IMG/VR virus record: IMGVR_UViG_3300035492_000236
From: a virus
Lineage: Duplodnaviria > Caudoviricetes
Direction: 5' to 3' (one strand)
DNA length: 64,000 nt
Part shown: one piece after another, positions 1 to 64,000 of the stretch
Layout of the letters: the number at the start of each line of letters is the position of its first letter
Position numbering within the stretch: position 1 is the stretch's first letter
The notes under the pieces: generated by a model
The model's database searches: none
What the model saw: the letters and a program-made list of their open reading frames with translations, nothing else
Told to the model about the DNA's origin: nothing
Program-made: the position numbers and the translations under genes

Positions 1-1
1 G

Positions 2-184
2 AAGATCAAGACCAACGACTTCTTGGCCGATACGCCAGTCGCCACCTTCACTGGGCTGGTAAAGGCCGATTCAATGAGCTGCACGAACGGTGGTCAATTT
101 GGGAGTGTGGATGCCTCAGGCGCCATCAATGCCAAATCCATGACCGCAGACACTGCTAACTTTAAATCCCACGGACCACATTAA
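2..184 (+). CDS. 3' end of a gene running in from the left edge; possible baseplate spike-like beta-rich protein
   Basis: Open frame KIKTNDFLAD...TANFKSHGPH* ending at TAA 182-184, followed by a hairpin. Beta-repeat character and His-rich C-terminus only suggest a spike protein. Confidence 0.4.
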   Translation, partial: KIKTNDFLADTPVATFTGLVKADSMSCTNGGQFGSVDASGAINAKSMTADTANFKSHGPH

Positions 185-196
185 TTGACACAACTG

Positions 197-226
197 CGTG
201 CAGGGAGGCACATGCCTCCCTGCACG
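197..226. terminator. Hairpin between convergent genes (likely bidirectional terminator)
   Basis: Perfect inverted repeat cgtgcagggaggca / tgcctccctgcacg between two convergent stop codons. Confidence 0.7.
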
Positions 227-227
227 G

Positions 228-1463
228 TTATTTGATGCGTGCGCGGTAATGAATCATCGTTGGTTCAATTTCCATCACTGGCCGGTAGGGTGCAGCTCCG
301 CCATTCATTCGGACCAGCTGCAGCCAGTCGGTGTCGTGGTGCATGTAGGTCTGTCGATGTGACTCCACGCCACACAGCGCCCAGACGAACTCTCCGCGCA
401 CTGGCCAATACTCAATCCCCCGCCCCAAATGATCCACTAAACGAGAATGGGTGCGATCGATCGGGACCACGTAGCTTCCCATCTTGGCACTCAGACTCAC
501 GCCGGTTTTATCCACCATCAGGTCCGGATTGTCAATCAGTACCAGAAAACTGTAGGGTGACGTCAGGTACTTGTGGATGGCGTTGTCGCTAGTGACATGA
601 CTCATCACAGATTGACTGTCGATGTCATCCAGTCCCATCATCTCCAAGTCCAACGTGTCTTGGGTCTCCAGCACCCGCTCGACATAACGACTGTTCCGCA
701 ACGTTATCGCGATGGTGTTGTCACCAATCACCGACACTACATTATCGAGCAAGTGTAAATGACCGCCCAGTACCAACCCGACCGTCTTCCGGTTGATGTT
801 CTGCCGAACGTCGATCAGGATGCGATCGAAGTAGGTGTGCTGCTCGCTGACCTTGTGGATGTTATCGGCAGTGATCGGAACCTGGGCTATGGTGCCGATA
901 TGCTCAAATGACAGCAGGCCTGCGTCCATCCTACCCGACTTGCGGATGATATCGCCAGCGTACTTTAACCGGCAGCCGTATTGGTGATAGGTAGTGGGGA
1001 CCACTAGCCCATTGATGGTGAACAGGCATTTATAATGCAAGTCAGCCGGAGCAATGTCGTCGTACGTGATGACCAAATCATCGTAATCTTCGACGGCCAC
1101 CTCGTGTGAGGGGTGGTATCCGGCCTTGGCCATCTTAAAGGTGCCTTTACGCAGCGTGAGTGGCACGTAACGCGTTTCCCCAATGATTAAAGAAGGATGG
1201 CCGTCAGTCAGTTGCAATGCCTCATGGCCGATGTCGTTGAGCCACTGTGGGAGTGTCCGACGACTGTCTCGAATTCGCCCTTCATACTGGAACAAATCGA
1301 GGGTCTTGTCCGCCCCGTAGAAGTCCGTCAGCGGGACCTCCAGTTGGCGATAGTTGGCGATGAGTTCGTTTAGTGGTGTTAGTTCGATGTCGATGGTATC
1401 CCACCGTCGCGTTTGACGGGTCTTGGCCACTGCTAATCCCGCCAATTGATAATGACCGTGCAT
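228..1463 (-). CDS. Putative virion structural protein (411 aa)
   Basis: Long ORF with SD aaggag, divergent from the fibre cluster, with an upstream TATG element. Function inferred from context only. Confidence 0.55.
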   Translation of the reverse strand: MHGHYQLAGLAVAKTRQTRRWDTIDIELTPLNELIANYRQLEVPLTDFYGADKTLDLFQYEGRIRDSRRTLPQWLNDIGHEALQLTDGHPSLIIGETRYVPLTLRKGTFKMAKAGYHPSHEVAVEDYDDLVITYDDIAPADLHYKCLFTINGLVVPTTYHQYGCRLKYAGDIIRKSGRMDAGLLSFEHIGTIAQVPITADNIHKVSEQHTYFDRILIDVRQNINRKTVGLVLGGHLHLLDNVVSVIGDNTIAITLRNSRYVERVLETQDTLDLEMMGLDDIDSQSVMSHVTSDNAIHKYLTSPYSFLVLIDNPDLMVDKTGVSLSAKMGSYVVPIDRTHSRLVDHLGRGIEYWPVRGEFVWALCGVESHRQTYMHHDTDWLQLVRMNGGAAPYRPVMEIEPTMIHYRARIK

Positions 1464-1499
1464 GTATAAAGCTCCTTGAGATCATGGTGTCTGCGACTT

Positions 1500-1529
1500 A
1501 CATACTATCGGCCCCGACAAATAGTATGT
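1500..1529. promoter_or_regulatory. Divergent pair of TATG late-promoter-like elements in a 9-bp inverted repeat
   Basis: acatactat-N12-atagtatgt places tagTATGt on each strand, each facing a divergent structural gene. TATG is the known phiKZ late promoter core. Confidence 0.5.
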
Positions 1530-1570
1530 CTTGGATCTTATCTTATTACTCTAGTTATTTGAGGTGTGAA

Positions 1571-4500
1571 ATGCCCCAGTACGACTATAATTTCGACCCG
1601 CACGCGTCGGCGCCGGAGAACTGGATTCTGGGCGAGGAGCATCCGACGGCGGTTACTGGCCAGCGTCGTGTGCTTGTCCCTAAATTCGCTCCTTTCTTTT
1701 TTAAGGACCTGGTGGTCCGTCTTGGGTCCGAGGAGCTCATTGAAGGACGAGACTATTACCTGTGCATTGCGTACCGGGAAGCCAGTCATCGATTCGGCCA
1801 GTTGGTGTTCGGTGGCATCTGGTTGATTGACGACAAACGCGCCGGGACGTTTCGCATTGACTACCGCACAGTAGGTGACAAATACACCCTACCGCGATCA
1901 CGCATTACGCAATACCTGACCAATGAGTTGACTGACCCACAACAGGCAGACTGGATTGATGTCATGGGTCAGCCAATGTTCATCCCACCTGTGGAGATCA
2001 AGTTTGATCGTCCCGCATACTACGACGAACAGGTGTTGTCCGCCAGCATCCGTACGTTGGCCGACGGCATCAGCGCCAAGGACCCGAAAGAGGACGAACT
2101 TTACCAGTTCCTCGATCGCTGGTTGCGGGAGCTGGAGCGGGTAGTACACACCTCACCGATGATTGCTCACCTGACCAATAAAAACAACCCACACGGCACT
2201 AAATGGTTCCATGCCGACGCATTGAAGGTGGATGGGGTTGCTGCGAACTCAGCAAAAGCCTACGGAAAAACTTTGGCTGAATTGACCGCATATGTGAATG
2301 CTCGAGGCATTACCCAAGCGCATCTGGACGCCTACATCAAACTCCGTGGTGGGAAAACCGTGACAGGTGATTTGCGCTTGCGCGACGGTGCCATGTTGAT
2401 TGAGGGTATGAAGAATGGTGCTGGAGTGGTGTTGAGTCTTGATTGCGGCAATGCTGCAGTTGACAGTAAGAAGGGGGTGGCAGTCACCGCTGACAAGAAC
2501 GCTAATCAACCTGGCAAACGAGTGAAGCTGCAAGCTGGCACTAACGTACTGGAGGTGATTTCTTCCGGTGGTGTGCAAGAAAAGGATAACTTGCGTCTCA
2601 ACGGCCACCCTGTGGTGCATGAAGGAAACCTTACCGATCATATCCCCTCGGTAGGTACGTATATCGTCGACTTACGTACAGCTGACACCCTCGTGCTGAA
2701 ATTCAGCGGATTAGGAACAGTAGCCAGCCCCCTCAAGATCGAGGCTATGATACCGCAATCGGGCCTTGGCTTGCCAGGCATCGCCACCGTAACAAGCCAG
2801 TCGGGAACCCAAACCGATCGTGCAATCAGCGAGCACGCGGTTAAGTTGACCAACGATGAGTTTACCAACAAGGTGCCCAAGACGCGCACGATCAATGGAC
2901 AGCCTTTGTCGAGTGACGTGACTTTAACTGCTGACAGTATTGGGTTGGGCAATGTGGTGAACGTGCCTGACACGGGCCTGCCTGCAAACCCCAACCATAC
3001 ACTGTTGTTGGAGAACAAGGCACCAGCTGTGCATGAGCATGGTATCGAGGATTTCGCAGTGCCGACAGCCACCACTACCGTAAAGGGCGTGGCGCGAGTA
3101 ACGGAAGATCTGTCTGCACCCAACAACACTGACGTGGCGGACAGTATTAAGGTGGCGGAGATTGCCGACCGCGCAAACTTTGCAGTGAGTCAGATCTTCA
3201 CCCGCCTGCCGAAGAACCTTATCGACGTGTCCCACTTTGGTGGTTATGGTACGTCTCCAATTGCGGTAAACAAGAATGGGTGGAAGTTGACCTTCACCCA
3301 AACTCAGCCTTACTACACTGGGCAGGTGCAATATACGTTACCGATCACTGAACTGGATCTGGCGGTGCTGTTCCCCACTACGCGGTTTAACACCGCGTTC
3401 TACATCTACGTGGAGGTGGTGGGGGGCAGCGCTAGATATGTCCTTAGGGGTGATTTTGTGGTGGATTCTGCCGCTATGTTACGGATTGGTAAGCTCACCA
3501 CCAACAGTACTGGCATTGTAACGGTGGAGGTGCTGCGCAGATGTCGGCTGGGGCAGTTCCGGGAACTAACCGACCATATCGAGGCACGCAGTGCGCACGG
3601 GTTCGATGCTGAGTCAGTTACCCCTCAGGATGTCGGACTGGGTCTAGTGGAGAACAAGCCACTCTTGGAGAGCCTGGTGATTCCGTCGTTTCGGGAGGTC
3701 TTCGATACGTGGTATCGGTTTTCACATCGCAGTGACGGCGTGTACCCATCACTGCCCGCTGAAACAACCACATGGGAATATTTGCCCGCCACTGACAGCA
3801 TACGTAACCTGACCAATTCATCGTCCTGCGTGGGGATGGTTAGTAACTCACTGGTCGGAGACTACGAGTTCGAGTGTGCAGTCTCATCAACCAATGCGGA
3901 CGATGACCATATCGGCATTGTGCTGGGTTTCGCCATTATTGATGGGGTTGAGCATACGCTCATTGCATATGCCACCGGGACCGATACTAGGGACTACTCT
4001 TTCTTCGTGGCATATAACTACACGCAGTCGTTGCACGGTGGTAGAGTGCTGTGGCAATTCAACCAACCACTTCGCAAAGGTTGGGATGAGTTGGGCGAGT
4101 GCACCATCCGAGCAGTTAAGGTGGGTAATAGGATTGATCTGGAGTTCTCCCCTTTTAGCGGTGCGTCAGAAAGTGTGGGCGCCACTTATACCGTAGAACT
4201 CACTGGAGACCTTGAAAAGTTTCGAGGCTCTACGCGGTTTGGGTATACTGCTCAATCCCAAGCCTATTCTACATGGCGGAATATCAAACGCCCTGACGAG
4301 AGTGTGGGTAACTACTACGCCGATGGCAAGCTCCTTGCCCAGAACTACTCATGGGGAGTGCGTACCACGGTAATTTCCGGCAAGCTCGCGGTGAATAACG
4401 TCAATGGCACGTATTCCATCCCACTACCACGGGTGGTTGATCCTGCCAGTTATCACGTCTGGTTGGGGCACACCAAGATCCAAGATACAAACGGCGGTCT

Positions 4501-4633
4501 TAAGACCGGTACCTTGACATTCACCAAGTATAACAACCGAGTGGAGGTGACCGAGGACACCGGTTGGTCTATCAATCAAATTGCCTATGTTATCACCATC
4601 TTCAACGATGTGCGGATGTACACCAACAATTAA
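1571..4633 (+). CDS. Tail fibre / virion structural protein 1 with a thrombospondin-C-like lectin domain
   Basis: Start MPQYDY after SD gaggtg. N-terminal Y.D..E.H..P.FAPFF..L..G.DYYL block and HxxNxxNPH motif shared with three downstream paralogs. DDDHIGIVLGF motif near the C-terminus. Confidence 0.75.
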   Translation: MPQYDYNFDPHASAPENWILGEEHPTAVTGQRRVLVPKFAPFFFKDLVVRLGSEELIEGRDYYLCIAYREASHRFGQLVFGGIWLIDDKRAGTFRIDYRTVGDKYTLPRSRITQYLTNELTDPQQADWIDVMGQPMFIPPVEIKFDRPAYYDEQVLSASIRTLADGISAKDPKEDELYQFLDRWLRELERVVHTSPMIAHLTNKNNPHGTKWFHADALKVDGVAANSAKAYGKTLAELTAYVNARGITQAHLDAYIKLRGGKTVTGDLRLRDGAMLIEGMKNGAGVVLSLDCGNAAVDSKKGVAVTADKNANQPGKRVKLQAGTNVLEVISSGGVQEKDNLRLNGHPVVHEGNLTDHIPSVGTYIVDLRTADTLVLKFSGLGTVASPLKIEAMIPQSGLGLPGIATVTSQSGTQTDRAISEHAVKLTNDEFTNKVPKTRTINGQPLSSDVTLTADSIGLGNVVNVPDTGLPANPNHTLLLENKAPAVHEHGIEDFAVPTATTTVKGVARVTEDLSAPNNTDVADSIKVAEIADRANFAVSQIFTRLPKNLIDVSHFGGYGTSPIAVNKNGWKLTFTQTQPYYTGQVQYTLPITELDLAVLFPTTRFNTAFYIYVEVVGGSARYVLRGDFVVDSAAMLRIGKLTTNSTGIVTVEVLRRCRLGQFRELTDHIEARSAHGFDAESVTPQDVGLGLVENKPLLESLVIPSFREVFDTWYRFSHRSDGVYPSLPAETTTWEYLPATDSIRNLTNSSSCVGMVSNSLVGDYEFECAVSSTNADDDHIGIVLGFAIIDGVEHTLIAYATGTDTRDYSFFVAYNYTQSLHGGRVLWQFNQPLRKGWDELGECTIRAVKVGNRIDLEFSPFSGASESVGATYTVELTGDLEKFRGSTRFGYTAQSQAYSTWRNIKRPDESVGNYYADGKLLAQNYSWGVRTTVISGKLAVNNVNGTYSIPLPRVVDPASYHVWLGHTKIQDTNGGLKTGTLTFTKYNNRVEVTEDTGWSINQIAYVITIFNDVRMYTNN

Positions 4634-4648
4634 TCCATGGAGACAAGC

Positions 4649-7600
4649 ATGTCTATTGTCGTCGCTTACCCATACGACCCCGATGGGTCTCGGGAAGAAT
4701 GTCGCATCAAGGACGAGCGCCACGTCATCACCACCAACAACAACACGTATCGGGTGATTGCACCGGAACTGGCGCCGTTCTTTCGGAAGGATCTGGAGGT
4801 CGTGCATACGGCCTCCGCCCACGTATTAAAAGAGGGGGTGGACTATTACCTCGGCAATAAACTGACTAGCGTGAAAGCGATCGCCAGTTCTCCACTGTTT
4901 GGCACTATTGTGTTGATCAACCCTAACCTGTTTGGGGAGTTCACCTTGAATTACCGAACCGTTGGCTCCACGTTCGTGGGGGTGCGGTCTGAGATCATGA
5001 CGTATTTGGCGAATCACTTGACTGATCCGGTGAAGACACCCTTTGAGCGGATTATTGATCGTCCCGAATACTACACTCCACACGAGCACGAAATGCACTA
5101 CGCTGACTTTCTTAACAAAGAAGGGGTGGCGGATGCGTTGGAGGACCTTAATCAAGCGATTCTTGATGCTAGTGCAAACGAAGCCGCGGTCGCAGTGGCG
5201 GACCTGGAGCAACGCGTTGTGGCATTGAACGCGTTGCTGAACCAGTACCGTTACGACCTGCATATTGTTGATAAGACCAACCCACATGCCACTACCGCAG
5301 TGCAGGCCATGGCGCTCCCGGCGCATCAGGCTGCGCAAGACACGTTCTTGGCGTTTAACAAGACCTTGATGGAGTTGGCTGAATACATCAACGTGCGAGG
5401 TATCACTCAGGCCGATATGGACCTTTATCTGCATAAGGTCACCAGTCAGACACTGTCAGACACGCTGACGCTGCAAGACGGTCAAGCGGTACTGCGCAAC
5501 CAGCTAGGCAATGTGACCCTTAACCTGGCGAGTGGGGATGTGGTGCTGAATGCACCCGGAATGATCGAGTTGGCGGCGGCAGTGGGTGTGTTGACCTCAG
5601 CGATTCCTAACCGGCTAAAGGCCGGCAAGAACGTGCTGGAAATAATCAGTGATGGTAGTGTGCGTGCTGAAACGTCCCTGAAGTACAACGGCAAGATGGT
5701 CTACACCACCAAGAACATTCGTGCCGAGCTGTTGGGGATTGGTGCTGGACCATCGCGGATTGTAACTGCTAACACACAGTACGTGGAGATGTCTGGCGCT
5801 GGCTGGGAGGCGGCACCTCTGGTGGCGAACCTGCGGTTACCAGCAGCCACCCTTACGGGGCGGGGGATCACCCGTTTATCCAGCAGCTTGACTGGCACGC
5901 GACAAAACGTGGCCGCCACACCAAAAGCCATCAACGATCTGAGACTGAAGGTTAACAATTACGTGCCGTCGTCTCGACGCGTCAATGGAAAAGAGTTAAC
6001 GGCGGACGTAACCGTCACTACTGCAGATCTTAATCTGGACCGCGTTGACAACACCAACGATTTGGAAAAGCCGATCTCCACACCGCAACAGCAGTTGTTA
6101 GCCGGATATGCCGCTCCGGGTCACAAACACCCGGTGGGTGAGATCGAGGTTCCCATCGCCGACGAGACCACCGCCGGTATCATGTCCATGGTGAATGACC
6201 TTGAGGTGATTACGTCAATGCGAGGTGGTGCGACACCACAGGTGGCGTCGGAAATTGACGCAGTGATCAAGGAACTGGAATATGACACCGGGGCGTTGCA
6301 GCATTCATCGACGTTGAACCTCAAGTGGTGGACGTTGGATGATGCCGTGGGTTTCGAGGAACCGATTATCACGTACAGTGGGTTTGTGATCACGATTCCT
6401 GCCGGTGCTAAGGTCTACCTTAACCAAGTGGATTTTACCATCGATCGCTCCAGAACCGTTAATGGCGCTACGTTAGATTTGGCGACGCTGTTCCCAACCA
6501 ATCATAAGTACCGTACATTCTACATCTACATGCAGATGGTTAACGGTAACATTGACTATGTCGCACTCACCTCCCGTAAGGTTGTAGAATCAAACAGTGA
6601 GTGTTTCTTGTTTGCTGTGCAGACCGATGGCACCACACTCACTGCCGGTAGTGGTTATGGTTTTGCGGTGCCGTCTGACGGCATTCTGCATGTACAGCCT
6701 GTCACGTCCGTGGGGATGTTTTCAGAACTGGAAGCCCACCTTGATGAAACACTCCCTCATGGCGGCGGTGCCAACGACGGTCTGACCCAACTGGGACTTG
6801 ACTTGTTGAAGAACGTACCGACATCTGACGGGGTGTCGATTTACTCGCACGATAACCTGGACCGTTGGGATATCGTGACCACGTACAGTGATGTGGCGTT
6901 TAGTAAGCGACTAATCTCAGTAGGGGGGTCTACAGCAGCGATGGGAACCATAATGTCCAGTCAGGTCACGCAGAACGGACACACGATCCTTTATAGTCGG
7001 ATGCCGCAGTGGGACGACAACATACGTCAGCGTACTGTTTCGTACGTGATCGAACCGGGCGGTACAGCGAATCAGACCGCAGTCGGGATTTGTGTTGGTG
7101 AGGGAGTTATTAACAACACCCCGGCAGTGGTAGTGGTTGGCATTCACAATAGCGGCGACGTTACGTTCGAGGTGATAGTAAAAGACGGCGGCTTCCAACT
7201 GATTCCAATCACGGTATTATTGACCGGCGATAGCCAGATGCCTGCCAACATCCCGTACCATGTCAAAACCACGATCAATAAAGATGGCGATACTCCGTTT
7301 GTGATCACAGTCACGATGGCACACGGCAATACGTACCGGGAGGTGACTTGTACAGTACGTAAAGGGATCAATTTGGAGTTTCATGTGGAGCGCACGGCGT
7401 ATGCGGCTGGCTCAATTCCTGTATACACCACCAACGCGGTGACGGTTGAAAGTGTTGGTGCGTCTGCAGGTTTGCGTGATGTGGTTGGGCCGGATGTGTT
7501 TGGTCTCACTGTAGGGCCACGCGTCGGCGCAGGGTCGGGCCCGTGGCAGTCGGAGGTTACCATTAACTGCGTTGGGGACAGCGCGTTAGGGCAGTCGCAG

Positions 7601-7978
7601 GAGTACTTAACTGCCGAGGCTGCGTATAATGCCATTAAAACCAACGCGAACGTCATGATACTGACCGGTCAGACAACAGGCACGCTCCCAGTACCACCTC
7701 CATGTTCACGGTATGTGGTGTTGTATGGCTTTGGCGATATCGGTACCGCGGGCGCTGCGAGTAACGGAACGGGTCCTGGTATCGACGGCTTCGACATTCG
7801 ACTGTCGCGTCCGGCGGAGAGTGATGCAGACATCACATCCAGGCTGGTGCAGGGGGCCGACACCCTCAAGACGCACACGCTGACAATCAAAACCAAGTAC
7901 GAGTCGGAGGGCGCCGCCGCAGCAGCCACCCATCCCGGCACGTTAAACTACATGATCATCGCATATCGCGACATCTAA
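4649..7978 (+). CDS. Tail fibre / virion structural protein 2
   Basis: Start MSIVVAYPYD after ggag. Same N-terminal block, NPH motif, P..R.VNG..L..D and LGL..V.N fibre repeats; distinct C-terminal region. Confidence 0.75.
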   Translation: MSIVVAYPYDPDGSREECRIKDERHVITTNNNTYRVIAPELAPFFRKDLEVVHTASAHVLKEGVDYYLGNKLTSVKAIASSPLFGTIVLINPNLFGEFTLNYRTVGSTFVGVRSEIMTYLANHLTDPVKTPFERIIDRPEYYTPHEHEMHYADFLNKEGVADALEDLNQAILDASANEAAVAVADLEQRVVALNALLNQYRYDLHIVDKTNPHATTAVQAMALPAHQAAQDTFLAFNKTLMELAEYINVRGITQADMDLYLHKVTSQTLSDTLTLQDGQAVLRNQLGNVTLNLASGDVVLNAPGMIELAAAVGVLTSAIPNRLKAGKNVLEIISDGSVRAETSLKYNGKMVYTTKNIRAELLGIGAGPSRIVTANTQYVEMSGAGWEAAPLVANLRLPAATLTGRGITRLSSSLTGTRQNVAATPKAINDLRLKVNNYVPSSRRVNGKELTADVTVTTADLNLDRVDNTNDLEKPISTPQQQLLAGYAAPGHKHPVGEIEVPIADETTAGIMSMVNDLEVITSMRGGATPQVASEIDAVIKELEYDTGALQHSSTLNLKWWTLDDAVGFEEPIITYSGFVITIPAGAKVYLNQVDFTIDRSRTVNGATLDLATLFPTNHKYRTFYIYMQMVNGNIDYVALTSRKVVESNSECFLFAVQTDGTTLTAGSGYGFAVPSDGILHVQPVTSVGMFSELEAHLDETLPHGGGANDGLTQLGLDLLKNVPTSDGVSIYSHDNLDRWDIVTTYSDVAFSKRLISVGGSTAAMGTIMSSQVTQNGHTILYSRMPQWDDNIRQRTVSYVIEPGGTANQTAVGICVGEGVINNTPAVVVVGIHNSGDVTFEVIVKDGGFQLIPITVLLTGDSQMPANIPYHVKTTINKDGDTPFVITVTMAHGNTYREVTCTVRKGINLEFHVERTAYAAGSIPVYTTNAVTVESVGASAGLRDVVGPDVFGLTVGPRVGAGSGPWQSEVTINCVGDSALGQSQEYLTAEAAYNAIKTNANVMILTGQTTGTLPVPPPCSRYVVLYGFGDIGTAGAASNGTGPGIDGFDIRLSRPAESDADITSRLVQGADTLKTHTLTIKTKYESEGAAAAATHPGTLNYMIIAYRDI

Positions 7979-8051
7979 ACCCATAATGAATCAGGTGGTC
8001 GTCCTTAGGGACGGCCATCTTTTGTATGTATCTAACTTGAGGTTTCTCGTC

Positions 8052-11000
8052 ATGGCCGATTACGCCTATCCGTACGATTCAACTGCTTCGTCTGCCGCTA
8101 ACTTGGTCGTGGACGAGCGGCACGCCTTGGCTGACTACCCGAATAAGTGGGGGTCAGTCATCCCTAAATTTGCCCCCTTTTACCGTAAAGACCTGGTGGT
8201 GCGGCATCGTCCTTCTGGCCGTACGCTATTGGAGGGGATCGACTACTACCTCGGTCATCGTTTCGCTGAGGCCTCCACTGCGAACAAAATGCCAGTGTAC
8301 GGCAGCATCATGTTGTTGGATCGCAGCCTGGCAGGCGAAGTGGAATTTAAGCAGTATCGGACGCTGGGCGGTCCCCACACCATCCCGTTTGAAGAAGCAC
8401 TGAACTACCTGGCACGCGAAGACAACCCTGATCCGCGCAACGCAGACTGGGTTGATGTAATGAAGTTCCCACGCATGGTGCCGGTGATCGTTGCCCCTGA
8501 TGACATCAATGGGGCCATTCGCGATGACGCCATTACTGGGAAATTGGATAAATTGGCTGCGACATTGCGCCAACTGGCAGAGCAGGAACGTCAAGCTTAC
8601 GAAAATGTCATGGCTAGCATTGCAGCGTTGGGTGATAAAATCCATACGTTTGATGTGGCAGTGCATGAAGATCGCACATACCCCCATGCAGTTACTTACA
8701 CTCAGCTTAACGCCATCAAGAAGGACGGTACTGCGGTTGATGCACTGAAAGCGTACGGACTCACACTGGCACAGTTTGTGGCCTTTGTGGAAAGTGCTGC
8801 GATTGAAATTAGTGACAAGGAACGCTTGGCGGATTTGATCGGTGACCAACTGCAAGGGCGGCTGCGGCTCGAGGGCGATACTTGCGTGATTCAGGGTCAG
8901 GGCGGTGCCAGTACCTTGGACCTGAAGACTGGGGATTTGGCACTGGTCGCTACAGGTAACGTGACTCTGACGTCAAACGGCACCGAAGACAAAACCGCAA
9001 TTGGTCTGCAATCTGGCCAGAACTCGTTATCACTTCACCGCAGTTACAGCCACGACGTGACTGACCCACTGGTGTATAACGGCTTCTATGTGATCCATGC
9101 AGGTAATATCGCCGATTACGTACCTGATCAAGGTAGTAGTAGTCAGCAGGTATATACGGGCGCTGGCGACCATATTACTTTACGCGGTATTGGCACACCG
9201 TCTCGCCCTTTGACTGGTGATGTGTCGTTCCCCATCGCCACCGCTACCGCTGACGGTCTGTTTAGCTTGTCGACATCAACAGTGTCTAACGACACGGACA
9301 AGGCAGCCACACCGAGCGCCCTGAAAGCAATCCATGACCTACTGGCGACGCTGGTGCCCACCTCGCGTATGGTGAATGGACGTGCTTTAACTGGCAACCT
9401 GACATTCAGCAAGACTGACTTTGGCCTGGGTCGTGTGGACAACACCCATCCCAATAGCAAACCTGCCAGTAACGCATTCAAGACAGCTGCTGCTGCGAAG
9501 CCGGCAGTGGATCATACACACACCCTGGCTGATCTGGAAGGGTTGGAGGCTGCGGGACCTGAGAGTCGGGGGCTGGTTAAATTAGCTACCGACATCAGTA
9601 GTGCGACGGACAGTGTGATCACCACCGCAGTGGCTGCAGGACTGGACGACCGGACAGAGGCCGTTGAAAACGACCTGTTCGAAACCATCCCAAGTGAAGC
9701 GTTTGACATTCAAAAGTACGGCGATGCAAGCTATCTTCCCATTCCTGCCCGCGGGAGCTATCCTGCAGCCGGGGTAAATATCAGCAATTATGCAGTTGTT
9801 GGTGAGTTCGAGGTGGGCGGTAGGTTAGTTCTACTTCGTAATGGTGCGGACGTTATTGACAGCGGTGTATATTATTCGTATGGTGACCTTGACGGATCGG
9901 GCGGTTTCTCAAGGTTTATCAACACAGCGGCTGAGTATCGACCTCGCTACTTACCGTTCGGTGTTCGGGTGCTGGCCGCATCCCGCGGCAGTGCCGGTGT
10001 GTTTATTGCCAAGATGTCGGACGGTAATGCACATTTGGTACTTACCCGAGGCACTATGGATGGCGAGCACCATGTCGGCTCACCGCTTTTGGGTGAATGG
10101 TGGATGAACTGGAATACGATTCCATTCATTGCCGGTGAATATGTTTATATCTTACATCAAGAAGTTGGCCGTGGGTTGGGCTTATCCGTCAGGTTGTGGC
10201 GTGTGTCAGTTAGTGACGTCGAGCGTGGGGTGGCATTAGCGCCTGCGGCGGTTAAGCTGTCTGGCATCGATATTTATGGCGACGCTTTCGCTAACGTAGA
10301 TATTGCCCCCCTGTCTCGCGTAAATGTGTCAAGTAACATTTCAGATAAACCGTACGCACTACGTGAAGATAACGGCACTTGGACCACAGTTATGCCTGTC
10401 AGGTCGTTAAATAACTACGACATCGCAATTCGAGAGGATGAGGTCAGGGTGTTCAACTACACGACTGTGTATCTGAGAAATGCCACCGAATCCCGACATC
10501 ACCGAGTTAGTTATAGTTACCGCGTTGATTTTAAAACTGGGGTTGTTAACTTAGATGATCGTAGTGCCTTCCCAATTAAAATTAAGCCTACTGGTGCCGA
10601 GACGACGGCGATCGCGCCGAGCGGTGAATGGGCCGCAATGCCTTATGGTAACGTGGACCGATTGGCTGGCGTAATCGACGCGGGTGACCGAATGTGTGCG
10701 GTCGCTTACCATCGAACTTACATGATTCCGAAGGTGGTACCATTCTCCAAAAACGACGGGACGGTGAGCAAGTTTGACCACCTCAGCGCTGCAACTAAAC
10801 GAATAACGTTTAGCTACAGTAACGAGGTGGATCTTGCCGGCGCCCGCGGTTCTGTTGCTGGATCCGTGCCGATGTCGGTGGGTTTTCTCTCTGACAATAA
10901 AATTATTGCACGTGAACGTGCGGGCACTAGCAATATCCTGCAATACGACCCTAGCGGCGAATACGTCACCGGCGACGGCGGTTTTGGTCCTACGGCAGAT

Positions 11001-13199
11001 CGGAGGCTTACTACCACAACCGGACACTACGATATGGTGGTGGTGGCCAACGTGGTGGATCTTAATGGCAGCGTTCGTAACGCCGGTGGTGTATTTCACA
11101 CTTCACGACTGTCAACTGCGACTGTTTGTGTTAACGAACAGCTGCAAAATGTGCTTTCGATGAGTCTCGCTGTCCACGATGCTGCAAATGCCACAGTCCT
11201 CAATATGTTGCCTGACCTTGTGGAGGGTCAGATACTTGACACCACATTCACACTCGTTGTGTTTGGGGACTACACGATCGCAAATGACCTCGACGCCTTC
11301 ATCGTAATGGGTTGCCAGCATCAGCAGCCATCTAAGCCGGGTAAAAGCTTAAGCTTGCTGGTATTTCCTGCGCAATTGACTATCGCGAATGGCCAGATCA
11401 CATCGATATCTGTCGGCACCGTGTTGCTGAATGACGTTATTGCTGACACATCAACCGTGGTCAGGGAGGTCGCTCTCTGGGGGATGAATCATCGAGTCAA
11501 GCATAGCGATACAGAAACCATGTTTATAATCAACACTACGCCGCCTGTGCATGTTGTTGGTGGTACAGCGGCGCGCAGTGCAGTATTGAGGCGAACTGGC
11601 ACGTCGTGGGAGGCAAAGTTTGTTGGCATAAATGCCCACCTCACGTCATCTTGGCATTATCATCCCAAGCTGGGCTATTTTGAAATAAGTAGCGACGATA
11701 GTGGCGAGGCGATTATTGCGAACACAAAAGATCTTAGAAATCTCAACACGACAACTGTGACCAAGCACATTATCCACTCCACCAGAGTAGCCTCGGGCTG
11801 GATCGTGTACTTCACTGAGCCTGTGCCCTTTTACGCTAATGGGGAGTTAACGTACGCCCCGGTCAAATCGTTTGACTTGAGGGAGTTGTTCCCTAACGCG
11901 TACCAGTCCAAGACGTTCTACATCTACGTCACGCCAGGCCTGGAAATTGACAACGGGGGGGTAGTAGAAGTTATCCCACCCGAGTATCGGTTTCTTACTG
12001 ACCACATCGACGATAGCGATGAGATGCTGTACATCGGCTACTGTAAAACCGACGATCGTCAGATCACGGAGTTACAGGTCGATTCAGTGCTGCGCATGGG
12101 TAAACTGCGGGAGGTGGAGGAACACATCCACAATCCGAATGGTCACGGCACTGTTCTGACCATCACCAAGGAAAAGTTTGGTGCAGGGCATCTGCAAAAC
12201 ATGCCAATGTTGAGTACGTTGACAATGCCGACCTTTAAGGAGGTGTTTGATAGTTGGAAGCGGTTCGTACACTGGCACACGACAGACACGCAGCCTGCGG
12301 CGACTGGGCCACTTTCTGCCTGGGAATATCTTGAAGACCAAGACGTGCTTCGGTCGATGGCAGACTCGGTCACTCAGCACATGTTCGTTGGGTTCATTTC
12401 ACCACAACCGGTGGGAGACTATACATTTGACGTGAAAGTCTCATCGGTCGATGCGGACGACGATTGGATTGGTATTGTACTGGCGTATGCGGTAGATGCT
12501 AATGGGCGAGAGCACACATTGTCCGCACTGAGGTCGACTGGCGCCGAATGGCAGGAAGTGATCAGTGGCCAATTCTACAATTGCGCAGTGGTTAAGAACT
12601 GGAGACAGCCGAGGCAAGGACAGCGGGTGTTGAGTACAGCTAAACCGGGCAAAGATGGCGGCTGGGGCGGTAAGGGCACGGCTCGCATACGTGCGGTGCG
12701 TAAAGCCGATCGGATTACGGTGACGTATTACGAATTCAGTGTTCGAAATGCTGACACTGTAATACACGAGTACGTTATCGACCTTAACGAGCCTGACCTG
12801 CAAATCTTCAAAGGTGCCGCCAACTTCGGTTTCTGCTCGCAGTCGCAAGGGTTGGCGACGTTCGATTCAAGTATCCGCCCAGATGAAGACGTTGGTAACT
12901 ACTACGCCACAGGTGAACTCGTACGGTTAGCGGCAGAACACCAAGCCACTTCTGTCGCATTTCGTCAGGGGTTGGTGACTGCTGGACAAGCGGTCCCTGT
13001 CCCACCTGGTTTCACCATCGCAGAGTGCAAGGTCCTGGTGGACTACCATTCTAACAGTGAGCCAACGCTCGTGAAAACGCAGATCAAGGTATCTTGCGAT
13101 CCCGCCACCTTGGTAACCAAACTGGAGTACCACAACGGTTCAACCTGGGTAACTAATGCCGGCATTGTGAAATACTACCTGGTCGCCAGAAAAGCTTAA
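8052..13199 (+). CDS. Tail fibre / virion structural protein 3 (about 1715 aa) with a large central insert and a TSP-C-like domain
   Basis: Start MADYAYPYD after gagg and an upstream TATG. Paralogous to fibre 1 at both ends; DDDWIGIVLAY motif. Confidence 0.75.
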   Translation: MADYAYPYDSTASSAANLVVDERHALADYPNKWGSVIPKFAPFYRKDLVVRHRPSGRTLLEGIDYYLGHRFAEASTANKMPVYGSIMLLDRSLAGEVEFKQYRTLGGPHTIPFEEALNYLAREDNPDPRNADWVDVMKFPRMVPVIVAPDDINGAIRDDAITGKLDKLAATLRQLAEQERQAYENVMASIAALGDKIHTFDVAVHEDRTYPHAVTYTQLNAIKKDGTAVDALKAYGLTLAQFVAFVESAAIEISDKERLADLIGDQLQGRLRLEGDTCVIQGQGGASTLDLKTGDLALVATGNVTLTSNGTEDKTAIGLQSGQNSLSLHRSYSHDVTDPLVYNGFYVIHAGNIADYVPDQGSSSQQVYTGAGDHITLRGIGTPSRPLTGDVSFPIATATADGLFSLSTSTVSNDTDKAATPSALKAIHDLLATLVPTSRMVNGRALTGNLTFSKTDFGLGRVDNTHPNSKPASNAFKTAAAAKPAVDHTHTLADLEGLEAAGPESRGLVKLATDISSATDSVITTAVAAGLDDRTEAVENDLFETIPSEAFDIQKYGDASYLPIPARGSYPAAGVNISNYAVVGEFEVGGRLVLLRNGADVIDSGVYYSYGDLDGSGGFSRFINTAAEYRPRYLPFGVRVLAASRGSAGVFIAKMSDGNAHLVLTRGTMDGEHHVGSPLLGEWWMNWNTIPFIAGEYVYILHQEVGRGLGLSVRLWRVSVSDVERGVALAPAAVKLSGIDIYGDAFANVDIAPLSRVNVSSNISDKPYALREDNGTWTTVMPVRSLNNYDIAIREDEVRVFNYTTVYLRNATESRHHRVSYSYRVDFKTGVVNLDDRSAFPIKIKPTGAETTAIAPSGEWAAMPYGNVDRLAGVIDAGDRMCAVAYHRTYMIPKVVPFSKNDGTVSKFDHLSAATKRITFSYSNEVDLAGARGSVAGSVPMSVGFLSDNKIIARERAGTSNILQYDPSGEYVTGDGGFGPTADRRLTTTTGHYDMVVVANVVDLNGSVRNAGGVFHTSRLSTATVCVNEQLQNVLSMSLAVHDAANATVLNMLPDLVEGQILDTTFTLVVFGDYTIANDLDAFIVMGCQHQQPSKPGKSLSLLVFPAQLTIANGQITSISVGTVLLNDVIADTSTVVREVALWGMNHRVKHSDTETMFIINTTPPVHVVGGTAARSAVLRRTGTSWEAKFVGINAHLTSSWHYHPKLGYFEISSDDSGEAIIANTKDLRNLNTTTVTKHIIHSTRVASGWIVYFTEPVPFYANGELTYAPVKSFDLRELFPNAYQSKTFYIYVTPGLEIDNGGVVEVIPPEYRFLTDHIDDSDEMLYIGYCKTDDRQITELQVDSVLRMGKLREVEEHIHNPNGHGTVLTITKEKFGAGHLQNMPMLSTLTMPTFKEVFDSWKRFVHWHTTDTQPAATGPLSAWEYLEDQDVLRSMADSVTQHMFVGFISPQPVGDYTFDVKVSSVDADDDWIGIVLAYAVDANGREHTLSALRSTGAEWQEVISGQFYNCAVVKNWRQPRQGQRVLSTAKPGKDGGWGGKGTARIRAVRKADRITVTYYEFSVRNADTVIHEYVIDLNEPDLQIFKGAANFGFCSQSQGLATFDSSIRPDEDVGNYYATGELVRLAAEHQATSVAFRQGLVTAGQAVPVPPGFTIAECKVLVDYHSNSEPTLVKTQIKVSCDPATLVTKLEYHNGSTWVTNAGIVKYYLVARKA

Positions 13200-13214
13200 T
13201 TGAGGTAACAGTAT

Positions 13215-13607
13215 ATGTTTTATTACGGTTTTAATGAAGAATCGAAGCGGTGCCATTTCTCCGCCGACGGGTATGTGATGGCGCCTCCCGGTATCGTCAT
13301 CGTGACGTCGGAGGTGAACTACCCAGACATCACTCGACTGGAGCTGGTTGAACGCGATGATGGCACGCAGGCCATTAATGAACGCAGTGACACCCTGGAG
13401 GACATCAAACGACGCTTTGAGGTAGAGCGCGAGGATCGTTTGCGTATCGCTGGCGAGCAGATCCAGATACTGAAGGATGTGGTGGATTACGGCGATGCAG
13501 AAACCGCCACTCCGCTGTACGAGGCGTGGCGAGCCTACCGTGCCAAAGTCTGGTCGCTCGATTATGACGCCTTCACCGAATCAGGCTGGCCTGCCAAACC
13601 TGAATAA
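13215..13607 (+). CDS. Tail fibre assembly chaperone
   Basis: 130 aa directly after the fibres, with the Tfa-type C-terminus W.AYR..V..LD....GWP.KP. Confidence 0.7.
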   Translation: MFYYGFNEESKRCHFSADGYVMAPPGIVIVTSEVNYPDITRLELVERDDGTQAINERSDTLEDIKRRFEVEREDRLRIAGEQIQILKDVVDYGDAETATPLYEAWRAYRAKVWSLDYDAFTESGWPAKPE

Positions 13608-13622
13608 TTAGAAATCTTGATT

Positions 13623-13659
13623 GGAGCGGGGCAGGTAACTGTCCCGATTAGCTAGCATG
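13623..13659 (+). promoter_or_regulatory. Hairpin-bridged ribosome binding site
   Basis: GGAG (13623-26), an 8-bp stem with GUAA loop (13627-46), 10 nt, then ATG 13657. No other SD near the start codon. Confidence 0.5.
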
Positions 13660-15315
13660 GCATTGAAACAGTTCATTTATCCACTGGACCTGTCGGGCAC
13701 ACGCACCTCGAACCGAGTAACCGAACTCCACACCATCGGCGTGGATCGCTACCGTGCGTTTGCGCTGAAGACCGGTCCGTTCTACACCAAAGATCTGGTG
13801 GTTCGTGAGAATGGTAAAACTACCCCGCTGAAACGTGGTCTGGACTACGAGTGTGTGTTCTACTACGAGAACATCGGTCGGATGACCGCGGGGCTCGAAG
13901 TCTGCGGCGTAATCGTAGTGCACAACACCAACATCGGCACCGATCTGTCTGTGGAAGTCAACATCGTAGGTGGACCGTACGCTGCTTCGGCAGAGGCCAT
14001 CCAAGATGCCATCAACCAGCTGGAGCTGGACAATCGCAACGTGTATTGGGCGAACGTGATTCAGAAGCCGGATCTGTTCCAACCCACCCCGCATTTGCAT
14101 GACCTGGGCGATATATTCGGCTTCGAGTTCATTATTGATCTACTCGGTGCGATTCGTGATGCCATTCTGGTGGGTGACAATGCCAAGATGGAGCAACTGC
14201 GGGACCATCTGGATGAGATCGTACGTCAGTTCAACCAGTCACTCCAGACCCACTTGAACGATAAGAGCAATCCGCATAAGGTCACGTCAGATCAGGTCAA
14301 CGCGTATTCGAAAGAAGCTATCGATCAGATGGTGTTGCTGATTAACCAGGCGCTGTCGCAACACGCATCGCGGATGGACGGCATCGATCAAGACATCAAC
14401 CAACTGGCGAGGGACCTGCAGGCGTTTGTGGATGCCCTTACAGCTTATAACCAGCGCGTCAGTGTGGTGGAAGGAAAGCAGTCTAGACTGAGCTCTGACA
14501 TCGCCGCGATAAATGATGCGATCCAGGCTATCAATGAGGACCTGACTCGTGTCTGGGCAGAGATTAACGCCCTCAAAGAAACCGACATCGCGCATCAGCA
14601 AGCGATCAACAAGAACGCGCAAGACATCGCCCTGATCAAACAGAAGGATGCACAGCAAGATCAGCGTTTGAATGCACTGGAGCAGGAAAACGCCACACAA
14701 CAGCAGCAAATCGATGCGGTGACGGACAAAGCCAACAGCCTGCAAGACAACATGAAGGACTATGTCAAGAAGTCTGAAGTGTATGGTGATGTCAACGATC
14801 ACACGCAGGAAGAGATGATCGGACGTATCCCCAGAATCCGACCGAATGGTGCGTTGGAGATCTGTCACGTCATCGATTTCCATATTGCCGGCTCGCAAAA
14901 AGACTGGGACATTCGTGAAGAAGCGCGGATGAACACCAGCATCAATGCCTTGGAGATCTACAACACCGAGCGTTACAATGCCATCGACGTGTTCATTCGA
15001 TCTGACCTCCGGGATAAGAACGATGTGGAGGCACTGTCTGGCGAGCGCGCGCATCAGATCCTCACGGACATTGGTGGGGGTATCACCTATCGACTGCTGG
15101 AGGAAACCGCACGCACGGCTGGCCTGGCTGCACAAGAAGTGCAGAAGGTAATGCCGGAAGCCATCGTGGTTGGTGAGAACAATGAAGGCGAGGAACGGCT
15201 TAGCGTGCGTAACAATGCCATCATCGCGGCGTTGGTATCGGGTTACAACTACCAGCAGGAGCGGATTGAAACACTGGAGCAACTGCTTAAAGATATACTC
15301 AACAAAAAGGAGTAA
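13657..15315 (+). CDS. Tail fibre with coiled-coil shaft and peptidase S74-type chaperone domain
   Basis: Shared fibre N-terminus, long heptad region, EICHVIDFH motif, then RSD.RDK...GL.AQEV..V.PEA...ERIE.LE typical of intramolecular chaperone/autocleavage domains. Confidence 0.75.
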   Translation: MALKQFIYPLDLSGTRTSNRVTELHTIGVDRYRAFALKTGPFYTKDLVVRENGKTTPLKRGLDYECVFYYENIGRMTAGLEVCGVIVVHNTNIGTDLSVEVNIVGGPYAASAEAIQDAINQLELDNRNVYWANVIQKPDLFQPTPHLHDLGDIFGFEFIIDLLGAIRDAILVGDNAKMEQLRDHLDEIVRQFNQSLQTHLNDKSNPHKVTSDQVNAYSKEAIDQMVLLINQALSQHASRMDGIDQDINQLARDLQAFVDALTAYNQRVSVVEGKQSRLSSDIAAINDAIQAINEDLTRVWAEINALKETDIAHQQAINKNAQDIALIKQKDAQQDQRLNALEQENATQQQQIDAVTDKANSLQDNMKDYVKKSEVYGDVNDHTQEEMIGRIPRIRPNGALEICHVIDFHIAGSQKDWDIREEARMNTSINALEIYNTERYNAIDVFIRSDLRDKNDVEALSGERAHQILTDIGGGITYRLLEETARTAGLAAQEVQKVMPEAIVVGENNEGEERLSVRNNAIIAALVSGYNYQQERIETLEQLLKDILNKKE

Positions 15316-15318
15316 GTC

Positions 15319-15828
15319 ATGTACCATCCTGAACACTTTAGTGCCAGTGAGTTGGTGCCGCCGGAGGAGCACGCGCGGTGGGGTGCGGGAGCGATCATGG
15401 TGATCAATCCCTTGCTGTGCATCACGCTGGATCAATTGCGTAAACGACACGGTCGGCTGATCGTTAATTCCTCAGGCCGAGATCGCCAACAGTCTGGCCT
15501 GCGCACCGTCGAGTTTTACCGTCGCGAATACCGCAAGCTTAACCGGTCGCAACAGGACAAAAAATACATCGCCTCGCGTTCAGCACACATTCGTGGCGAT
15601 GCAGCAGACTGTATCCCGCTCGACACCTCACTCGTCGACATCCATGCCGACATCAAAGCCAATCCGGATTTGTACCCGTTCCTGCACTTCGTGGAGACGG
15701 ACATCACCTGGTTACATGTTGATGTACGTAACCAGCCCGACATCACGTTCTGGTCACCGAAGCGTGGTGTGGTGGATGTGGTCAAGCAACAGCCCATTGA
15801 GTGGGGAAAAATCGCTCCAGGTCTCTAA
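15319..15828 (+). CDS. Endolysin, peptidase M15 family
   Basis: S.H-x6-D (SAHIRGDAAD) and W.HVD zinc ligands, SGLR motif; at the end of the late module. Confidence 0.8.
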   Translation: MYHPEHFSASELVPPEEHARWGAGAIMVINPLLCITLDQLRKRHGRLIVNSSGRDRQQSGLRTVEFYRREYRKLNRSQQDKKYIASRSAHIRGDAADCIPLDTSLVDIHADIKANPDLYPFLHFVETDITWLHVDVRNQPDITFWSPKRGVVDVVKQQPIEWGKIAPGL

Positions 15829-15834
15829 TAAGGC

Positions 15835-15864
15835 AAAAAAAAAGAGGAGGGCACTGCCCTCCTC
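15835..15864 (-). terminator. Intrinsic terminator at the convergent junction
   Basis: gaggagggcactgccctcctc hairpin with an A9 tract (U tract on the - strand). Confidence 0.75.
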
Positions 15865-15886
15865 GTCTTTGTGCGCTTTAGCGCAA

Positions 15887-16591
15887 TTAGAGCAGTTTCC
15901 CGTCCATGAACTTACTGTACAGACCCAGACGTTTCAGGGAAGTGATACATACCGGCGCAGTGCCTGTCTTTTCCAGCCGCTCCCGCAAGTCCATGATGAT
16001 GTGCGGCGTCAAACCAGGAAGATTGGTGAACATCACCGGATCGTCGTGACTTACCAGCTCAAGCAACAGACTCCGGTCTTTTACGTCCCACGACTGCCGA
16101 TTGCCACGTAACCGAAGCAGGTCGGTATCATACACCAAACCAGTAGACCAGGCATAGGGGTTGTCACAGATCAGCACTTTCATAATTGCCTTGATCCGGC
16201 ACTTAAGACGCTCGGTGATTTCCTTAAGGTGTATGTCGTACTCCTTGAGTGTCAGCACGATACTTCCGTAGTCGTCACGAATAGCCGTTACATCGAACTT
16301 GCAAGATGTAACGACCTTTCGATATTCGTCGGTCGATTCGCAGGCGACGCCGTGTGTTCCCAGATAACTCACGATGCTCGCCACCGGATCATCTGCCAGA
16401 ACAATGTCAGCAATCTCCGACTGGTACGGCAATCGGTTATCGAAGTCCACTTCACCTGACACCATGTAGTCATGAACAGGCTTGAGGTGGTCAAGGAGTG
16501 CAGGGTGTTGTGTCCAGTCTACCGCCAGGCTGTCCAGGTTGCGAAACAGATGAGTGACGGCGTGTTTATACGTGGTGATCAGTTCGTTCAT
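15887..16591 (-). CDS. Hypothetical protein
   Basis: ORF; start MNELITT after SD caggag. Confidence 0.6.
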   Translation of the reverse strand: MNELITTYKHAVTHLFRNLDSLAVDWTQHPALLDHLKPVHDYMVSGEVDFDNRLPYQSEIADIVLADDPVASIVSYLGTHGVACESTDEYRKVVTSCKFDVTAIRDDYGSIVLTLKEYDIHLKEITERLKCRIKAIMKVLICDNPYAWSTGLVYDTDLLRLRGNRQSWDVKDRSLLLELVSHDDPVMFTNLPGLTPHIIMDLRERLEKTGTAPVCITSLKRLGLYSKFMDGKLL

Positions 16592-16637
16592 GATTTTCTC
16601 CTGATAGTAAAAGAAGGCGACATAACACATGTCACCT

Positions 16638-16652
16638 GGATGATATATATCT
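16638..16652 (-). promoter_or_regulatory. Early-promoter-like motif AGATATATATCATCC
   Basis: Identical 15-mer at 23914-23928 and variants at four other intergenic sites. Confidence 0.6.
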
Positions 16653-16661
16653 TAATTTGAC

Positions 16662-17849
16662 TTAGATAGTAGCGTGGTAGATCTGGCCGTTAATGATACT
16701 CAATGAATAGGCCGGTATCGGCAGGTCGCATTGTGCGGTGTTTAACACTACACGACACTCAGGGTTTGCTTTAATCCAGGTACTGATGAACTGGTCGAAG
16801 ATATTTTCATAACTACCCACTAAGTAGATAACCGACGGATCGCCATCGCGCGGTAGGGTCGTTGGGGTAACATCGACAACCGGCTTGGTGAAAAGGGCCC
16901 CCTTAGCCCCCAACTGCTCCACAAGCGGTTCGATCAACAGCATGCTACAACCGACAGCAATATCGATAGGGGACCACTCGATGTTTATTTTACCCACCGG
17001 GCGCCGCTTGACCTCCTCCTCAGCGCCATTGTCATAACCAAGATGCCGCCTGTTATAAGAGGCAAATGCGCCAGGTCGACCAAAGCGCTGCATCATCTGG
17101 TTAAAGCGCCGGTTGTTGTGTCGAGACGTTGGCTCCCGGAGGCGCTCGATCAACAGGTAGTAATCGTCAAGCGAGATGTCTCTTAACCCACCGATAGCAT
17201 GTATGATCCAGTGGTCAGGAAGCTGGTGAATGAGATCGTGTGGTAAGTTGGCCATCCCCACAATAGGTACTATGTCTTCAGGATGCGTGCCGACGGACCG
17301 CAATGCTGACACCAACACTTCGCTAGGGTGAGTGTGTTTCGCCAGACGCCACACAACCTTACCGTAGGTGTGATACAAACTGACCAGGGTGTCAACTGGC
17401 AGCTGACTGTCGCCATACAGCACCTTCAGATCCTCAGGCCAGTCCGCCTGCTCTGCTCCGCTGCGATTACCTACCTGCTCAAAGGCACTCACTGCCAGTC
17501 CTTTGTTAATGGCATGGTTAAGCGCAACGACATGGATGGTATCGCTACCGCCCAACGGCAGTGTGAATATTTCAGGCTCATCCAGCTCAGTAGTGATGAA
17601 ATCGATGATTGCTATCCGCAGTGCGGTATCGAGCTCACTGCCAACAGTAGATCCTTCGTTGATCCATTCTACTAATTCCAGAATGTTGGCTTCGTCGTCA
17701 AGACTGAGGTACTTACCGACCAGGTCAGCATCGATAGTGATCATGTCCCGGATTGAATAGCTATCAACCAGGAAGTTAATACGCACTTTGCCCATTGAGC
17801 AAGTTTTTTCTTTGAGGGCTTCGAGTACGGAAATGTGAAAGGTGTTCAT
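16662..17849 (-). CDS. Hypothetical protein (about 395 aa)
   Basis: Long ORF; start MNTFHIS after ggag. Confidence 0.6.
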   Translation of the reverse strand: MNTFHISVLEALKEKTCSMGKVRINFLVDSYSIRDMITIDADLVGKYLSLDDEANILELVEWINEGSTVGSELDTALRIAIIDFITTELDEPEIFTLPLGGSDTIHVVALNHAINKGLAVSAFEQVGNRSGAEQADWPEDLKVLYGDSQLPVDTLVSLYHTYGKVVWRLAKHTHPSEVLVSALRSVGTHPEDIVPIVGMANLPHDLIHQLPDHWIIHAIGGLRDISLDDYYLLIERLREPTSRHNNRRFNQMMQRFGRPGAFASYNRRHLGYDNGAEEEVKRRPVGKINIEWSPIDIAVGCSMLLIEPLVEQLGAKGALFTKPVVDVTPTTLPRDGDPSVIYLVGSYENIFDQFISTWIKANPECRVVLNTAQCDLPIPAYSLSIINGQIYHATI

Positions 17850-17890
17850 GCTAAGCTCCATTATTGAAATATGCAAGTAGTGCCACTGTA

Positions 17891-18133
17891 TTAGGCAGAG
17901 AGTAATTCGTTATCGGTCTCGAGGTTGTGCAGGGCGTCATTCAACTGACCGATCAGTTTACTGCGACGGTGCCACTGAAGAGGACGACCGTCCAGGTGAC
18001 GCTCTACCGCCTCAACGATAGCATCGCGTTGTACTTTCAACGCCCCCACTGCGATGTAATGAGGGAACCTGTAGTACGCATTGAAAAAGCGCAGAGTTTG
18101 TTCGATTACAGTACGGTCAAATTCCTTCGACAT
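17891..18133 (-). CDS. Hypothetical protein
   Basis: Start MSKEFD after TATCTTGGAG. Confidence 0.55.
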   Translation of the reverse strand: MSKEFDRTVIEQTLRFFNAYYRFPHYIAVGALKVQRDAIVEAVERHLDGRPLQWHRRSKLIGQLNDALHNLETDNELLSA

Positions 18134-18171
18134 GTCAAAACTCCAAGATACTAACAACACAAACAAAAGGT

Positions 18172-18191
18172 GGGGTGACCGAAGCCACCCC
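18172..18191 (-). terminator. Hairpin with UUCG-containing loop and U-rich tail
   Basis: ggggtgaccgaagccacccc followed on the - strand by a U-rich run. Confidence 0.6.
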
Positions 18192-18198
18192 AAGTACA

Positions 18199-18798
18199 TT
18201 AGCCGTAAATAGCCTGACCTTCTTCCAGCAGACCGTAGGACCAGCTTTCCAGTCGGTCAGCGAACTGTGCCAGCAGCTCGTCACGGGTGAACCAACCTAG
18301 GATTTCGATTTGGTCTTCCTTCGCGGTAGCGGCTTCGTCGATGACGTCCATGATGGATAACGCACCAGCATGTACCTGGTCAGTTTCAGTGACCATGGAG
18401 ATGATGTACTTGTTGGTAACGCGCAGCCCTTCAGTCAGGCCCAGCGTCAGCTCCTCGCCCAGTTCGCGATGCGCGGCGTTCAAGGCGGTGGCTTCGAGAT
18501 CCAGGACGCTGTCGACATGCACACAGTCTTCCAGATCGACGTGACCGCCGAAACCGATAGACACCTGACCATGCAGGCGCGCTTCGCCGGCGCTGGTGGT
18601 TCTTGCATACGCCAGGAATTTCTGGTCGTGACGGATGATAGTGTAGCTGATCAGTTGGCGGTACGCGGTGTTGGTTTCCAGTCCTTCCCGTTGCATCAGC
18701 ACCAGGTCGTGATTGTCGACGGCGGCCTCTTCCAGGTGAAAACCCAGCATGTTGCGGAAGATGTTCGTGTCGATGGCGAGAATGTGTTGCGGTTTCAT
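18199..18798 (-). CDS. Nudix-family hydrolase (predicted phosphoesterase, MutT-like)
   Basis: Y.Q.I.Y, E.RLHG..SIG.GGHV and RELGEEL Nudix-box motifs. Confidence 0.75.
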   Translation of the reverse strand: MKPQHILAIDTNIFRNMLGFHLEEAAVDNHDLVLMQREGLETNTAYRQLISYTIIRHDQKFLAYARTTSAGEARLHGQVSIGFGGHVDLEDCVHVDSVLDLEATALNAAHRELGEELTLGLTEGLRVTNKYIISMVTETDQVHAGALSIMDVIDEAATAKEDQIEILGWFTRDELLAQFADRLESWSYGLLEEGQAIYG

Positions 18799-18807
18799 TT
18801 AGGTTCC

Positions 18808-19611
18808 TTAAACTTGTTCTACAGTAACGGCGGAGTTGGTAACGATGTAGTCTACCAGTTTACGAATCAGGCGTTCTGCCTGTTGTTCCACCCGCGCTTT
18901 GTTAGGCAGCGGGTAATAATCGAGTTTAAACCCATCGGTGCCGTTCAGGGTGTAATAGTAGCCACACCCACTGACCCGCAGTTCACCTCGATTGATATTA
19001 AACAGTTTCCCATCGGTGCTGAAGTTCACAGAGATCGTGACACCTTCACTCCGCAAAGTCAGCCCGTAATGGATAGAATGCGCGCCCACCGTCATCCGAT
19101 GACGGGCATCCACGACCGGATGACGGTCCAGGCAATCGATCAGTTCCTTGCTATTCCACACATCTTCACGAGCGATGGTGTCGTCGAACACGTGCTCGAG
19201 CTGCAACAACTGCTTTACCACCGGCTGCTCATCCTGCACCTGCTTGTCGTGAGTTTCCAGATAGTCGGCAAGTCGGCTGGTCTTCAGGCTAAACACCTCC
19301 ACCATTTCACGATTGCGCATGATGAAGTGCTCGTTATCCATCTCCAGTCGCAGTTCGATGTCGGGATGGATCACGATGCGAGCCACGTATTCTGGCCCTA
19401 GCAGTCCGGTAATGTAGCGACGACGTTCGTCGTCGGTTTTGTTTACCCACTCAGGCGGACCGCTACGGACAAATGCGTGCAGCACGGTATCGACTTGCAC
19501 CATCAGGATCGGAAACACGTCCGTGCCTTTGATGGGATAATCTGCCCGCAGGGTGATTTTTCGACCGCCGAGATTCACAACGATCGGTTTAGGCACAAAG
19601 GGCTTAGACAT
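18808..19611 (-). CDS. Hypothetical protein
   Basis: ORF; start MSKPFV overlaps the upstream stop. Confidence 0.6.
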   Translation of the reverse strand: MSKPFVPKPIVVNLGGRKITLRADYPIKGTDVFPILMVQVDTVLHAFVRSGPPEWVNKTDDERRRYITGLLGPEYVARIVIHPDIELRLEMDNEHFIMRNREMVEVFSLKTSRLADYLETHDKQVQDEQPVVKQLLQLEHVFDDTIAREDVWNSKELIDCLDRHPVVDARHRMTVGAHSIHYGLTLRSEGVTISVNFSTDGKLFNINRGELRVSGCGYYYTLNGTDGFKLDYYPLPNKARVEQQAERLIRKLVDYIVTNSAVTVEQV

Positions 19612-19930
19612 GACTTTCCTCCAGCTCCAGAAAATCCAGCGTTTCGAGTTCGGTGATGTCGCCAGCAGACCCGACCTCGTACGCATAAAGGCGACCATTC
19701 ATTTCAACCGCAGCACGGTCGGCGCGCTCAACGACGCGACCGACGCCAAACTTGGCTTTGGCCTTCTTGATGACCTTGACGTAAGTGGGGCCAGCAAACC
19801 CCTTCTTCGCAAGATCGTCCGTGTAAAGGAGGTGTAGGGTGTTGTTGAACACCAGGCCGTAGGCTGCACCACGTTCGGTCATCCAGCCGCTAACACGCTG
19901 ACCTTTATAATGAGTATTAAATTGTTGCAT
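19604..19930 (-). CDS. Hypothetical protein
   Basis: 108-aa ORF with SD ggag. Confidence 0.6.
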   Translation of the reverse strand: MQQFNTHYKGQRVSGWMTERGAAYGLVFNNTLHLLYTDDLAKKGFAGPTYVKVIKKAKAKFGVGRVVERADRAAVEMNGRLYAYEVGSAGDITELETLDFLELEESHV

Positions 19931-19942
19931 GGTTGCTCCTAA

Positions 19943-20803
19943 TTAATTCCAGGGGGTTCCGTCGGTCGCGAGGAAGACTTGGCTATCTCCCCGCGGCACG
20001 ACCAAATATGGGATGTTTTGTAACACACTGCTAATCCGACGTTTGGAAGCCTCGATGTCGGGCGTCAGCTGCTTGGTGTAGGGGTACGACATCAGCGGTA
20101 TCGTGCCATCTTGCTTGATGATGATACGAATGCCTTCCACTTCTGCCACCTGCCGCTCAAATTCAGAAGCGGACACCAGCCGGATGTTTTTGACTTCCGA
20201 CAGGATGGTGTTGGCAGCAGCCAAGCAATCTTCCTGATACTCACGACTGTCGAAGTCGTTAGAGCGCACACGGAGTCGGCGGTTGTGGGGAAGATGGTCC
20301 CAGGCCTGCCGATAACGTTCATGTACGGCTTTGAGGTATTCGCTACCACGCTGCTCGATCCGACAATCCTCCGCTCTCCCACGCAGTCGGGTCATGGCCA
20401 CCGTGAAATCGACGTCCAACCATACGGTATAGTCGGGTAAGCTCGCCACCGACTGATCTACTTCATCCATGGCGTGGTTCTGGTACGCGAAGGACGATGC
20501 CAGGTGTCGATCGCAAATCACCACCTTGTTTTGATCCAAGGCAGGCTTAATGACTTCCATCCACAGTTGGTGCCGGGCAGCCGACATCATCAAATACTCA
20601 GACAGTGGGTGGATGGTCTCCTTCACCGACGTGTCCTTAAGGTAACTGCGGATTTGCTCAGCCAGTGGCGTGCCACCAGGCTGGCGACACAGCACAACGT
20701 CGAGCCCTTGCTGTTTGAAGGTCTTCTCCAATCGCCAGCAGAATGTGGATTTACCGGCACCGTCGAACCCTTCGACTACCACAAACATCCCCTTCCGTTC
20801 CAT
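19943..20803 (-). CDS. tmk: Thymidylate kinase with an extra C-terminal domain
   Basis: EGFDGAGKST P-loop, RQPGGT, VICDRHLASSFAYQ, PD.T..LDV, R.EQ motifs; about 80 aa extension after the kinase fold. Confidence 0.9.
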   Translation of the reverse strand: MERKGMFVVVEGFDGAGKSTFCWRLEKTFKQQGLDVVLCRQPGGTPLAEQIRSYLKDTSVKETIHPLSEYLMMSAARHQLWMEVIKPALDQNKVVICDRHLASSFAYQNHAMDEVDQSVASLPDYTVWLDVDFTVAMTRLRGRAEDCRIEQRGSEYLKAVHERYRQAWDHLPHNRRLRVRSNDFDSREYQEDCLAAANTILSEVKNIRLVSASEFERQVAEVEGIRIIIKQDGTIPLMSYPYTKQLTPDIEASKRRISSVLQNIPYLVVPRGDSQVFLATDGTPWN

Positions 20804-21204
20804 TATTCGCTCCTGTATGGTGACATACCCTTTGAAATTAACATGCTGTGTTGGGGCGGATTAACAGCGGTGTAGCCGCGCTCGCCTGGTGTGATGACGT
20901 CCACAGTACAGCAGGACACGTTAGCCAATAGCCAGTCGAACGTCAGTGGTTCGGTCGTGTTGAACAACTGACACATATACTGCATGCCTTCGACGATTGC
21001 GGCTTGTAGCGTCGCATCTTCACGTACTCGGTCCAAGAAGGTCAGCGATCCTGCGAAGTCCAACTGCCAGGACACATGACCAATGACGTAGACTGGCATG
21101 GACGACACCGACCCCAGACATGTAAACAGTTCGCGCCGTAAGTGTTCATCCACAGTGACCGTAAAACTCACCCCGACGCCTAATTTAAACACACACTTTA
21201 ACAT
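20803..21204 (-). CDS. Hypothetical protein
   Basis: ORF coupled to the tmk start; exact start uncertain. Confidence 0.5.
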   Translation of the reverse strand: MLKCVFKLGVGVSFTVTVDEHLRRELFTCLGSVSSMPVYVIGHVSWQLDFAGSLTFLDRVREDATLQAAIVEGMQYMCQLFNTTEPLTFDWLLANVSCCTVDVITPGERGYTAVNPPQHSMLISKGMSPYRSE

Positions 21205-21220
21205 AGGACTAGACTCCCGG

Positions 21221-21895
21221 TTATTTTTGATAGGTATTGAGGATTTCACACACATAGTTGGGGAGTCGTTTGAACGAACCCATCCGTTCAAACATCAAAT
21301 AGTGGGCTTCCAGTTCCCACGGTTTGGCCTTCATCTCAGCCATCATGAACCGAAGTGCAGGTATTGCATCAGGGTAAATGTCAGCATACTCCGCAAGCAG
21401 ACACTCGACCTCACTGGCCTTCATGGCCATTCGCATTTCTTGCCCCTTCCAAACGAAACGTCCGCCTAATACATCAATGAGGAAGTCGCTGCGTGCGATC
21501 TGGTCGATGTGGATGGATTCATGAAACATCACCGAGTCAAAATACGATGGGTCGTCTACTGAGTCAGCGAGAAAGTCGCTTGGGACCACAATGTGAGGGA
21601 CATTGCTCGCCACGTCAAGGGTGACGAATGCTGTAACTTGGTCCAAGATACAATCGATCTGGTAGTCCTTACAAAGCTCACGAAACGCAACACAGTCGAC
21701 GGTGGTCACGTTGCAGCGCTCCAGTCCATTGATGTCGTGCGGGCGACTAAGCAGATCATCCACATGGTGCGGTAAATTAATCGTTGCTAACGACCGGCGA
21801 CGGAAGTCGGCCAGCGACCCACGACTGTCAATGATCGCCAGCTGTTCGCGGGGGATGTCAGCACGCTGCATCGGGGTGGGGGTATAAATGTTCAT
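21221..21895 (-). CDS. Putative zincin metallopeptidase
   Basis: HESIH (HExxH) plus downstream PWELEA third-ligand motif; TATCTTGGAG RBS. Confidence 0.5.
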   Translation of the reverse strand: MNIYTPTPMQRADIPREQLAIIDSRGSLADFRRRSLATINLPHHVDDLLSRPHDINGLERCNVTTVDCVAFRELCKDYQIDCILDQVTAFVTLDVASNVPHIVVPSDFLADSVDDPSYFDSVMFHESIHIDQIARSDFLIDVLGGRFVWKGQEMRMAMKASEVECLLAEYADIYPDAIPALRFMMAEMKAKPWELEAHYLMFERMGSFKRLPNYVCEILNTYQK

Positions 21896-21953
21896 GATGG
21901 GATCTCCAAGATAAAGAAGGTGGTAGGTAGGGCGTCCCCTACCTACCTATGTA

Positions 21954-22565
21954 TCATTGATAACGTTCTGCGTAGAATTCAGGGTTCAGACCGAAAACGC
22001 GCTCGCCTTTGTTGGTCATGCAAACCGGACCCTCGCAGCGATAGTATTCGGTCTGACCAATGGCATTGGCCATCGGTACCGCAAACATCAGGTCATCTAC
22101 GGAAACGTCCTGACCATTGTAAGTGCATTTAACGTCCGTACAATCGACGTCGTAGACGTCTTCACCGATGTACAGGTCGCTACTACCAAACTCGCGCAGG
22201 TAGTTCGTAACTTGCATCGCAGTGTACGGTCCGTATCCGTCCCAGAACGCCACGGTTTCCCCGTCGATAACCGACAATCGGTATTCGCCGGCGACCAAGT
22301 ACAGCCCGGCGGGTGCCCGTCCGAAGGTCTCATTGGAAGCGACCTGGACACAGTCAGTGTTCGGATCGCAGACGACCAGGCTGTTGGTCTCGTAATTAAA
22401 CTCACTTTTTCCCTTTTCCCCAAAGAACGAAATGGTTTTGACGAGAGGGTCGTTGATGTCAGTGCAATACGTCAGTCCTTGGCCGGGAATGCACGGATAC
22501 CACGTCGGGGCAACAGCCGCTACGGAACCGGAGAACGCCAGACAAACGAGTGCAAGTTGTTTCAT
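21954..22565 (-). CDS. Secreted Cys-rich protein
   Basis: Signal-peptide-like MKQLALVCLAFSGSVAA and 8 Cys in four close pairs. Confidence 0.6.
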   Translation of the reverse strand: MKQLALVCLAFSGSVAAVAPTWYPCIPGQGLTYCTDINDPLVKTISFFGEKGKSEFNYETNSLVVCDPNTDCVQVASNETFGRAPAGLYLVAGEYRLSVIDGETVAFWDGYGPYTAMQVTNYLREFGSSDLYIGEDVYDVDCTDVKCTYNGQDVSVDDLMFAVPMANAIGQTEYYRCEGPVCMTNKGERVFGLNPEFYAERYQ

Positions 22566-22577
22566 GTTAAGTCCTTA

Positions 22578-23408
22578 TTACAAAAGAGGGGTGACTAATT
22601 TAGAGAGGTCGGTTATTAACTGTTGCCGATGTTCAGAGCTGCGTGCCGTGTAGGGCGTCACACGACTACCATGCCATTGCAGGTTATCTTGTCGAGTACG
22701 AATACATCGCCAGTTCTCTTCCACCATAAGGTCCGGAAAGTATTGCTTAAGCAGGTCTTCCGGTCTGCCATGTCCCAGCTCTACCGGGTCGTGGAACGCA
22801 AGAGGCGTCCCTTCCAATCCGAGGCTATCAAGGGTACTGGTCAACATAGTGGGACCCACCACGTCCTCCTCCACGTCACGTAGTCGTTGTTCAGAGGTAA
22901 GGTTGCTGTCCCGAAACTCAAACAGCTCACTGAACAGCTCATGCAGGAAATGCTCGCCACTTACGGCGGCTTGACATACCGTACGTGGACCCACATGTGG
23001 CGTGGGGTCATTCATCAATGCTTGCAGCACACAGCGTGGAGTGATAATCTCCGGCGCATGTTCCGGGTAGATGTCGTAGGTGCTGCGACTGCGTCGGGTG
23101 GCACCTATGATCATCTCAATGGTGTTGTTGAAGGCAACCCAGCCACAAGCAGTATGTAGTAACTCACCACGTACCAAAAACCGACAGACGGTCCCATCGA
23201 CGACCAAGTGACGAAAGTAGATGCTCTCATGATTCGAGGTGACCGTTACTTCTCCGGTTTTAACGACCCTCAGCAGGCCTTTACATTGAATCTTGTTGGG
23301 GCGCTGTCCGCGACGGATCATGTCCCGAATCTGTTCGAGTCGCTCTTGATCGATTTCGTAATGGCGACGATATTGCGGTATGCGCTGGACGTTTTTGTAA
23401 AGTTCCAC
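22578..23408 (-). CDS. Hypothetical protein
   Basis: GTG start after gggag, just downstream of a UUCG hairpin and U-tract. Confidence 0.55.
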   Translation of the reverse strand: MELYKNVQRIPQYRRHYEIDQERLEQIRDMIRRGQRPNKIQCKGLLRVVKTGEVTVTSNHESIYFRHLVVDGTVCRFLVRGELLHTACGWVAFNNTIEMIIGATRRSRSTYDIYPEHAPEIITPRCVLQALMNDPTPHVGPRTVCQAAVSGEHFLHELFSELFEFRDSNLTSEQRLRDVEEDVVGPTMLTSTLDSLGLEGTPLAFHDPVELGHGRPEDLLKQYFPDLMVEENWRCIRTRQDNLQWHGSRVTPYTARSSEHRQQLITDLSKLVTPLL

Positions 23409-23433
23409 CTGTAAACTCCCATCGATAAAAAAA

Positions 23434-23451
23434 GAGGAGCCGAAGCTCCTC
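23434..23451 (-). terminator. cUUCGg hairpin terminator
   Basis: gaggagccgaagctcctc plus A7 tract. Confidence 0.7.
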
Positions 23452-23472
23452 GTTAACATGACTATTGCCGCA

Positions 23473-23847
23473 TCATTGGAAATGCGGATTGAACACGATA
23501 TCAACGATTTTGCCGTTCTCACGAACAATGTTGGACTTCATACGTCCAGCGGAAAACCGAGCGCTGGAGAAAATGCCCAGCGTGGCATGCAGACATGCGC
23601 GACTCAGACAGCTGAAGTCGCCCTTACGCACCAGCCCGTTGATGCTGTAAACTGTCTGCCCGAAGTGGATCGTGTGTGACCACTCGACGACAGGCACATC
23701 GTCCAGCCAGCGCATTTCGTTGTTAATGCAACGGCCACGACTGGAAGAGTAGCCAAGTTTTTGGTAGCGGTCCAGTAGGGCTTCCTTACGAGCAACCAGC
23801 TTGCGACCGTTGGACCATTTCATCTTTACTTTGAGGGAATTAAACAT
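23473..23847 (-). CDS. Hypothetical basic protein
   Basis: Start MFNSLK after TATCTTGGAG. Confidence 0.55.
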   Translation of the reverse strand: MFNSLKVKMKWSNGRKLVARKEALLDRYQKLGYSSSRGRCINNEMRWLDDVPVVEWSHTIHFGQTVYSINGLVRKGDFSCLSRACLHATLGIFSSARFSAGRMKSNIVRENGKIVDIVFNPHFQ

Positions 23848-23913
23848 AACGGTATCTCCAAGATAGTGCACGGTATTGTGCAGATGAATCGCATTTTGTA
23901 TGCTGATTCACTA

Positions 23914-23928
23914 GGATGATATATATCT
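23914..23928 (-). promoter_or_regulatory. Early-promoter-like motif AGATATATATCATCC
   Basis: Exact copy of 16638-16652 in an AT-rich intergenic region. Confidence 0.6.
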
Positions 23929-23932
23929 GAGA

Positions 23933-24136
23933 TTATTTTAATTCCAAGAACGCGTGCACCTCGTAACTGACCACCCATGCAACCATAGCGACCAGCCCAA
24001 CTGTACCCCATTTCATTGCACGCATGTCGGACATTGACAGCGCACGCCGACCAACAACGGCAGACAACCAAATGGTGCCGTTAATACCCACCAGTCCGAT
24101 CGCAGCCATCGCTAATACAAACAGAATGTTTTCCAT
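23933..24136 (-). CDS. Small two-TM membrane protein
   Basis: 67 aa with two hydrophobic stretches and SD ggag. Confidence 0.55.
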   Translation of the reverse strand: MENILFVLAMAAIGLVGINGTIWLSAVVGRRALSMSDMRAMKWGTVGLVAMVAWVVSYEVHAFLELK

Positions 24137-24194
24137 AGGAACTCTCCAACAGTAAATAAAAAAAGGACGGTGGAGGGGACAACCCCTCCACCTG

Positions 24195-24590
24195 TTAACG
24201 CTGTGCGAAGTAATCTAAGAAGCCGCCTTCCGGCAGTACATAACTGACTGATTCGTCAGTCGCGATCTGATCCTAGTAGAACTCACAAGCACGTCGGTAT
24301 TTGAAGAACTCACCAGTTTGCAATTCTTCATTGACCTTATCACGCAGTCGACCGATGGCATCATGGACACTGAGTCCATCAAGTATCATCGGGTACCAGT
24401 GACATGTGCCCAATGTACGGCACAAGCGGTCGTGTTCGACATTACCCCCACCAAAGCCATCGATGATGTTCATTGCACACATTGAATCGTACGACAAGAA
24501 AGCGGTGTATCCACCACCATATCACATTTTCGACACATGCAAGGTCATACCCTGCTCATCGAGCAGCACGTCAAAAGGTTGTTTTTCCAT
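24195..24590 (-). pseudogene. 131-codon gene interrupted by in-frame TGA (24522-24) and TAG (24273-75)
   Basis: ATG coupled to the upstream stop (TAATG) with SD gagga; a single frame runs to TAA 24195-97 directly before a terminator hairpin. Confidence 0.6.
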
Positions 24591-24781
24591 TACACTTTCC
24601 TCAAGTTGATGGGTGGGGTGGCTGGGAGGTTGATGCGCTGGCCACGGGGGCCGTCGGGCAGCTTGGTGATGTCTGAAAGTGCTTTCGTGAACTGAAGTAG
24701 GTCAAGCGTCTTAACCTTGTGTACTTGACCCGCGATGCGGAGTTGGACATAATCCGGTCCTTTATATAAAAGTTCAAACAT
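24590..24781 (-). CDS. Hypothetical protein
   Basis: 63-aa ORF in tight operon spacing. Confidence 0.5.
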   Translation of the reverse strand: MFELLYKGPDYVQLRIAGQVHKVKTLDLLQFTKALSDITKLPDGPRGQRINLPATPPINLRKV

Positions 24782-24783
24782 AG

Positions 24784-26760
24784 TTATCTCACAATGTGTT
24801 GGGTTAACAGGTCGAGGTTGCCGACGTATTTCAAATTGTCACTATCGATGAACAACTCCCCATTTTCCAATCCCAGTTGAGACCGCGAGATGTTATACAT
24901 GGCCAGTAACACGATACCGTTAACGGACGTTGGTTTGGGCTTGCGCTTAATCAAATCTTGCAATGCAGTGAATCCTTCAATATTCTCTGGCGATTCAGGA
25001 TCCACACCCGACGCCCACAAACTAACCCGAATCGACGTTTTCACATCTTCATTGAGGTCGCACGTCGGCTGCTCCAACAGTATCAGTACCTGACTGCGGA
25101 TTGCTATGAAGCGCCAGACGGTCTCACAAAGTTGGTACAACGTGTCGGGCCGCCACTTTGCGGTTTTGGTTAGCAACCCTGCATTGAACAAAGTGCTGAT
25201 GCCGACTGTAGTGTGCGCAGGCAAGCTGATAGCATTCTGCCGCAGTCTGTTCCCGAGCCGATCTACGTCGATCGTTAGAGTTAACAGAGCATGTTCACCA
25301 TCGTTGAAGGTCAGCTTACCCTCGCTAGTTACCTCCACCTCAACGCCTGCCATTATCGTAGTGTAAACTTCCCCCGCAATCGCAAGATCATCATTGAATG
25401 TGAGCTCTAACGTCGTTTCGTCCACATCTACCGAGACATGGAAAGCTAGCCGGTCGACGTGCACCATGTTGTACAGTAGAATCGGCAGTACCTCAGGCAC
25501 GAACGTTAGTGTGGATGTAACCATGACCTCCTGGACGATGCCGGGGATCGGCGGGACTTCCCGCACCCTGTCGAGATTGACTTCGGTGGCACTTTCAAGG
25601 TCACGAATCGCCAACTCCTGCTCCACGTAAGCGGCGGCAGAATGTCGCCGCTTGACCACTGAAAGATCTTCCCAACCACTAACCGAGTAACCGATTTGTT
25701 GTGCCAATTGCGCGTAGTCGTTATCGTCACCAGCCGCCCTGAGGTCGTTTAGTGTCCATGGCCCATATTCAACCATGTGTTTGACAATCGCGTTTGGCAC
25801 AAACCGGTAAATGCCGTCCTCGGATACTTGCACGCGCTGAATGGGGTGCTTGGTGGCGCGACGAAACGTCTCGTCACCGGAATACGTCAGCGAAACCTCA
25901 CCATTAATGCGTTCCAGCTGATTGTCAGCTGCGATCCTTGACAATATCGCCTTCCTACATAGCCTCTCCTCGTCAATGTCACAGTCAAGGTGGTCTGGCG
26001 GCCCTAACTGGACTTTGTCGGACGGTCGAGTGGGTGGCGTCACACTATCCGTAAAGAACGGTCCAAATGTACTCTTACGAATATTCGCAAGTTCCAAATA
26101 GGGGACAACTTTCCCAGCGGCCATCTGCTCGAACCGATCGGAGAGCATGTTGAGTCGAGCCGCACTCATCCGAAAGTGATCTGCTGCGGACTGTCCTTCA
26201 GGCAGTGTGTCCTTCAGGTGATGTTTGACCAGCCGACCCGTAGGGCCCAGTGCATACACTTCAAACTCTTCCGGTTGCTCTTCAGTACCTTTGAGATTGG
26301 CGAATAGTGGCAGGAACTGGTCATGGTAGTCAGCACCAGCATCTGTTTGCAGTCGCACGTTATCCGTCAGGTCCTTCAGAGTGATGGGACTGATTTCCAG
26401 GATCTGCGTTTTCGGCTCCAGCAGCAGCAGCTGTCGGTGGCTACGGCCGTAGATGTCGTTGTGTGGCGTGTAAATGAGCGCATCGACTTCTTTGTGAACC
26501 TTAAGATAATTGTGCTCTTGCAGCTCATAGTTATCCCTCGACCGGTGCCAGACGCGAGGATTGGTGACCTGGTACTTGATTTTGTATGCGTGCATACCGG
26601 ATAGCCAAGGCGAAGCCCATTCGTACAAATCGTCCGACAGGTAGAACGTGCCGTCTCGAATGTCGCGATCCAACGTCTCATCGGGATCAACCCAATGGTA
26701 GCCGATTCCAATGTGAGGAACACCTGTCCTAGCATCGTCGAAACAAGTGATGGTTGTCAT
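24784..26760 (-). CDS. Multidomain protein with an N-terminal ADP-ribosyltransferase-like (ART-PolyVal-like) domain
   Basis: GYH..., FYLSDD..A, Y.I...V.NP, DALIY, LLLLEP.QI order matches the ART fold pattern by eye; the remaining about 530 aa are unassigned. Confidence 0.4.
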   Translation of the reverse strand: MTTITCFDDARTGVPHIGIGYHWVDPDETLDRDIRDGTFYLSDDLYEWASPWLSGMHAYKIKYQVTNPRVWHRSRDNYELQEHNYLKVHKEVDALIYTPHNDIYGRSHRQLLLLEPKTQILEISPITLKDLTDNVRLQTDAGADYHDQFLPLFANLKGTEEQPEEFEVYALGPTGRLVKHHLKDTLPEGQSAADHFRMSAARLNMLSDRFEQMAAGKVVPYLELANIRKSTFGPFFTDSVTPPTRPSDKVQLGPPDHLDCDIDEERLCRKAILSRIAADNQLERINGEVSLTYSGDETFRRATKHPIQRVQVSEDGIYRFVPNAIVKHMVEYGPWTLNDLRAAGDDNDYAQLAQQIGYSVSGWEDLSVVKRRHSAAAYVEQELAIRDLESATEVNLDRVREVPPIPGIVQEVMVTSTLTFVPEVLPILLYNMVHVDRLAFHVSVDVDETTLELTFNDDLAIAGEVYTTIMAGVEVEVTSEGKLTFNDGEHALLTLTIDVDRLGNRLRQNAISLPAHTTVGISTLFNAGLLTKTAKWRPDTLYQLCETVWRFIAIRSQVLILLEQPTCDLNEDVKTSIRVSLWASGVDPESPENIEGFTALQDLIKRKPKPTSVNGIVLLAMYNISRSQLGLENGELFIDSDNLKYVGNLDLLTQHIVR

Positions 26761-26810
26761 GTGAAGCTCCTTTTATTTACCGCTACAGTATTAAGTAGGC
26801 GCATAAAAAA

Positions 26811-26832
26811 CTAGGAGACCGAGGTCTCCTAG
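26811..26832 (-). terminator. Intrinsic terminator
   Basis: ctaggagaccgaggtctcctag plus A6 tract. Confidence 0.7.
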
Positions 26833-26859
26833 CATTCGTTTTGATAATATATGTCTGTC

Positions 26860-27963
26860 TTACAGTGGGATGTTTTTCCAGCTGGTTAAGGGTGAGCCGC
26901 TAACTGCATAGCCAAACCTAGACCCATCGAGAAAAGGTGCCAGAAGTGGATCTGACGTTAGATCTATCGTGAAACTGTAGGGTGTGCCTGGATCCGTTCC
27001 GAGTACTGCGCCAGTTACGCTGAGAGTATTCCCGGCTCGAGTGACCGTAACTTCACGTCCAGAAATACCGTCCCAATTATAAGGTCCTGTGGTTGAATAC
27101 TTAATGTCAAGTAACGCGGTGTTTGCTTGTAATGGGTTATATCGGATACCCCACTCTGGCCCGTCAACAACACCCTCAGATACATCGACACGAACCGACA
27201 GCACGTGCTCATTACCTTGCGCATCCATGGCAAACATGGCAACGACATCGACTGGTAATCCGCCATTACCACCAGACTTGATGAGAGTTTTAAATGTGTA
27301 GTGCGTCCCCAACTTGGCTGATACGATGCCAACGTAAGAGCTCGGGTTTGCATCGTAAGTTATTTGGTTATTGACAGCATCGTATTGAAATCCGGTGAGT
27401 TCGCTGGCAATGGCCGGAAAGAGGCCGGAAGTATTGTGTGAGAATCGGTAGCCATCCACAATTAAATCGCTGGGATTCACCATGCGATAATCGGGGAGAA
27501 ATTCGATATTGCCAGTGTAGACCAAGCCATTGAATTGCAGTTGGTAACTGTCAGGTTCTGTATGGGCAACTACCTTGGCTTCATCGCCGACATTTAAGCC
27601 GAACTTGGTAAGCAGATGGAGATGTAAGTCTTGGCTGACTGCAGGCAGTCCCAACGCTCCCGCGAATACGTCCTGGTAGTCAGTGGAATACCGCCGCTGC
27701 GCGCCCGCCACCTGCCCGTCCTGATCAATGAGACTGAATAAATGATCCACGTCGATGCGATCGTATTCGAACGTGACGTAGTCCCCGTCGACCTCAGAAG
27801 GGTCGATTAACAGGTCCACGTCCACCTCAGTGGTGGTTGGCGGCAGTGTGGTCACTAAATTGCGGGTACTGATGTCATCTTTGGTGAGTGGTGGCAGGTT
27901 AGGGTTAGCACTGCGCAACATATCGATGAAGATGTCAGTGGGGTGTCTGGATATATCTATCAT
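26860..27963 (-). CDS. Putative virion accessory protein: Y.RID anchor domain plus TSP-C-like lectin domain
   Basis: N-terminal FEYDRIDVDHLFS like 44541 and 51269; C-terminus aligns with the lectin-like domain of fibres 1 and 3; upstream TATG. Confidence 0.6.
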   Translation of the reverse strand: MIDISRHPTDIFIDMLRSANPNLPPLTKDDISTRNLVTTLPPTTTEVDVDLLIDPSEVDGDYVTFEYDRIDVDHLFSLIDQDGQVAGAQRRYSTDYQDVFAGALGLPAVSQDLHLHLLTKFGLNVGDEAKVVAHTEPDSYQLQFNGLVYTGNIEFLPDYRMVNPSDLIVDGYRFSHNTSGLFPAIASELTGFQYDAVNNQITYDANPSSYVGIVSAKLGTHYTFKTLIKSGGNGGLPVDVVAMFAMDAQGNEHVLSVRVDVSEGVVDGPEWGIRYNPLQANTALLDIKYSTTGPYNWDGISGREVTVTRAGNTLSVTGAVLGTDPGTPYSFTIDLTSDPLLAPFLDGSRFGYAVSGSPLTSWKNIPL

Positions 27964-28064
27964 AACTCAAGCTCCTATGGTGTGTGCATAGGATTTACTT
28001 GGACACACTTACAAAAAAAAAAGAGATGGCACTGCGCCATCTCTATACCATTTACTTTTTTAGG

Positions 28065-28289
28065 TTAAAGATCTTCGTCGATCAGTAGCTGCTCGAACAT
28101 TTCCACGCCGCGATTGCGGATACGATCATGCAGATCCGTGGCCTGTTTATGGTCGATATGGAGTGTATCCATGATCTCTTGGATCTGATTTTCCCGCACG
28201 GTCCAGTCTGCATCATCATCGCCATTAACATCAGTGGCCACGCCGTAAACAATGATATCCAGTATGGCTTCTTTACTTAACTTAAGCAT
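28065..28289 (-). CDS. Hypothetical acidic protein
   Basis: 74-aa ORF with SD aaggag. Confidence 0.55.
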   Translation of the reverse strand: MLKLSKEAILDIIVYGVATDVNGDDDADWTVRENQIQEIMDTLHIDHKQATDLHDRIRNRGVEMFEQLLIDEDL

Positions 28290-28338
28290 GGTACGCTCCT
28301 TGACACATAAAAGGGCGATCCGTAGACCGCCGACAAGT

Positions 28339-28947
28339 TTAGGCTTCTCTTCTTTTTACCTGCGCCAGTTTACTAAGCAGGTTACGATCGATGTTGATTC
28401 GTGCCTTGACCTCAATACCCATCGGGGTGGACAGTTGAGGTGTTTCGATCCAGCAGGCCTCGAATTCATCGTCCGTACTTACCACCGTCTGTGCCGAATA
28501 CAGATCGTAGCGGCGATCAATCGCAGAGGTAACCGCATTGACAAACACCAACGCGTTGTTGAAGAACTCGTTGTCACTTTCGCTAACATGCGTGACGCCT
28601 GCGGCGTACTGACCGTCATGGGTGAGCTTATCGTGCTGATTGATAGTTACCTCCACTGCAAAGCTCACCGGCAGTTCAACACCCAAGTACAACACCGGAC
28701 CACCGATGATGAGTTTGTGTCCATGTGGCGCAAGGCGACCCACACCACCGATCCGATGAATGACGTTCTTTATTTCGGGGCGACATTTGAGGAACTCGAT
28801 GCCGTGTTCGACCGCCTGCAAGATGGCGGCCGTTCGACCACCGCCGTATCCGAGCTGTCGGAACCATTGTCGCATCGCGCGCTCATCGCGGGTCTGATCG
28901 GAAAGGGCATCTTTGACGTACTGGGTGAGTGCCATGTTGAAAGACAT
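28339..28947 (-). CDS. Hypothetical protein
   Basis: 202-aa ORF with SD aagga. Confidence 0.6.
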   Translation of the reverse strand: MSFNMALTQYVKDALSDQTRDERAMRQWFRQLGYGGGRTAAILQAVEHGIEFLKCRPEIKNVIHRIGGVGRLAPHGHKLIIGGPVLYLGVELPVSFAVEVTINQHDKLTHDGQYAAGVTHVSESDNEFFNNALVFVNAVTSAIDRRYDLYSAQTVVSTDDEFEACWIETPQLSTPMGIEVKARINIDRNLLSKLAQVKRREA

Positions 28948-28962
28948 GTGTAATCCTTATAG

Positions 28963-29289
28963 TTAAGCTTCAATGAAAATGGGTGCATTGCACTTACGCT
29001 CAATACACTCCCGCACTTGGTAATGTCGTGTAAGATACAAACGTTTACGTTCAGGGAGTAACCCAGTTTTTCCGAGATAACGAGTCAACCACTCGAACGG
29101 GTACTGTTGTCGAGCTAGTCGCGGGAAGTCACGACGACAGATAAGTTCCGAAATGATGTCCGGCACCTCCATGCCAAAGGTTGTGGCCACATCCCGAATG
29201 ACCATATGGATTTCGTGTAGGTGGTCGGGATAAAGCGCTGCCTGTTTCTTCAGTAACATATCCTTAATCGCCCAGTCTGAATTCGACAA
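28963..29289 (-). CDS. Hypothetical protein
   Basis: 108-aa ORF; start uncertain. Confidence 0.5.
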   Translation of the reverse strand: MSNSDWAIKDMLLKKQAALYPDHLHEIHMVIRDVATTFGMEVPDIISELICRRDFPRLARQQYPFEWLTRYLGKTGLLPERKRLYLTRHYQVRECIERKCNAPIFIEA

Positions 29290-29803
29290 TGAGGCATTCA
29301 GGGACAGCCACCGTCACCATCTTAAACCGACGACTGTAGGAGATCTCAATGGCCTCACCACCACCTTTCATGTAATCCCGTTCTAACATTCGTACGTAAA
29401 TGGCATTACAGTAGATGTCACGGTGTTCAGTGAACAACAGGTCTTTTGCACGCTGCATGGCCCGCGACGGTATGTCGTGCAGACCCACCGACCCCGGTTG
29501 GATGATTGCCAACCCGTAACCATCGGCCCCTTCTAACTCATCGAACTTTTTCAACCGTCCCACGAAGTCAGGGTGGGCATGACTGAACGCAATCACGCCG
29601 CCGTCAATAACCGCGGCATGAACCGGCAGCCGCTCAAAGCTGGGGTAATGTTTACGGATTGCCTCAATGGCTTCCAGCGGTGTCATGGAGACGCCTGGTT
29701 TGAATGTAGCATGGACTACACCACTGAACGAGGCACAGCTCGCCAGATGGTCTTCCACGTCGTTGATGTACTGTTCAGCAACGTATTCTACTTTAGCGTT
29801 CAT
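29264..29803 (-). CDS. Hypothetical protein
   Basis: 179-aa ORF with SD aaggag; ATGA overlap with the upstream gene. Confidence 0.6.
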   Translation of the reverse strand: MNAKVEYVAEQYINDVEDHLASCASFSGVVHATFKPGVSMTPLEAIEAIRKHYPSFERLPVHAAVIDGGVIAFSHAHPDFVGRLKKFDELEGADGYGLAIIQPGSVGLHDIPSRAMQRAKDLLFTEHRDIYCNAIYVRMLERDYMKGGGEAIEISYSRRFKMVTVAVPECLIVEFRLGD

Positions 29804-30435
29804 GAGTTCTCCTTATAATAACGATAGGCGGTGAATAGCGACATGTAAATCATCATAGGAGTCAACACACACCAGACCAACAACTCAACGGACTCTGCCT
29901 GCTGATCCAGGGAGTGCTTGGTGGAAGCGATCAGCATCATCCACGACGTTAGCAACAACACATACCACTGTCGTCGCAGGTTCAATAGTACTGTCGAGAT
30001 CGCCGCCGCACCCACACCTACCATCAAGCAGTAAAGGGTATTGATGTTGTTATCGAGACCGTAAGGGATCACTGCGGTAGACAGCATGGCAGTGATTAGG
30101 ATTTCATTGGCCACGTCTCGGTGTTGTGCTAACTGTTGATTGACGGGCACGCTCCAGCGAATGAATAACGCCAACGTAATTGGCATTACAAACACCGGCC
30201 CGGCCACAGACATATCGCCAGACATGGCCCAGGCTATCAGCAGAGCCAGGTACAAAAGTCCACCCACGCTATAAAACACCGTTGCCACTGGTCCCTGTCT
30301 CGCGGTTGCCAGTATCAGCCCGCAGGATGCGGGGGCGTATAGCAGTGCCAAGTTACCCAGCTGGGTACATACTGCTGCGATCGCTAACAGCATCGCCCAA
30401 TGCGCCTGCGTTATATGCCATTCGGTTGTCTTCAC
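29800..30435 (-). CDS. Polytopic membrane protein
   Basis: GTG start after TATCTTGGAGG; about 6-7 hydrophobic segments. Confidence 0.6.
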   Translation of the reverse strand: MKTTEWHITQAHWAMLLAIAAVCTQLGNLALLYAPASCGLILATARQGPVATVFYSVGGLLYLALLIAWAMSGDMSVAGPVFVMPITLALFIRWSVPVNQQLAQHRDVANEILITAMLSTAVIPYGLDNNINTLYCLMVGVGAAAISTVLLNLRRQWYVLLLTSWMMLIASTKHSLDQQAESVELLVWCVLTPMMIYMSLFTAYRYYKENS

Positions 30436-30491
30436 TGTGTCCTCCAAGATAATAAGACCACTAACATAAGAAGTGGTCTACTATTGTTTTT

Positions 30492-31028
30492 TTACAGGCG
30501 GCTCAATCTGGTCAGTCTCGGCAGGTTCTTGAAGCACCGCCTGCGCTTGAGTTCTTGACACAACTCCGTCATCGGTAAGATATCGTAGTTCTCCGTGCGG
30601 ATCAGTGATACTTGACTGAGCAGATCCAACGCACCCTTGATGTCGTCGTTGCTAAGGTGCATTGCGACGTGGGCAGCGGATGCCCGTACTTCAAACATCA
30701 CAATAAACCGGGTGGAGTAGGGTAGCACCGACGGGATAGTGGCGTTGACGTAATGCCGGTCTTCCGGGATCAGCTTGACGTCGTACAGCGTGCCATCGTG
30801 GCGCAACAGTGCCCCGCGAAGGATACCAGGTAACGCACCCGTGTCACGCGCTTTGAAATTCCCCACTAACAGGTTCCATACGTTGAACGACACGATATCC
30901 AGCGGCAGAAACAGCCCGTAAGGTGTGAACAGCGACTCCCGTTTCAGGTCGATGTACTCCGCGGACAAGCCAGCAATTCGCTTAGGTACAGTGAGATGGG
31001 TTTCGTTTGCAATGATAACGCCAGACAT
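30492..31028 (-). CDS. Hypothetical protein, possibly a degenerate Ntn-fold partner
   Basis: Coupled (TAATG) to the HslV-like gene; weak C-terminal similarity to it. Confidence 0.5.
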   Translation of the reverse strand: MSGVIIANETHLTVPKRIAGLSAEYIDLKRESLFTPYGLFLPLDIVSFNVWNLLVGNFKARDTGALPGILRGALLRHDGTLYDVKLIPEDRHYVNATIPSVLPYSTRFIVMFEVRASAAHVAMHLSNDDIKGALDLLSQVSLIRTENYDILPMTELCQELKRRRCFKNLPRLTRLSRL

Positions 31029-31522
31029 TAGACGGTCTCCATGGGTTCTAAATTAGCGGCGTGGACAATGTCTACACCAGTTCCTTGCAGCTCCCCGAAC
31101 TCACCTGCGAGCTTTACTGCGGCATGCGGCTCAAGACCGGCCAGGTATGCCACCATGGCTGCTTGTCCGCCAGTCCCTGCCCAGCGACGACGGTCGTGTC
31201 CTAGCTCGCACAATCCATTATCATCTAAATAAAATGAACTGTCATGCGTCAGAATGAAGTACTCATCTTCACCATTCGCCAGCAGTGCCAGCCACTCTTT
31301 GTTCAGCGGCTGATTTGCGTAATGGGCACCCACCAACTCCCGTATCTTCTTTACTCGGTCACGAATCACTCGTGTGGCAGGGTAGGAACCCAAGATACCT
31401 ACCGCCACACGTTGGTCTTCCGACAAGAACAGTTTGGGTACGTCTTCTTTGATCTCATTGGAACCTGCCCAGATCGTACTATCCATGGCTAAAAACCCGT
31501 CGGCCAGTATTGCTGTGGTCAT
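31028..31522 (-). CDS. HslV/proteasome-beta-like Ntn protease
   Basis: Start MTT gives an N-terminal Thr nucleophile; LAMDS and GTGG.AA..A....AV.LA motifs. Confidence 0.6.
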   Translation of the reverse strand: MTTAILADGFLAMDSTIWAGSNEIKEDVPKLFLSEDQRVAVGILGSYPATRVIRDRVKKIRELVGAHYANQPLNKEWLALLANGEDEYFILTHDSSFYLDDNGLCELGHDRRRWAGTGGQAAMVAYLAGLEPHAAVKLAGEFGELQGTGVDIVHAANLEPMETV

Positions 31523-31589
31523 TGAAACTCCAAGATAAAAAATAAAACATAGCAAGGGGAGGCGGTCGAAACCACCTCCCAGTCGACTG

Positions 31590-31919
31590 TTAGTACCGCT
31601 CGATCACCGACATGGACGTTCTGCCGTCAGTGGTGGTGTCTTTACGAGGCGAACGTTTCACATTCACCTCCACTTCCCCGGCTGCTGCATTCACAGACAA
31701 CAGCAGGCTATCGCCGGCCGCGACGTCGTGCTTCTTGCTATCGAACGCGATGACAATGGACTTCAACGCACCGAAGGCCGCCAGTGGGCCTTCCTTGGGC
31801 GACATGTCAGGATCGATCGCCAGAGTGACGTCACCTTTACTGACACGCACTACTTTGGCAGTGTGTACGCCATGCTCATCAGCGGGAAACAGGGGAAGCA
31901 GTTCTTTCGAGATAGTCAT
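31590..31919 (-). CDS. Hypothetical protein (OB-like beta strands)
   Basis: 109-aa ORF, coupled to the upstream gene. Confidence 0.55.
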   Translation of the reverse strand: MTISKELLPLFPADEHGVHTAKVVRVSKGDVTLAIDPDMSPKEGPLAAFGALKSIVIAFDSKKHDVAAGDSLLLSVNAAAGEVEVNVKRSPRKDTTTDGRTSMSVIERY

Positions 31920-32584
31920 TATACAGTTCCTTCTACTTGGTTGGTGTTGGAGTTGGTGTTGTTGGAGGCTTCCGCAGCCGCAAGTGCGTCACGGATGGCT
32001 TCCATTTGTTCAGCAGTGGCATTACCGCCGCCGAGCATTTGCTTTTCAAGTTTACATTCGGTCAGAACCCGGTTGGCTTTCTCGGTGTCGAGAATGTCCA
32101 GGTCGAGGAATTGGTCCAGGATCATGTCACTGCGAGCAGTGATCTTGTTGACATCGCCGTGGGTTGCCACCCAACCATATCCCTTCACGGCGTCGTAGCC
32201 GTACTTGCCACGCAGGTCATCGATGATGGATTGCAGATACTGTCCGAACACCACATCGAACTCCCGCACCTTAAGGCGCTCAAAGCTCTGGGTGTCTTCA
32301 TGTACCCACAGTTCGGTGTCGTCTGCCAGGAACACACACCACCAGACGTTGAAAGTGCGTGGGTGCTGACGCAGCAGACTGCGCACGATTTCTTCAAGTG
32401 CGTCTGCCTCGTATTTTTCCCGCGTGTGTCGACGGATGCGTTCAATGCCTTCGACGGTGACGCCACGGACCACACTGCATCCCATATACGTGACACCTGA
32501 GATAGTCAGGTCAATTGCCCGGCGGTAGTTCTTGATCAGGCGAGCTTCGTACTTCTGTGCTTTGGTCATTTGTTTTCCAGACAT
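31919..32584 (-). CDS. Hypothetical protein
   Basis: 221-aa ORF with TATCTTGGAG RBS. Confidence 0.65.
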   Translation of the reverse strand: MSGKQMTKAQKYEARLIKNYRRAIDLTISGVTYMGCSVVRGVTVEGIERIRRHTREKYEADALEEIVRSLLRQHPRTFNVWWCVFLADDTELWVHEDTQSFERLKVREFDVVFGQYLQSIIDDLRGKYGYDAVKGYGWVATHGDVNKITARSDMILDQFLDLDILDTEKANRVLTECKLEKQMLGGGNATAEQMEAIRDALAAAEASNNTNSNTNQVEGTV

Positions 32585-32612
32585 GGGGTCTCCAAGATAA
32601 TGAAAGCGTGGG

Positions 32613-33041
32613 TTATTTTCTAGCGGTAAGGTTCCGCAGTTGCAGGATGAAGCGGATCAGGTCGATGCCTTTATGTTGGTTGACTTTCAACCCCTCATCT
32701 ATGAACGTGATCGGGTACTCCTTACGGTAACGCTCAATTACCGCTTGTTCATCCATCGATAGCCTGACCCACGAGAAACGCGGAGCGCCTTCGGTCAGGT
32801 AGTAATTCTCAGCATGTGTGGTCGAAGTGTATTTCAGGCGGGTAATCCACTCGCCCAGAAGGGCATGGTAGTTCAGGGTGCGGAGCGTAGCGCGGGCTTC
32901 CAATTTCAGCAGGAGCTCATTCGTGGTGTCGGTAAAGCCACAGTTCCAGGGCTGATGAAACACTCGCAGGTCTTCGAGGATAACTTCCATCGAGAGAACC
33001 TCATACTTACGTTCTACGGGATGTTTCAATACGTCGCTCAT
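32613..33041 (-). CDS. Hypothetical protein
   Basis: Start MSDVLK after gagg. Confidence 0.55.
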   Translation of the reverse strand: MSDVLKHPVERKYEVLSMEVILEDLRVFHQPWNCGFTDTTNELLLKLEARATLRTLNYHALLGEWITRLKYTSTTHAENYYLTEGAPRFSWVRLSMDEQAVIERYRKEYPITFIDEGLKVNQHKGIDLIRFILQLRNLTARK

Positions 33042-33159
33042 TATGAAACCTCTCAAAATAATCGTAAAGGAGGGGGGGGGGGCAATACCCCTATTAGAAC
33101 ATCCAATATTTAAATGTAACGGGATGTTTGTATGGTGTAAAATAATCACGCAACCTAAG

Positions 33160-33231
33160 TCACGTGATTAAATATACCTGACTTTTGTTAGACCTTGGGG
33201 TGGAAGTGATAGCGACAATAACGGTTTTCAT
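33160..33231 (-). CDS. Possible 23-aa microprotein MKTVIVAITSTPRSNKSQVYLIT
   Basis: SD aagga plus ATG right after the upstream stop; overlaps a promoter-like motif. Confidence 0.25.
   Translation of the reverse strand: MKTVIVAITSTPRSNKSQVYLIT
33165..33179 (-). promoter_or_regulatory. Early-promoter-like motif AGGTATATTTAATCA
   Basis: Variant of the 15-bp motif in an AT-rich gap. Confidence 0.45.
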
Positions 33232-33240
33232 TGAGGTTCC

Positions 33241-33564
33241 TTAAACTAAAGGCTTTGGGTGAAGGGTTCCGCGCGACATGGCGATGGCACAGCTCTTGGC
33301 CATGCCTGGATAATCGTGTTCACGTAACGACATCCCAGTCCCTGCTTTAACGTCATCGATCTCTATGTTTGCTTTGTGGGGATGTGTGATGTCGTCCCAG
33401 TGTTTCAACAGTTGAATACAAACCCAATCGTAGTCCGTGTCGGACATGATCGGCTCTTCTTCAGGGTGCAAGTAATACAAGTAGCTGGCAGTGAGGTATG
33501 CAGGTACCAGTAAGTTAGGTGACTTCTCAAGACCCTTTCGAGTCCAGCAAATGGGAGGATTCAT
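33241..33564 (-). CDS. Stand-alone NAD-dependent DNA ligase subdomain Ia-like protein
   Basis: SYLYY.....PIMSD..YD matches the LigA N-terminal Y-x-x-x-D-x-P-x-x-SD-x-x-YD pattern; no catalytic domain. Confidence 0.55.
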   Translation of the reverse strand: MNPPICWTRKGLEKSPNLLVPAYLTASYLYYLHPEEEPIMSDTDYDWVCIQLLKHWDDITHPHKANIEIDDVKAGTGMSLREHDYPGMAKSCAIAMSRGTLHPKPLV

Positions 33565-33658
33565 AGTTGGGTTCTCCAGTGCAAGTAACACATTAACACC
33601 AGTCCTGGTAAACTTTCACAAAAAAAAAGGAGGAGAGGCTGACCCCCCTCCTCGATCG

Positions 33659-34066
33659 TTAATGTGTGGTTAGTCGAATGATTTCTTTACACGCCGCGTG
33701 AAGCTTCTGTGCATCCTCCACCATAAGTCGCAAATACTCGTCCCATCGGGGCCGGTGGTGATGGTCTAAGTTGACCGCAAGATGATGCCTTAGCACTTCT
33801 TCTATTTTATCAAGGTCAGACCCAGCCATCAGTCCCATCACCACATAAGCACCGCCATGCGCTAGGGGCTCAACCGCATCCACAGGGACAGCAACGTCCT
33901 GTTCCAGCTTCTTGGCTAACGCTAACTGCATCAGGGCGATATAACACCATTCCCGATTCGGATACTGCGCTATCCAATACTTGCCGTTTTCAGGCAGTCC
34001 TAGTATCACGGCGTACTCGTTCAATATACGAGTCGATGTTTCAATAAACGGGTCAGGCCAACGCAT
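33659..34066 (-). CDS. Hypothetical protein
   Basis: 135-aa ORF followed by a hairpin and A9 tract. Confidence 0.55.
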   Translation of the reverse strand: MRWPDPFIETSTRILNEYAVILGLPENGKYWIAQYPNREWCYIALMQLALAKKLEQDVAVPVDAVEPLAHGGAYVVMGLMAGSDLDKIEEVLRHHLAVNLDHHHRPRWDEYLRLMVEDAQKLHAACKEIIRLTTH

Positions 34067-34078
34067 ATCATCCCCACA

Positions 34079-34456
34079 TTAAATAAGATACAAATAGCGA
34101 CTGGCGAGTGCGTGAAACTCAGGACGGTTAGACAACACAACCCCGTCTAGGCTTTCGAGTTCCCACACGTCAGCGGTGAAGCCGATGTCGGTGACGTAAG
34201 TGTGGGTGTCTGTGGACAGTGCTCGCATTACAACATCGATGATTTTATCTTGCAGCTTGGTCGCCACATCACGATCGTTTTCAACGTAACGTCGATAAAC
34301 GTCGTTGCTGTACATTACCGCCACCGGAATATATGACTGTAAATAGGTGTCGCGACCCACGGCAGGAATCATCATCGAGACCATTTGGTGTTTACTGTCA
34401 TCGTTCAGGGGGAGGATGACCACCTCCAGGTATTCGTTGATTTTGATGTTACTCAT
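34079..34456 (-). CDS. Hypothetical protein
   Basis: Start MSNIK after agagga. Confidence 0.55.
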   Translation of the reverse strand: MSNIKINEYLEVVILPLNDDSKHQMVSMMIPAVGRDTYLQSYIPVAVMYSNDVYRRYVENDRDVATKLQDKIIDVVMRALSTDTHTYVTDIGFTADVWELESLDGVVLSNRPEFHALASRYLYLI

Positions 34457-34658
34457 CACGATTCCTCTCTTTCCATGCGGCAATGTGCTCCAGCTCATCA
34501 TCGAGCTGTTTTGAGATCGCATCCAGTTTTTCCCTGAGGTTAAGGTGACGACCTTTAAGGTCTTTCAGATGTTTGGAAGTCAGGATCAAACTCCCGAGCA
34601 AGAACATGATCACAATCGCCAATGCAACGATAATGCCTTGCAATACAACAATACTCAT
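34449..34658 (-). CDS. Single-pass membrane protein with coiled-coil tail
   Basis: Hydrophobic N-terminus VVLQGIIVALAIVIMFLLGSLIL. Confidence 0.55.
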   Translation of the reverse strand: MSIVVLQGIIVALAIVIMFLLGSLILTSKHLKDLKGRHLNLREKLDAISKQLDDELEHIAAWKERNRDE

Positions 34659-34662
34659 TAGG

Positions 34663-34878
34663 TTATTTCCTTGTGGTCGTGGTTTCCAGATCATACATAC
34701 CCACGCCGCCGTGTTCTAGCCGGTGGAGGAGGTTTTGTTGATCACTCGGGAAGAAGCGCCTATATTCAGCAATGATTAAGCGCAATGCTTCTTCCTGCAT
34801 ACTCATGTCACCGATTGCGGACTTGCCTGTCCTGGGGCGCTGTGGCGGTAGTTGAAGATTAAACTGTGGGTGCTTCAT
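34663..34878 (-). CDS. Hypothetical protein
   Basis: 71-aa ORF. Confidence 0.45.
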   Translation of the reverse strand: MKHPQFNLQLPPQRPRTGKSAIGDMSMQEEALRLIIAEYRRFFPSDQQNLLHRLEHGGVGMYDLETTTTRK

Positions 34879-34880
34879 AG

Positions 34881-34961
34881 TTAGCGGTACTCGAAGGTGG
34901 CGTCGGTTAATGGGCGAGTTGAGTTAGTTATATACAATGTATCGGGAGGATGATGTTCCAT
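34881..34961 (-). CDS. Possible 26-aa microprotein MEHHPPDTLYITNSTRPLTDATFEYR
   Basis: SD ttggag 9 nt before ATG; fills the gap, and its stop lies 2 nt before the next ATG. Confidence 0.4.
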   Translation of the reverse strand: MEHHPPDTLYITNSTRPLTDATFEYR

Positions 34962-34991
34962 TGATACTTACTCCAAATGTACGACAACGTA

Positions 34992-35567
34992 TCACACAAG
35001 GACATCTTCGCTTCGTATAACACAAATCACCACTGTATGGTGTTTCGATATCCGACGGCATGCTGAGATTTGGTCCCGCTCGATTAAAGCCCCGGCATCG
35101 TCCCCATTTCTGATGTATCTTGCTATGTTGTCTAACAACAAGTTACGGCAACGAGGTCCCAACATATCGAACGGAGTCGTTGTAGACGTTGTGCCGGTTC
35201 TGCCAGTGTATTGTTCTTCCTCTTCCATGTCGGCCATCACAGCTTCGATAAAGACGTTATTGACTTTTCCAGTTTCTCGGCAATGTCGGGTGATCGTGAC
35301 CATAACCGAGAAGCTGTCACCAAGGTCCTTGCGTTTGCGGACAGTAACTTTAGAAAACACAGGACGGTCTAGCAGAACATCGCGAAGCACTACCTTCAGG
35401 TGATTGATCAATTCCAAAATCGTGGTGTTCTGCTCGTCCTCGAAGAGGTGGTCGATGACGCTATCCTCAATCAGACGAAACTGGACATCGATCGGTAAAA
35501 GTATCGCCGCATTGCCAATGTCGTATTCGTCCAGTTCTCCTTGATTTATTACTCGTGGAATTTGATG
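34992..35567 (-). pseudogene. Paralog of 36130-36711 lacking a canonical start (non-AUG start or 5'-decayed)
   Basis: Homology (DEYDIGNAA vs DEYNLGDAG; SKVTVR.R.DL) extends 50 codons upstream of the first ATG/GTG/TTG. Confidence 0.5.
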
Positions 35568-35647
35568 TTATTTAAAGCGTAGATCTATCTTATCATTTCG
35601 ATAAGGCTATCTTCAAAATAGAGCAAGTCAGTGAATGTTGATATTAA

Positions 35648-36106
35648 TTACTGGTCTTTAAAGGAGTAGATATGTGTTGTCAGTAGCTGTTCAAATTCGT
35701 GTTCTTTTCCGCACATTACTGCACGGTAATAACCAGTAATGTAAGTAACGTCACCTGCCAGCTCGAGCGCATTCAGAATATCCCTTCCAGTACGCGCCGA
35801 CTCGATCAACCGATGCATGTTGGAACGACGTTCTGCATCCATCGGCTCCCCACGCACATAAGTGCCGTATTCTAAACAAACCACCGAAGTTTCCTGGTCT
35901 AGACCGATGGGGGTCGTCAGCTTATCCAACTTGACCCCAAACTTAATGATTTTCGCATCATGATCACTCATCCGCCCCAACAACTTGCCGACGACTTCTC
36001 CGGGTATGTGTTTGGCGCCACCATAACGCCAGCAGTAATACTTAAAGCGAAGATCAAACCACCATTGATTGGCGTATTTAAATACGTAATGTATGATACG
36101 TTCCAT
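35648..36106 (-). CDS. Hypothetical protein
   Basis: 152-aa ORF. Confidence 0.55.
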   Translation of the reverse strand: MERIIHYVFKYANQWWFDLRFKYYCWRYGGAKHIPGEVVGKLLGRMSDHDAKIIKFGVKLDKLTTPIGLDQETSVVCLEYGTYVRGEPMDAERRSNMHRLIESARTGRDILNALELAGDVTYITGYYRAVMCGKEHEFEQLLTTHIYSFKDQ

Positions 36107-36129
36107 ATGTCCACCCTAGTAAGGAGCGA

Positions 36130-36711
36130 CTACTTGCTGCTGAATTCAAAACAGGTAATGACTGACCGTTGCGGTGAGGCACGTCGGATGATGGTGAACT
36201 TATTGCCAGCCCGGCCGAACCCAAGCTCACGGTGTCCGTAGCGATTAAAGATTCGTTCATCAAGCCATTCGTCAGCAGTTATGGACACCCACCGGTTCAG
36301 GAAGTCTCTACGCGTCGCCAGCTCATCTTCAGGGCGTTTGTACGTGGAGCCGGGCGGTGTGGAGATCAACGCGGTTTCAATTGCGACAGTGCGTCGAGAA
36401 TCGTCCATGTGCTGTAAGTCAATGCGGACATCGTACTGCCACTCGAGGTCTGATCTGGTACGGACCGTCACCTTAGACACGACGTTGGTATAGATTAACG
36501 CTTCGCCGAGAAAATGATTGAGGTGGTCTGCTAAGATCAGCAGATCTGGCTGATTAGATTCCAGATCGATGTGTTGCATCGCTAATCGTTCCAGTAGCCT
36601 CAGCTTGATGGGTAGTGGGACATAAGCCCCTGCATCACCAAGGTTGTATTCATCCTGGACAGTGATTCTAGCAGGCTTACTTGGGACTTTGAATTCAACT
36701 ACTTTAGTCAT
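36130..36711 (-). CDS. Hypothetical protein (paralog of 34992-35567)
   Basis: Start MTKVVE after ggag. Confidence 0.6.
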   Translation of the reverse strand: MTKVVEFKVPSKPARITVQDEYNLGDAGAYVPLPIKLRLLERLAMQHIDLESNQPDLLILADHLNHFLGEALIYTNVVSKVTVRTRSDLEWQYDVRIDLQHMDDSRRTVAIETALISTPPGSTYKRPEDELATRRDFLNRWVSITADEWLDERIFNRYGHRELGFGRAGNKFTIIRRASPQRSVITCFEFSSK

Positions 36712-37978
36712 GGTGACTCCGTGATTGGGTTGTGATAATGTCTGAGATCTGGGCACCGTGGCGGGCTTCGACACCGCCATTAACTTTCGTGGCGGCAACC
36801 TCCCACTCCAACCTCACAGTCCCATCGGCATTGTAACGCCGATTTTTGTGTTCGCTACGGTCATGTGGGATCATTTTCCTACCAGTGTGTCTAGATAACG
36901 GCCCGCGGTATTGACCCAGCTTGGGGATAGCGCGACTGGTGGTGAGGTGCCAGGTAGTAGCTTGCTGTTTCTCGAGATCGGTAATGTACCAAATGACTGC
37001 CTCACGTTTCAGTTCTTGTTCCACCACTTTGCGTTTAACGGGCAATTGGGCAGCAATGGCCGCCTCATACGCATCAAGCCGCGCCTTAAATACCCCACCA
37101 CAACGGCCTAATAATAACTCGGCTAGACGATATTCGTCACTCCATGGTAAGACGAGGTGCGGCTCGGCATCTTCTGACGCGTAGCTGTAAAACGACTCGC
37201 TTGGGATGTGGTACATGTAGAAGGCGTCCTGAGCCAAACTGCTCCGCCAATCCTTAAGCAAAAATGCTTCTTCTCCTAATTTACCTTTAAAAGCTAGCAG
37301 ACTGTACGCTTCCAACTCGCCGCCGCCTTGTTCAATGACAATATTCCACGGCTGGAGACTACCATCGCCATACCGTGGCAGTAATGCCACACTGCTTCTG
37401 AGGTCGACCGTGTCGGGACCGTTGTCGGTTCGGTAAATCACGGCCTTATTGAAACTAGCCAGTAGCTTGAACACCATTTGTGAGCGCGGCGTCAGCTTAC
37501 TGAAAAACGCTTCCTTGGGCTTCATCGCCAATACCTGTTCCCGAGGGACTGGAGGGAACACACCAACCAAGACGTGGTAACTAGGTGCTCTAAACGGTGC
37601 CGGACGACCAGCGTCAGGACCGACCGCAGGGTTGGGGCGGCGATAGCCGAGAGCTGACTGTAATGCGTTCGCACTGGTTTGGTCAGTGTGACTGGTTGCG
37701 GCTCTCGCGGATGATGTCAGAGTTGTCGTAACTGCACTGTGGAAAATATCAGGGCCGATGTCTGTCATGCGACCCCGAGGACCAACAGACTGATCGAATT
37801 GGTGAGGGCTGACGATATCGCGTCCGAACGGGGAGGGCTTTGGTATAGATGGGTTATTCCGCATTTCGTTAACCGTTGCTATCAATCGATGTTTGCGTCC
37901 CATGTATTCGCTGGTATCCAGGTCCCGTGCTTCGGTTTCTCCATGTGCACGTAAGGGGACTTGCTTATACTTTTCCAT
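36704..37978 (-). CDS. Hypothetical protein (424 aa)
   Basis: SD cttggag, downstream of a promoter-like motif; basic C-terminus with H.R..H..R...W....VNG pattern. Confidence 0.6.
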   Translation of the reverse strand: MEKYKQVPLRAHGETEARDLDTSEYMGRKHRLIATVNEMRNNPSIPKPSPFGRDIVSPHQFDQSVGPRGRMTDIGPDIFHSAVTTTLTSSARAATSHTDQTSANALQSALGYRRPNPAVGPDAGRPAPFRAPSYHVLVGVFPPVPREQVLAMKPKEAFFSKLTPRSQMVFKLLASFNKAVIYRTDNGPDTVDLRSSVALLPRYGDGSLQPWNIVIEQGGGELEAYSLLAFKGKLGEEAFLLKDWRSSLAQDAFYMYHIPSESFYSYASEDAEPHLVLPWSDEYRLAELLLGRCGGVFKARLDAYEAAIAAQLPVKRKVVEQELKREAVIWYITDLEKQQATTWHLTTSRAIPKLGQYRGPLSRHTGRKMIPHDRSEHKNRRYNADGTVRLEWEVAATKVNGGVEARHGAQISDIITTQSRSHHD

Positions 37979-38023
37979 GCGTTGATCTCCAAGAACTGGT
38001 TTGGTTAATGCTCAGATGCATTT

Positions 38024-38038
38024 GGATAACATATACCT
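38024..38038 (-). promoter_or_regulatory. Early-promoter-like motif AGGTATATGTTATCC
   Basis: Variant of the 15-bp motif downstream of a terminator. Confidence 0.5.
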
Positions 38039-38084
38039 GAAAAATGCTGGATGGTTGGCTATATGAATGATGGCGCAAATAAAA

Positions 38085-38113
38085 AGTTAGAGGGGCCGAA
38101 GCCCCCTCTAACT
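38085..38113 (-). terminator. cUUCGg hairpin terminator
   Basis: agttagaggggccgaagccccctctaact plus U-tract on the - strand. Confidence 0.7.
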
Positions 38114-38147
38114 GTTCGCTTATTACGTGAAAGCAATCTGCGTATTA

Positions 38148-39272
38148 CTACTGGATCCTAAGCCAGATGTAGAATGGAAGATTTCTGGCATATTGCGTGC
38201 CGCTGGTGATATCCTGACCAATAGACATGTCGTCTGGGTTGCCGTTCTTCATCACCTTAAAGGCAATGGCGCCCTTTCGCTCCAGCCAGAATCTGAAGTC
38301 ATTGCGTCCGTTTCGATCCCCACTATGTCCGAGCTCGACCATCATCAGTTCACGGCCGCCATGATACAGGTGTTCGTGGTAATGATGACCGTTCTGGACC
38401 CCGCGCACGCTCACGCCATGGTACGGAGTGACGCCGGCACCCCACGCTGGACTAGTACCAAAATACTTATAAACACACACCCATTTTTCAAACGGACGAA
38501 TAATGGCATATTCATCACGGGTCTTTGTCGGAGTACCTACAGTGTGACTTCCGGGCAGTGACCCATACCAGGCAGTCCGGTCGTGTGTGCGTATGTTTAC
38601 AGTGGACGAGGGAATGCTCGGACTGCCAAAGGCTGGCCCTATTCGGATAGGGTCGGTAGACACTACATATCCAGGGTTCCATCCACCCCCCACATCATGG
38701 AAGGCCTCATGCCCGTGGTATATTGTCGCCTTTAAATGGACGTTCTGGATGGCTTTTGGGTGTTTAATGGTGCGACTGGATCTCCAGACCGGGCCGCCTT
38801 CCCAACCGTTGATGTAATTAAACAGTGTCAGGTTTTGATGATATTTAGTTACGCCTCCATCTACATCCTTAACTGTGATGGCGTCAATACGCACCCAACC
38901 ACTTTGAGCGCCTTGATCAAGACCTTGGTGTGATCCGCGCAACACCTCGGCCACCAAACACACATAGCTGAACGTGTCGCTACGTCCCTCCATGCGATGG
39001 TCCATCATGTACTCCCAAACCTGATTCACATGTCCAGGGTACCGACCTAGTGTATGTACTAGTTCGCGCGACACCGCTTCTTTAGCGGGCTTTATTTCAG
39101 ACATCCAACCTGGCGCCGGGACAGACAGCGCCATGAGATCCACCACTCTTCCTGCATTGACGCCCCTCCACCCCCGATTCACCACCGTCGCCCAATTTGG
39201 GAACCCTTCTTGATCACGACCATCTTGAATGGCGAAGGCCACGCGAGATATCTGACCGTGTCTGTTAGCCAT
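38148..39272 (-). CDS. Putative late/virion protein, paralog of 57579-58403
   Basis: Shared LGRYP, Y(I)N.W, YHG.E, W(Y)NPG.VV blocks; own TATG element and terminator. Confidence 0.55.
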   Translation of the reverse strand: MANRHGQISRVAFAIQDGRDQEGFPNWATVVNRGWRGVNAGRVVDLMALSVPAPGWMSEIKPAKEAVSRELVHTLGRYPGHVNQVWEYMMDHRMEGRSDTFSYVCLVAEVLRGSHQGLDQGAQSGWVRIDAITVKDVDGGVTKYHQNLTLFNYINGWEGGPVWRSSRTIKHPKAIQNVHLKATIYHGHEAFHDVGGGWNPGYVVSTDPIRIGPAFGSPSIPSSTVNIRTHDRTAWYGSLPGSHTVGTPTKTRDEYAIIRPFEKWVCVYKYFGTSPAWGAGVTPYHGVSVRGVQNGHHYHEHLYHGGRELMMVELGHSGDRNGRNDFRFWLERKGAIAFKVMKNGNPDDMSIGQDITSGTQYARNLPFYIWLRIQ

Positions 39273-39349
39273 GATTAACTCCCATTATCGATAATCTAGT
39301 AACATAAGAAGGGTGGGTGGGGCACTGCCCCACCCACCTACGTTAACGG

Positions 39350-40219
39350 TTAATTTATCTTCAAAATGCTGTCTTTGTGCAAACCAAAATACAGCAGTGC
39401 TGTCATCGCCGGTCCATTCACCAACTTACCTTCACTGATCAAAGACAATGCCTCCGCCAATGGCATCACCTTAACCCGAATGTTTTCATTTTCGTGCTCA
39501 AGACCATGCACGCCGCCCACTTTCGTGGAGTCTACGAACCCCACGTATGTGTGGTTGCGATTGTCCGTGAATCCAGGCGACACATAATACGTCATGAGAT
39601 GCTGAATGTCGTACACAGTGGCTCCGGCTTCTTCTTTGGCTTCCCGGATAGCAGCGTCTTTAGGCGATTCTTCCTTACCCACACCACCACCAGCCAGACC
39701 GAGCAAGAACGGGTTGTCAGTAAAGGCTGCCCCCTGCCGGAATTCCTCTACCAGCACGACATGCTCGGTTTGCGGGTCATACAACAGTACAGATACACCA
39801 CTACTGCCGAACATCCCAACATGCTCATGGGGTTCAGACCACTCACCGTCAAAGCGTTGATAGCGCAGTTTCAGCCGTAGTAACTTAAACCAACCCTCGT
39901 AGAGAACTTCGCTCTCGAGGATGTCCGCTACTTCTGCCTTGAACTCTTCTGTAGCCACGTCTTCGTAGCGCAGGTTAGGGCCGGCAGTTCTACGACTGAG
40001 GATGTCAATGAGCAGCAATGCCATGTCTGGTTCGTCTTTCAGCAAGCTCACGAACTCGCTGTTGTTCCAGAGATGGTCCCGCAGTGACTTCCCGTCTGCC
40101 AGTTCTGGCCAGCTACGCTCTTGTACCGTCTCGTCATTTTCAAACACTAACTTCAGCGTTTGACCATCCTCATCCATGGAGATCTCCTCGATCTCCTTCA
40201 ACTTACCATACTTCGTCAT
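39350..40219 (-). CDS. nudF: ADP-ribose pyrophosphatase (NudF-like) with an N-terminal extra domain
   Basis: VLYEGWFK, VSVLLYDP...VVLVEEFR, Nudix box G5xES...AA.REAKEE.G, SPG, G.G...ENE.I motifs. Confidence 0.8.
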   Translation of the reverse strand: MTKYGKLKEIEEISMDEDGQTLKLVFENDETVQERSWPELADGKSLRDHLWNNSEFVSLLKDEPDMALLLIDILSRRTAGPNLRYEDVATEEFKAEVADILESEVLYEGWFKLLRLKLRYQRFDGEWSEPHEHVGMFGSSGVSVLLYDPQTEHVVLVEEFRQGAAFTDNPFLLGLAGGGVGKEESPKDAAIREAKEEAGATVYDIQHLMTYYVSPGFTDNRNHTYVGFVDSTKVGGVHGLEHENENIRVKVMPLAEALSLISEGKLVNGPAMTALLYFGLHKDSILKIN

Positions 40220-40233
40220 AACGACTCCATTGG

Positions 40234-40446
40234 TCAATCTGCTATCTCATTAAAGATAGACAAAAACAACGACTCTTCCATCACCCACCGTTTTCCAGCA
40301 GGGCTGTCGAAGGTTGGTGTTAAGTTGGTGTAGTATATCATTCTAATGCTGCAATCCTGACCGTGCTGACACACATCCAGTATTTTACATGGTATCTTAG
40401 AACGGGAGTGATACACACTCCCGATTTTCGCCTCCAATATCGCCAT
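40234..40446 (-). CDS. Small SH3-like protein (DUF1653-like)
   Basis: Y.H/S..., H.QD...M.YY, W......F pattern. Confidence 0.4.
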   Translation of the reverse strand: MAILEAKIGSVYHSRSKIPCKILDVCQHGQDCSIRMIYYTNLTPTFDSPAGKRWVMEESLFLSIFNEIAD

Positions 40447-40733
40447 TAGCTCTCACTTGCGGGCGAAGCAGGGCCCTTCTCGACAAAGGTGTAACGCAAT
40501 GGTGCGTGAGCAGGAACAATGCGACCAACCATCACCCCACTGTCGGAGAACGCGACATTATCAACTACTGTTACCTTGTCGCCAATTTCCAATGTCGGAC
40601 AGGCAATGCCGGGCAACATGGTCAGTGTTGGACCAGTAATCTGCGATTTCAGGTAGTACTCCACCGTAGTGTTTCCTGCACGGGTAATTTCCATACTACC
40701 GTCGACATAACACGCCAATCTTTCACTACTCAT
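40446..40733 (-). CDS. Hypothetical protein
   Basis: 95-aa ORF; ATGA overlap with the thyA stop. Confidence 0.55.
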   Translation of the reverse strand: MSSERLACYVDGSMEITRAGNTTVEYYLKSQITGPTLTMLPGIACPTLEIGDKVTVVDNVAFSDSGVMVGRIVPAHAPLRYTFVEKGPASPASES

Positions 40734-41026
40734 TTTGCCACCTCAAATTTAATAGCTGGGTGATGTTGGTAGTTCACCAACTCGAAATCTTCGGGGTTGT
40801 AGTCGAACACCGTCGGTGCCAGACGCAGCATCTTCAGTTGCGGCAACGAATACGGTTCCCGTGACAACTGCTCTTTTAGCGGTTCGATTTGGTTTTCGTA
40901 GACGTGTGCGTCTGTCGCAGTCAGCCACAGCTCACCTACGTCCATGTCCACTTCGGCCGCCAGGATATGGGTCAGCAGTGCATAGAACATGATGTTCACT
41001 GGCGCGCCGGCCGGCCAATCGTTAGA
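40730..41026 (-). CDS. thyA: Thymidylate synthase, exon 2
   Basis: SNDWPAGAPVNIMFYALL...DAHVYENQIE...QLSREP...F.L.NY..HPAIK: canonical ThyA C-terminus. Confidence 0.9.
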   Translation of the reverse strand, partial: SNDWPAGAPVNIMFYALLTHILAAEVDMDVGELWLTATDAHVYENQIEPLKEQLSREPYSLPQLKMLRLAPTVFDYNPEDFELVNYQHHPAIKFEVAK

Positions 41027-42218
41027 CATTACCTTCAACTAGGCTCGCTAGGCCTAGCCCGTACATCTGGCCAGAATGTACTGCCCACCTCGCGATGGGA
41101 ATGAGGACAAATCACTATCTCAACCCACAAGTCACTGCACATGACTTTATATGTAAAGGTTGAGATACACTTACCGTTTCGACTACGCTCGTAGCCTACT
41201 CTACTCAGTTCACCTGACGGTGCCTTTCGATGTCCGTGGGGCATTTATACTCAAGCTATTTTCCATTCCGAGAATCTTGGGTTTTTCGACCTAACGCGAT
41301 GTCGAACCGTACCTCGACATATTCCTAACGCATCGGCGGCCCGCTGCATGGAATCATACGCAACGCCATTTATAACCACGCCAATTTCAGTCCCGTTTAG
41401 TCTTCCTAGGTTGGCTTCGCGCAAGCGTCTCTTGGTTTCGTCGCTATGAGTTCTACCGTAGAAGTGGTTGCGCTCACCTCGATAAAGATGTGCATTGTCG
41501 CGCATGCGTTTGCACATCTCCTCGTATTGGCGTTGTGGCATTGGCTTGCCTTTGTTTGGTGGGGTCGTTCCCAATATTCGCTGTCGCTGTCGCTCCTTAA
41601 CCTCGTCTGTATGTGTCCTACCATACATTGGGTTTTTGCATCCGCTAATGTCCCAGCGCTTTGCCTTCTGCTCTGGTGTCATCGCGGCGCATGTCTCAGA
41701 CAGCGTCTTGCTTCTACGTGAAATTACGTCTTCTCGGTTTGGGTTGTATGTCAAAGTGTCTTTAAAGCTATCGCCGGCAGCGACATTATAAAGCTTCCCA
41801 GTCGCTATAATGCGATTGACAAGAGCAGACTCTAATTGGAACGCCTCTTCATAGGTATCAAACGACTTTAGCGGCTTTATTCTAAAGATCCCACCGTTAT
41901 CGAAGTCTGCTTGTAAAGATTTACTATGATGTCGTCCGCCCATTAGCATTCCAATATGATCAGCCTTTCGCCTCTTGAAATTCCTGGTGCTTCCGTAATA
42001 CCTCTTTCCAGTACCAACCTCTAAAATGACATACACGTATGGTTTATCTTTAATCATACCCAAATCCAAATCATTAACAACACACTGATTAGATGGATTC
42101 GTTATGAATAACAGCTCGAGTAACTTAGCAACGGATTGACATGCCGGTCTTGCCGACAGCTTCCCCGTTTTAGGTAAGGTTTTCGACGTACGTCACCGTA
42201 CGAAGGCGCTCTCTCTTA
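41027..42218 (-). mobile_element. Group I intron (IA2, T4 td-like), 1192 nt
   Basis: 5' site after U (CGU/UAA) with P1 U.G pair; ends in ...UAAUG; AAACGGGGAA and CAAUCCGUUGCUAAG P/Q elements; P3 CUUACC/GGUAAG; P7 GGACA/UGUCC; P9 with GCGA loop. Splicing restores ...LR-SND.... Confidence 0.9.
41251..42057 (-). CDS. Intron-encoded GIY-YIG homing endonuclease (I-TevI-like)
   Basis: YVY...YYGST...R..H GIY-YIG module, two NUMOD3 repeats (YGRTH.DE.K), C-terminal HTH. Confidence 0.9.
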   Translation of the reverse strand: MIKDKPYVYVILEVGTGKRYYGSTRNFKRRKADHIGMLMGGRHHSKSLQADFDNGGIFRIKPLKSFDTYEEAFQLESALVNRIIATGKLYNVAAGDSFKDTLTYNPNREDVISRRSKTLSETCAAMTPEQKAKRWDISGCKNPMYGRTHTDEVKERQRQRILGTTPPNKGKPMPQRQYEEMCKRMRDNAHLYRGERNHFYGRTHSDETKRRLREANLGRLNGTEIGVVINGVAYDSMQRAADALGICRGTVRHRVRSKNPRFSEWKIA

Positions 42219-43130
42219 ACGCAGACTAACATGCAGGTTCAGTCGGTACTTGGGCGCGTACTTCAACACGATGGCTTCCCGCTCTTCCTGGGAGATGCAT
42301 CCGCCCGTGACTTTCATCTCTGCCGCTATCACATACTTGGAGAAATCCGTCCACAACCTATGTTTGTGGTTCGCCAGCCGTTCTTCAGCCGACATCTCTT
42401 CCACTTTACACACGAAGTTCCAATGGCAGGGCGCCAGCGCCATCTTACCACGTGCCACGTTCTCCTGCGGCGACAGGCGCTCATCCGGCAGCAAGGCCGG
42501 GAACCAGGTAGAGACCACATGCCGACGAGAAGTGGGGTTCATCCGTAGACCATTCACCAGCTTTTGGATCTGGTCGGTGGTGGTACCGTCCCCGTTCGGG
42601 AAGGCGCGCCACATCTTGCCATACAGCGGACCCAGGTCACCGATGTCGCACGTCTTCACCCACTCTTCGGTTGTCCAGTTATGGTGTTTCAGGTAGAAGG
42701 TCGCCAGCTCCTGGTCAGAGGGGATGTACATGGGGTCTTTCCCAGCATGCTCTTTCCAGGTATCGTGGATTACCTTGATGGCATCCAGACCATACACGCC
42801 GTAGATGTCACCGATGCGGTCCATCGTGTCCGCAAACGTCAGCTTACGGGTGATGTAGCATTGCTCGTCGTTTTCAATCGCCCACTTGTTCCAGAACGTC
42901 ACCCCGTGGTCATTCAAGAACTTGACGTTGGTGTTGCCGGACAACATCCACAGCAGCTCCACCACAGCCCCCTTGAAATACCCCTGTTTCGTGGTCGGAG
43001 CGGGGAAGCCTTGGCGCAAGTCAAAGCGTACGCTTTCCCCAAAGGTGGAGACGGTATCGACACCAGTGCGGTTGTGGGCACGTACGCCGTTAGTAAGGAT
43101 GTTGTTGGCAACGTTGATGTACTGTTCCAT
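42219..43130 (-). CDS. thyA: Thymidylate synthase, exon 1
   Basis: RTG..T...FG, ELLWMLSG.TN, W..WA, LGPLYG..WR, P.SRR, MALAPCH active-site Cys; two large insertions. Confidence 0.92.
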
Positions 43131-43201
43131 GGCAGTTTCTTATGTTAGTTGGTTGATGATGAGTTACATAGCATGGCCCTAAAACCATGCTGAGTTATGG
43201 A

Positions 43202-44437
43202 TTAAGCAGCTTGCTTCAGTTGCTGATTATGGTATTTCATCAGCAGGTTTTTCGCGGTGATGTGACACGCCTTAGCGCGAAACACCACGTCGTGGATATC
43301 TTTAGCGGGCATGTCGACAAACACCACCTGTTCGACATCCATCTCAGGGTACAGCCGCTCGAAGTAGCGCTGCACTGTGACGGCATTAATGTAGGGCAGT
43401 TCGACGATGTGGTCGACACGACCAGGGCGTAGCAGAGCACTGTCCAAACGTTCCAGGTAGTTGGTGGTCATGAATACTACGTTACCACTCAGCGTTTGAA
43501 TGCCGTCCAGCGCGTTCAGTATTCCACTCAAGGTCAGGAAGTGGGTACCGTCTTTATCCGCGGTAAGGGACTTGCGGTCGTGGGTGGAGGTGGCAGCGTC
43601 AACATCTTCCAGTACGATGAAGGCGTTCTTAGGCGCTGTCAGCATGCTTTTAAGCAACGTTGCGTCTGACATATTACTCAGGTTCAGGATACACACCGAC
43701 ATGTTGTAGGTACCTGCCAGAGCGCGTATCATCGACGTTTTGCCGGTTCCTGGTTCGCCATGCAGCGCAATCGTCAGTTTGTGCGACAGGCCCAGTCGAT
43801 TAAAGGTGTCCGCCCCGTTAACGAACGCGTCCATTTCTGATTTGAAGAACTGGTAGGTCTCTGGGTTCAAGGCGATGTCATCCAGCGTGTTTTTACGGAT
43901 GTGGCTTTGCAAACGCCATTCTTCTTTGAAATCGTAGACGGCGATTTCGTCGGAATGGTCATGGTTACGCAAGTCCTCCACCAACGAGTCGAACAAACTG
44001 CGCGACCGGCCCAGCTTGATGACGGTGATTTGTTCCTTCAGCAAATCCCCGCCGGAGCTATCCAGGGTTTCCTTACGTACTAGTAACAACCTGCCGCGGT
44101 ACACGGTCAGGTGATTGCCGTACCCAATACCTAATGAAATCTTGAGCTTACCATTGTCGTCCCAGCGCGACAACACCGAGAACGTACGGGTGAAACCCGC
44201 GGCGGTGCCACTATGCATCAGCTCGTTCAACTGCAAGAACATAATGCGGTCCATGTACGTGGTGTTGTTCACGGTGAGGGAAGTCATCAGTTGTTTCTTG
44301 ATGAGTTCGAACAACTTCACTGGGAGGGTTTTCAACATGTACGTGGCGCTAACCGTTAGCGTGGTGACAATACCGGCAGTGGCGAATTGGTTGCCGCCTG
44401 TCACCACATCTAACCATTCAAACAGAGAAGCGAGCAT
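43202..44437 (-). CDS. BCS1-like membrane AAA+ ATPase
   Basis: GEPGTGKT Walker A, LEDVD Walker B, TLSGILNALDG, FMTTN...LDSALLRPGRVD; N-terminal TM and BCS1_N-like GYGNH..Y.GR, LGRSR blocks. Confidence 0.75.
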   Translation of the reverse strand: MLASLFEWLDVVTGGNQFATAGIVTTLTVSATYMLKTLPVKLFELIKKQLMTSLTVNNTTYMDRIMFLQLNELMHSGTAAGFTRTFSVLSRWDDNGKLKISLGIGYGNHLTVYRGRLLLVRKETLDSSGGDLLKEQITVIKLGRSRSLFDSLVEDLRNHDHSDEIAVYDFKEEWRLQSHIRKNTLDDIALNPETYQFFKSEMDAFVNGADTFNRLGLSHKLTIALHGEPGTGKTSMIRALAGTYNMSVCILNLSNMSDATLLKSMLTAPKNAFIVLEDVDAATSTHDRKSLTADKDGTHFLTLSGILNALDGIQTLSGNVVFMTTNYLERLDSALLRPGRVDHIVELPYINAVTVQRYFERLYPEMDVEQVVFVDMPAKDIHDVVFRAKACHITAKNLLMKYHNQQLKQAA

Positions 44438-44540
44438 ATTTACGTCCTTTTTAGTGGTGGTCAAATAACATACCATCTTCAAACTGGGTAGTTTTTTACC
44501 AAGACACAAAAAAAAGGAGGGCCTAAGCCCTCCTACGTTG

Positions 44541-45854
44541 TTAGCTGTAAATGTAAACCTTGGTCGTGTTGCCACCCAACCACAGCAGTCGAGTACGTAC
44601 TTCATCAAACACGAACACGCCGCTGAAAACCGACGCTGGCAGTGGACTCCGCGCTGTCCAAACGTCTGTGACCGCGTCGTAGGTCAGCAATTGGTCGGTT
44701 GCACCGCCAGCCATGTAGAGTTTAGACCCTATGGCGCACATGTAATGGTTGATGTTGGGTTTCGGACCAATGCCATCGTCGAGCCAGGTTTCAGTGGCAG
44801 TATCGAAGCGAAGGAACTGGTCGTGTGCGGCAACGTCATAACCACCGTAAATGTACAATATCTGATCAATAGCAGCCATCGCAGGGCCCTGCGATGCCTT
44901 ACCGTGACCGCCATGATCAGTCACTGTCCCTTTCACGAAGTCATAACTGTAGAGTTTGTTCTGACGCGCACCATTATTAATCCAACCACCATAAAACCAC
45001 AATTTATTGCCGACTACGGCCGCGCCAGGCTGAACCAACGCCACCGGTAACGTCTTCACAACGGACCACACTCCTGTGGTAGGACTGTACTTAACCAGGC
45101 TGTTGTTGTCTGCGCCGAATCGCCCCCCTAAGAGGTACCAGTCACCGTTATACGCAACGGAGGCAAGGTGCAGACCTAACGATGGGGTGTTGGCAATAGC
45201 TTCCCACGTTTCACTGACCAAGTGGAAGCGATAACTCGAATTACCGCGACACATGTACACGTAGTCGCCAATCACCGCCCCGGTTGAACCTACACCTTGA
45301 ATGGGACTTACGACTACAGATTGGCTGGTGATCCAGACGTCGTCAAACGCGATTTCCTGCTGCATGTTAAAACCACTCAGCTCGCGGTCCTGCACACGGG
45401 TTTCGAGTGACGCTTCGACTACCAGGGGGCTGTAACCGATGAATGCCGGGTTGGCTGCCTTGGCATAAAAGACGTCTTGACCTTCAATCTGCTTGGTGCC
45501 GAAATGGCCGGTCTCGGTGTTGATGCCATATTTCCGCTGTACTTCTTGCAACACTAAGGCTTCGTCAAATGCCCCATCAGCCTTGATGTCAACTTCACGG
45601 AGTTTGACTTCAACGACACTAAACAGCGTGGCAATGTCGATCCGATTATAAAAGATGGTGGCGCCACTTACATCCGTCCCTTCAGGCAGGGGGTTGATGT
45701 CGATGTTTTGTGCGGTATTGTACGCTCCTTCTAGCGGCGTAGGTTGCCCTGTCAGGATTAAGTGATTAATATCATACGCTTCGGTGTTAAAGTGGTTAAA
45801 CAACTCCTTCACCAACTGCGCCTGTGGTTTGATCATGTCTACAACATAACTCAT
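44541..45854 (-). CDS. Anchor-domain plus Kelch beta-propeller protein (putative virion protein)
   Basis: YNRIDIATLFS N-terminus, then about six Kelch repeats (GG...Y....W). Confidence 0.7.
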   Translation of the reverse strand: MSYVVDMIKPQAQLVKELFNHFNTEAYDINHLILTGQPTPLEGAYNTAQNIDINPLPEGTDVSGATIFYNRIDIATLFSVVEVKLREVDIKADGAFDEALVLQEVQRKYGINTETGHFGTKQIEGQDVFYAKAANPAFIGYSPLVVEASLETRVQDRELSGFNMQQEIAFDDVWITSQSVVVSPIQGVGSTGAVIGDYVYMCRGNSSYRFHLVSETWEAIANTPSLGLHLASVAYNGDWYLLGGRFGADNNSLVKYSPTTGVWSVVKTLPVALVQPGAAVVGNKLWFYGGWINNGARQNKLYSYDFVKGTVTDHGGHGKASQGPAMAAIDQILYIYGGYDVAAHDQFLRFDTATETWLDDGIGPKPNINHYMCAIGSKLYMAGGATDQLLTYDAVTDVWTARSPLPASVFSGVFVFDEVRTRLLWLGGNTTKVYIYS

Positions 45855-46004
45855 TTGGAACCTCTACAACTCGTCAGTTTGTTAAGAATAGGTACGCGTA
45901 CCCAAACTATTGAAAAGGATACCGCATGTTCATCTAATCACAATGCCGGCCAGGACCGCCGCAACGCAAAAAAAAAGTGAGTGGACCTTAGCCCACTCAG
46001 CATA

Positions 46005-46112
46005 CTATCTACTGCCCACCCGTCCAAGCATTCTACACTTACCATGTAGCACCAGCGCCGCGCCAATCAAACCCACATTCAAGGCAACGTACAAACCAAC
46101 TGCATAAATCAC
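46005..46112 (-). CDS. Possible 35-aa membrane microprotein
   Basis: SD aggagg plus GTG; IYAVGLYVALNVGLIGAALVL hydrophobic stretch, basic tail, own terminator. Confidence 0.45.
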   Translation of the reverse strand: MIYAVGLYVALNVGLIGAALVLHGKCRMLGRVGSR

Positions 46113-46164
46113 TTAACACTTCCTCCTTTCTATTACATAATATTTGCCCTCACTGTCAAAAAAA

Positions 46165-46180
46165 GAGGGCCGAAGCCCTC
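46165..46180 (-). terminator. cUUCGg hairpin terminator (identical copy at 58455-58470)
   Basis: gagggccgaagccctc plus A7 tract. Confidence 0.75.
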
Positions 46181-46196
46181 TGTGAGATTCAAACTC

Positions 46197-47210
46197 TCAG
46201 AGCAACATTGTCGGCAGTTCAACTGTCGCCGTAGACTGCGTTGCAGTATGACTACTGCGATCTTTAGTGAGGTTAGACAGCAACTTACCATCCGTTAACT
46301 GGATGTATAACTCAACATCCACCTCCTGAGTTAGGTTGGGATGACCACGGTATTTACTCCGGTCGAATGTTACGAATTCTAGCGGGTGACTAACCACCAA
46401 CGTGCCGTCGTAGATAGCGATATTTCTCAGCGTCCGTATTGCCTGCTGGATATCGTGTTCTCCCGAAACCTTGGATAGGCAATTGCAATAGAAAACGGTG
46501 GTGCAATCTCCATCGTAAAGTGCTTCCCAGGTTTCTTTGAGATCACTGATCGGAGCGTCAGCATCGCTAAGTTTGATTACTTTCAGAAATATTCCTGTCT
46601 GCATACTGAAGTCATCTATGAACGCGGTGCGTGCATCGTCGTGTTCAAACTCGGGCAATGGACGCTCAGTGACTTGGAGGAACATGTCCGCGTAATAAGA
46701 TTTCACGTCTTCATCGGTGGCGTCGTAAGGCGCCACCCACACCAGCAACCGCGGGCCGCCGTCCACTGCGGCCACAATAATGTCACGTGCAGCCAGGCTG
46801 AGTGCAGCACGGTCTCCAAGTTCCGCATCTTCACAGCCGATCAACGTACACATGGGTGTGTTGTCGCGAGCCAGGTTAAGTTCGGCATATCCACTCCAAT
46901 CCTTAACGGTCAACCGTTTCAGTCGCGTCTCGAACACTTGCAAGGCTAATTGCTGCAACGTGGTGCGATCATCGACTCTTCGGTTAATGTACTCATTAGG
47001 GCGAGCATCCACCCAGGCCGTGGGATCTTCGGTCAGGTAAGTGTGGGTTGTCTCAGTAAGCTTCTCAGCCAACTCAATCGTTGCGTCCTGGCGTTCAATG
47101 ATATCAAGCAGTGCGCTTGCCTCGGCATCAGTAGGCGGATGAAGTTTGAACTGGTTGCGCAACGTACCCATGGGGTTTCGGATAATGGCTTGGGCATATT
47201 CTTTTAACAT
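46197..47210 (-). CDS. Hypothetical protein (337 aa)
   Basis: ORF with tatctggag RBS. Confidence 0.6.
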   Translation of the reverse strand: MLKEYAQAIIRNPMGTLRNQFKLHPPTDAEASALLDIIERQDATIELAEKLTETTHTYLTEDPTAWVDARPNEYINRRVDDRTTLQQLALQVFETRLKRLTVKDWSGYAELNLARDNTPMCTLIGCEDAELGDRAALSLAARDIIVAAVDGGPRLLVWVAPYDATDEDVKSYYADMFLQVTERPLPEFEHDDARTAFIDDFSMQTGIFLKVIKLSDADAPISDLKETWEALYDGDCTTVFYCNCLSKVSGEHDIQQAIRTLRNIAIYDGTLVVSHPLEFVTFDRSKYRGHPNLTQEVDVELYIQLTDGKLLSNLTKDRSSHTATQSTATVELPTMLL

Positions 47211-47227
47211 GAGGATCTCCAGATAAA

Positions 47228-47716
47228 TTATTGAGTCAGTTCTTTTAACATGTCGCGCTGAAAGGCTTGTAAGTCAACCGTCCAGTGTACTAACATTTCA
47301 AGTGGTGCGCTGTCAATTACTTGATACAATTCAGATATGTCGTGCGCGTTGCAGTTATATAAAGCTGCAAGATACCGGACATGGTCTTTGAGTTTCTTGT
47401 ACGCGGTACCAAAGTCCTTAAGGTGACTGTGGTCGTAACAATCACTCGACGGTACAGACAGACCACCGAACGTGAACCAGAGGTTGCTCGGGTCCCACAC
47501 CAACCCTAACGGCACCCGCACGCAGTTTGGTCGATTTGGTATATCCGCGTACTGCGGCGAAATCAAGAATATGGAACTGGTGTCTTTCATATACCGGCGA
47601 AGGAAGGGCGTAGGTAGCACCCACTCCGTGGTAGGGACGTATACTTTGCCAGCGTATACATCGTACTCATCGCTGACAACTTTACAGCCAGTGTGGTTAT
47701 AGATAGAAATAGTCAT
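47228..47716 (-). CDS. Hypothetical protein (weakly DUF4326-like)
   Basis: TATCTTGGAG RBS; YDVYAGK...W..P.PF pattern. Confidence 0.5.
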   Translation of the reverse strand: MTISIYNHTGCKVVSDEYDVYAGKVYVPTTEWVLPTPFLRRYMKDTSSIFLISPQYADIPNRPNCVRVPLGLVWDPSNLWFTFGGLSVPSSDCYDHSHLKDFGTAYKKLKDHVRYLAALYNCNAHDISELYQVIDSAPLEMLVHWTVDLQAFQRDMLKELTQ

Positions 47717-47774
47717 CGCAGAACTCCAAGATAAAAAATAAGAAGGGTGGGTAGCGAACTACCCACCGTGATTG

Positions 47775-48182
47775 TTAGAAAGTTGCCAGCAGTCCCTCAA
47801 CGTCAGGCGTCAGGTCCCGTTCATTGGCCATGATCTCGAGCCGATAAATCACCTTACCATTATGTTCTGCTTCATACACGAAGCTGGCATTGACATCACC
47901 TTTGAGTCGGTCACGCTCGAACTGCAGGACGGCATTTTCGTGTGCCTTACACACCGCCACCGCCGCTGAATCGGCAATGGCCATGTTGTCCAACGGCACG
48001 ACGCTCACGTCATCGAGCAGTTCTGTCAGGCGATCGTAATAATCTTCCTCGCTCAGCGGGTACTGAGGTAGGTGGGTCAGATGCACACTCGCTTGCCAGC
48101 CGAGTTGGCCGGCAAGCTGGAAGTCGGCGACCGGGGAAGTGATTTTGATAATGACGACGGAGGGGTTATTGACGTTCAGCAT
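47775..48182 (-). CDS. Hypothetical protein
   Basis: 135-aa ORF. Confidence 0.55.
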   Translation of the reverse strand: MLNVNNPSVVIIKITSPVADFQLAGQLGWQASVHLTHLPQYPLSEEDYYDRLTELLDDVSVVPLDNMAIADSAAVAVCKAHENAVLQFERDRLKGDVNASFVYEAEHNGKVIYRLEIMANERDLTPDVEGLLATF

Positions 48183-48189
48183 GGTCTAG

Positions 48190-48306
48190 TTATCCCTGTA
48201 CGTTGGGTGTGATAATGAATTTGCTAAGCTGGGCGGAGTTGCTGTTTCCCACGATGAAGCTAACGTACCCGTGTAAACGATGGCTGTTTCTGCGGTACTC
48301 AAGCAC
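48190..48306 (-). CDS. Possible 38-aa ORF (or frameshifted tail of 48321-48929)
   Basis: GTG after aagg; the open frame fills the gap to the next gene. Confidence 0.25.
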   Translation of the reverse strand: MLEYRRNSHRLHGYVSFIVGNSNSAQLSKFIITPNVQG

Positions 48307-48320
48307 GGGCCCTTGCTTTG

Positions 48321-48929
48321 TTAATCGATGTTCATGCGATGATCATACTTGATAGCCGGGAGAGCGGCGTTCCAAACACCCGACGCGATGATGTAGCGAA
48401 GTTCTGCCGCCGTGATTTCACAACTACGGCCATCCACCAGCAAATGTACGCGGTTGGGCACACCACGTTCACGACCATCAAACTGATCAATCACCATCAC
48501 GGTTTTTCCTGCGATGTAATGAATAGACCCTACTTCAGGCAACGCTATAGTTTGTGCTTTCTTATAAGTCGCCATAATAGCGTTGGATGCTTCGATGGCA
48601 GTTTCTGTAGCCGTAGCGTGGGCGGCCGGCCTCATGTAAACGCGGCCGCGGATGCGCGTAAACTCACCATGCTGTTTAAGGTGTGGCTCGTCAGTAATAT
48701 CCACGTAGGTGTTGCGAACATAATCGACGAGTGCCTTAATGCCGACTTCAGCATATGCAGCGGCAACTTCCTCGGTAATGTCCAGCTCTACATCATCAAC
48801 CATATCCTCGGAAAAATAGCCACGGCGAGGAAGAATGTCTCTCTGCTCTTCAACTAGAATCAAGTTGAGTTCGCGGGCGGCATGGTAAAGTGCTTGATTG
48901 GTACGGTTGGTTACGGTAAGCTTATACAT
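48321..48929 (-). CDS. Hypothetical protein
   Basis: 202-aa ORF with SD aagga. Confidence 0.6.
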   Translation of the reverse strand: MYKLTVTNRTNQALYHAARELNLILVEEQRDILPRRGYFSEDMVDDVELDITEEVAAAYAEVGIKALVDYVRNTYVDITDEPHLKQHGEFTRIRGRVYMRPAAHATATETAIEASNAIMATYKKAQTIALPEVGSIHYIAGKTVMVIDQFDGRERGVPNRVHLLVDGRSCEITAAELRYIIASGVWNAALPAIKYDHRMNID

Positions 48930-48964
48930 GTCACTTTTCCTTTTTGTGTTGTTGGTTGTTATAC

Positions 48965-49432
48965 TTACAAGGCGTCGACCAGATCGATCAGACTCTTAGG
49001 ATCCACACTGATATCTTGGTGTACGTAAACCACTTCGTGGGAGTCCTTCGGCTCGTCCGTCACGTGTGTGCTAATGGTGGCGAAATAATGGATTGCGGAC
49101 TGCCCATGGCGACAATCGGGCATAGCGCCGTCAATATGCAGGCGGTGGCGCAGTTCATGGGCGTTGGTAGACGACTCAATCATCTGGCAGAACACAGCAT
49201 GCCAGCGGCCGAATTCCTGCACTGCCAGTTCCATACCGAACAGTTCCTGCGCGCTTACACCACGCACTTGCTCCAGTACGATGTCACGTATGTTGCTGAA
49301 CGGCTGCCAATCGCCAAACGTCAGCGTCAGCTCAATCCGGTCGTGAGTGGCGCCATTCATTGCAAAATCCACCAGGTCAGAAGCGATGGCCACTTTGACG
49401 ATAGTGCGCTGTGCGGTTTCGGAAGTAGTCAT
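48965..49432 (-). CDS. Hypothetical protein
   Basis: 155-aa ORF with ttggag. Confidence 0.6.
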   Translation of the reverse strand: MTTSETAQRTIVKVAIASDLVDFAMNGATHDRIELTLTFGDWQPFSNIRDIVLEQVRGVSAQELFGMELAVQEFGRWHAVFCQMIESSTNAHELRHRLHIDGAMPDCRHGQSAIHYFATISTHVTDEPKDSHEVVYVHQDISVDPKSLIDLVDAL

Positions 49433-49455
49433 AATCGAATCTCCAAATATTGTTA

Positions 49456-49914
49456 TTAGAACCAGACGTGCTGGTAGATGTTTGCGTGGTATTGGTTATG
49501 GTCATTTTGCCATAACTGTTTGACTAAGTGACACTGGTCGCTAGGGCGACTGAGGGTGAAGTGGGCATCTCCGTCTACCTCCGCTAGGATCTCAGTGTGA
49601 TAGAACATGTTCAAGTAAGGCTCGAACGCCCTCATCACTACACCTCCGCCAATGACGAAGATATCCGCTTGTTTAGCGGCCTCCACGACCGCTTGGATCT
49701 GGGCGTCGTAATCGCCCTTACTGCGACTGATAACCCACTCGGTGCGATTTGGGAGCGGTCCAGGCAGGGACGCCTTGGTGACGCTACCCATCACTATCGT
49801 GTGACCATCCGTCAGCGCTTTAAAGTAACGGAGGTCATCACGCATTCGCCAGGGCAATTTACCATTGTTGCCAATTACCCCATTGCGGTCCGTTGCCATT
49901 ACCCCGATCAGCAT
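49456..49914 (-). CDS. folA: Dihydrofolate reductase
   Basis: NGVIG.NGKLPW....D..YFK..T....IVMG..T..SLP.PLP.R...V.SR, IGGG, GDAHF motifs. Confidence 0.92.
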   Translation of the reverse strand: MLIGVMATDRNGVIGNNGKLPWRMRDDLRYFKALTDGHTIVMGSVTKASLPGPLPNRTEWVISRSKGDYDAQIQAVVEAAKQADIFVIGGGVVMRAFEPYLNMFYHTEILAEVDGDAHFTLSRPSDQCHLVKQLWQNDHNQYHANIYQHVWF

Positions 49915-50735
49915 GCGTTAAACTCCTCCGGCCAGCCACGGCGGATGGCGGCGGCAGACGTAGTCCGCACACTGCCGTACGCAGCCACCACAACCTTGCC
50001 ACCAGGACGGCTATAGCGCACACCATCTTCTTTGACGTCGTAGCTTTCGATGACGTCAATCACCCGACCTATGCCAAACGGGCCATACACGACATCACCA
50101 GGACACACTGAATCAAACGGGGTGGCGTCAGGACAAATGCTCAGTTCCGCCTGGGTCTTGGCAGCTTGCAGGAGGCGCCGGTAGGTCTCGGCTGACACAT
50201 GCAAGCTGACGTAGTTCCGACCAGAACTGAACGGGGTCTTCGGCTGGCCCCATTGATATTCTGTCATATGCAACTTGGCGAAGTCGTCTTCGTCCAGAGT
50301 GTGCACTTCTTCGCAGTTATCACACACCACATATGCCTTGAACGGCCCGATGTCAATCACGTCATCGTTCAGCTGACAGGTCAGGCTGTAGTTGAAAATG
50401 GACGGCTCCAGCTTAACCATTTCTTGGTCCAGGACGGTGCGGTAATCTATCTTCGCGGTGAGGTCGGCTAACTTAGCGTACGTCTCGGCCCCACATTCGA
50501 AGATCATCTCTTCGCCGAGCAGTTCATTGGCCGGCAAGCTATGGCCATTGCGCAATATTACCACCGCAACATCCATATCTTCGGAGTTGCGAACCTCTTT
50601 AACGGCGATCGTTTTGCCGCTGTTGCGCTTCGGTAGTGTGATATGAACCGGGATGATTTCATCAGCGATAGCGCGAGTGGCCACTTGCAGAGTGATGCTA
50701 TTTACGTCGGTTTTGTAAACGGGTTGTGCAGTCAT
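49908..50735 (-). CDS. Hypothetical protein with CxxC and a C-terminal KOW/SH3-like motif
   Basis: Start MTAQPV after ttggag; CDNC; PGDVV..PFG.G.V. Confidence 0.55.
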   Translation of the reverse strand: MTAQPVYKTDVNSITLQVATRAIADEIIPVHITLPKRNSGKTIAVKEVRNSEDMDVAVVILRNGHSLPANELLGEEMIFECGAETYAKLADLTAKIDYRTVLDQEMVKLEPSIFNYSLTCQLNDDVIDIGPFKAYVVCDNCEEVHTLDEDDFAKLHMTEYQWGQPKTPFSSGRNYVSLHVSAETYRRLLQAAKTQAELSICPDATPFDSVCPGDVVYGPFGIGRVIDVIESYDVKEDGVRYSRPGGKVVVAAYGSVRTTSAAAIRRGWPEEFNAC

Positions 50736-50781
50736 TGGGTTCTCCAAAATGAGGGAAGTGTCATTGAGTACGATGCGTATC

Positions 50782-51126
50782 TCACGTGGATGAAATATAC
50801 TTGAAAAGGTTTTGATTGTGGGGGGTGAGAGTGGGAATGTCAGCAACGCCTAATCGCAGCTCATACATGAAGGGGTGGCCAGGCACTGCTTTCAAATTAC
50901 TTGTACCTCGTTCTAACTCCAGGTGCCACCTGGCCTGGTTGTGGGTGACTCCATGGAGGTCGTTATCTCCGGCAAACAGCGTGGATAGATAGCCGTGAAT
51001 GTAAGTATTGAGATGGTTGACAGTCTCTTCATTGAGCACGTCACCGTCAAGCAGCTCTAGGGCTTGGAATAACGGCGTCTCTACCAGAACCTTCCACAGG
51101 TCCTGCTGGTTAGTGATTATCGACAT
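50782..51126 (-). CDS. Hypothetical protein
   Basis: 114-aa ORF with SD taggag. Confidence 0.55.
   Translation of the reverse strand: MSIITNQQDLWKVLVETPLFQALELLDGDVLNEETVNHLNTYIHGYLSTLFAGDNDLHGVTHNQARWHLELERGTSNLKAVPGHPFMYELRLGVADIPTLTPHNQNLFKYISST
50788..50802 (-). promoter_or_regulatory. Early-promoter-like motif AAGTATATTTCATCC
   Basis: Variant of the 15-bp motif about 50 nt upstream of 50735. Confidence 0.5.
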
Positions 51127-51268
51127 GCAATTAACTCCTATAACGGCTCCAAGATAATGCAGTCATCAATTATTTTCAACAGCAAGTCCAGTTATCACAT
51201 GGAGTCTGTCACCTCCACAAGACTTTCGTTACAATACTTATGTTGACAACCGTTGAAATGGAGCATGC

Positions 51269-53032
51269 ATGAACTACGTTGTGGAATTACATAAACCGTC
51301 CACGACTTTGGTTCGCGAACTTTTCAACTTTCACAATGGCTCAGACTTTACGGCGGAACAACTGTACGCAGATGGTCCACCACAGGTGCTGAGTGACGGA
51401 CTGTACAACACCAGTCAACGCATGATCGTGAATGACCCGGAACTGGGACCGATCTTGCCATGGGCAACGATCAAGTACAACCGGATCGATATCGCTACGT
51501 TATTTAGCGTGGTGGAGATCAAGTTACGTGAGGTGGACATCAAGGCTGATGGCACCTACGATCATGCCTTGGTGTTGGGTGAAATTGCCCGCAAGTACGG
51601 TCTGGATAACAGTGAAGGCAAGTTCGTTATCAAAGACGTGAATGGGCAAGAGTCACTGGTAGCGACGGCTGATAACCCGGCATTCGTTGGACACTCCCCC
51701 CTGGTGGTGGAGTTGTCGCTGGATAGTCGAATCAGTCTGAAGGTACTGAATGGCTTCTATGCCTTGTTGGGACCATTTGGTCCGGGCGGTACGGACATCA
51801 CCTTCGGGGATGCCGAGCTGGGGTTCATTAACACTGTCCCCAGTAATGAATTGGTGACCGGTACGCAGTTAGCCCATTTGGTGGGATTGACTGTCGGTAC
51901 ACCAATCTACGAGAATAACGACGTTAACTGGATCAAGTACACCTATAAAGGAAAGATCTGCTACGTTGCGCAAAAGCCCATTCGCCACTCTGTCAGTTAC
52001 AATGACCTGCTGGCAGTCGGTGTGGCTGGAGCTACTCCTAAGATCGTAGTGATCGGGGAAGATGTATTTCGTGTACGACTGATGCATGGTGTCGGGGACT
52101 CTGAATTGGGGTATAGCAGCCCAGGTACTGATAATCCAGCGACGCATGGCTCTGAATGGAACCAAGTGATGTATCGATTGAGTGCTGACACTGTCAGCAC
52201 TGCCTCGGAGCAGCCGTATGATCCTTGGCTTACCTTGAGCAATGGTGAATTGGGTACTGGTTACTGGTCACACATTGAAGGTTCGGTCGTTGGACATCCC
52301 TACCCAGCACTTTATCGAGGGTATGGGAGTATTGCTGGAAACTCCAGCAATACTCTAGCGTACAAGGCCACTACAGTAGCCTGGCGACCCGTCCTCGAGA
52401 TCGTCGACAAGTCGCTGATCTGGATGTCAGCTGAGATCACTCGAATTCGGTCTACGTTCCTGTATAAGCCTGGTGCTCTGACCACTCAATCGGAAGACCC
52501 CATCATCAACACCCTGATGGCTGCGTTTGATAACTACACCTACGTGGATGCGTTATTGAACCCGTACGGGACTGACAGTGTAGACCCTGAGCTGATGGTA
52601 GTGCCCTGCATACCAGAAGGTGAGTTCTGTGACAGCATCATCACGCCGACAGTCTTTGACTTGTCTAACGATGAGCCTACGCATGATCTCTACGTCATTG
52701 CGCCAGTTGCTGTAACGTACACTTACTACCAGCCCAGCATTGATCTGACCGTGTCTGAATCGGTGCCGTACATTCCTGGTGTCATCAGCTTGACTGAAGC
52801 CGACATCATCACACCTAGTACTTTTACTGGCACAGAAGTGTATGATCTGGATGCCATTTCACGCCCCTACAATCCGCTGATCAGTAGCTGGTTCTTCCTC
52901 CCAGTCGAGCTGGAGCTGTCGGCTGATGTAGAAGGCGAAATCACTCAAGTGAGTCAGCTGCTGTACGCCACCAGCGACTTCCTGCAACACCCCACTGAAC
53001 CTACTTACGTTTCTAATGAGGATACACCATGA
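51269..53032 (+). CDS. Putative virion protein: anchor domain, WRPVLE domain and acidic tail
   Basis: YNRIDIATLFSVVE.KLREVDIKADG shared with 44541; WIKY...GK..YVAQKPIR...WRPVLE domain shared with the next three genes; upstream TATG. Confidence 0.65.
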   Translation: MNYVVELHKPSTTLVRELFNFHNGSDFTAEQLYADGPPQVLSDGLYNTSQRMIVNDPELGPILPWATIKYNRIDIATLFSVVEIKLREVDIKADGTYDHALVLGEIARKYGLDNSEGKFVIKDVNGQESLVATADNPAFVGHSPLVVELSLDSRISLKVLNGFYALLGPFGPGGTDITFGDAELGFINTVPSNELVTGTQLAHLVGLTVGTPIYENNDVNWIKYTYKGKICYVAQKPIRHSVSYNDLLAVGVAGATPKIVVIGEDVFRVRLMHGVGDSELGYSSPGTDNPATHGSEWNQVMYRLSADTVSTASEQPYDPWLTLSNGELGTGYWSHIEGSVVGHPYPALYRGYGSIAGNSSNTLAYKATTVAWRPVLEIVDKSLIWMSAEITRIRSTFLYKPGALTTQSEDPIINTLMAAFDNYTYVDALLNPYGTDSVDPELMVVPCIPEGEFCDSIITPTVFDLSNDEPTHDLYVIAPVAVTYTYYQPSIDLTVSESVPYIPGVISLTEADIITPSTFTGTEVYDLDAISRPYNPLISSWFFLPVELELSADVEGEITQVSQLLYATSDFLQHPTEPTYVSNEDTP

Positions 53033-53997
53033 AAGTTACCGTAAAATGGACCAACCGTAACGCTGCGGCTGAAGGTCACCGCATCTATAAGTCCACCGCT
53101 CCGATCGACCCCGATAACCTGCCAGCGGTACTGACCACTGTCGGACCTGCGGTCACTGAATATGTCGATACCGACGTGGTGCGCGGCACCCGCTACTACT
53201 ACCGCGTCGGCACTTTCCAAGGTACCGACTTCGCGCTGTCTACCGAGATGGAAGTAGAGGCGGTACCTTACACTGGACCTGGTGTCGCTGAACCGGTCTA
53301 CGGTGACTACGAGAACGGCTTCTTCGGCATCCTCGAAGCCTACGAACTGGTCTCCGGCCCTGAACTGAAGAGCCTGATCAATCACACCCTGTCTGCTGGC
53401 GATCCCGCCCAGCGCTGGGTGAAGGTCGCACATAAAGGCAAGATCCTGTTTGTGCCGATGGATGTGAGCTTCGGCCGACACACCTGGCAGCAGATTTACC
53501 AAAACGGTCTAATCTACGGCGTTGATGGCAACGGCCCGGCAGAAGCGGTCACTGCCAACGGTGAAGTTGGCGTCAACCAGCTGAAGACCTTCAGCAAGTT
53601 TGGTAGCACCTTTAAGGTGCGTAGCCTGAAAGGCCTGCCCGATACTGGCGTGTTTGGCTGGGATGGGAATCGTGCTGAGCGCCCTGCCGGGTTGGAGCTG
53701 TCTGAGTATAATCAGGTGATGACCCGGATCGCGTACGGCCTGTATGGTGAGGGTATGGGCATCTCCATCGACGGCCTGACTCCGATCACTATGAGTACCA
53801 CCAGCTATGGCGACGCTGCCAGCATCTGTCAGGAGCTGCTGAATGGCAACGCCATCCAACGTTCTCTCCGTTGGAACAACCTGGACGTGATGGGCGCTGC
53901 CCACAGCATTCCAGTGTCTAGTGGTAGCACTGGTACCGGTCTGCCCGGAACCACCTACGCGCGCTGGAAGCCGGTTCTGGAACTCATCGACAACTAA
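53029..53997 (+). CDS. FN3/Ig-like domain plus WxPVLE domain protein (paralog 1)
   Basis: V.W......GH.IY.S...T.Y.D..V..G..YYYRVG FN3 signature. Confidence 0.7.
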   Translation: MKVTVKWTNRNAAAEGHRIYKSTAPIDPDNLPAVLTTVGPAVTEYVDTDVVRGTRYYYRVGTFQGTDFALSTEMEVEAVPYTGPGVAEPVYGDYENGFFGILEAYELVSGPELKSLINHTLSAGDPAQRWVKVAHKGKILFVPMDVSFGRHTWQQIYQNGLIYGVDGNGPAEAVTANGEVGVNQLKTFSKFGSTFKVRSLKGLPDTGVFGWDGNRAERPAGLELSEYNQVMTRIAYGLYGEGMGISIDGLTPITMSTTSYGDAASICQELLNGNAIQRSLRWNNLDVMGAAHSIPVSSGSTGTGLPGTTYARWKPVLELIDN

Positions 53998-54606
53998 GCA
54001 CTAACGAGGCACGTACATGAAAATCACTGTAACTTGGGTGAACCGTAACGCGAATGCTGACGGTCACCACATCTACCGTTCCACGACTCCGATCAGTGCC
54101 GATGCGTTGCCGACCCCTCTGGCTAGCGTGCCTGGTTCCGCCACCCAGTACGTTGACACCAACGTCAAACGGGGCGATAAGTTCTACTATCGAGTCGGTA
54201 CATACAAGGGGGCGGACTTCGCCCTCTCCACCGAGATGCAAGGCACGGCGCTGCCGCATTCTGGACCCGGTCCTGCTGAATTGCTGTATGGGGATTATGA
54301 AGCGGGCTACTTTGGCGTATTGGAGGCCCATGAACTGGTCTCTGGCCCTGAGCTGAAAAACTTGCTGGGACACCAGCTTAATGCCGGCGCCGCCGATCAA
54401 AAATGGGCCAAAGTGGCCCATAAAGGCAAGATCCTGTACATTCCACTCGGTAGTGGCTTTGGCTACCCGACCTGGCAACAGCTCTACCAAAACGGTTTGG
54501 TGTACGGTACGGATGATGATGGTCCCGCCGCCGCAGTCTCTCTGAATGGCGTTGGCGTCAACCAGCTGAAGACCTTCAGCAAGTTTGGTAGCACCTTTAA
54601 GGTGCG
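53566..54606 (+). repeat. 56-bp exact direct repeat (53566-53621 and 54551-54606)
   Basis: gttggcgtcaaccagctgaagaccttcagcaagtttggtagcacctttaaggtgcg in both paralogs; flanks differ. Confidence 0.85.
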
Positions 54607-54994
54607 CTGTTTGAAGGGTGCGCCAGATGACGGCATCTTCGGCTACGTCGGCCCTAATGGTGACTGGGCGCCAGTTGGCCTCGAGGATTCCGAGTTCAAC
54701 CACACCATTCTCCGGATGGCGTTCGGCATCTACGAAGGCAAACACGGGATTGTCATCCCTGGCGTTACTGCTGCTGATATCGGTGCGCCTAACTACCAGT
54801 ACGGTACAGTACGCTGTCAAGAGTTGCTGGAGGGCGGCAGATCACTGGTCCGCGGTTTTTATAACTACGTGGGCGGTAATTTCCCCAACTTCGGTGCGGC
54901 CACCACCACTGCGTTCAACTCTGGCGTTGCTGCTGCCCTTGGAGGCACCACGTATGCGATGTGGCGACCGGTCCTGGAACTGATGGACAACTAA
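54017..54994 (+). CDS. FN3/Ig-like domain plus WRPVLE domain protein (paralog 2)
   Basis: Colinear with 53029-53997. Confidence 0.7.
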   Translation: MKITVTWVNRNANADGHHIYRSTTPISADALPTPLASVPGSATQYVDTNVKRGDKFYYRVGTYKGADFALSTEMQGTALPHSGPGPAELLYGDYEAGYFGVLEAHELVSGPELKNLLGHQLNAGAADQKWAKVAHKGKILYIPLGSGFGYPTWQQLYQNGLVYGTDDDGPAAAVSLNGVGVNQLKTFSKFGSTFKVRCLKGAPDDGIFGYVGPNGDWAPVGLEDSEFNHTILRMAFGIYEGKHGIVIPGVTAADIGAPNYQYGTVRCQELLEGGRSLVRGFYNYVGGNFPNFGAATTTAFNSGVAAALGGTTYAMWRPVLELMDN

Positions 54995-55004
54995 GAGGTA
55001 ATAA

Positions 55005-56702
55005 ATGCGAATCACGATTAGTTGGGTGAATCGCAACGCGTTTGCTGAAGGGCATCGAGTGTATCGGTCAACTGCACCTATCGATACCAATGCCCTTCCT
55101 GCGCCGATTGCGACCCTGGCGGCTGCGGCCGCCACTTATCACGACACCACCGTGGTTCGCGGTGAGACGTACTACTACCGTATCGGTACCTATAAAGGTA
55201 GCGAAATGGTATTCACCGCGAACATGAAAGCCATTGCACTACCAAACACCGGACCTGGTCCAAAAGACCTCGTGGCGGGTGACTTCAATGCAGGCTACTT
55301 CGGCATTCTGGAAGCACATCAGTTAGTTAGTGGTCCCGAGCTGAAAACACTGCTCGGACACACCCTGACCGCCGGTGCCACCGGACAACGATGGGCCAAG
55401 GTAGCCCACCAGGGTAAGATCCTGTTCGTACCGATAGGATATCAGTTCGGCTTTCACACTTGGCAGCAGCTGTATGCGCAGGGCTTGGTGTACGGAACGG
55501 ACAGCGTCGGTCCTGCTGAAGCGGTTGCTGCTAACGGCGGCGTTGGCGTCAATCAGTTGAAGACGTTCAGTAAAGACAACTTTACCTATAAGGTTAGGCT
55601 GCTTAAGGGTCTGCCTGAAGGTCCGTACAGTTGGAACGGGTCAGAAACTGTGAACCCTGACTTCGGTGACTCTGAATTCAACCAAGTCATGCTCCGACTG
55701 GCATACGGTATTTATGGCAACGAAATGGTTGGTAACCTAACAGGACTAACGCCGAGTACATTGACCTACTCGCAAACCAACTACGCTGCAACGCTCTGTC
55801 AGGACATACACACTAATGGTAAGGCGGTAATCCGCGCCCTACGTCGATACAACTCCGGATACGCCGGAAGTAGTCTGTACTACTATTGGTACGATGACAT
55901 CATGGGTGGAGCTACTACGGTCGCCACTAATGCGAGTAGTGTCAATGCGTTCTCCCACACCGCTTATACCGTCTGGCGTCCCATCCTAGAGTTGGTCCCG
56001 CCAGAACCTGTGACCGAGCCTGAGCCGGAGACACCGCCAGCTGGATCTAACCCTGACGGGGCAGGTAGCACTGTACTGGCTGCCGGCGATGTGCAGCTCG
56101 GTTACTACGAGACCTTGGCAGTCGAAAGTCTGGTTTCAGGTACTGAGTTGGCCAGTCTGGTCGGACTTACCGCTGGTGATCCGATCGTGGCTAATGATGA
56201 TGTTAACTGGATCAAGTACTCATTCGAAGGCAAGACCCGCTACGTGGCCCAAAAGCCGATCCGTAACAACTTGTCTGCCGACGAGTTGATTGCCGCTGGG
56301 CTGACTGGTGATGTTGAGACCACCGTCATCATCGGTGACAGCACGTATCGTGTGACGCTGATGGAGGGTGCCAACCCGACATTGACCGAGTACACAGGTG
56401 CTGGCAACGATACTGAATCCACTCATAACTCTGAGTGGAACCAGGTGATGTACCGTCTGTATTCTGGTAGCGACACTATTGCGTCGGAAGAACCACTCAC
56501 TCCGTGGGCTGCGTTGACCAACGCCGACCTTGACACCAACTACTACTGCTTCACTCGTGGTAAGGTATTTGGTCGTCCGGCGAACACCATGATCGCTCGC
56601 GGTTACGGTACGGTTTCGCATATCGCCAGTCTGCTGAACGAATCCAAGGTGCCTGCCAACGCCTGGCGTCCGGTACTGGAACTGGTGGTTCCTGAAGCAT
56701 AG
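55005..56702 (+). CDS. FN3 domain plus two WRPxLE domains (paralog 3)
   Basis: FN3, domain copy 1, PEPVTEPEPETPP linker, then domain copy 2, which is closest to that of 51269. Confidence 0.7.
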   Translation: MRITISWVNRNAFAEGHRVYRSTAPIDTNALPAPIATLAAAAATYHDTTVVRGETYYYRIGTYKGSEMVFTANMKAIALPNTGPGPKDLVAGDFNAGYFGILEAHQLVSGPELKTLLGHTLTAGATGQRWAKVAHQGKILFVPIGYQFGFHTWQQLYAQGLVYGTDSVGPAEAVAANGGVGVNQLKTFSKDNFTYKVRLLKGLPEGPYSWNGSETVNPDFGDSEFNQVMLRLAYGIYGNEMVGNLTGLTPSTLTYSQTNYAATLCQDIHTNGKAVIRALRRYNSGYAGSSLYYYWYDDIMGGATTVATNASSVNAFSHTAYTVWRPILELVPPEPVTEPEPETPPAGSNPDGAGSTVLAAGDVQLGYYETLAVESLVSGTELASLVGLTAGDPIVANDDVNWIKYSFEGKTRYVAQKPIRNNLSADELIAAGLTGDVETTVIIGDSTYRVTLMEGANPTLTEYTGAGNDTESTHNSEWNQVMYRLYSGSDTIASEEPLTPWAALTNADLDTNYYCFTRGKVFGRPANTMIARGYGTVSHIASLLNESKVPANAWRPVLELVVPEA

Positions 56703-56723
56703 CGCAAAAAAAAAGCATAGTAC

Positions 56724-56751
56724 CAGGAGGGTGGCGCAAGCCACCCTCCTG
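56724..56751. terminator. Hairpin at a convergent junction
   Basis: caggagggtggc-GCAA-gccaccctcctg, 12-bp stem with a nearby A9 tract. Confidence 0.7.
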
Positions 56752-56763
56752 CTTATGTGCCTG

Positions 56764-56853
56764 TCACAGTTCGTCAGCAATGATCGCCTGAGCACCCACA
56801 ATGCCTTCATCCAGTTGCTGCGGTTGGTTCAGGTGATATTCATTCAGTTGCAT
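56764..56853 (-). CDS. Possible 29-aa acidic microprotein MQLNEYHLNQPQQLDEGIVGAQAIIADEL
   Basis: SD gaagga 7 nt before ATG; overlaps the upstream stop and ends just before the terminator. Confidence 0.45.
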   Translation of the reverse strand: MQLNEYHLNQPQQLDEGIVGAQAIIADEL

Positions 56854-57166
56854 GATTAGTTCCTTCTTGCGAGTTGGAGGTGTCGGCATGGTCCGGCACC
56901 AGCTTGGGTCCTTCAATGAGCCGGCTACTGGCATCAATGAAGTCGTAAATGTGGTCGGGCGACATTTCCTCTGTAGGTAATGTCAGATAAACGTCGTGGG
57001 CACTGCTCCCTTGTGACTCGCCACGGTACGTCAAATGTGGCCACTCACGTTTTTGCATGACGACGGACCCATCGCTCAGTTTGATAACAAGCAATTGAAT
57101 ACTGTCGTCATAATCGTCTTGACACACTTTGACGATCTGTCCTTTACCTACAGTACGTTCTGTCAT
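56840..57166 (-). CDS. Hypothetical protein
   Basis: Start MTERT after ttggagg. Confidence 0.55.
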   Translation of the reverse strand: MTERTVGKGQIVKVCQDDYDDSIQLLVIKLSDGSVVMQKREWPHLTYRGESQGSSAHDVYLTLPTEEMSPDHIYDFIDASSRLIEGPKLVPDHADTSNSQEGTNHATE

Positions 57167-57191
57167 AACCCCTCCAAAAAACTTGGGTAGC

Positions 57192-57518
57192 TTATTCCAT
57201 GTAATGGTGGTACCAAGACTCGCGCACCAGGAAATACGTCCGATTAGGCCAGCGGACCCGCTGCGCAATAGTAACGCCGAGCGCATCCGTGTACTCAATG
57301 AGCAGCGGCTGATCAAAATGCAGGTTGGTGACGTTGTGGTTCAGGACCGGTTCGCACATGTCGAGAAAGTCTCTGAACTCGTCCTCATCCACCTCGATGT
57401 ACTCACCATCATCCAGCCGTGCTTTGACCCAGTCACCAACACGGAATTTATGCCAAGTGTAATAACCGAAAGTCATGAGGAGTGCGGCAAATGCCAACCA
57501 ACCAGATGATGCGTACAT
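57192..57518 (-). CDS. Single-pass membrane protein
   Basis: Start MYASSGW after aaggag; N-terminal TM. Confidence 0.55.
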   Translation of the reverse strand: MYASSGWLAFAALLMTFGYYTWHKFRVGDWVKARLDDGEYIEVDEDEFRDFLDMCEPVLNHNVTNLHFDQPLLIEYTDALGVTIAQRVRWPNRTYFLVRESWYHHYME

Positions 57519-57578
57519 ATAAGTCTCCTTAACGGGAATGGTTAATTCTACATATAATAGCACCATCTTGGTTATTTT

Positions 57579-58403
57579 TTAGCCTATCTTGGTCCCTGCG
57601 GACCGGTCAGGGTGTGACGTCACTGCCGGTTTTGTGGTGTTTGGGATGGGGCTGGTCGGGTACGATGAAGGCTTCCTCAAATAGTCCGCATAACGGTCCA
57701 TCCACTGATTCACATAGCTGCGGGATACCGGGAACGGATACTGGTTGTAGTTGTAACCTACGTTAACTGCGCCATTAGCCACCACCAGTCCGGGATTATA
57801 CCACCAACCAGCGCTGTGACCATGCTCAACCGAGTCGCGAATTTCATCGCCATGATACACACTTAAATGAACTTCCACGGAGGCAAACCCGCGGTTGTCG
57901 TGCCATGTCCCGTCCCAGGCTTTAGTTCCTTGGTTCCATGAGTTGATATAAGAGATAACCTTACCATTTGATAGGAGTGTGCGACGAGTGCCGTCCTGCA
58001 TTACCCCCACCACAGTAGCCCAAATATCGCCACTAATTGCCCCACGGTCAGGTCCGGCAGGGCCGCCGCGACGTACGTCACATGACGTAATACGTACATA
58101 CGCAGTTCTTACCCCACCCATCTCTTCATGTACCATCGTGTAGTTCGTCGTGCGTCTAGGCTGACTCGGATACCTGCCGAGGATATGATGCATTTCTCTA
58201 GCACGGATACGCGTGGCACCATCCAGACTAGACAACCACGCACCATTGGGCTTGCTCAACACCGGCAAAAACTCCACCGATTTAAAGTTGCTGGACTTAC
58301 CCAGGACATCGCTACCTGCCCGCGTGACCCAGGCAGGCATACTCGTCCCCACTGTGACAGTCGACACTGCGGCGCCGATCTTCGAAAACTGACTCTCTGC
58401 CAT
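57579..58403 (-). CDS. Putative late/virion protein, paralog of 38148-39272
   Basis: Start MAESQF after gaaggag, with upstream TATG. Confidence 0.55.
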   Translation of the reverse strand: MAESQFSKIGAAVSTVTVGTSMPAWVTRAGSDVLGKSSNFKSVEFLPVLSKPNGAWLSSLDGATRIRAREMHHILGRYPSQPRRTTNYTMVHEEMGGVRTAYVRITSCDVRRGGPAGPDRGAISGDIWATVVGVMQDGTRRTLLSNGKVISYINSWNQGTKAWDGTWHDNRGFASVEVHLSVYHGDEIRDSVEHGHSAGWWYNPGLVVANGAVNVGYNYNQYPFPVSRSYVNQWMDRYADYLRKPSSYPTSPIPNTTKPAVTSHPDRSAGTKIG

Positions 58404-58477
58404 TGCAAACTCCTTCGTTGTAGGTCGATACCATACGATGTCACAAAAAAAAAAGAGGGCCGAAGCCCTCTTCTTAA

Positions 58478-59503
58478 TTAGTGTCGTGCCAAAGTGCCGT
58501 CTACGATAGCCGCATTTGGATGTTCGGCAAGGTATTGCTCCATGACAGCGTGGCAAGCTTTAGCCAAGTCGGCTGGCAGCTTCCGACAGGTAGCGTCGTC
58601 ATCAACAGAGTTCAGGCGATCGTGGACGCGACCTCGCAGCAGCATTGCTTGAATATCGCGAATCACCCTACGGGAGCCGCGGTTAAATTCAAAAGGACCT
58701 AAGCGACCTGTTAACATACAATGCAACGGCGTATGCGTCGTGTCGTCAAAGGACCAACCCGTCATCGAGATCGTGTTCCGATCGATTAATAGCGCGGCTA
58801 TTAATTCATCCGTTTCGGTTAACTTGGCCGACTTAAACGCAAAGTCCAACATCCGACCAATTTCACGGGCTGTGGCATACACATCGCCAGCCAACGTCAT
58901 GAATGTGGAGCTACACAAACCCAAATTCAACCCCGCCAGGTACCGATCGCCATATTTAAGGTAACTAGGCACGATTTGGCTGAGGATTGGTTTCTCTGTA
59001 ACCGCCACATCATGCAACAACGTGTGTGGGGTTCGCATTGCAACGAGACCGGCCTGAATTCCAGCCCAATGTCGAAACGGGACAGGATCCGCCTCGCGAC
59101 GTAACATAGCACCATAGACATACATACACCATGTCACATAACGAGCTGCTTCTTCTGGAGCGGTCACACTGTACCATGCATATACCTCGTTAAGTTGCTC
59201 GCGGAACGACTCCACACTTGCAGGGAACCTGGCATCGGTCACTTGGAGTGCAGTGACATACCCACGATCCTCAGACTCGTCGGCACGTACATACATAGCA
59301 GTGGGAATAAACGTTCTCAAGAACTGGTCGCGGTTACGGCGATGTGGCGTCATCATCGACACCCCAACGGTTTCGATCATGTTCTGCCAGCCAGTCCAGA
59401 GTCGTTCGGCAATAATGCCCTCGTACGACGTATCAAACTCACAGCGGTAAAATTGCTCAACCACTTCACGGACGTTGATAGTAATGCGGGTTTGTTTAGA
59501 CAT
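58478..59503 (-). CDS. Hypothetical protein, tandem paralog A
   Basis: RI.I....V..QF....FD....G.IA.R.W.GWQNMI shared with 59590-60648. Confidence 0.65.
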   Translation of the reverse strand: MSKQTRITINVREVVEQFYRCEFDTSYEGIIAERLWTGWQNMIETVGVSMMTPHRRNRDQFLRTFIPTAMYVRADESEDRGYVTALQVTDARFPASVESFREQLNEVYAWYSVTAPEEAARYVTWCMYVYGAMLRREADPVPFRHWAGIQAGLVAMRTPHTLLHDVAVTEKPILSQIVPSYLKYGDRYLAGLNLGLCSSTFMTLAGDVYATAREIGRMLDFAFKSAKLTETDELIAALLIDRNTISMTGWSFDDTTHTPLHCMLTGRLGPFEFNRGSRRVIRDIQAMLLRGRVHDRLNSVDDDATCRKLPADLAKACHAVMEQYLAEHPNAAIVDGTLARH

Positions 59504-59529
59504 GGTAGTATTTCCTTTTTTAGGTTTGT

Positions 59530-59566
59530 GGTCGCCTATTATAGTCCCCGGCGACCGGCATGGGGA
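59530..59566 (-). ncRNA. Predicted H-type pseudoknot in the leader of 58478-59503
   Basis: S1 UCCCC/GGGGA, S2 GGUCGCC/GGCGACC, loops of 5, 0 and 8 nt. Confidence 0.45.
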
Positions 59567-59589
59567 GACATAAATGTCAGTTGATCACA

Positions 59590-60648
59590 TCATGCGTTAC
59601 TGCGCGTAGTTACAATAACTCCTTGCTCAGACACATGGAGGTCTGGGAAGGTGGCGATAGCACGATCTACGGCGGTTGTCAGTAGCGGCAGCATCACGTT
59701 AAGGTTGTCAGGCTGAAGTTTGATATGGCGATTATCATAACCGTATTGCTCAGCCGCCACCATTAGTACTTCTTTACGAACTTCACGGAAGAACGGTACA
59801 GTCTCCGGATGTATTTGTGCTGTACCCAACTTGCCATGAATCAACCCTTTTAGCATGGGCATGATCGATTTAAAGAACGACCGGTTGTGTTCGAGTAACG
59901 CCATGCAGTTAAGCCTACAGGCCAGCATGTACCGCTCACGGGCGGTAAACCCACACACGTCTTTACAGAAGCGGAACATGTCGGCTATAGACATGGCGGT
60001 AATGAATCTCTGCTGCCCGCCAACTACCAGCGTCGAGTCCTGCGTATGACAGGGGAACGGCCGCCGCAGTCCTCGCAGGTAGTCGTCGCCAAACTCGACA
60101 AACCCCCTGGTAAATGTATAGTAATCCAGGCCATCAATGAGGTGCATGTCCCGCAGCAGCGTATTTGGTATCAGCGTGGCGATGTGCGCACAGTGGTACT
60201 TAATCCACATATACAGTGGGATCTTGGGCGGTTTGTAACCAAACGCACTGCGGTACGTGGTATTGCACCAGCTACGGTAATCATAGCTACGCAATGTCTC
60301 AGGAATGCCCTGATGTTCAAATTCATCAAAGCACTCTTCATCAAACTCAGTTTCGTTGAGGGGCAGGTGGCTACGTACTGCTTTCTCCAGTTCCGCCTTC
60401 CACACATCGCTGCCATCTTCCACGTCGGAGTCAACGTGCACGTACTTCGGTATGAAACCAGACAAGTAATGATCATACCCTTTGCGGTTCGGCGTATGCA
60501 TTTCAACGTTAAGTGTGGCAATCATGTTCTGCCACCCAGCCCACATTCGAGAAGCAATAACACCGTTGGCGGAGTCATCGAACTGTTGGCTATGGAATTG
60601 ATCTGCCACTTTCTTGGGGTCGATGCTAATGCGCTTTTTATTTTCCAT
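59590..60648 (-). CDS. Hypothetical protein, tandem paralog B
   Basis: Start MENKK; N-terminal similarity to paralog A. Confidence 0.65.
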   Translation of the reverse strand: MENKKRISIDPKKVADQFHSQQFDDSANGVIASRMWAGWQNMIATLNVEMHTPNRKGYDHYLSGFIPKYVHVDSDVEDGSDVWKAELEKAVRSHLPLNETEFDEECFDEFEHQGIPETLRSYDYRSWCNTTYRSAFGYKPPKIPLYMWIKYHCAHIATLIPNTLLRDMHLIDGLDYYTFTRGFVEFGDDYLRGLRRPFPCHTQDSTLVVGGQQRFITAMSIADMFRFCKDVCGFTARERYMLACRLNCMALLEHNRSFFKSIMPMLKGLIHGKLGTAQIHPETVPFFREVRKEVLMVAAEQYGYDNRHIKLQPDNLNVMLPLLTTAVDRAIATFPDLHVSEQGVIVTTRSNA

Positions 60649-60751
60649 GTGTTTGTTCCTTTGTTGGATCTGGTCCTCTATTATTTCCCCGAGGACCTTG
60701 AAGGGATACTTCGATAAAGGATGGATGCCAGTGTAATTAAAAAACGTCGAA

Positions 60752-60976
60752 TTACCGTATCGGACGCACCACACCAGAACTACACACCATCATCACTTTG
60801 TATGATGACTCCCGCTCAGGACGATACTCATACTCCTTCTTCATTCTGACACGGGTCGGGTCAATGCCCGACGTCACCATTCGATCTACCATAGCTTCGA
60901 TGGACTTCATATCGATAGACTCATTATCCAGTACATCATTCATGGTAGAGGTGCTCTTTTGCATTCGCTGCTCCAA
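60752..60976 (-). CDS. Hypothetical protein
   Basis: 74-aa ORF with ttggag. Confidence 0.5.
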   Translation of the reverse strand: MEQRMQKSTSTMNDVLDNESIDMKSIEAMVDRMVTSGIDPTRVRMKKEYEYRPERESSYKVMMVCSSGVVRPIR

Positions 60977-61126
60977 AATTAAACTTACAGTTGTTCGATG
61001 ATCTGATTGATAAGGTTGGCAGTTAGGGGCTTGGGAGGTAGGCCGCGATCAAGGATCGACCACGCGCCGGAAACGCGACCGCGAGATTTATACTGATGGA
61101 TATTTACATGTCATGAAACCGTTCCT

Positions 61127-61462
61127 TTAATCAATTGCTGAAGTTGCCAACAGCCGCATGGCGTTACGGACGGTGAAATTGTCACCGTCGAAGATAGGCA
61201 GACGAATACGTAACATATCGGGGACAGGAGGACCGCCCGGACGGCCCCGTACTGACATAAACACGTTACTATACATTGCCACGTTGTAGTGCAACCTGAC
61301 GTTCTCAAACCCAGGCACGCGACCATCAACGAAGCTGTCGGTGAAGTTGTAGACGATTTTGTCCCGACGGTCGATTACCGTATGGATATCGAACCGTTCC
61401 TCGTCGACCTGCATGCCGGTGATCGCGAAGTCATCAGCGTTGGCAAGTGGATGTTGCTTCAT
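61127..61462 (-). CDS. Hypothetical protein
   Basis: 111-aa ORF; ATGA overlap with the XRE gene. Confidence 0.55.
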   Translation of the reverse strand: MKQHPLANADDFAITGMQVDEERFDIHTVIDRRDKIVYNFTDSFVDGRVPGFENVRLHYNVAMYSNVFMSVRGRPGGPPVPDMLRIRLPIFDGDNFTVRNAMRLLATSAID

Positions 61463-61746
61463 GAGATTCTCCCAATGCGGTCAGGATCCCCTTCCATCTC
61501 CGACACCACAGCCGGCTCTTCGTCAGTGTGACCCATCAGCCAATTTACCCAGGCACTGCCGAAGTATTTCGAGAGTGCGTAGAGATAAACGGCTTTGGGC
61601 TCGCGGTATCGCTGCTCGTAGTTTTTGATAGTAGTGTGTGGGATGTTGATTCGCACACCCATCTCACGACGGGACAACAAATGCACCAAGCGCATCCGAC
61701 GCAGGCGGTGCGCCAACTGTTCACTCCATTGAGCTTCTGTTAACAT
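61459..61746 (-). CDS. XRE-family helix-turn-helix regulator
   Basis: LRR.R....LSRRE.G....I.HTTI.NYE...REP....L..L..YFG. Confidence 0.8.
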   Translation of the reverse strand: MLTEAQWSEQLAHRLRRMRLVHLLSRREMGVRINIPHTTIKNYEQRYREPKAVYLYALSKYFGSAWVNWLMGHTDEEPAVVSEMEGDPDRIGRIS

Positions 61747-62756
61747 TCTCGTTTCTCCAATAATGTTGGTGTTGCACCTGATGATATATCTCTATCTTTA
61801 TTTCCATTACGTGCTAGGACGTCATAAACCTCACGCGGTGCAGCAAGGCCCCACTCAAGTGAGTTTACTTTCATCCGAAGTGTATCGGGCTGGGTCAATA
61901 GCGCGCTCCACTCCTCGTTTAGTTCATAATGACGGTTTTTAAAACCGTGTTTAATTGGCTGTCGGTGAACGGTGCCGTTGTACCTTACCGCCACGATGCT
62001 ATCGCCACCATCCATGTACCGGAAATGGCTGACGTTCTTTAACCAACGCGTGGCCTCTTCCGGACCCTCATAATCGCGGAAAGGGACATAGCCTAGATGG
62101 TAACTCTGCAACCGGTGTCGTTCGACAAGTAAACAGCTCGGACAGGCGCCGCACGCATGCGGTATGCCAGTGGAGATAACGTCGGGCCGCTCACAGGCCC
62201 AGTTCATCCACTTTAATGGCGTATTGCCAACGGCGGTTGCATTCAGGAAGCTCGCGAGATCCACTTTGTGTACCTTGGAGAACGGGAATTCGAGCCTGGT
62301 ACGTTTCGTGTTGCGACCCAATAGAGGGTGGTGGGCCGACCACCAACGTTGCAGTTCAGGTAAGAAGGAGATGGCATCATCACCCATGACATACGCCTGG
62401 AGCACCACGTCCACGTCCGGCTTGACGTGCAGCAGCGCCCCGCCCAGCAGCAACAGCGTCTGAGCCAACAATAACCGATCGGCTGTCGTGGTATTCCTTT
62501 CCAGGGTGATGGTGTTAAACGAACGGATACTACCTGGCACGTTACTGATGTACTTCCTGATCTCCCTTTTAAGGCGCTGGCGTGTCAAGTGCTCTACTTC
62601 CAGGTTAGGGATCTGTTCGCCCTCCACGCAGAGAAGATCGACCGCCGCCCCGGCCTGCAGCAGGCCATACAACAGTGTATTGGAGTCGAGTCCGCCCGAC
62701 CACAGCAGAGCCACATTTTTGTTTTTGTATTTGCGCAGCACCTGTTCAACAATCAT
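61740..62756 (-). CDS. QueC-like PP-loop ATP pyrophosphatase (7-cyano-7-deazaguanine synthase-like)
   Basis: WSGGLDS PP-loop, PF....K, and C...CG.C.SC zinc site; about 100 aa C-terminal extension. Confidence 0.7.
   Translation of the reverse strand: MIVEQVLRKYKNKNVALLWSGGLDSNTLLYGLLQAGAAVDLLCVEGEQIPNLEVEHLTRQRLKREIRKYISNVPGSIRSFNTITLERNTTTADRLLLAQTLLLLGGALLHVKPDVDVVLQAYVMGDDAISFLPELQRWWSAHHPLLGRNTKRTRLEFPFSKVHKVDLASFLNATAVGNTPLKWMNWACERPDVISTGIPHACGACPSCLLVERHRLQSYHLGYVPFRDYEGPEEATRWLKNVSHFRYMDGGDSIVAVRYNGTVHRQPIKHGFKNRHYELNEEWSALLTQPDTLRMKVNSLEWGLAAPREVYDVLARNGNKDRDISSGATPTLLEKREC
61779..61793 (-). promoter_or_regulatory. Early-promoter-like motif AGAGATATATCATCA
   Basis: Variant of the 15-bp motif about 33 nt upstream of the XRE gene, inside the 3' end of the QueC-like ORF. 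Confidence 0.45.
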
Positions 62757-62947
62757 TGATTACCGTCCCATTTGATCACGTCCATTTTTCCGTTAAATAC
62801 TTGCCATGCCAACTTAACCCGCTCGCGCAGCGTCCTATGGTTTACTGGACGGGCCGGGATCCATCGTCCCCGGCACTGCGTAGCCGTACCTGCAATCGTG
62901 CCTACTGAACGAGGGGTGTATTCATTAATAGTCACATAACGTTTCAT
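62753..62947 (-). CDS. Small phage protein (W.PARP...AW.VF.GK motif)
   Basis: 64-aa ORF with ATGA coupling on both sides. Confidence 0.6.
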   Translation of the reverse strand: MKRYVTINEYTPRSVGTIAGTATQCRGRWIPARPVNHRTLRERVKLAWQVFNGKMDVIKWDGNQ

Positions 62948-63525
62948 AGCGCTTCCCTTAGTTGGATTAGTTTTTTATCGATTTCATCAAAGCCGTCTTT
63001 GTCCAGCAAATTAATCACTGGTACGCCATGCATCTTGGCAATCTTAACAGCGGTGGCGGTTCCGCCTTTAACCACACCGCTACGCGTCGTGTAAGCACTG
63101 CAGAGAACAAACTCTACCGGTTCGTTGAGTTCCGGACCAAGGATCTGGTAGACATTACGTGCGTGCAATTGGCGCATGAACCGAGTTAGGTTATGCCAGC
63201 CACCATGGATGTCTCGTGCTAACCTGGCGGCCTCGTTGCGAATAGTCCTTTCTAACATGGCGTTACGACAGGCCCCGCCTAGATCGCCGTGGGCAAACCC
63301 ATTGAAATGGTGGTCTGGCAGCCAGATCGTGCCGAATTCGGCACCAGGATACCCTGTATCTACAGACATCCGATAGATAGCGTTAGATAATGCTGTGTCA
63401 GGTCCTGGAGCGCCGCCAGAGACACCATGATACCCTAAGGTGAGTAACTCTACCGCGTATTCTTCCAAGGCGTCACAGACGGTCTGAGGCGTCTTACGCG
63501 AACCTATGATTGCTACTTTTTTCAT
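62944..63525 (-). CDS. SLOG-superfamily / DprA-like Rossmann protein
   Basis: AIIGSR, SGGA.G.D, ARN..QILG, GGT..AV..A...GVPVINL; start MKKVA after ggagg. Confidence 0.7.
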   Translation of the reverse strand: MKKVAIIGSRKTPQTVCDALEEYAVELLTLGYHGVSGGAPGPDTALSNAIYRMSVDTGYPGAEFGTIWLPDHHFNGFAHGDLGGACRNAMLERTIRNEAARLARDIHGGWHNLTRFMRQLHARNVYQILGPELNEPVEFVLCSAYTTRSGVVKGGTATAVKIAKMHGVPVINLLDKDGFDEIDKKLIQLREAL

Positions 63526-63590
63526 ACGTCCTCCATGATGATTAACGCAGCGGTAGAAAAAAAAGCGATGGGCCGAAGCCCACCGTGTAG

Positions 63591-63998
63591 TCAAGGTTTG
63601 CCCACCTTCAACTGTGCCATCAGTTGGTCTTTGTAATGCTGACTAACCCCCGACATCAGCAAGAACCGCATGACAGTGTCATCGTCCACATCGTCCAAGA
63701 TTCGCGCCACTACCAAGTCCAGGTCATCGTCACTGAAGTCCACGCCGGGACACTTAGCGATGATTTCCGATACAGAGATGGCATCCGCGTCCACATGTTC
63801 AATGCAATACAGCGCAGAACGCTTGTAGGCGCGCGGTGTCTGCAAGAAGAACATCATCGAGGGGTCATCCTTATACGTCAAGCAGAACTCGTTCAGCAGC
63901 TCCTTAGACGCATTCAGGATCAACTTGTCGAAGAGTTGTCGACGGAACGAGTCAATCCCTACCGCCACGGCGATTTCGGGATATACCGTTTCGCGCAT
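63591..63998 (-). CDS. Hypothetical protein
   Basis: 135-aa ORF at the window edge; RBS not visible. Confidence 0.5.
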   Translation of the reverse strand: MRETVYPEIAVAVGIDSFRRQLFDKLILNASKELLNEFCLTYKDDPSMMFFLQTPRAYKRSALYCIEHVDADAISVSEIIAKCPGVDFSDDDLDLVVARILDDVDDDTVMRFLLMSGVSQHYKDQLMAQLKVGKP

Positions 63999-64000
63999 GG

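Follow-up and report, generated by a model that had tools for sequence, protein, structure and literature searches.

What is the function of a 10-base word that a giant phage repeats, letter for letter, ahead of start codons? The 64,000-nucleotide stretch of DNA analysed here (the window) comes from an uncultured phiKZ-like giant phage, a chimallivirus of about 386 kb from tar-pit metagenomes. An earlier note on this DNA had listed eight same-strand sites reading CTCCAAGATA, which on the minus (gene) strand is TATCTTGGAG, and had proposed either a translational enhancer or protein-binding leader site, or an mRNA-processing cassette.

A ten-base word in one genome block

All eight sites are present, each in gene-sense orientation, and each consists of the ribosome-binding GGAG preceded by six further bases, TATCTT. 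Eight exact copies compare with 0.09 expected by chance, close to the previous estimate of ~0.1 per 64 kb, and none of 100 shuffles gave eight; for the 8-mer core, TCTTGGAG, the count is 10 where 1.43 would be expected. Every exact copy is confined to one 33 kb block (18–51 kb), which carries genes for nucleotide metabolism (tmk, DHFR, thyA and NUDIX) and small genes without known function. The 39 kb of flanking DNA, which is largely structural and includes capsid and tail genes, contains none. Within the sequence covered (~103 of 386 kb, ~27% of the genome), placement is therefore in the non-structural part for 8 of 8 copies.

The copies all lie on the minus strand. The first (18141-18150) stands 7 nt before the ATG of an 80-aa gene (17891-18133), and the second (21904-21913) 8 nt before the ATG of a 224-aa gene (21221-21895) that heads an operon including thymidylate kinase. 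The third (23856-23865) is 8 nt before the ATG of a 124-aa gene (23473-23847) and 48 nt downstream of an early-promoter-like box (23914-23927), probably inside the leader behind that box. The fourth (30442-30451) precedes the GTG of a gene for a 211-aa membrane protein (29800-30435) by 6 nt. Spacers of 5 nt separate the fifth (31528-31537) from the ATG of an HslV-like gene (31028-31522) and the sixth (32590-32599), in a 28-nt gap within an operon, from the ATG of the gene at 31919-32584; the seventh (47724-47733) is 7 nt before the ATG of a 162-aa gene (47228-47716). Proximity to the start thus holds for these seven, at 5–8 nt rather than the 6–9 nt claimed. The eighth (51147-51156) falls between divergent genes (intergenic region 51127-51268), and 20 nt separate it from the ATG of the gene at 50782-51126. 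That gene has its own Shine–Dalgarno sequence, AGGAG (51135-51139), between the copy and the ATG and 8 nt before the latter, so this copy is not the working Shine–Dalgarno sequence.

Motif-led cistrons follow a terminator, a promoter or a gap of at least 28 nt, and never belong to overlapping genes; the gaps upstream of them measure 28–85 nt, with one divergent region in addition. The sequences flanking the copies have nothing in common. By inspection, TATCTT falls opposite UUA-3' or UUUCU-3' of canonical 16S tails and does not pair, as the earlier note had said, although the tail of the host may differ.

The near variants reported previously (37987, 47217, 49440, 50743 and 60970) are likewise present, all at gene starts. 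GTTCTTGGAG (37987-37996, minus strand) stands 8 nt before the ATG of the gene at 36704-37978, within a leader behind an early-promoter-like box (38024-38037), and TATCTGGAG, with one T missing (47217-47225, minus strand), stands 6 nt before the ATG of the gene at 46197-47210. The others are ATATTTGGAG (about 49441), CATTTTGGAG (50742) and AATTTTGGAG (60971), to which we add TTTTTTGGAG at 57172. GGAG is the usual Shine–Dalgarno sequence of this phage (29 occurrences in 37 upstream regions, z 12.9). Among the 37 genes whose gap is at least 20 nt, 13 have its TTGGAG-type form; among the 24 closely spaced genes, one does (Fisher p 0.005). A graded family, YTTGGAG or TATC(N1-2)GGAG, occurs in leaders 22–66 nt downstream of recognisable early-promoter boxes, a position that places the family in RNA.

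Upstream hairpins and a sister phage

The order of hairpin, U-tract, motif and start codon that had been described holds at 18141, 21904, 31528 and 47724. The terminator hairpins, all on the minus strand, are a 9-bp stem with a cUUCGg loop (18171-18192) ending 20 nt before the first copy; an 11-bp stem (21922-21947; segment −26.5 kcal/mol, z −4.1) ending 8 nt before the second; a 10-bp stem (31557-31580) followed by CUUGCUAUGUUUUAUUUUU and then the fifth copy; and a 9-bp stem (47746-47767) with a tail, CTTCTTATTTTT, that runs into the seventh. These four have stems of 9–11 bp, with folded segments at −19 to −26.5 kcal/mol and z of −2.1 to −4.1. A weak hairpin with TATG in its loop (30456-30478, z −0.7) lies just upstream of the fourth copy, and none was found at 23856, 32590 or 51147. 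Hairpins thus occur at five of eight copies, 4–20 nt away and with unrelated sequences, and are not a constant part of the element. The proposal of a processing cassette in which they form 5'-end structures is not supported: they differ in sequence, come directly after stops, resemble the other intrinsic terminators of the phage and are missing at three of eight copies and at one of two in a sister phage. They are ordinary terminators of the preceding units, outside the element.

The sister phage has a capsid protein 80% identical to that of the window phage and block proteins that are 26–69% identical. It carries two exact copies of TATCTTGGAG in 36.7 kb, against ~0.07 expected from length alone, at non-orthologous sites. 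One (L128:7265) precedes a gene at such a site, operon-internal and without a terminator, and the other (L144:9445) precedes a gene that is absent from the window phage; in both, GGAG is at a working distance from the start (5–8 nt). A sister-only gene sits in its own terminator–motif–gene–terminator cassette (L144 9462-9770). Three orthologous sites read TATCTAGGAG, cgTCTTGGAG and ccccTTGGAG, and both phages retain TCTTGGAG at a distance of 46 nt upstream of a DUF7941 gene. Two sister-phage genes that follow terminators keep TCTTGGAG or TTGGAG and have lost TATC, which is therefore not needed there for restarting transcription. The motif-led genes are mutually unrelated and fast-evolving (26–35% identity between the two phages). 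In a more distant relative (capsid 53% identity), TATCTTGGAG is absent. Eight exact copies against 0.09 expected, together with exact and near copies in a diverged sister phage, indicate that the word is a real signal under selection.

Leader element or promoter

We favour, with a probability of about 0.42, reading TATCTTGGAG as a leader element associated with start codons: an extended signal for translation initiation, specific to this lineage and acting much like the SAS of mycobacteriophages (below). The enhancer or protein-binding site first proposed is thus retained as the best reading, with a promoter as its rival. GGAG would act as the working Shine–Dalgarno sequence, and a trans-acting factor would recognise UAUCUU in the mRNA; ribosomal protein S1 and a phage RNA-binding protein of the ChmC class are candidates for this factor. 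With its help, stand-alone cistrons would initiate uncoupled, either efficiently or under joint regulation, and so make up a post-transcriptional regulon. ChmC binds chimallivirus mRNAs close to start codons, internal ones among them (PMC11077065). At 32590 and L128:7265 the word lies inside an operon with no terminator, which removes the need for a promoter at these two copies. Pfam and PHROGs scans of 40 window proteins returned no RegA, RegB, S1 or CsrA-like protein as a reader of UAUCUU, and we know of no factor that reads it. Further points count against a leader element. The copy at 51147, with its 20-nt distance, separate Shine–Dalgarno sequence and a divergent setting in which no further promoter can be recognised, suits a promoter better; the terminators 4–20 nt ahead of five of the eight copies leave too little space for a second promoter; and eight identical 10-mers with few one-mismatch intermediates are what one would sooner expect of phage promoters than of ribosome sites.

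The earlier note did not list a promoter for a phage RNA polymerase among its alternatives; in a phage of the phiKZ type, this rival must be taken seriously. It is quite possible, if short of probable, that the 10-mer is the promoter or initiator core for one of the multisubunit RNA polymerases of the phage itself, a short signal that overlaps the start of transcription and is joined directly to the ribosome site. A middle-type class of the non-virion RNA polymerase (nvRNAP) is the likeliest assignment; transcription would start inside TATCTTG, the 5' end of the mRNA would coincide with the Shine–Dalgarno sequence or precede it by a few bases, and terminator, promoter and ribosome site would be packed into compact expression cassettes of <30 nt. 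An intrinsic terminator ends 4–20 nt upstream of five of the eight copies and of one of the two in the sister phage, and nothing else resembling a promoter lies between; the copy at 51147, which is not a Shine–Dalgarno sequence, is the sole recurrent word in its divergent region. The nvRNAP promoter of phiKZ is a 4-base TATG that overlaps the start (PMC4666361), and sense intergenic DNA here contains more TAT[GC]T than expected (22 versus 10.3; 0 of 1000 shuffles reach 22). TTATC also forms the 3' portion of the early-promoter box, and exact identity with lineage specificity, present in the sister phage and absent from the relative with a 53% identical capsid protein, is typical of phage promoters. 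Terminator-plus-promoter cassettes between small accessory genes reportedly have a precedent in T4-type phages.

Against a promoter, TATCTT is always at zero distance from GGAG; different machines read a promoter and a ribosome site, and no constant distance between the two would be required. Transcription would begin at a pyrimidine or at the Shine–Dalgarno sequence itself. In phiKZ, G at +1 is a strict requirement (PMC4666361), and the motif has C there. Moreover, three copies (23856, 32590 and L128:7265) have no need of a promoter, the orthologous terminator-led genes of the sister phage lack TATC, the word has no conserved upstream element, and other unit starts in the 39 kb flanks do without it. 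The narrower proposal, that TATCTTGGAG is a well-defined 10-bp nvRNAP promoter or initiator of a middle-type class with mRNA starting at its own Shine–Dalgarno sequence, is likewise possible, if short of probable; if true, it would provide the first sharply defined nvRNAP promoter and self-contained terminator–promoter–RBS cassettes of <30 nt.

We consider it improbable that the element is a target of sequence-specific mRNA cleavage (RegB-like, in GGAG) or of RegA-like repression that shuts off a gene class. GGAG-type Shine–Dalgarno sequences mark the accessory and early block, T4 RegB cleaves GGAG within early Shine–Dalgarno sequences, and an asymmetric, gene-sense element overlapping the ribosome site would suit either activity; however, neither homologue is among the 40 scanned proteins, and cutting at 51147 and in the DUF7941 leader would leave a working Shine–Dalgarno sequence intact. 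Least probable of all is that the identity of the copies reflects gene movement, with the junction word serving as microhomology for cassette (moron) exchange and its sequence being simply that of a good unstructured U-rich ribosome site copied along: the cassette of the sister-only gene, the unrelated, fast-evolving motif-led genes and the clustering in one variable block would fit, but ten bases are short for recombination, the flanks share no sequence, and orthologous sites keep 8–9 of 10 bases where the proteins are just 26–32% identical, which points to purifying selection and not recent copying.

Known parallels and significance

The closest known parallel is the SAS, 5'-GGGATAGGAGCCC, of Cluster K mycobacteriophages (Pope et al. 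2011, PMC3203893), so that the description of an 'undescribed regulatory system' was overstated; the role of the SAS is still open (PMC11373665, PMC12699233). Both are asymmetric conserved words that contain a Shine–Dalgarno core in one orientation, 3–9 bases from the start for the SAS and 5–8 nt for seven of eight copies of TATCTTGGAG. Both occur in many near-identical copies in the non-structural part of the genome only, are linked to genes that have wide gaps in front of them, have inverted repeats ahead of about half of their copies and are kept across related phages before unrelated genes. 16S pairing does not account for the conserved positions of the SAS; those of TATCTTGGAG may likewise go beyond it, to judge from the canonical tail, which may not be that of the host. 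They differ in sequence, host and lineage (a chimallivirus here, a siphovirus of actinobacteria for the SAS) and in length (10 versus 13 bases), and the conserved flank of TATCTTGGAG lies only 5' of the Shine–Dalgarno sequence. Whereas the SAS has conserved 17-bp ESAS repeats with SigA-like promoters, the non-conserved GC hairpins and U-tracts here are terminators, and this phage, unlike SAS phages, brings its own RNA polymerases. The Cluster K SAS proper was rejected as an identification: the word is not GGGATAGGAGCCC, the hairpins are not conserved and the genome is that of a chimallivirus.

The late promoter of the phiKZ nvRNAP is T(-3)ATG(+1) (PMC4666361, PMC12809450, PMC7598289). It was also rejected, because it requires TATG with a G start, each base being essential (PMC4666361), and the motif reads TATC. 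Like that promoter, TATCTTGGAG is very short, lacks upstream boxes, begins with TAT and heads units often right after terminators, but it has C for the essential G and six more invariant bases including the Shine–Dalgarno sequence, and TATGT words of the phiKZ type exist separately in this phage. PeSL cassettes, said to have been described in T4-type phages by Arbiol et al. in 2010, combine an early promoter with a stem-loop terminator. They share with the present case a terminator and a short conserved signal between small non-essential genes in a variable block, with possible module shuffling; however, PeSL promoters are full σ70 promoters, whereas the word here overlaps the ribosome site and σ70-like sites (−35/−10 at 16–18 bp) are at chance (18 versus 19.6; 21 versus 19.2), by which a σ70 promoter or PeSL cassette was rejected. 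A −35-like TTGAAA 17 bp upstream is found at the copy at 51147 only. The T7 gene 10 epsilon enhancer, S1-binding U-rich leaders and the GGAG targets of T4 RegB modulate phage gene classes near the Shine–Dalgarno sequence. They too lie next to or in it, but are degenerate where TATCTTGGAG is invariant, TATCTT lacks complementarity to the canonical 16S tail, and no RegB-like gene accompanies it among the 40 window proteins scanned.

To our knowledge, the choice of genes for expression in nucleus-forming jumbo phages is poorly understood, their middle promoters are undefined and the known promoter word of their nvRNAP is just 4 bases. Their mRNAs must also exit the phage nucleus before translation. 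The 10-mer is invariant and tied to starts, selection maintains it in two phages that have diverged, and it keeps to a single gene block; it therefore offers a clean handle on this layer of expression control. SAS-like start-associated words are, moreover, not peculiar to mycobacteriophages, and solving their role gains value accordingly.

A 10-mer joined to the ribosome site

The accessory genes of this uncultured chimallivirus lie on the minus strand, and the eight copies of a 10-mer that an earlier reading of the sequence alone had placed in their leaders were all recovered, at 18141, 21904, 23856, 30442, 31528, 32590, 47724 and 51147. The plus strand carries CTCCAAGATA and the minus strand reads TATCTTGGAG (UAUCUUGGAG as RNA), that is, the Shine–Dalgarno (SD) sequence GGAG preceded by TATCTT. 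Only 0.09 copies are expected, no shuffle reached eight, and TATCTTGGAG is the top over-represented 10-mer in the window, where its 8-mer core, TCTTGGAG, occurs 10 times (1.43 expected), nine of these at leaders on the minus strand. All eight exact copies have the sense of the minus-strand genes. For seven genes, GGAG ends 7, 8, 8, 6, 5, 5 and 7 nt from the start codon; at 51147 the distance to the ATG is 20 nt, with a further AGGAG placed 8 nt upstream of that ATG. The near variants reported alongside the exact copies also proved to be real gene-start sequences. Contigs of four runs represent the same phage, with invariant motif sites. Two one-mismatch copies in the window, TATCTTGGAC and TATCTTGCAG, at 21641-21650 and 47365-47374, lie within two motif-led genes, 260–350 nt downstream of exact copies, and are probably due to chance.

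GGAG is the SD sequence of this phage (z = 12.9), and the longer TTGGAG is used by 13 of 37 genes with upstream gaps of at least 20 nt versus 1 of 24 closely spaced genes (P = 0.005). Leaders that follow early boxes contain a graded family of sequences (TTATTGGAG, CATTTTGGAG, GTTCTTGGAG, TACTTGGAG, TATCAGGAG and TATCTAGGAG), and a looser form of the element is therefore found within transcripts. The family has its sharp peak in the exact 10-mer. Pairing of TATCTT with 16S rRNA was rejected by inspection, for canonical tails. A start codon within the motif was also rejected, TTG being in the frame of the downstream gene only at 30442. The motif has no conserved RNA pairing partner: its reverse complement occurs nowhere else and folds vary between copies.

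A hairpin and U-tract directly upstream, as the earlier note had described, are present at 18141, 21904, 31528 and 47724; the hairpin is weak at 30442 and absent at 23856, 32590 and 51147. These hairpins are GC stems that follow stop codons, are unrelated in sequence, have U-rich tails, stand at variable distances from the motif and look like the other terminators of the phage. They belong to the preceding transcription units, and the same features leave the proposed mRNA-processing cassette unsupported. The terminator tail CTTCTTAT is not significantly enriched (3 versus 1.1 expected).

The accessory block and its putative transcription signals

The plus strand encodes large tail-fibre or virion proteins of phiKZ/SPN3US-like jumbo phages, the window proteins were placed on a 385,734-bp contig, and a major capsid protein of the PhiKZ type is encoded in the adjoining DNA. 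The DNA derives from tar-pit metagenomes; the runs that contain it are exclusively tar-pit and hydrocarbon DNA runs, and no RNA run with the phage sequence was found. Megablast gave no match among phages and protein matches are below 40% identity, so that cultured relatives are too distant for comparison of intergenic DNA.

We curated the minus-strand genes and followed the flanking DNA for 29 kb on the right (L120, L123 and L125) and 10 kb on the left (L126), covering about one quarter of the genome. Because these flanks hold no exact copy, and just two gene starts there have a copy with one mismatch (TATCTAGGAG and AATCTTGGAG), all eight are confined to a 33-kb block. This block encodes thymidylate kinase, DHFR, two NUDIX proteins, an AAA ATPase and a thymidylate synthase that is split, and also contains numerous small genes of unknown function. 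Paralogy of the motif-led genes was rejected, the eight downstream proteins being mutually unrelated; a homologue search with one of them (31919-32584) returned only itself. Searches of the window for tRNAs and Rfam families gave no match. The thymidylate synthase (40730-43130) is divided into exon 1 (42216-43130) and a C-terminal piece (40730-41029), with a gene for a GIY-YIG endonuclease at 41251-42057; a group I intron carrying a homing endonuclease is the probable explanation, and Rfam gave no match at the gathering threshold. About 1 kb at 34660-35650 has no called gene in the public record, only weak open reading frames (34992-35417 and 34663-34878), and no tRNA or Rfam match.

Two other signals recur along the strand. 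An AT-rich box, tcaGATATAT(A/T)T(C/T)ATC(C/A), lies 22–66 nt before starts, always in gene sense and often followed by aGGTGa. Six are on the minus strand of the window (61779-61792, 50788-50801, 38024-38037, 26842-26855, 23914-23927 and 16638-16651) and six in the flanks, where the sites listed are L120 4478 and 8483, L123 452 and 3238, and L125 4365; the box is kept in a sister phage (L128 6782, 12413 and 15195). It matches the type of early promoter that has been described for every jumbo phage encoding RNAPs (PMC7598289) and is a candidate early promoter of the virion RNAP. At 26810-26855 and 16615-16651 the gene is preceded by an early-type box and, within 10–20 nt of this box, a terminator-like hairpin, a layout that may reflect leader attenuation of the kind described for phiKZ terminators located in 5′ untranslated regions.

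The second signal, TATGT, is over-represented in intergenic DNA in the sense orientation (12 versus 5.4, P = 0.011), frequently directly after terminators, and is found in the window in leaders of genes starting at 28289, 27963, 39272, 44437, 43130, 26760 and 57518. It agrees with TATG, the late promoter word of phiKZ (PMC4666361); TATG alone is not enriched (19 versus 18.3). A composite of the motif with TATG 9–15 nt upstream was rejected, only two of the eight copies having it. Nearly every transcription unit along the strand starts with the early box, TATGT or TATCTTGGAG.

Sister phage and distant relative

Through the capsid protein (80% identity) we found a sister phage in another sample. 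Its capsid region (L128) has a single exact TATCTTGGAG in front of an operon-internal gene, 5 nt from the ATG, and the orthologous site of the window phage reads AATAATGGAG. The syntenic accessory block (L144), reached via thymidylate kinase, encodes proteins 26–69% identical to those of the window phage and has a second exact copy, after a terminator and 7 nt before a gene absent from the window phage. This 102-amino-acid, sister-only gene lies at L144 9400-9900 in a terminator–TATCTTGGAG–gene–terminator cassette of moron-like layout, adjoining a convergent tail-fibre block.

The sister sites orthologous to 23856, 21904 and 18141 read TATCTAGGAG, cgTCTTGGAG and ccccTTGGAG, respectively. At such divergence neutral intergenic DNA would be randomized, which implies that the word is under selection; this selection is strongest in TCTTGGAG, with new exact copies arising at new places. 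Both phages also share the leader of a gene for a DUF7941 virion protein (L120 713-745; L128 about 21870-21900), TATCcTATGac(t/a)gtTCTTGGAGataa, in which TCTTGGAG stands 46 nt before the annotated ATG, with no start codon nearby.

A distant relative, IMGVR_UViG_3300005076_000002 (L133-L143, 219,689 bp; capsid 53% identity), has one motif copy, which is the control level. It carries 13 copies of GGAGTAAAC, all on one strand and mostly followed by (A)TG, several of them after an early box of its own, CA(A/G)GCATATAT. Lineage-specific repeated ribosome-site words therefore exist in this phage group. Scanning viral contigs for the pattern TTATCTTGGAG-N5-9-ATG was uninformative, with scattered single matches only.

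Leader element or promoter

We favour, tentatively (probability about 0.4), an RNA-level start-associated leader element. Pooling both phages, GGAG is at a working distance from the start in nine of ten exact copies, graded variants occur in known leaders, TCTTGGAG is kept before the DUF7941 gene, and three exact copies need no promoter. The sister phage has lost TATC at orthologous genes that follow a terminator, which also counts for this reading, as does the almost identical anatomy of the Start-Associated Sequences (SAS) of Cluster K mycobacteriophages (PMC3203893), the role of which is still unexplained (PMC3203893, PMC11373665, PMC12699233). Also in favour, one known chimallivirus RNA-binding protein is concentrated around start codons, internal ones among them, although no motif was found for it (PMC11077065).

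That the motif is instead a compact promoter for a phage RNA polymerase is somewhat less likely but has an appreciable probability. Five of the eight copies sit 4–20 nt after terminators, one is alone in a divergent region where it is not an SD sequence, the copies are identical and TAT[GC]T is enriched; however, such a promoter would be joined to the SD sequence at zero distance, would have C in place of an essential G and would force the transcript start to within six bases of the SD sequence. A cleavage or repressor target is unlikely, and a recombination junction slightly more so; a small share of the probability falls to other readings.

The element is clean and experimentally tractable, in a phage that is itself uncultured. 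In this nucleus-forming jumbo phage the motif is a real start-associated word, under selection and specific to its lineage, and represents a known but unexplained kind of sequence, the SAS, in a new form.
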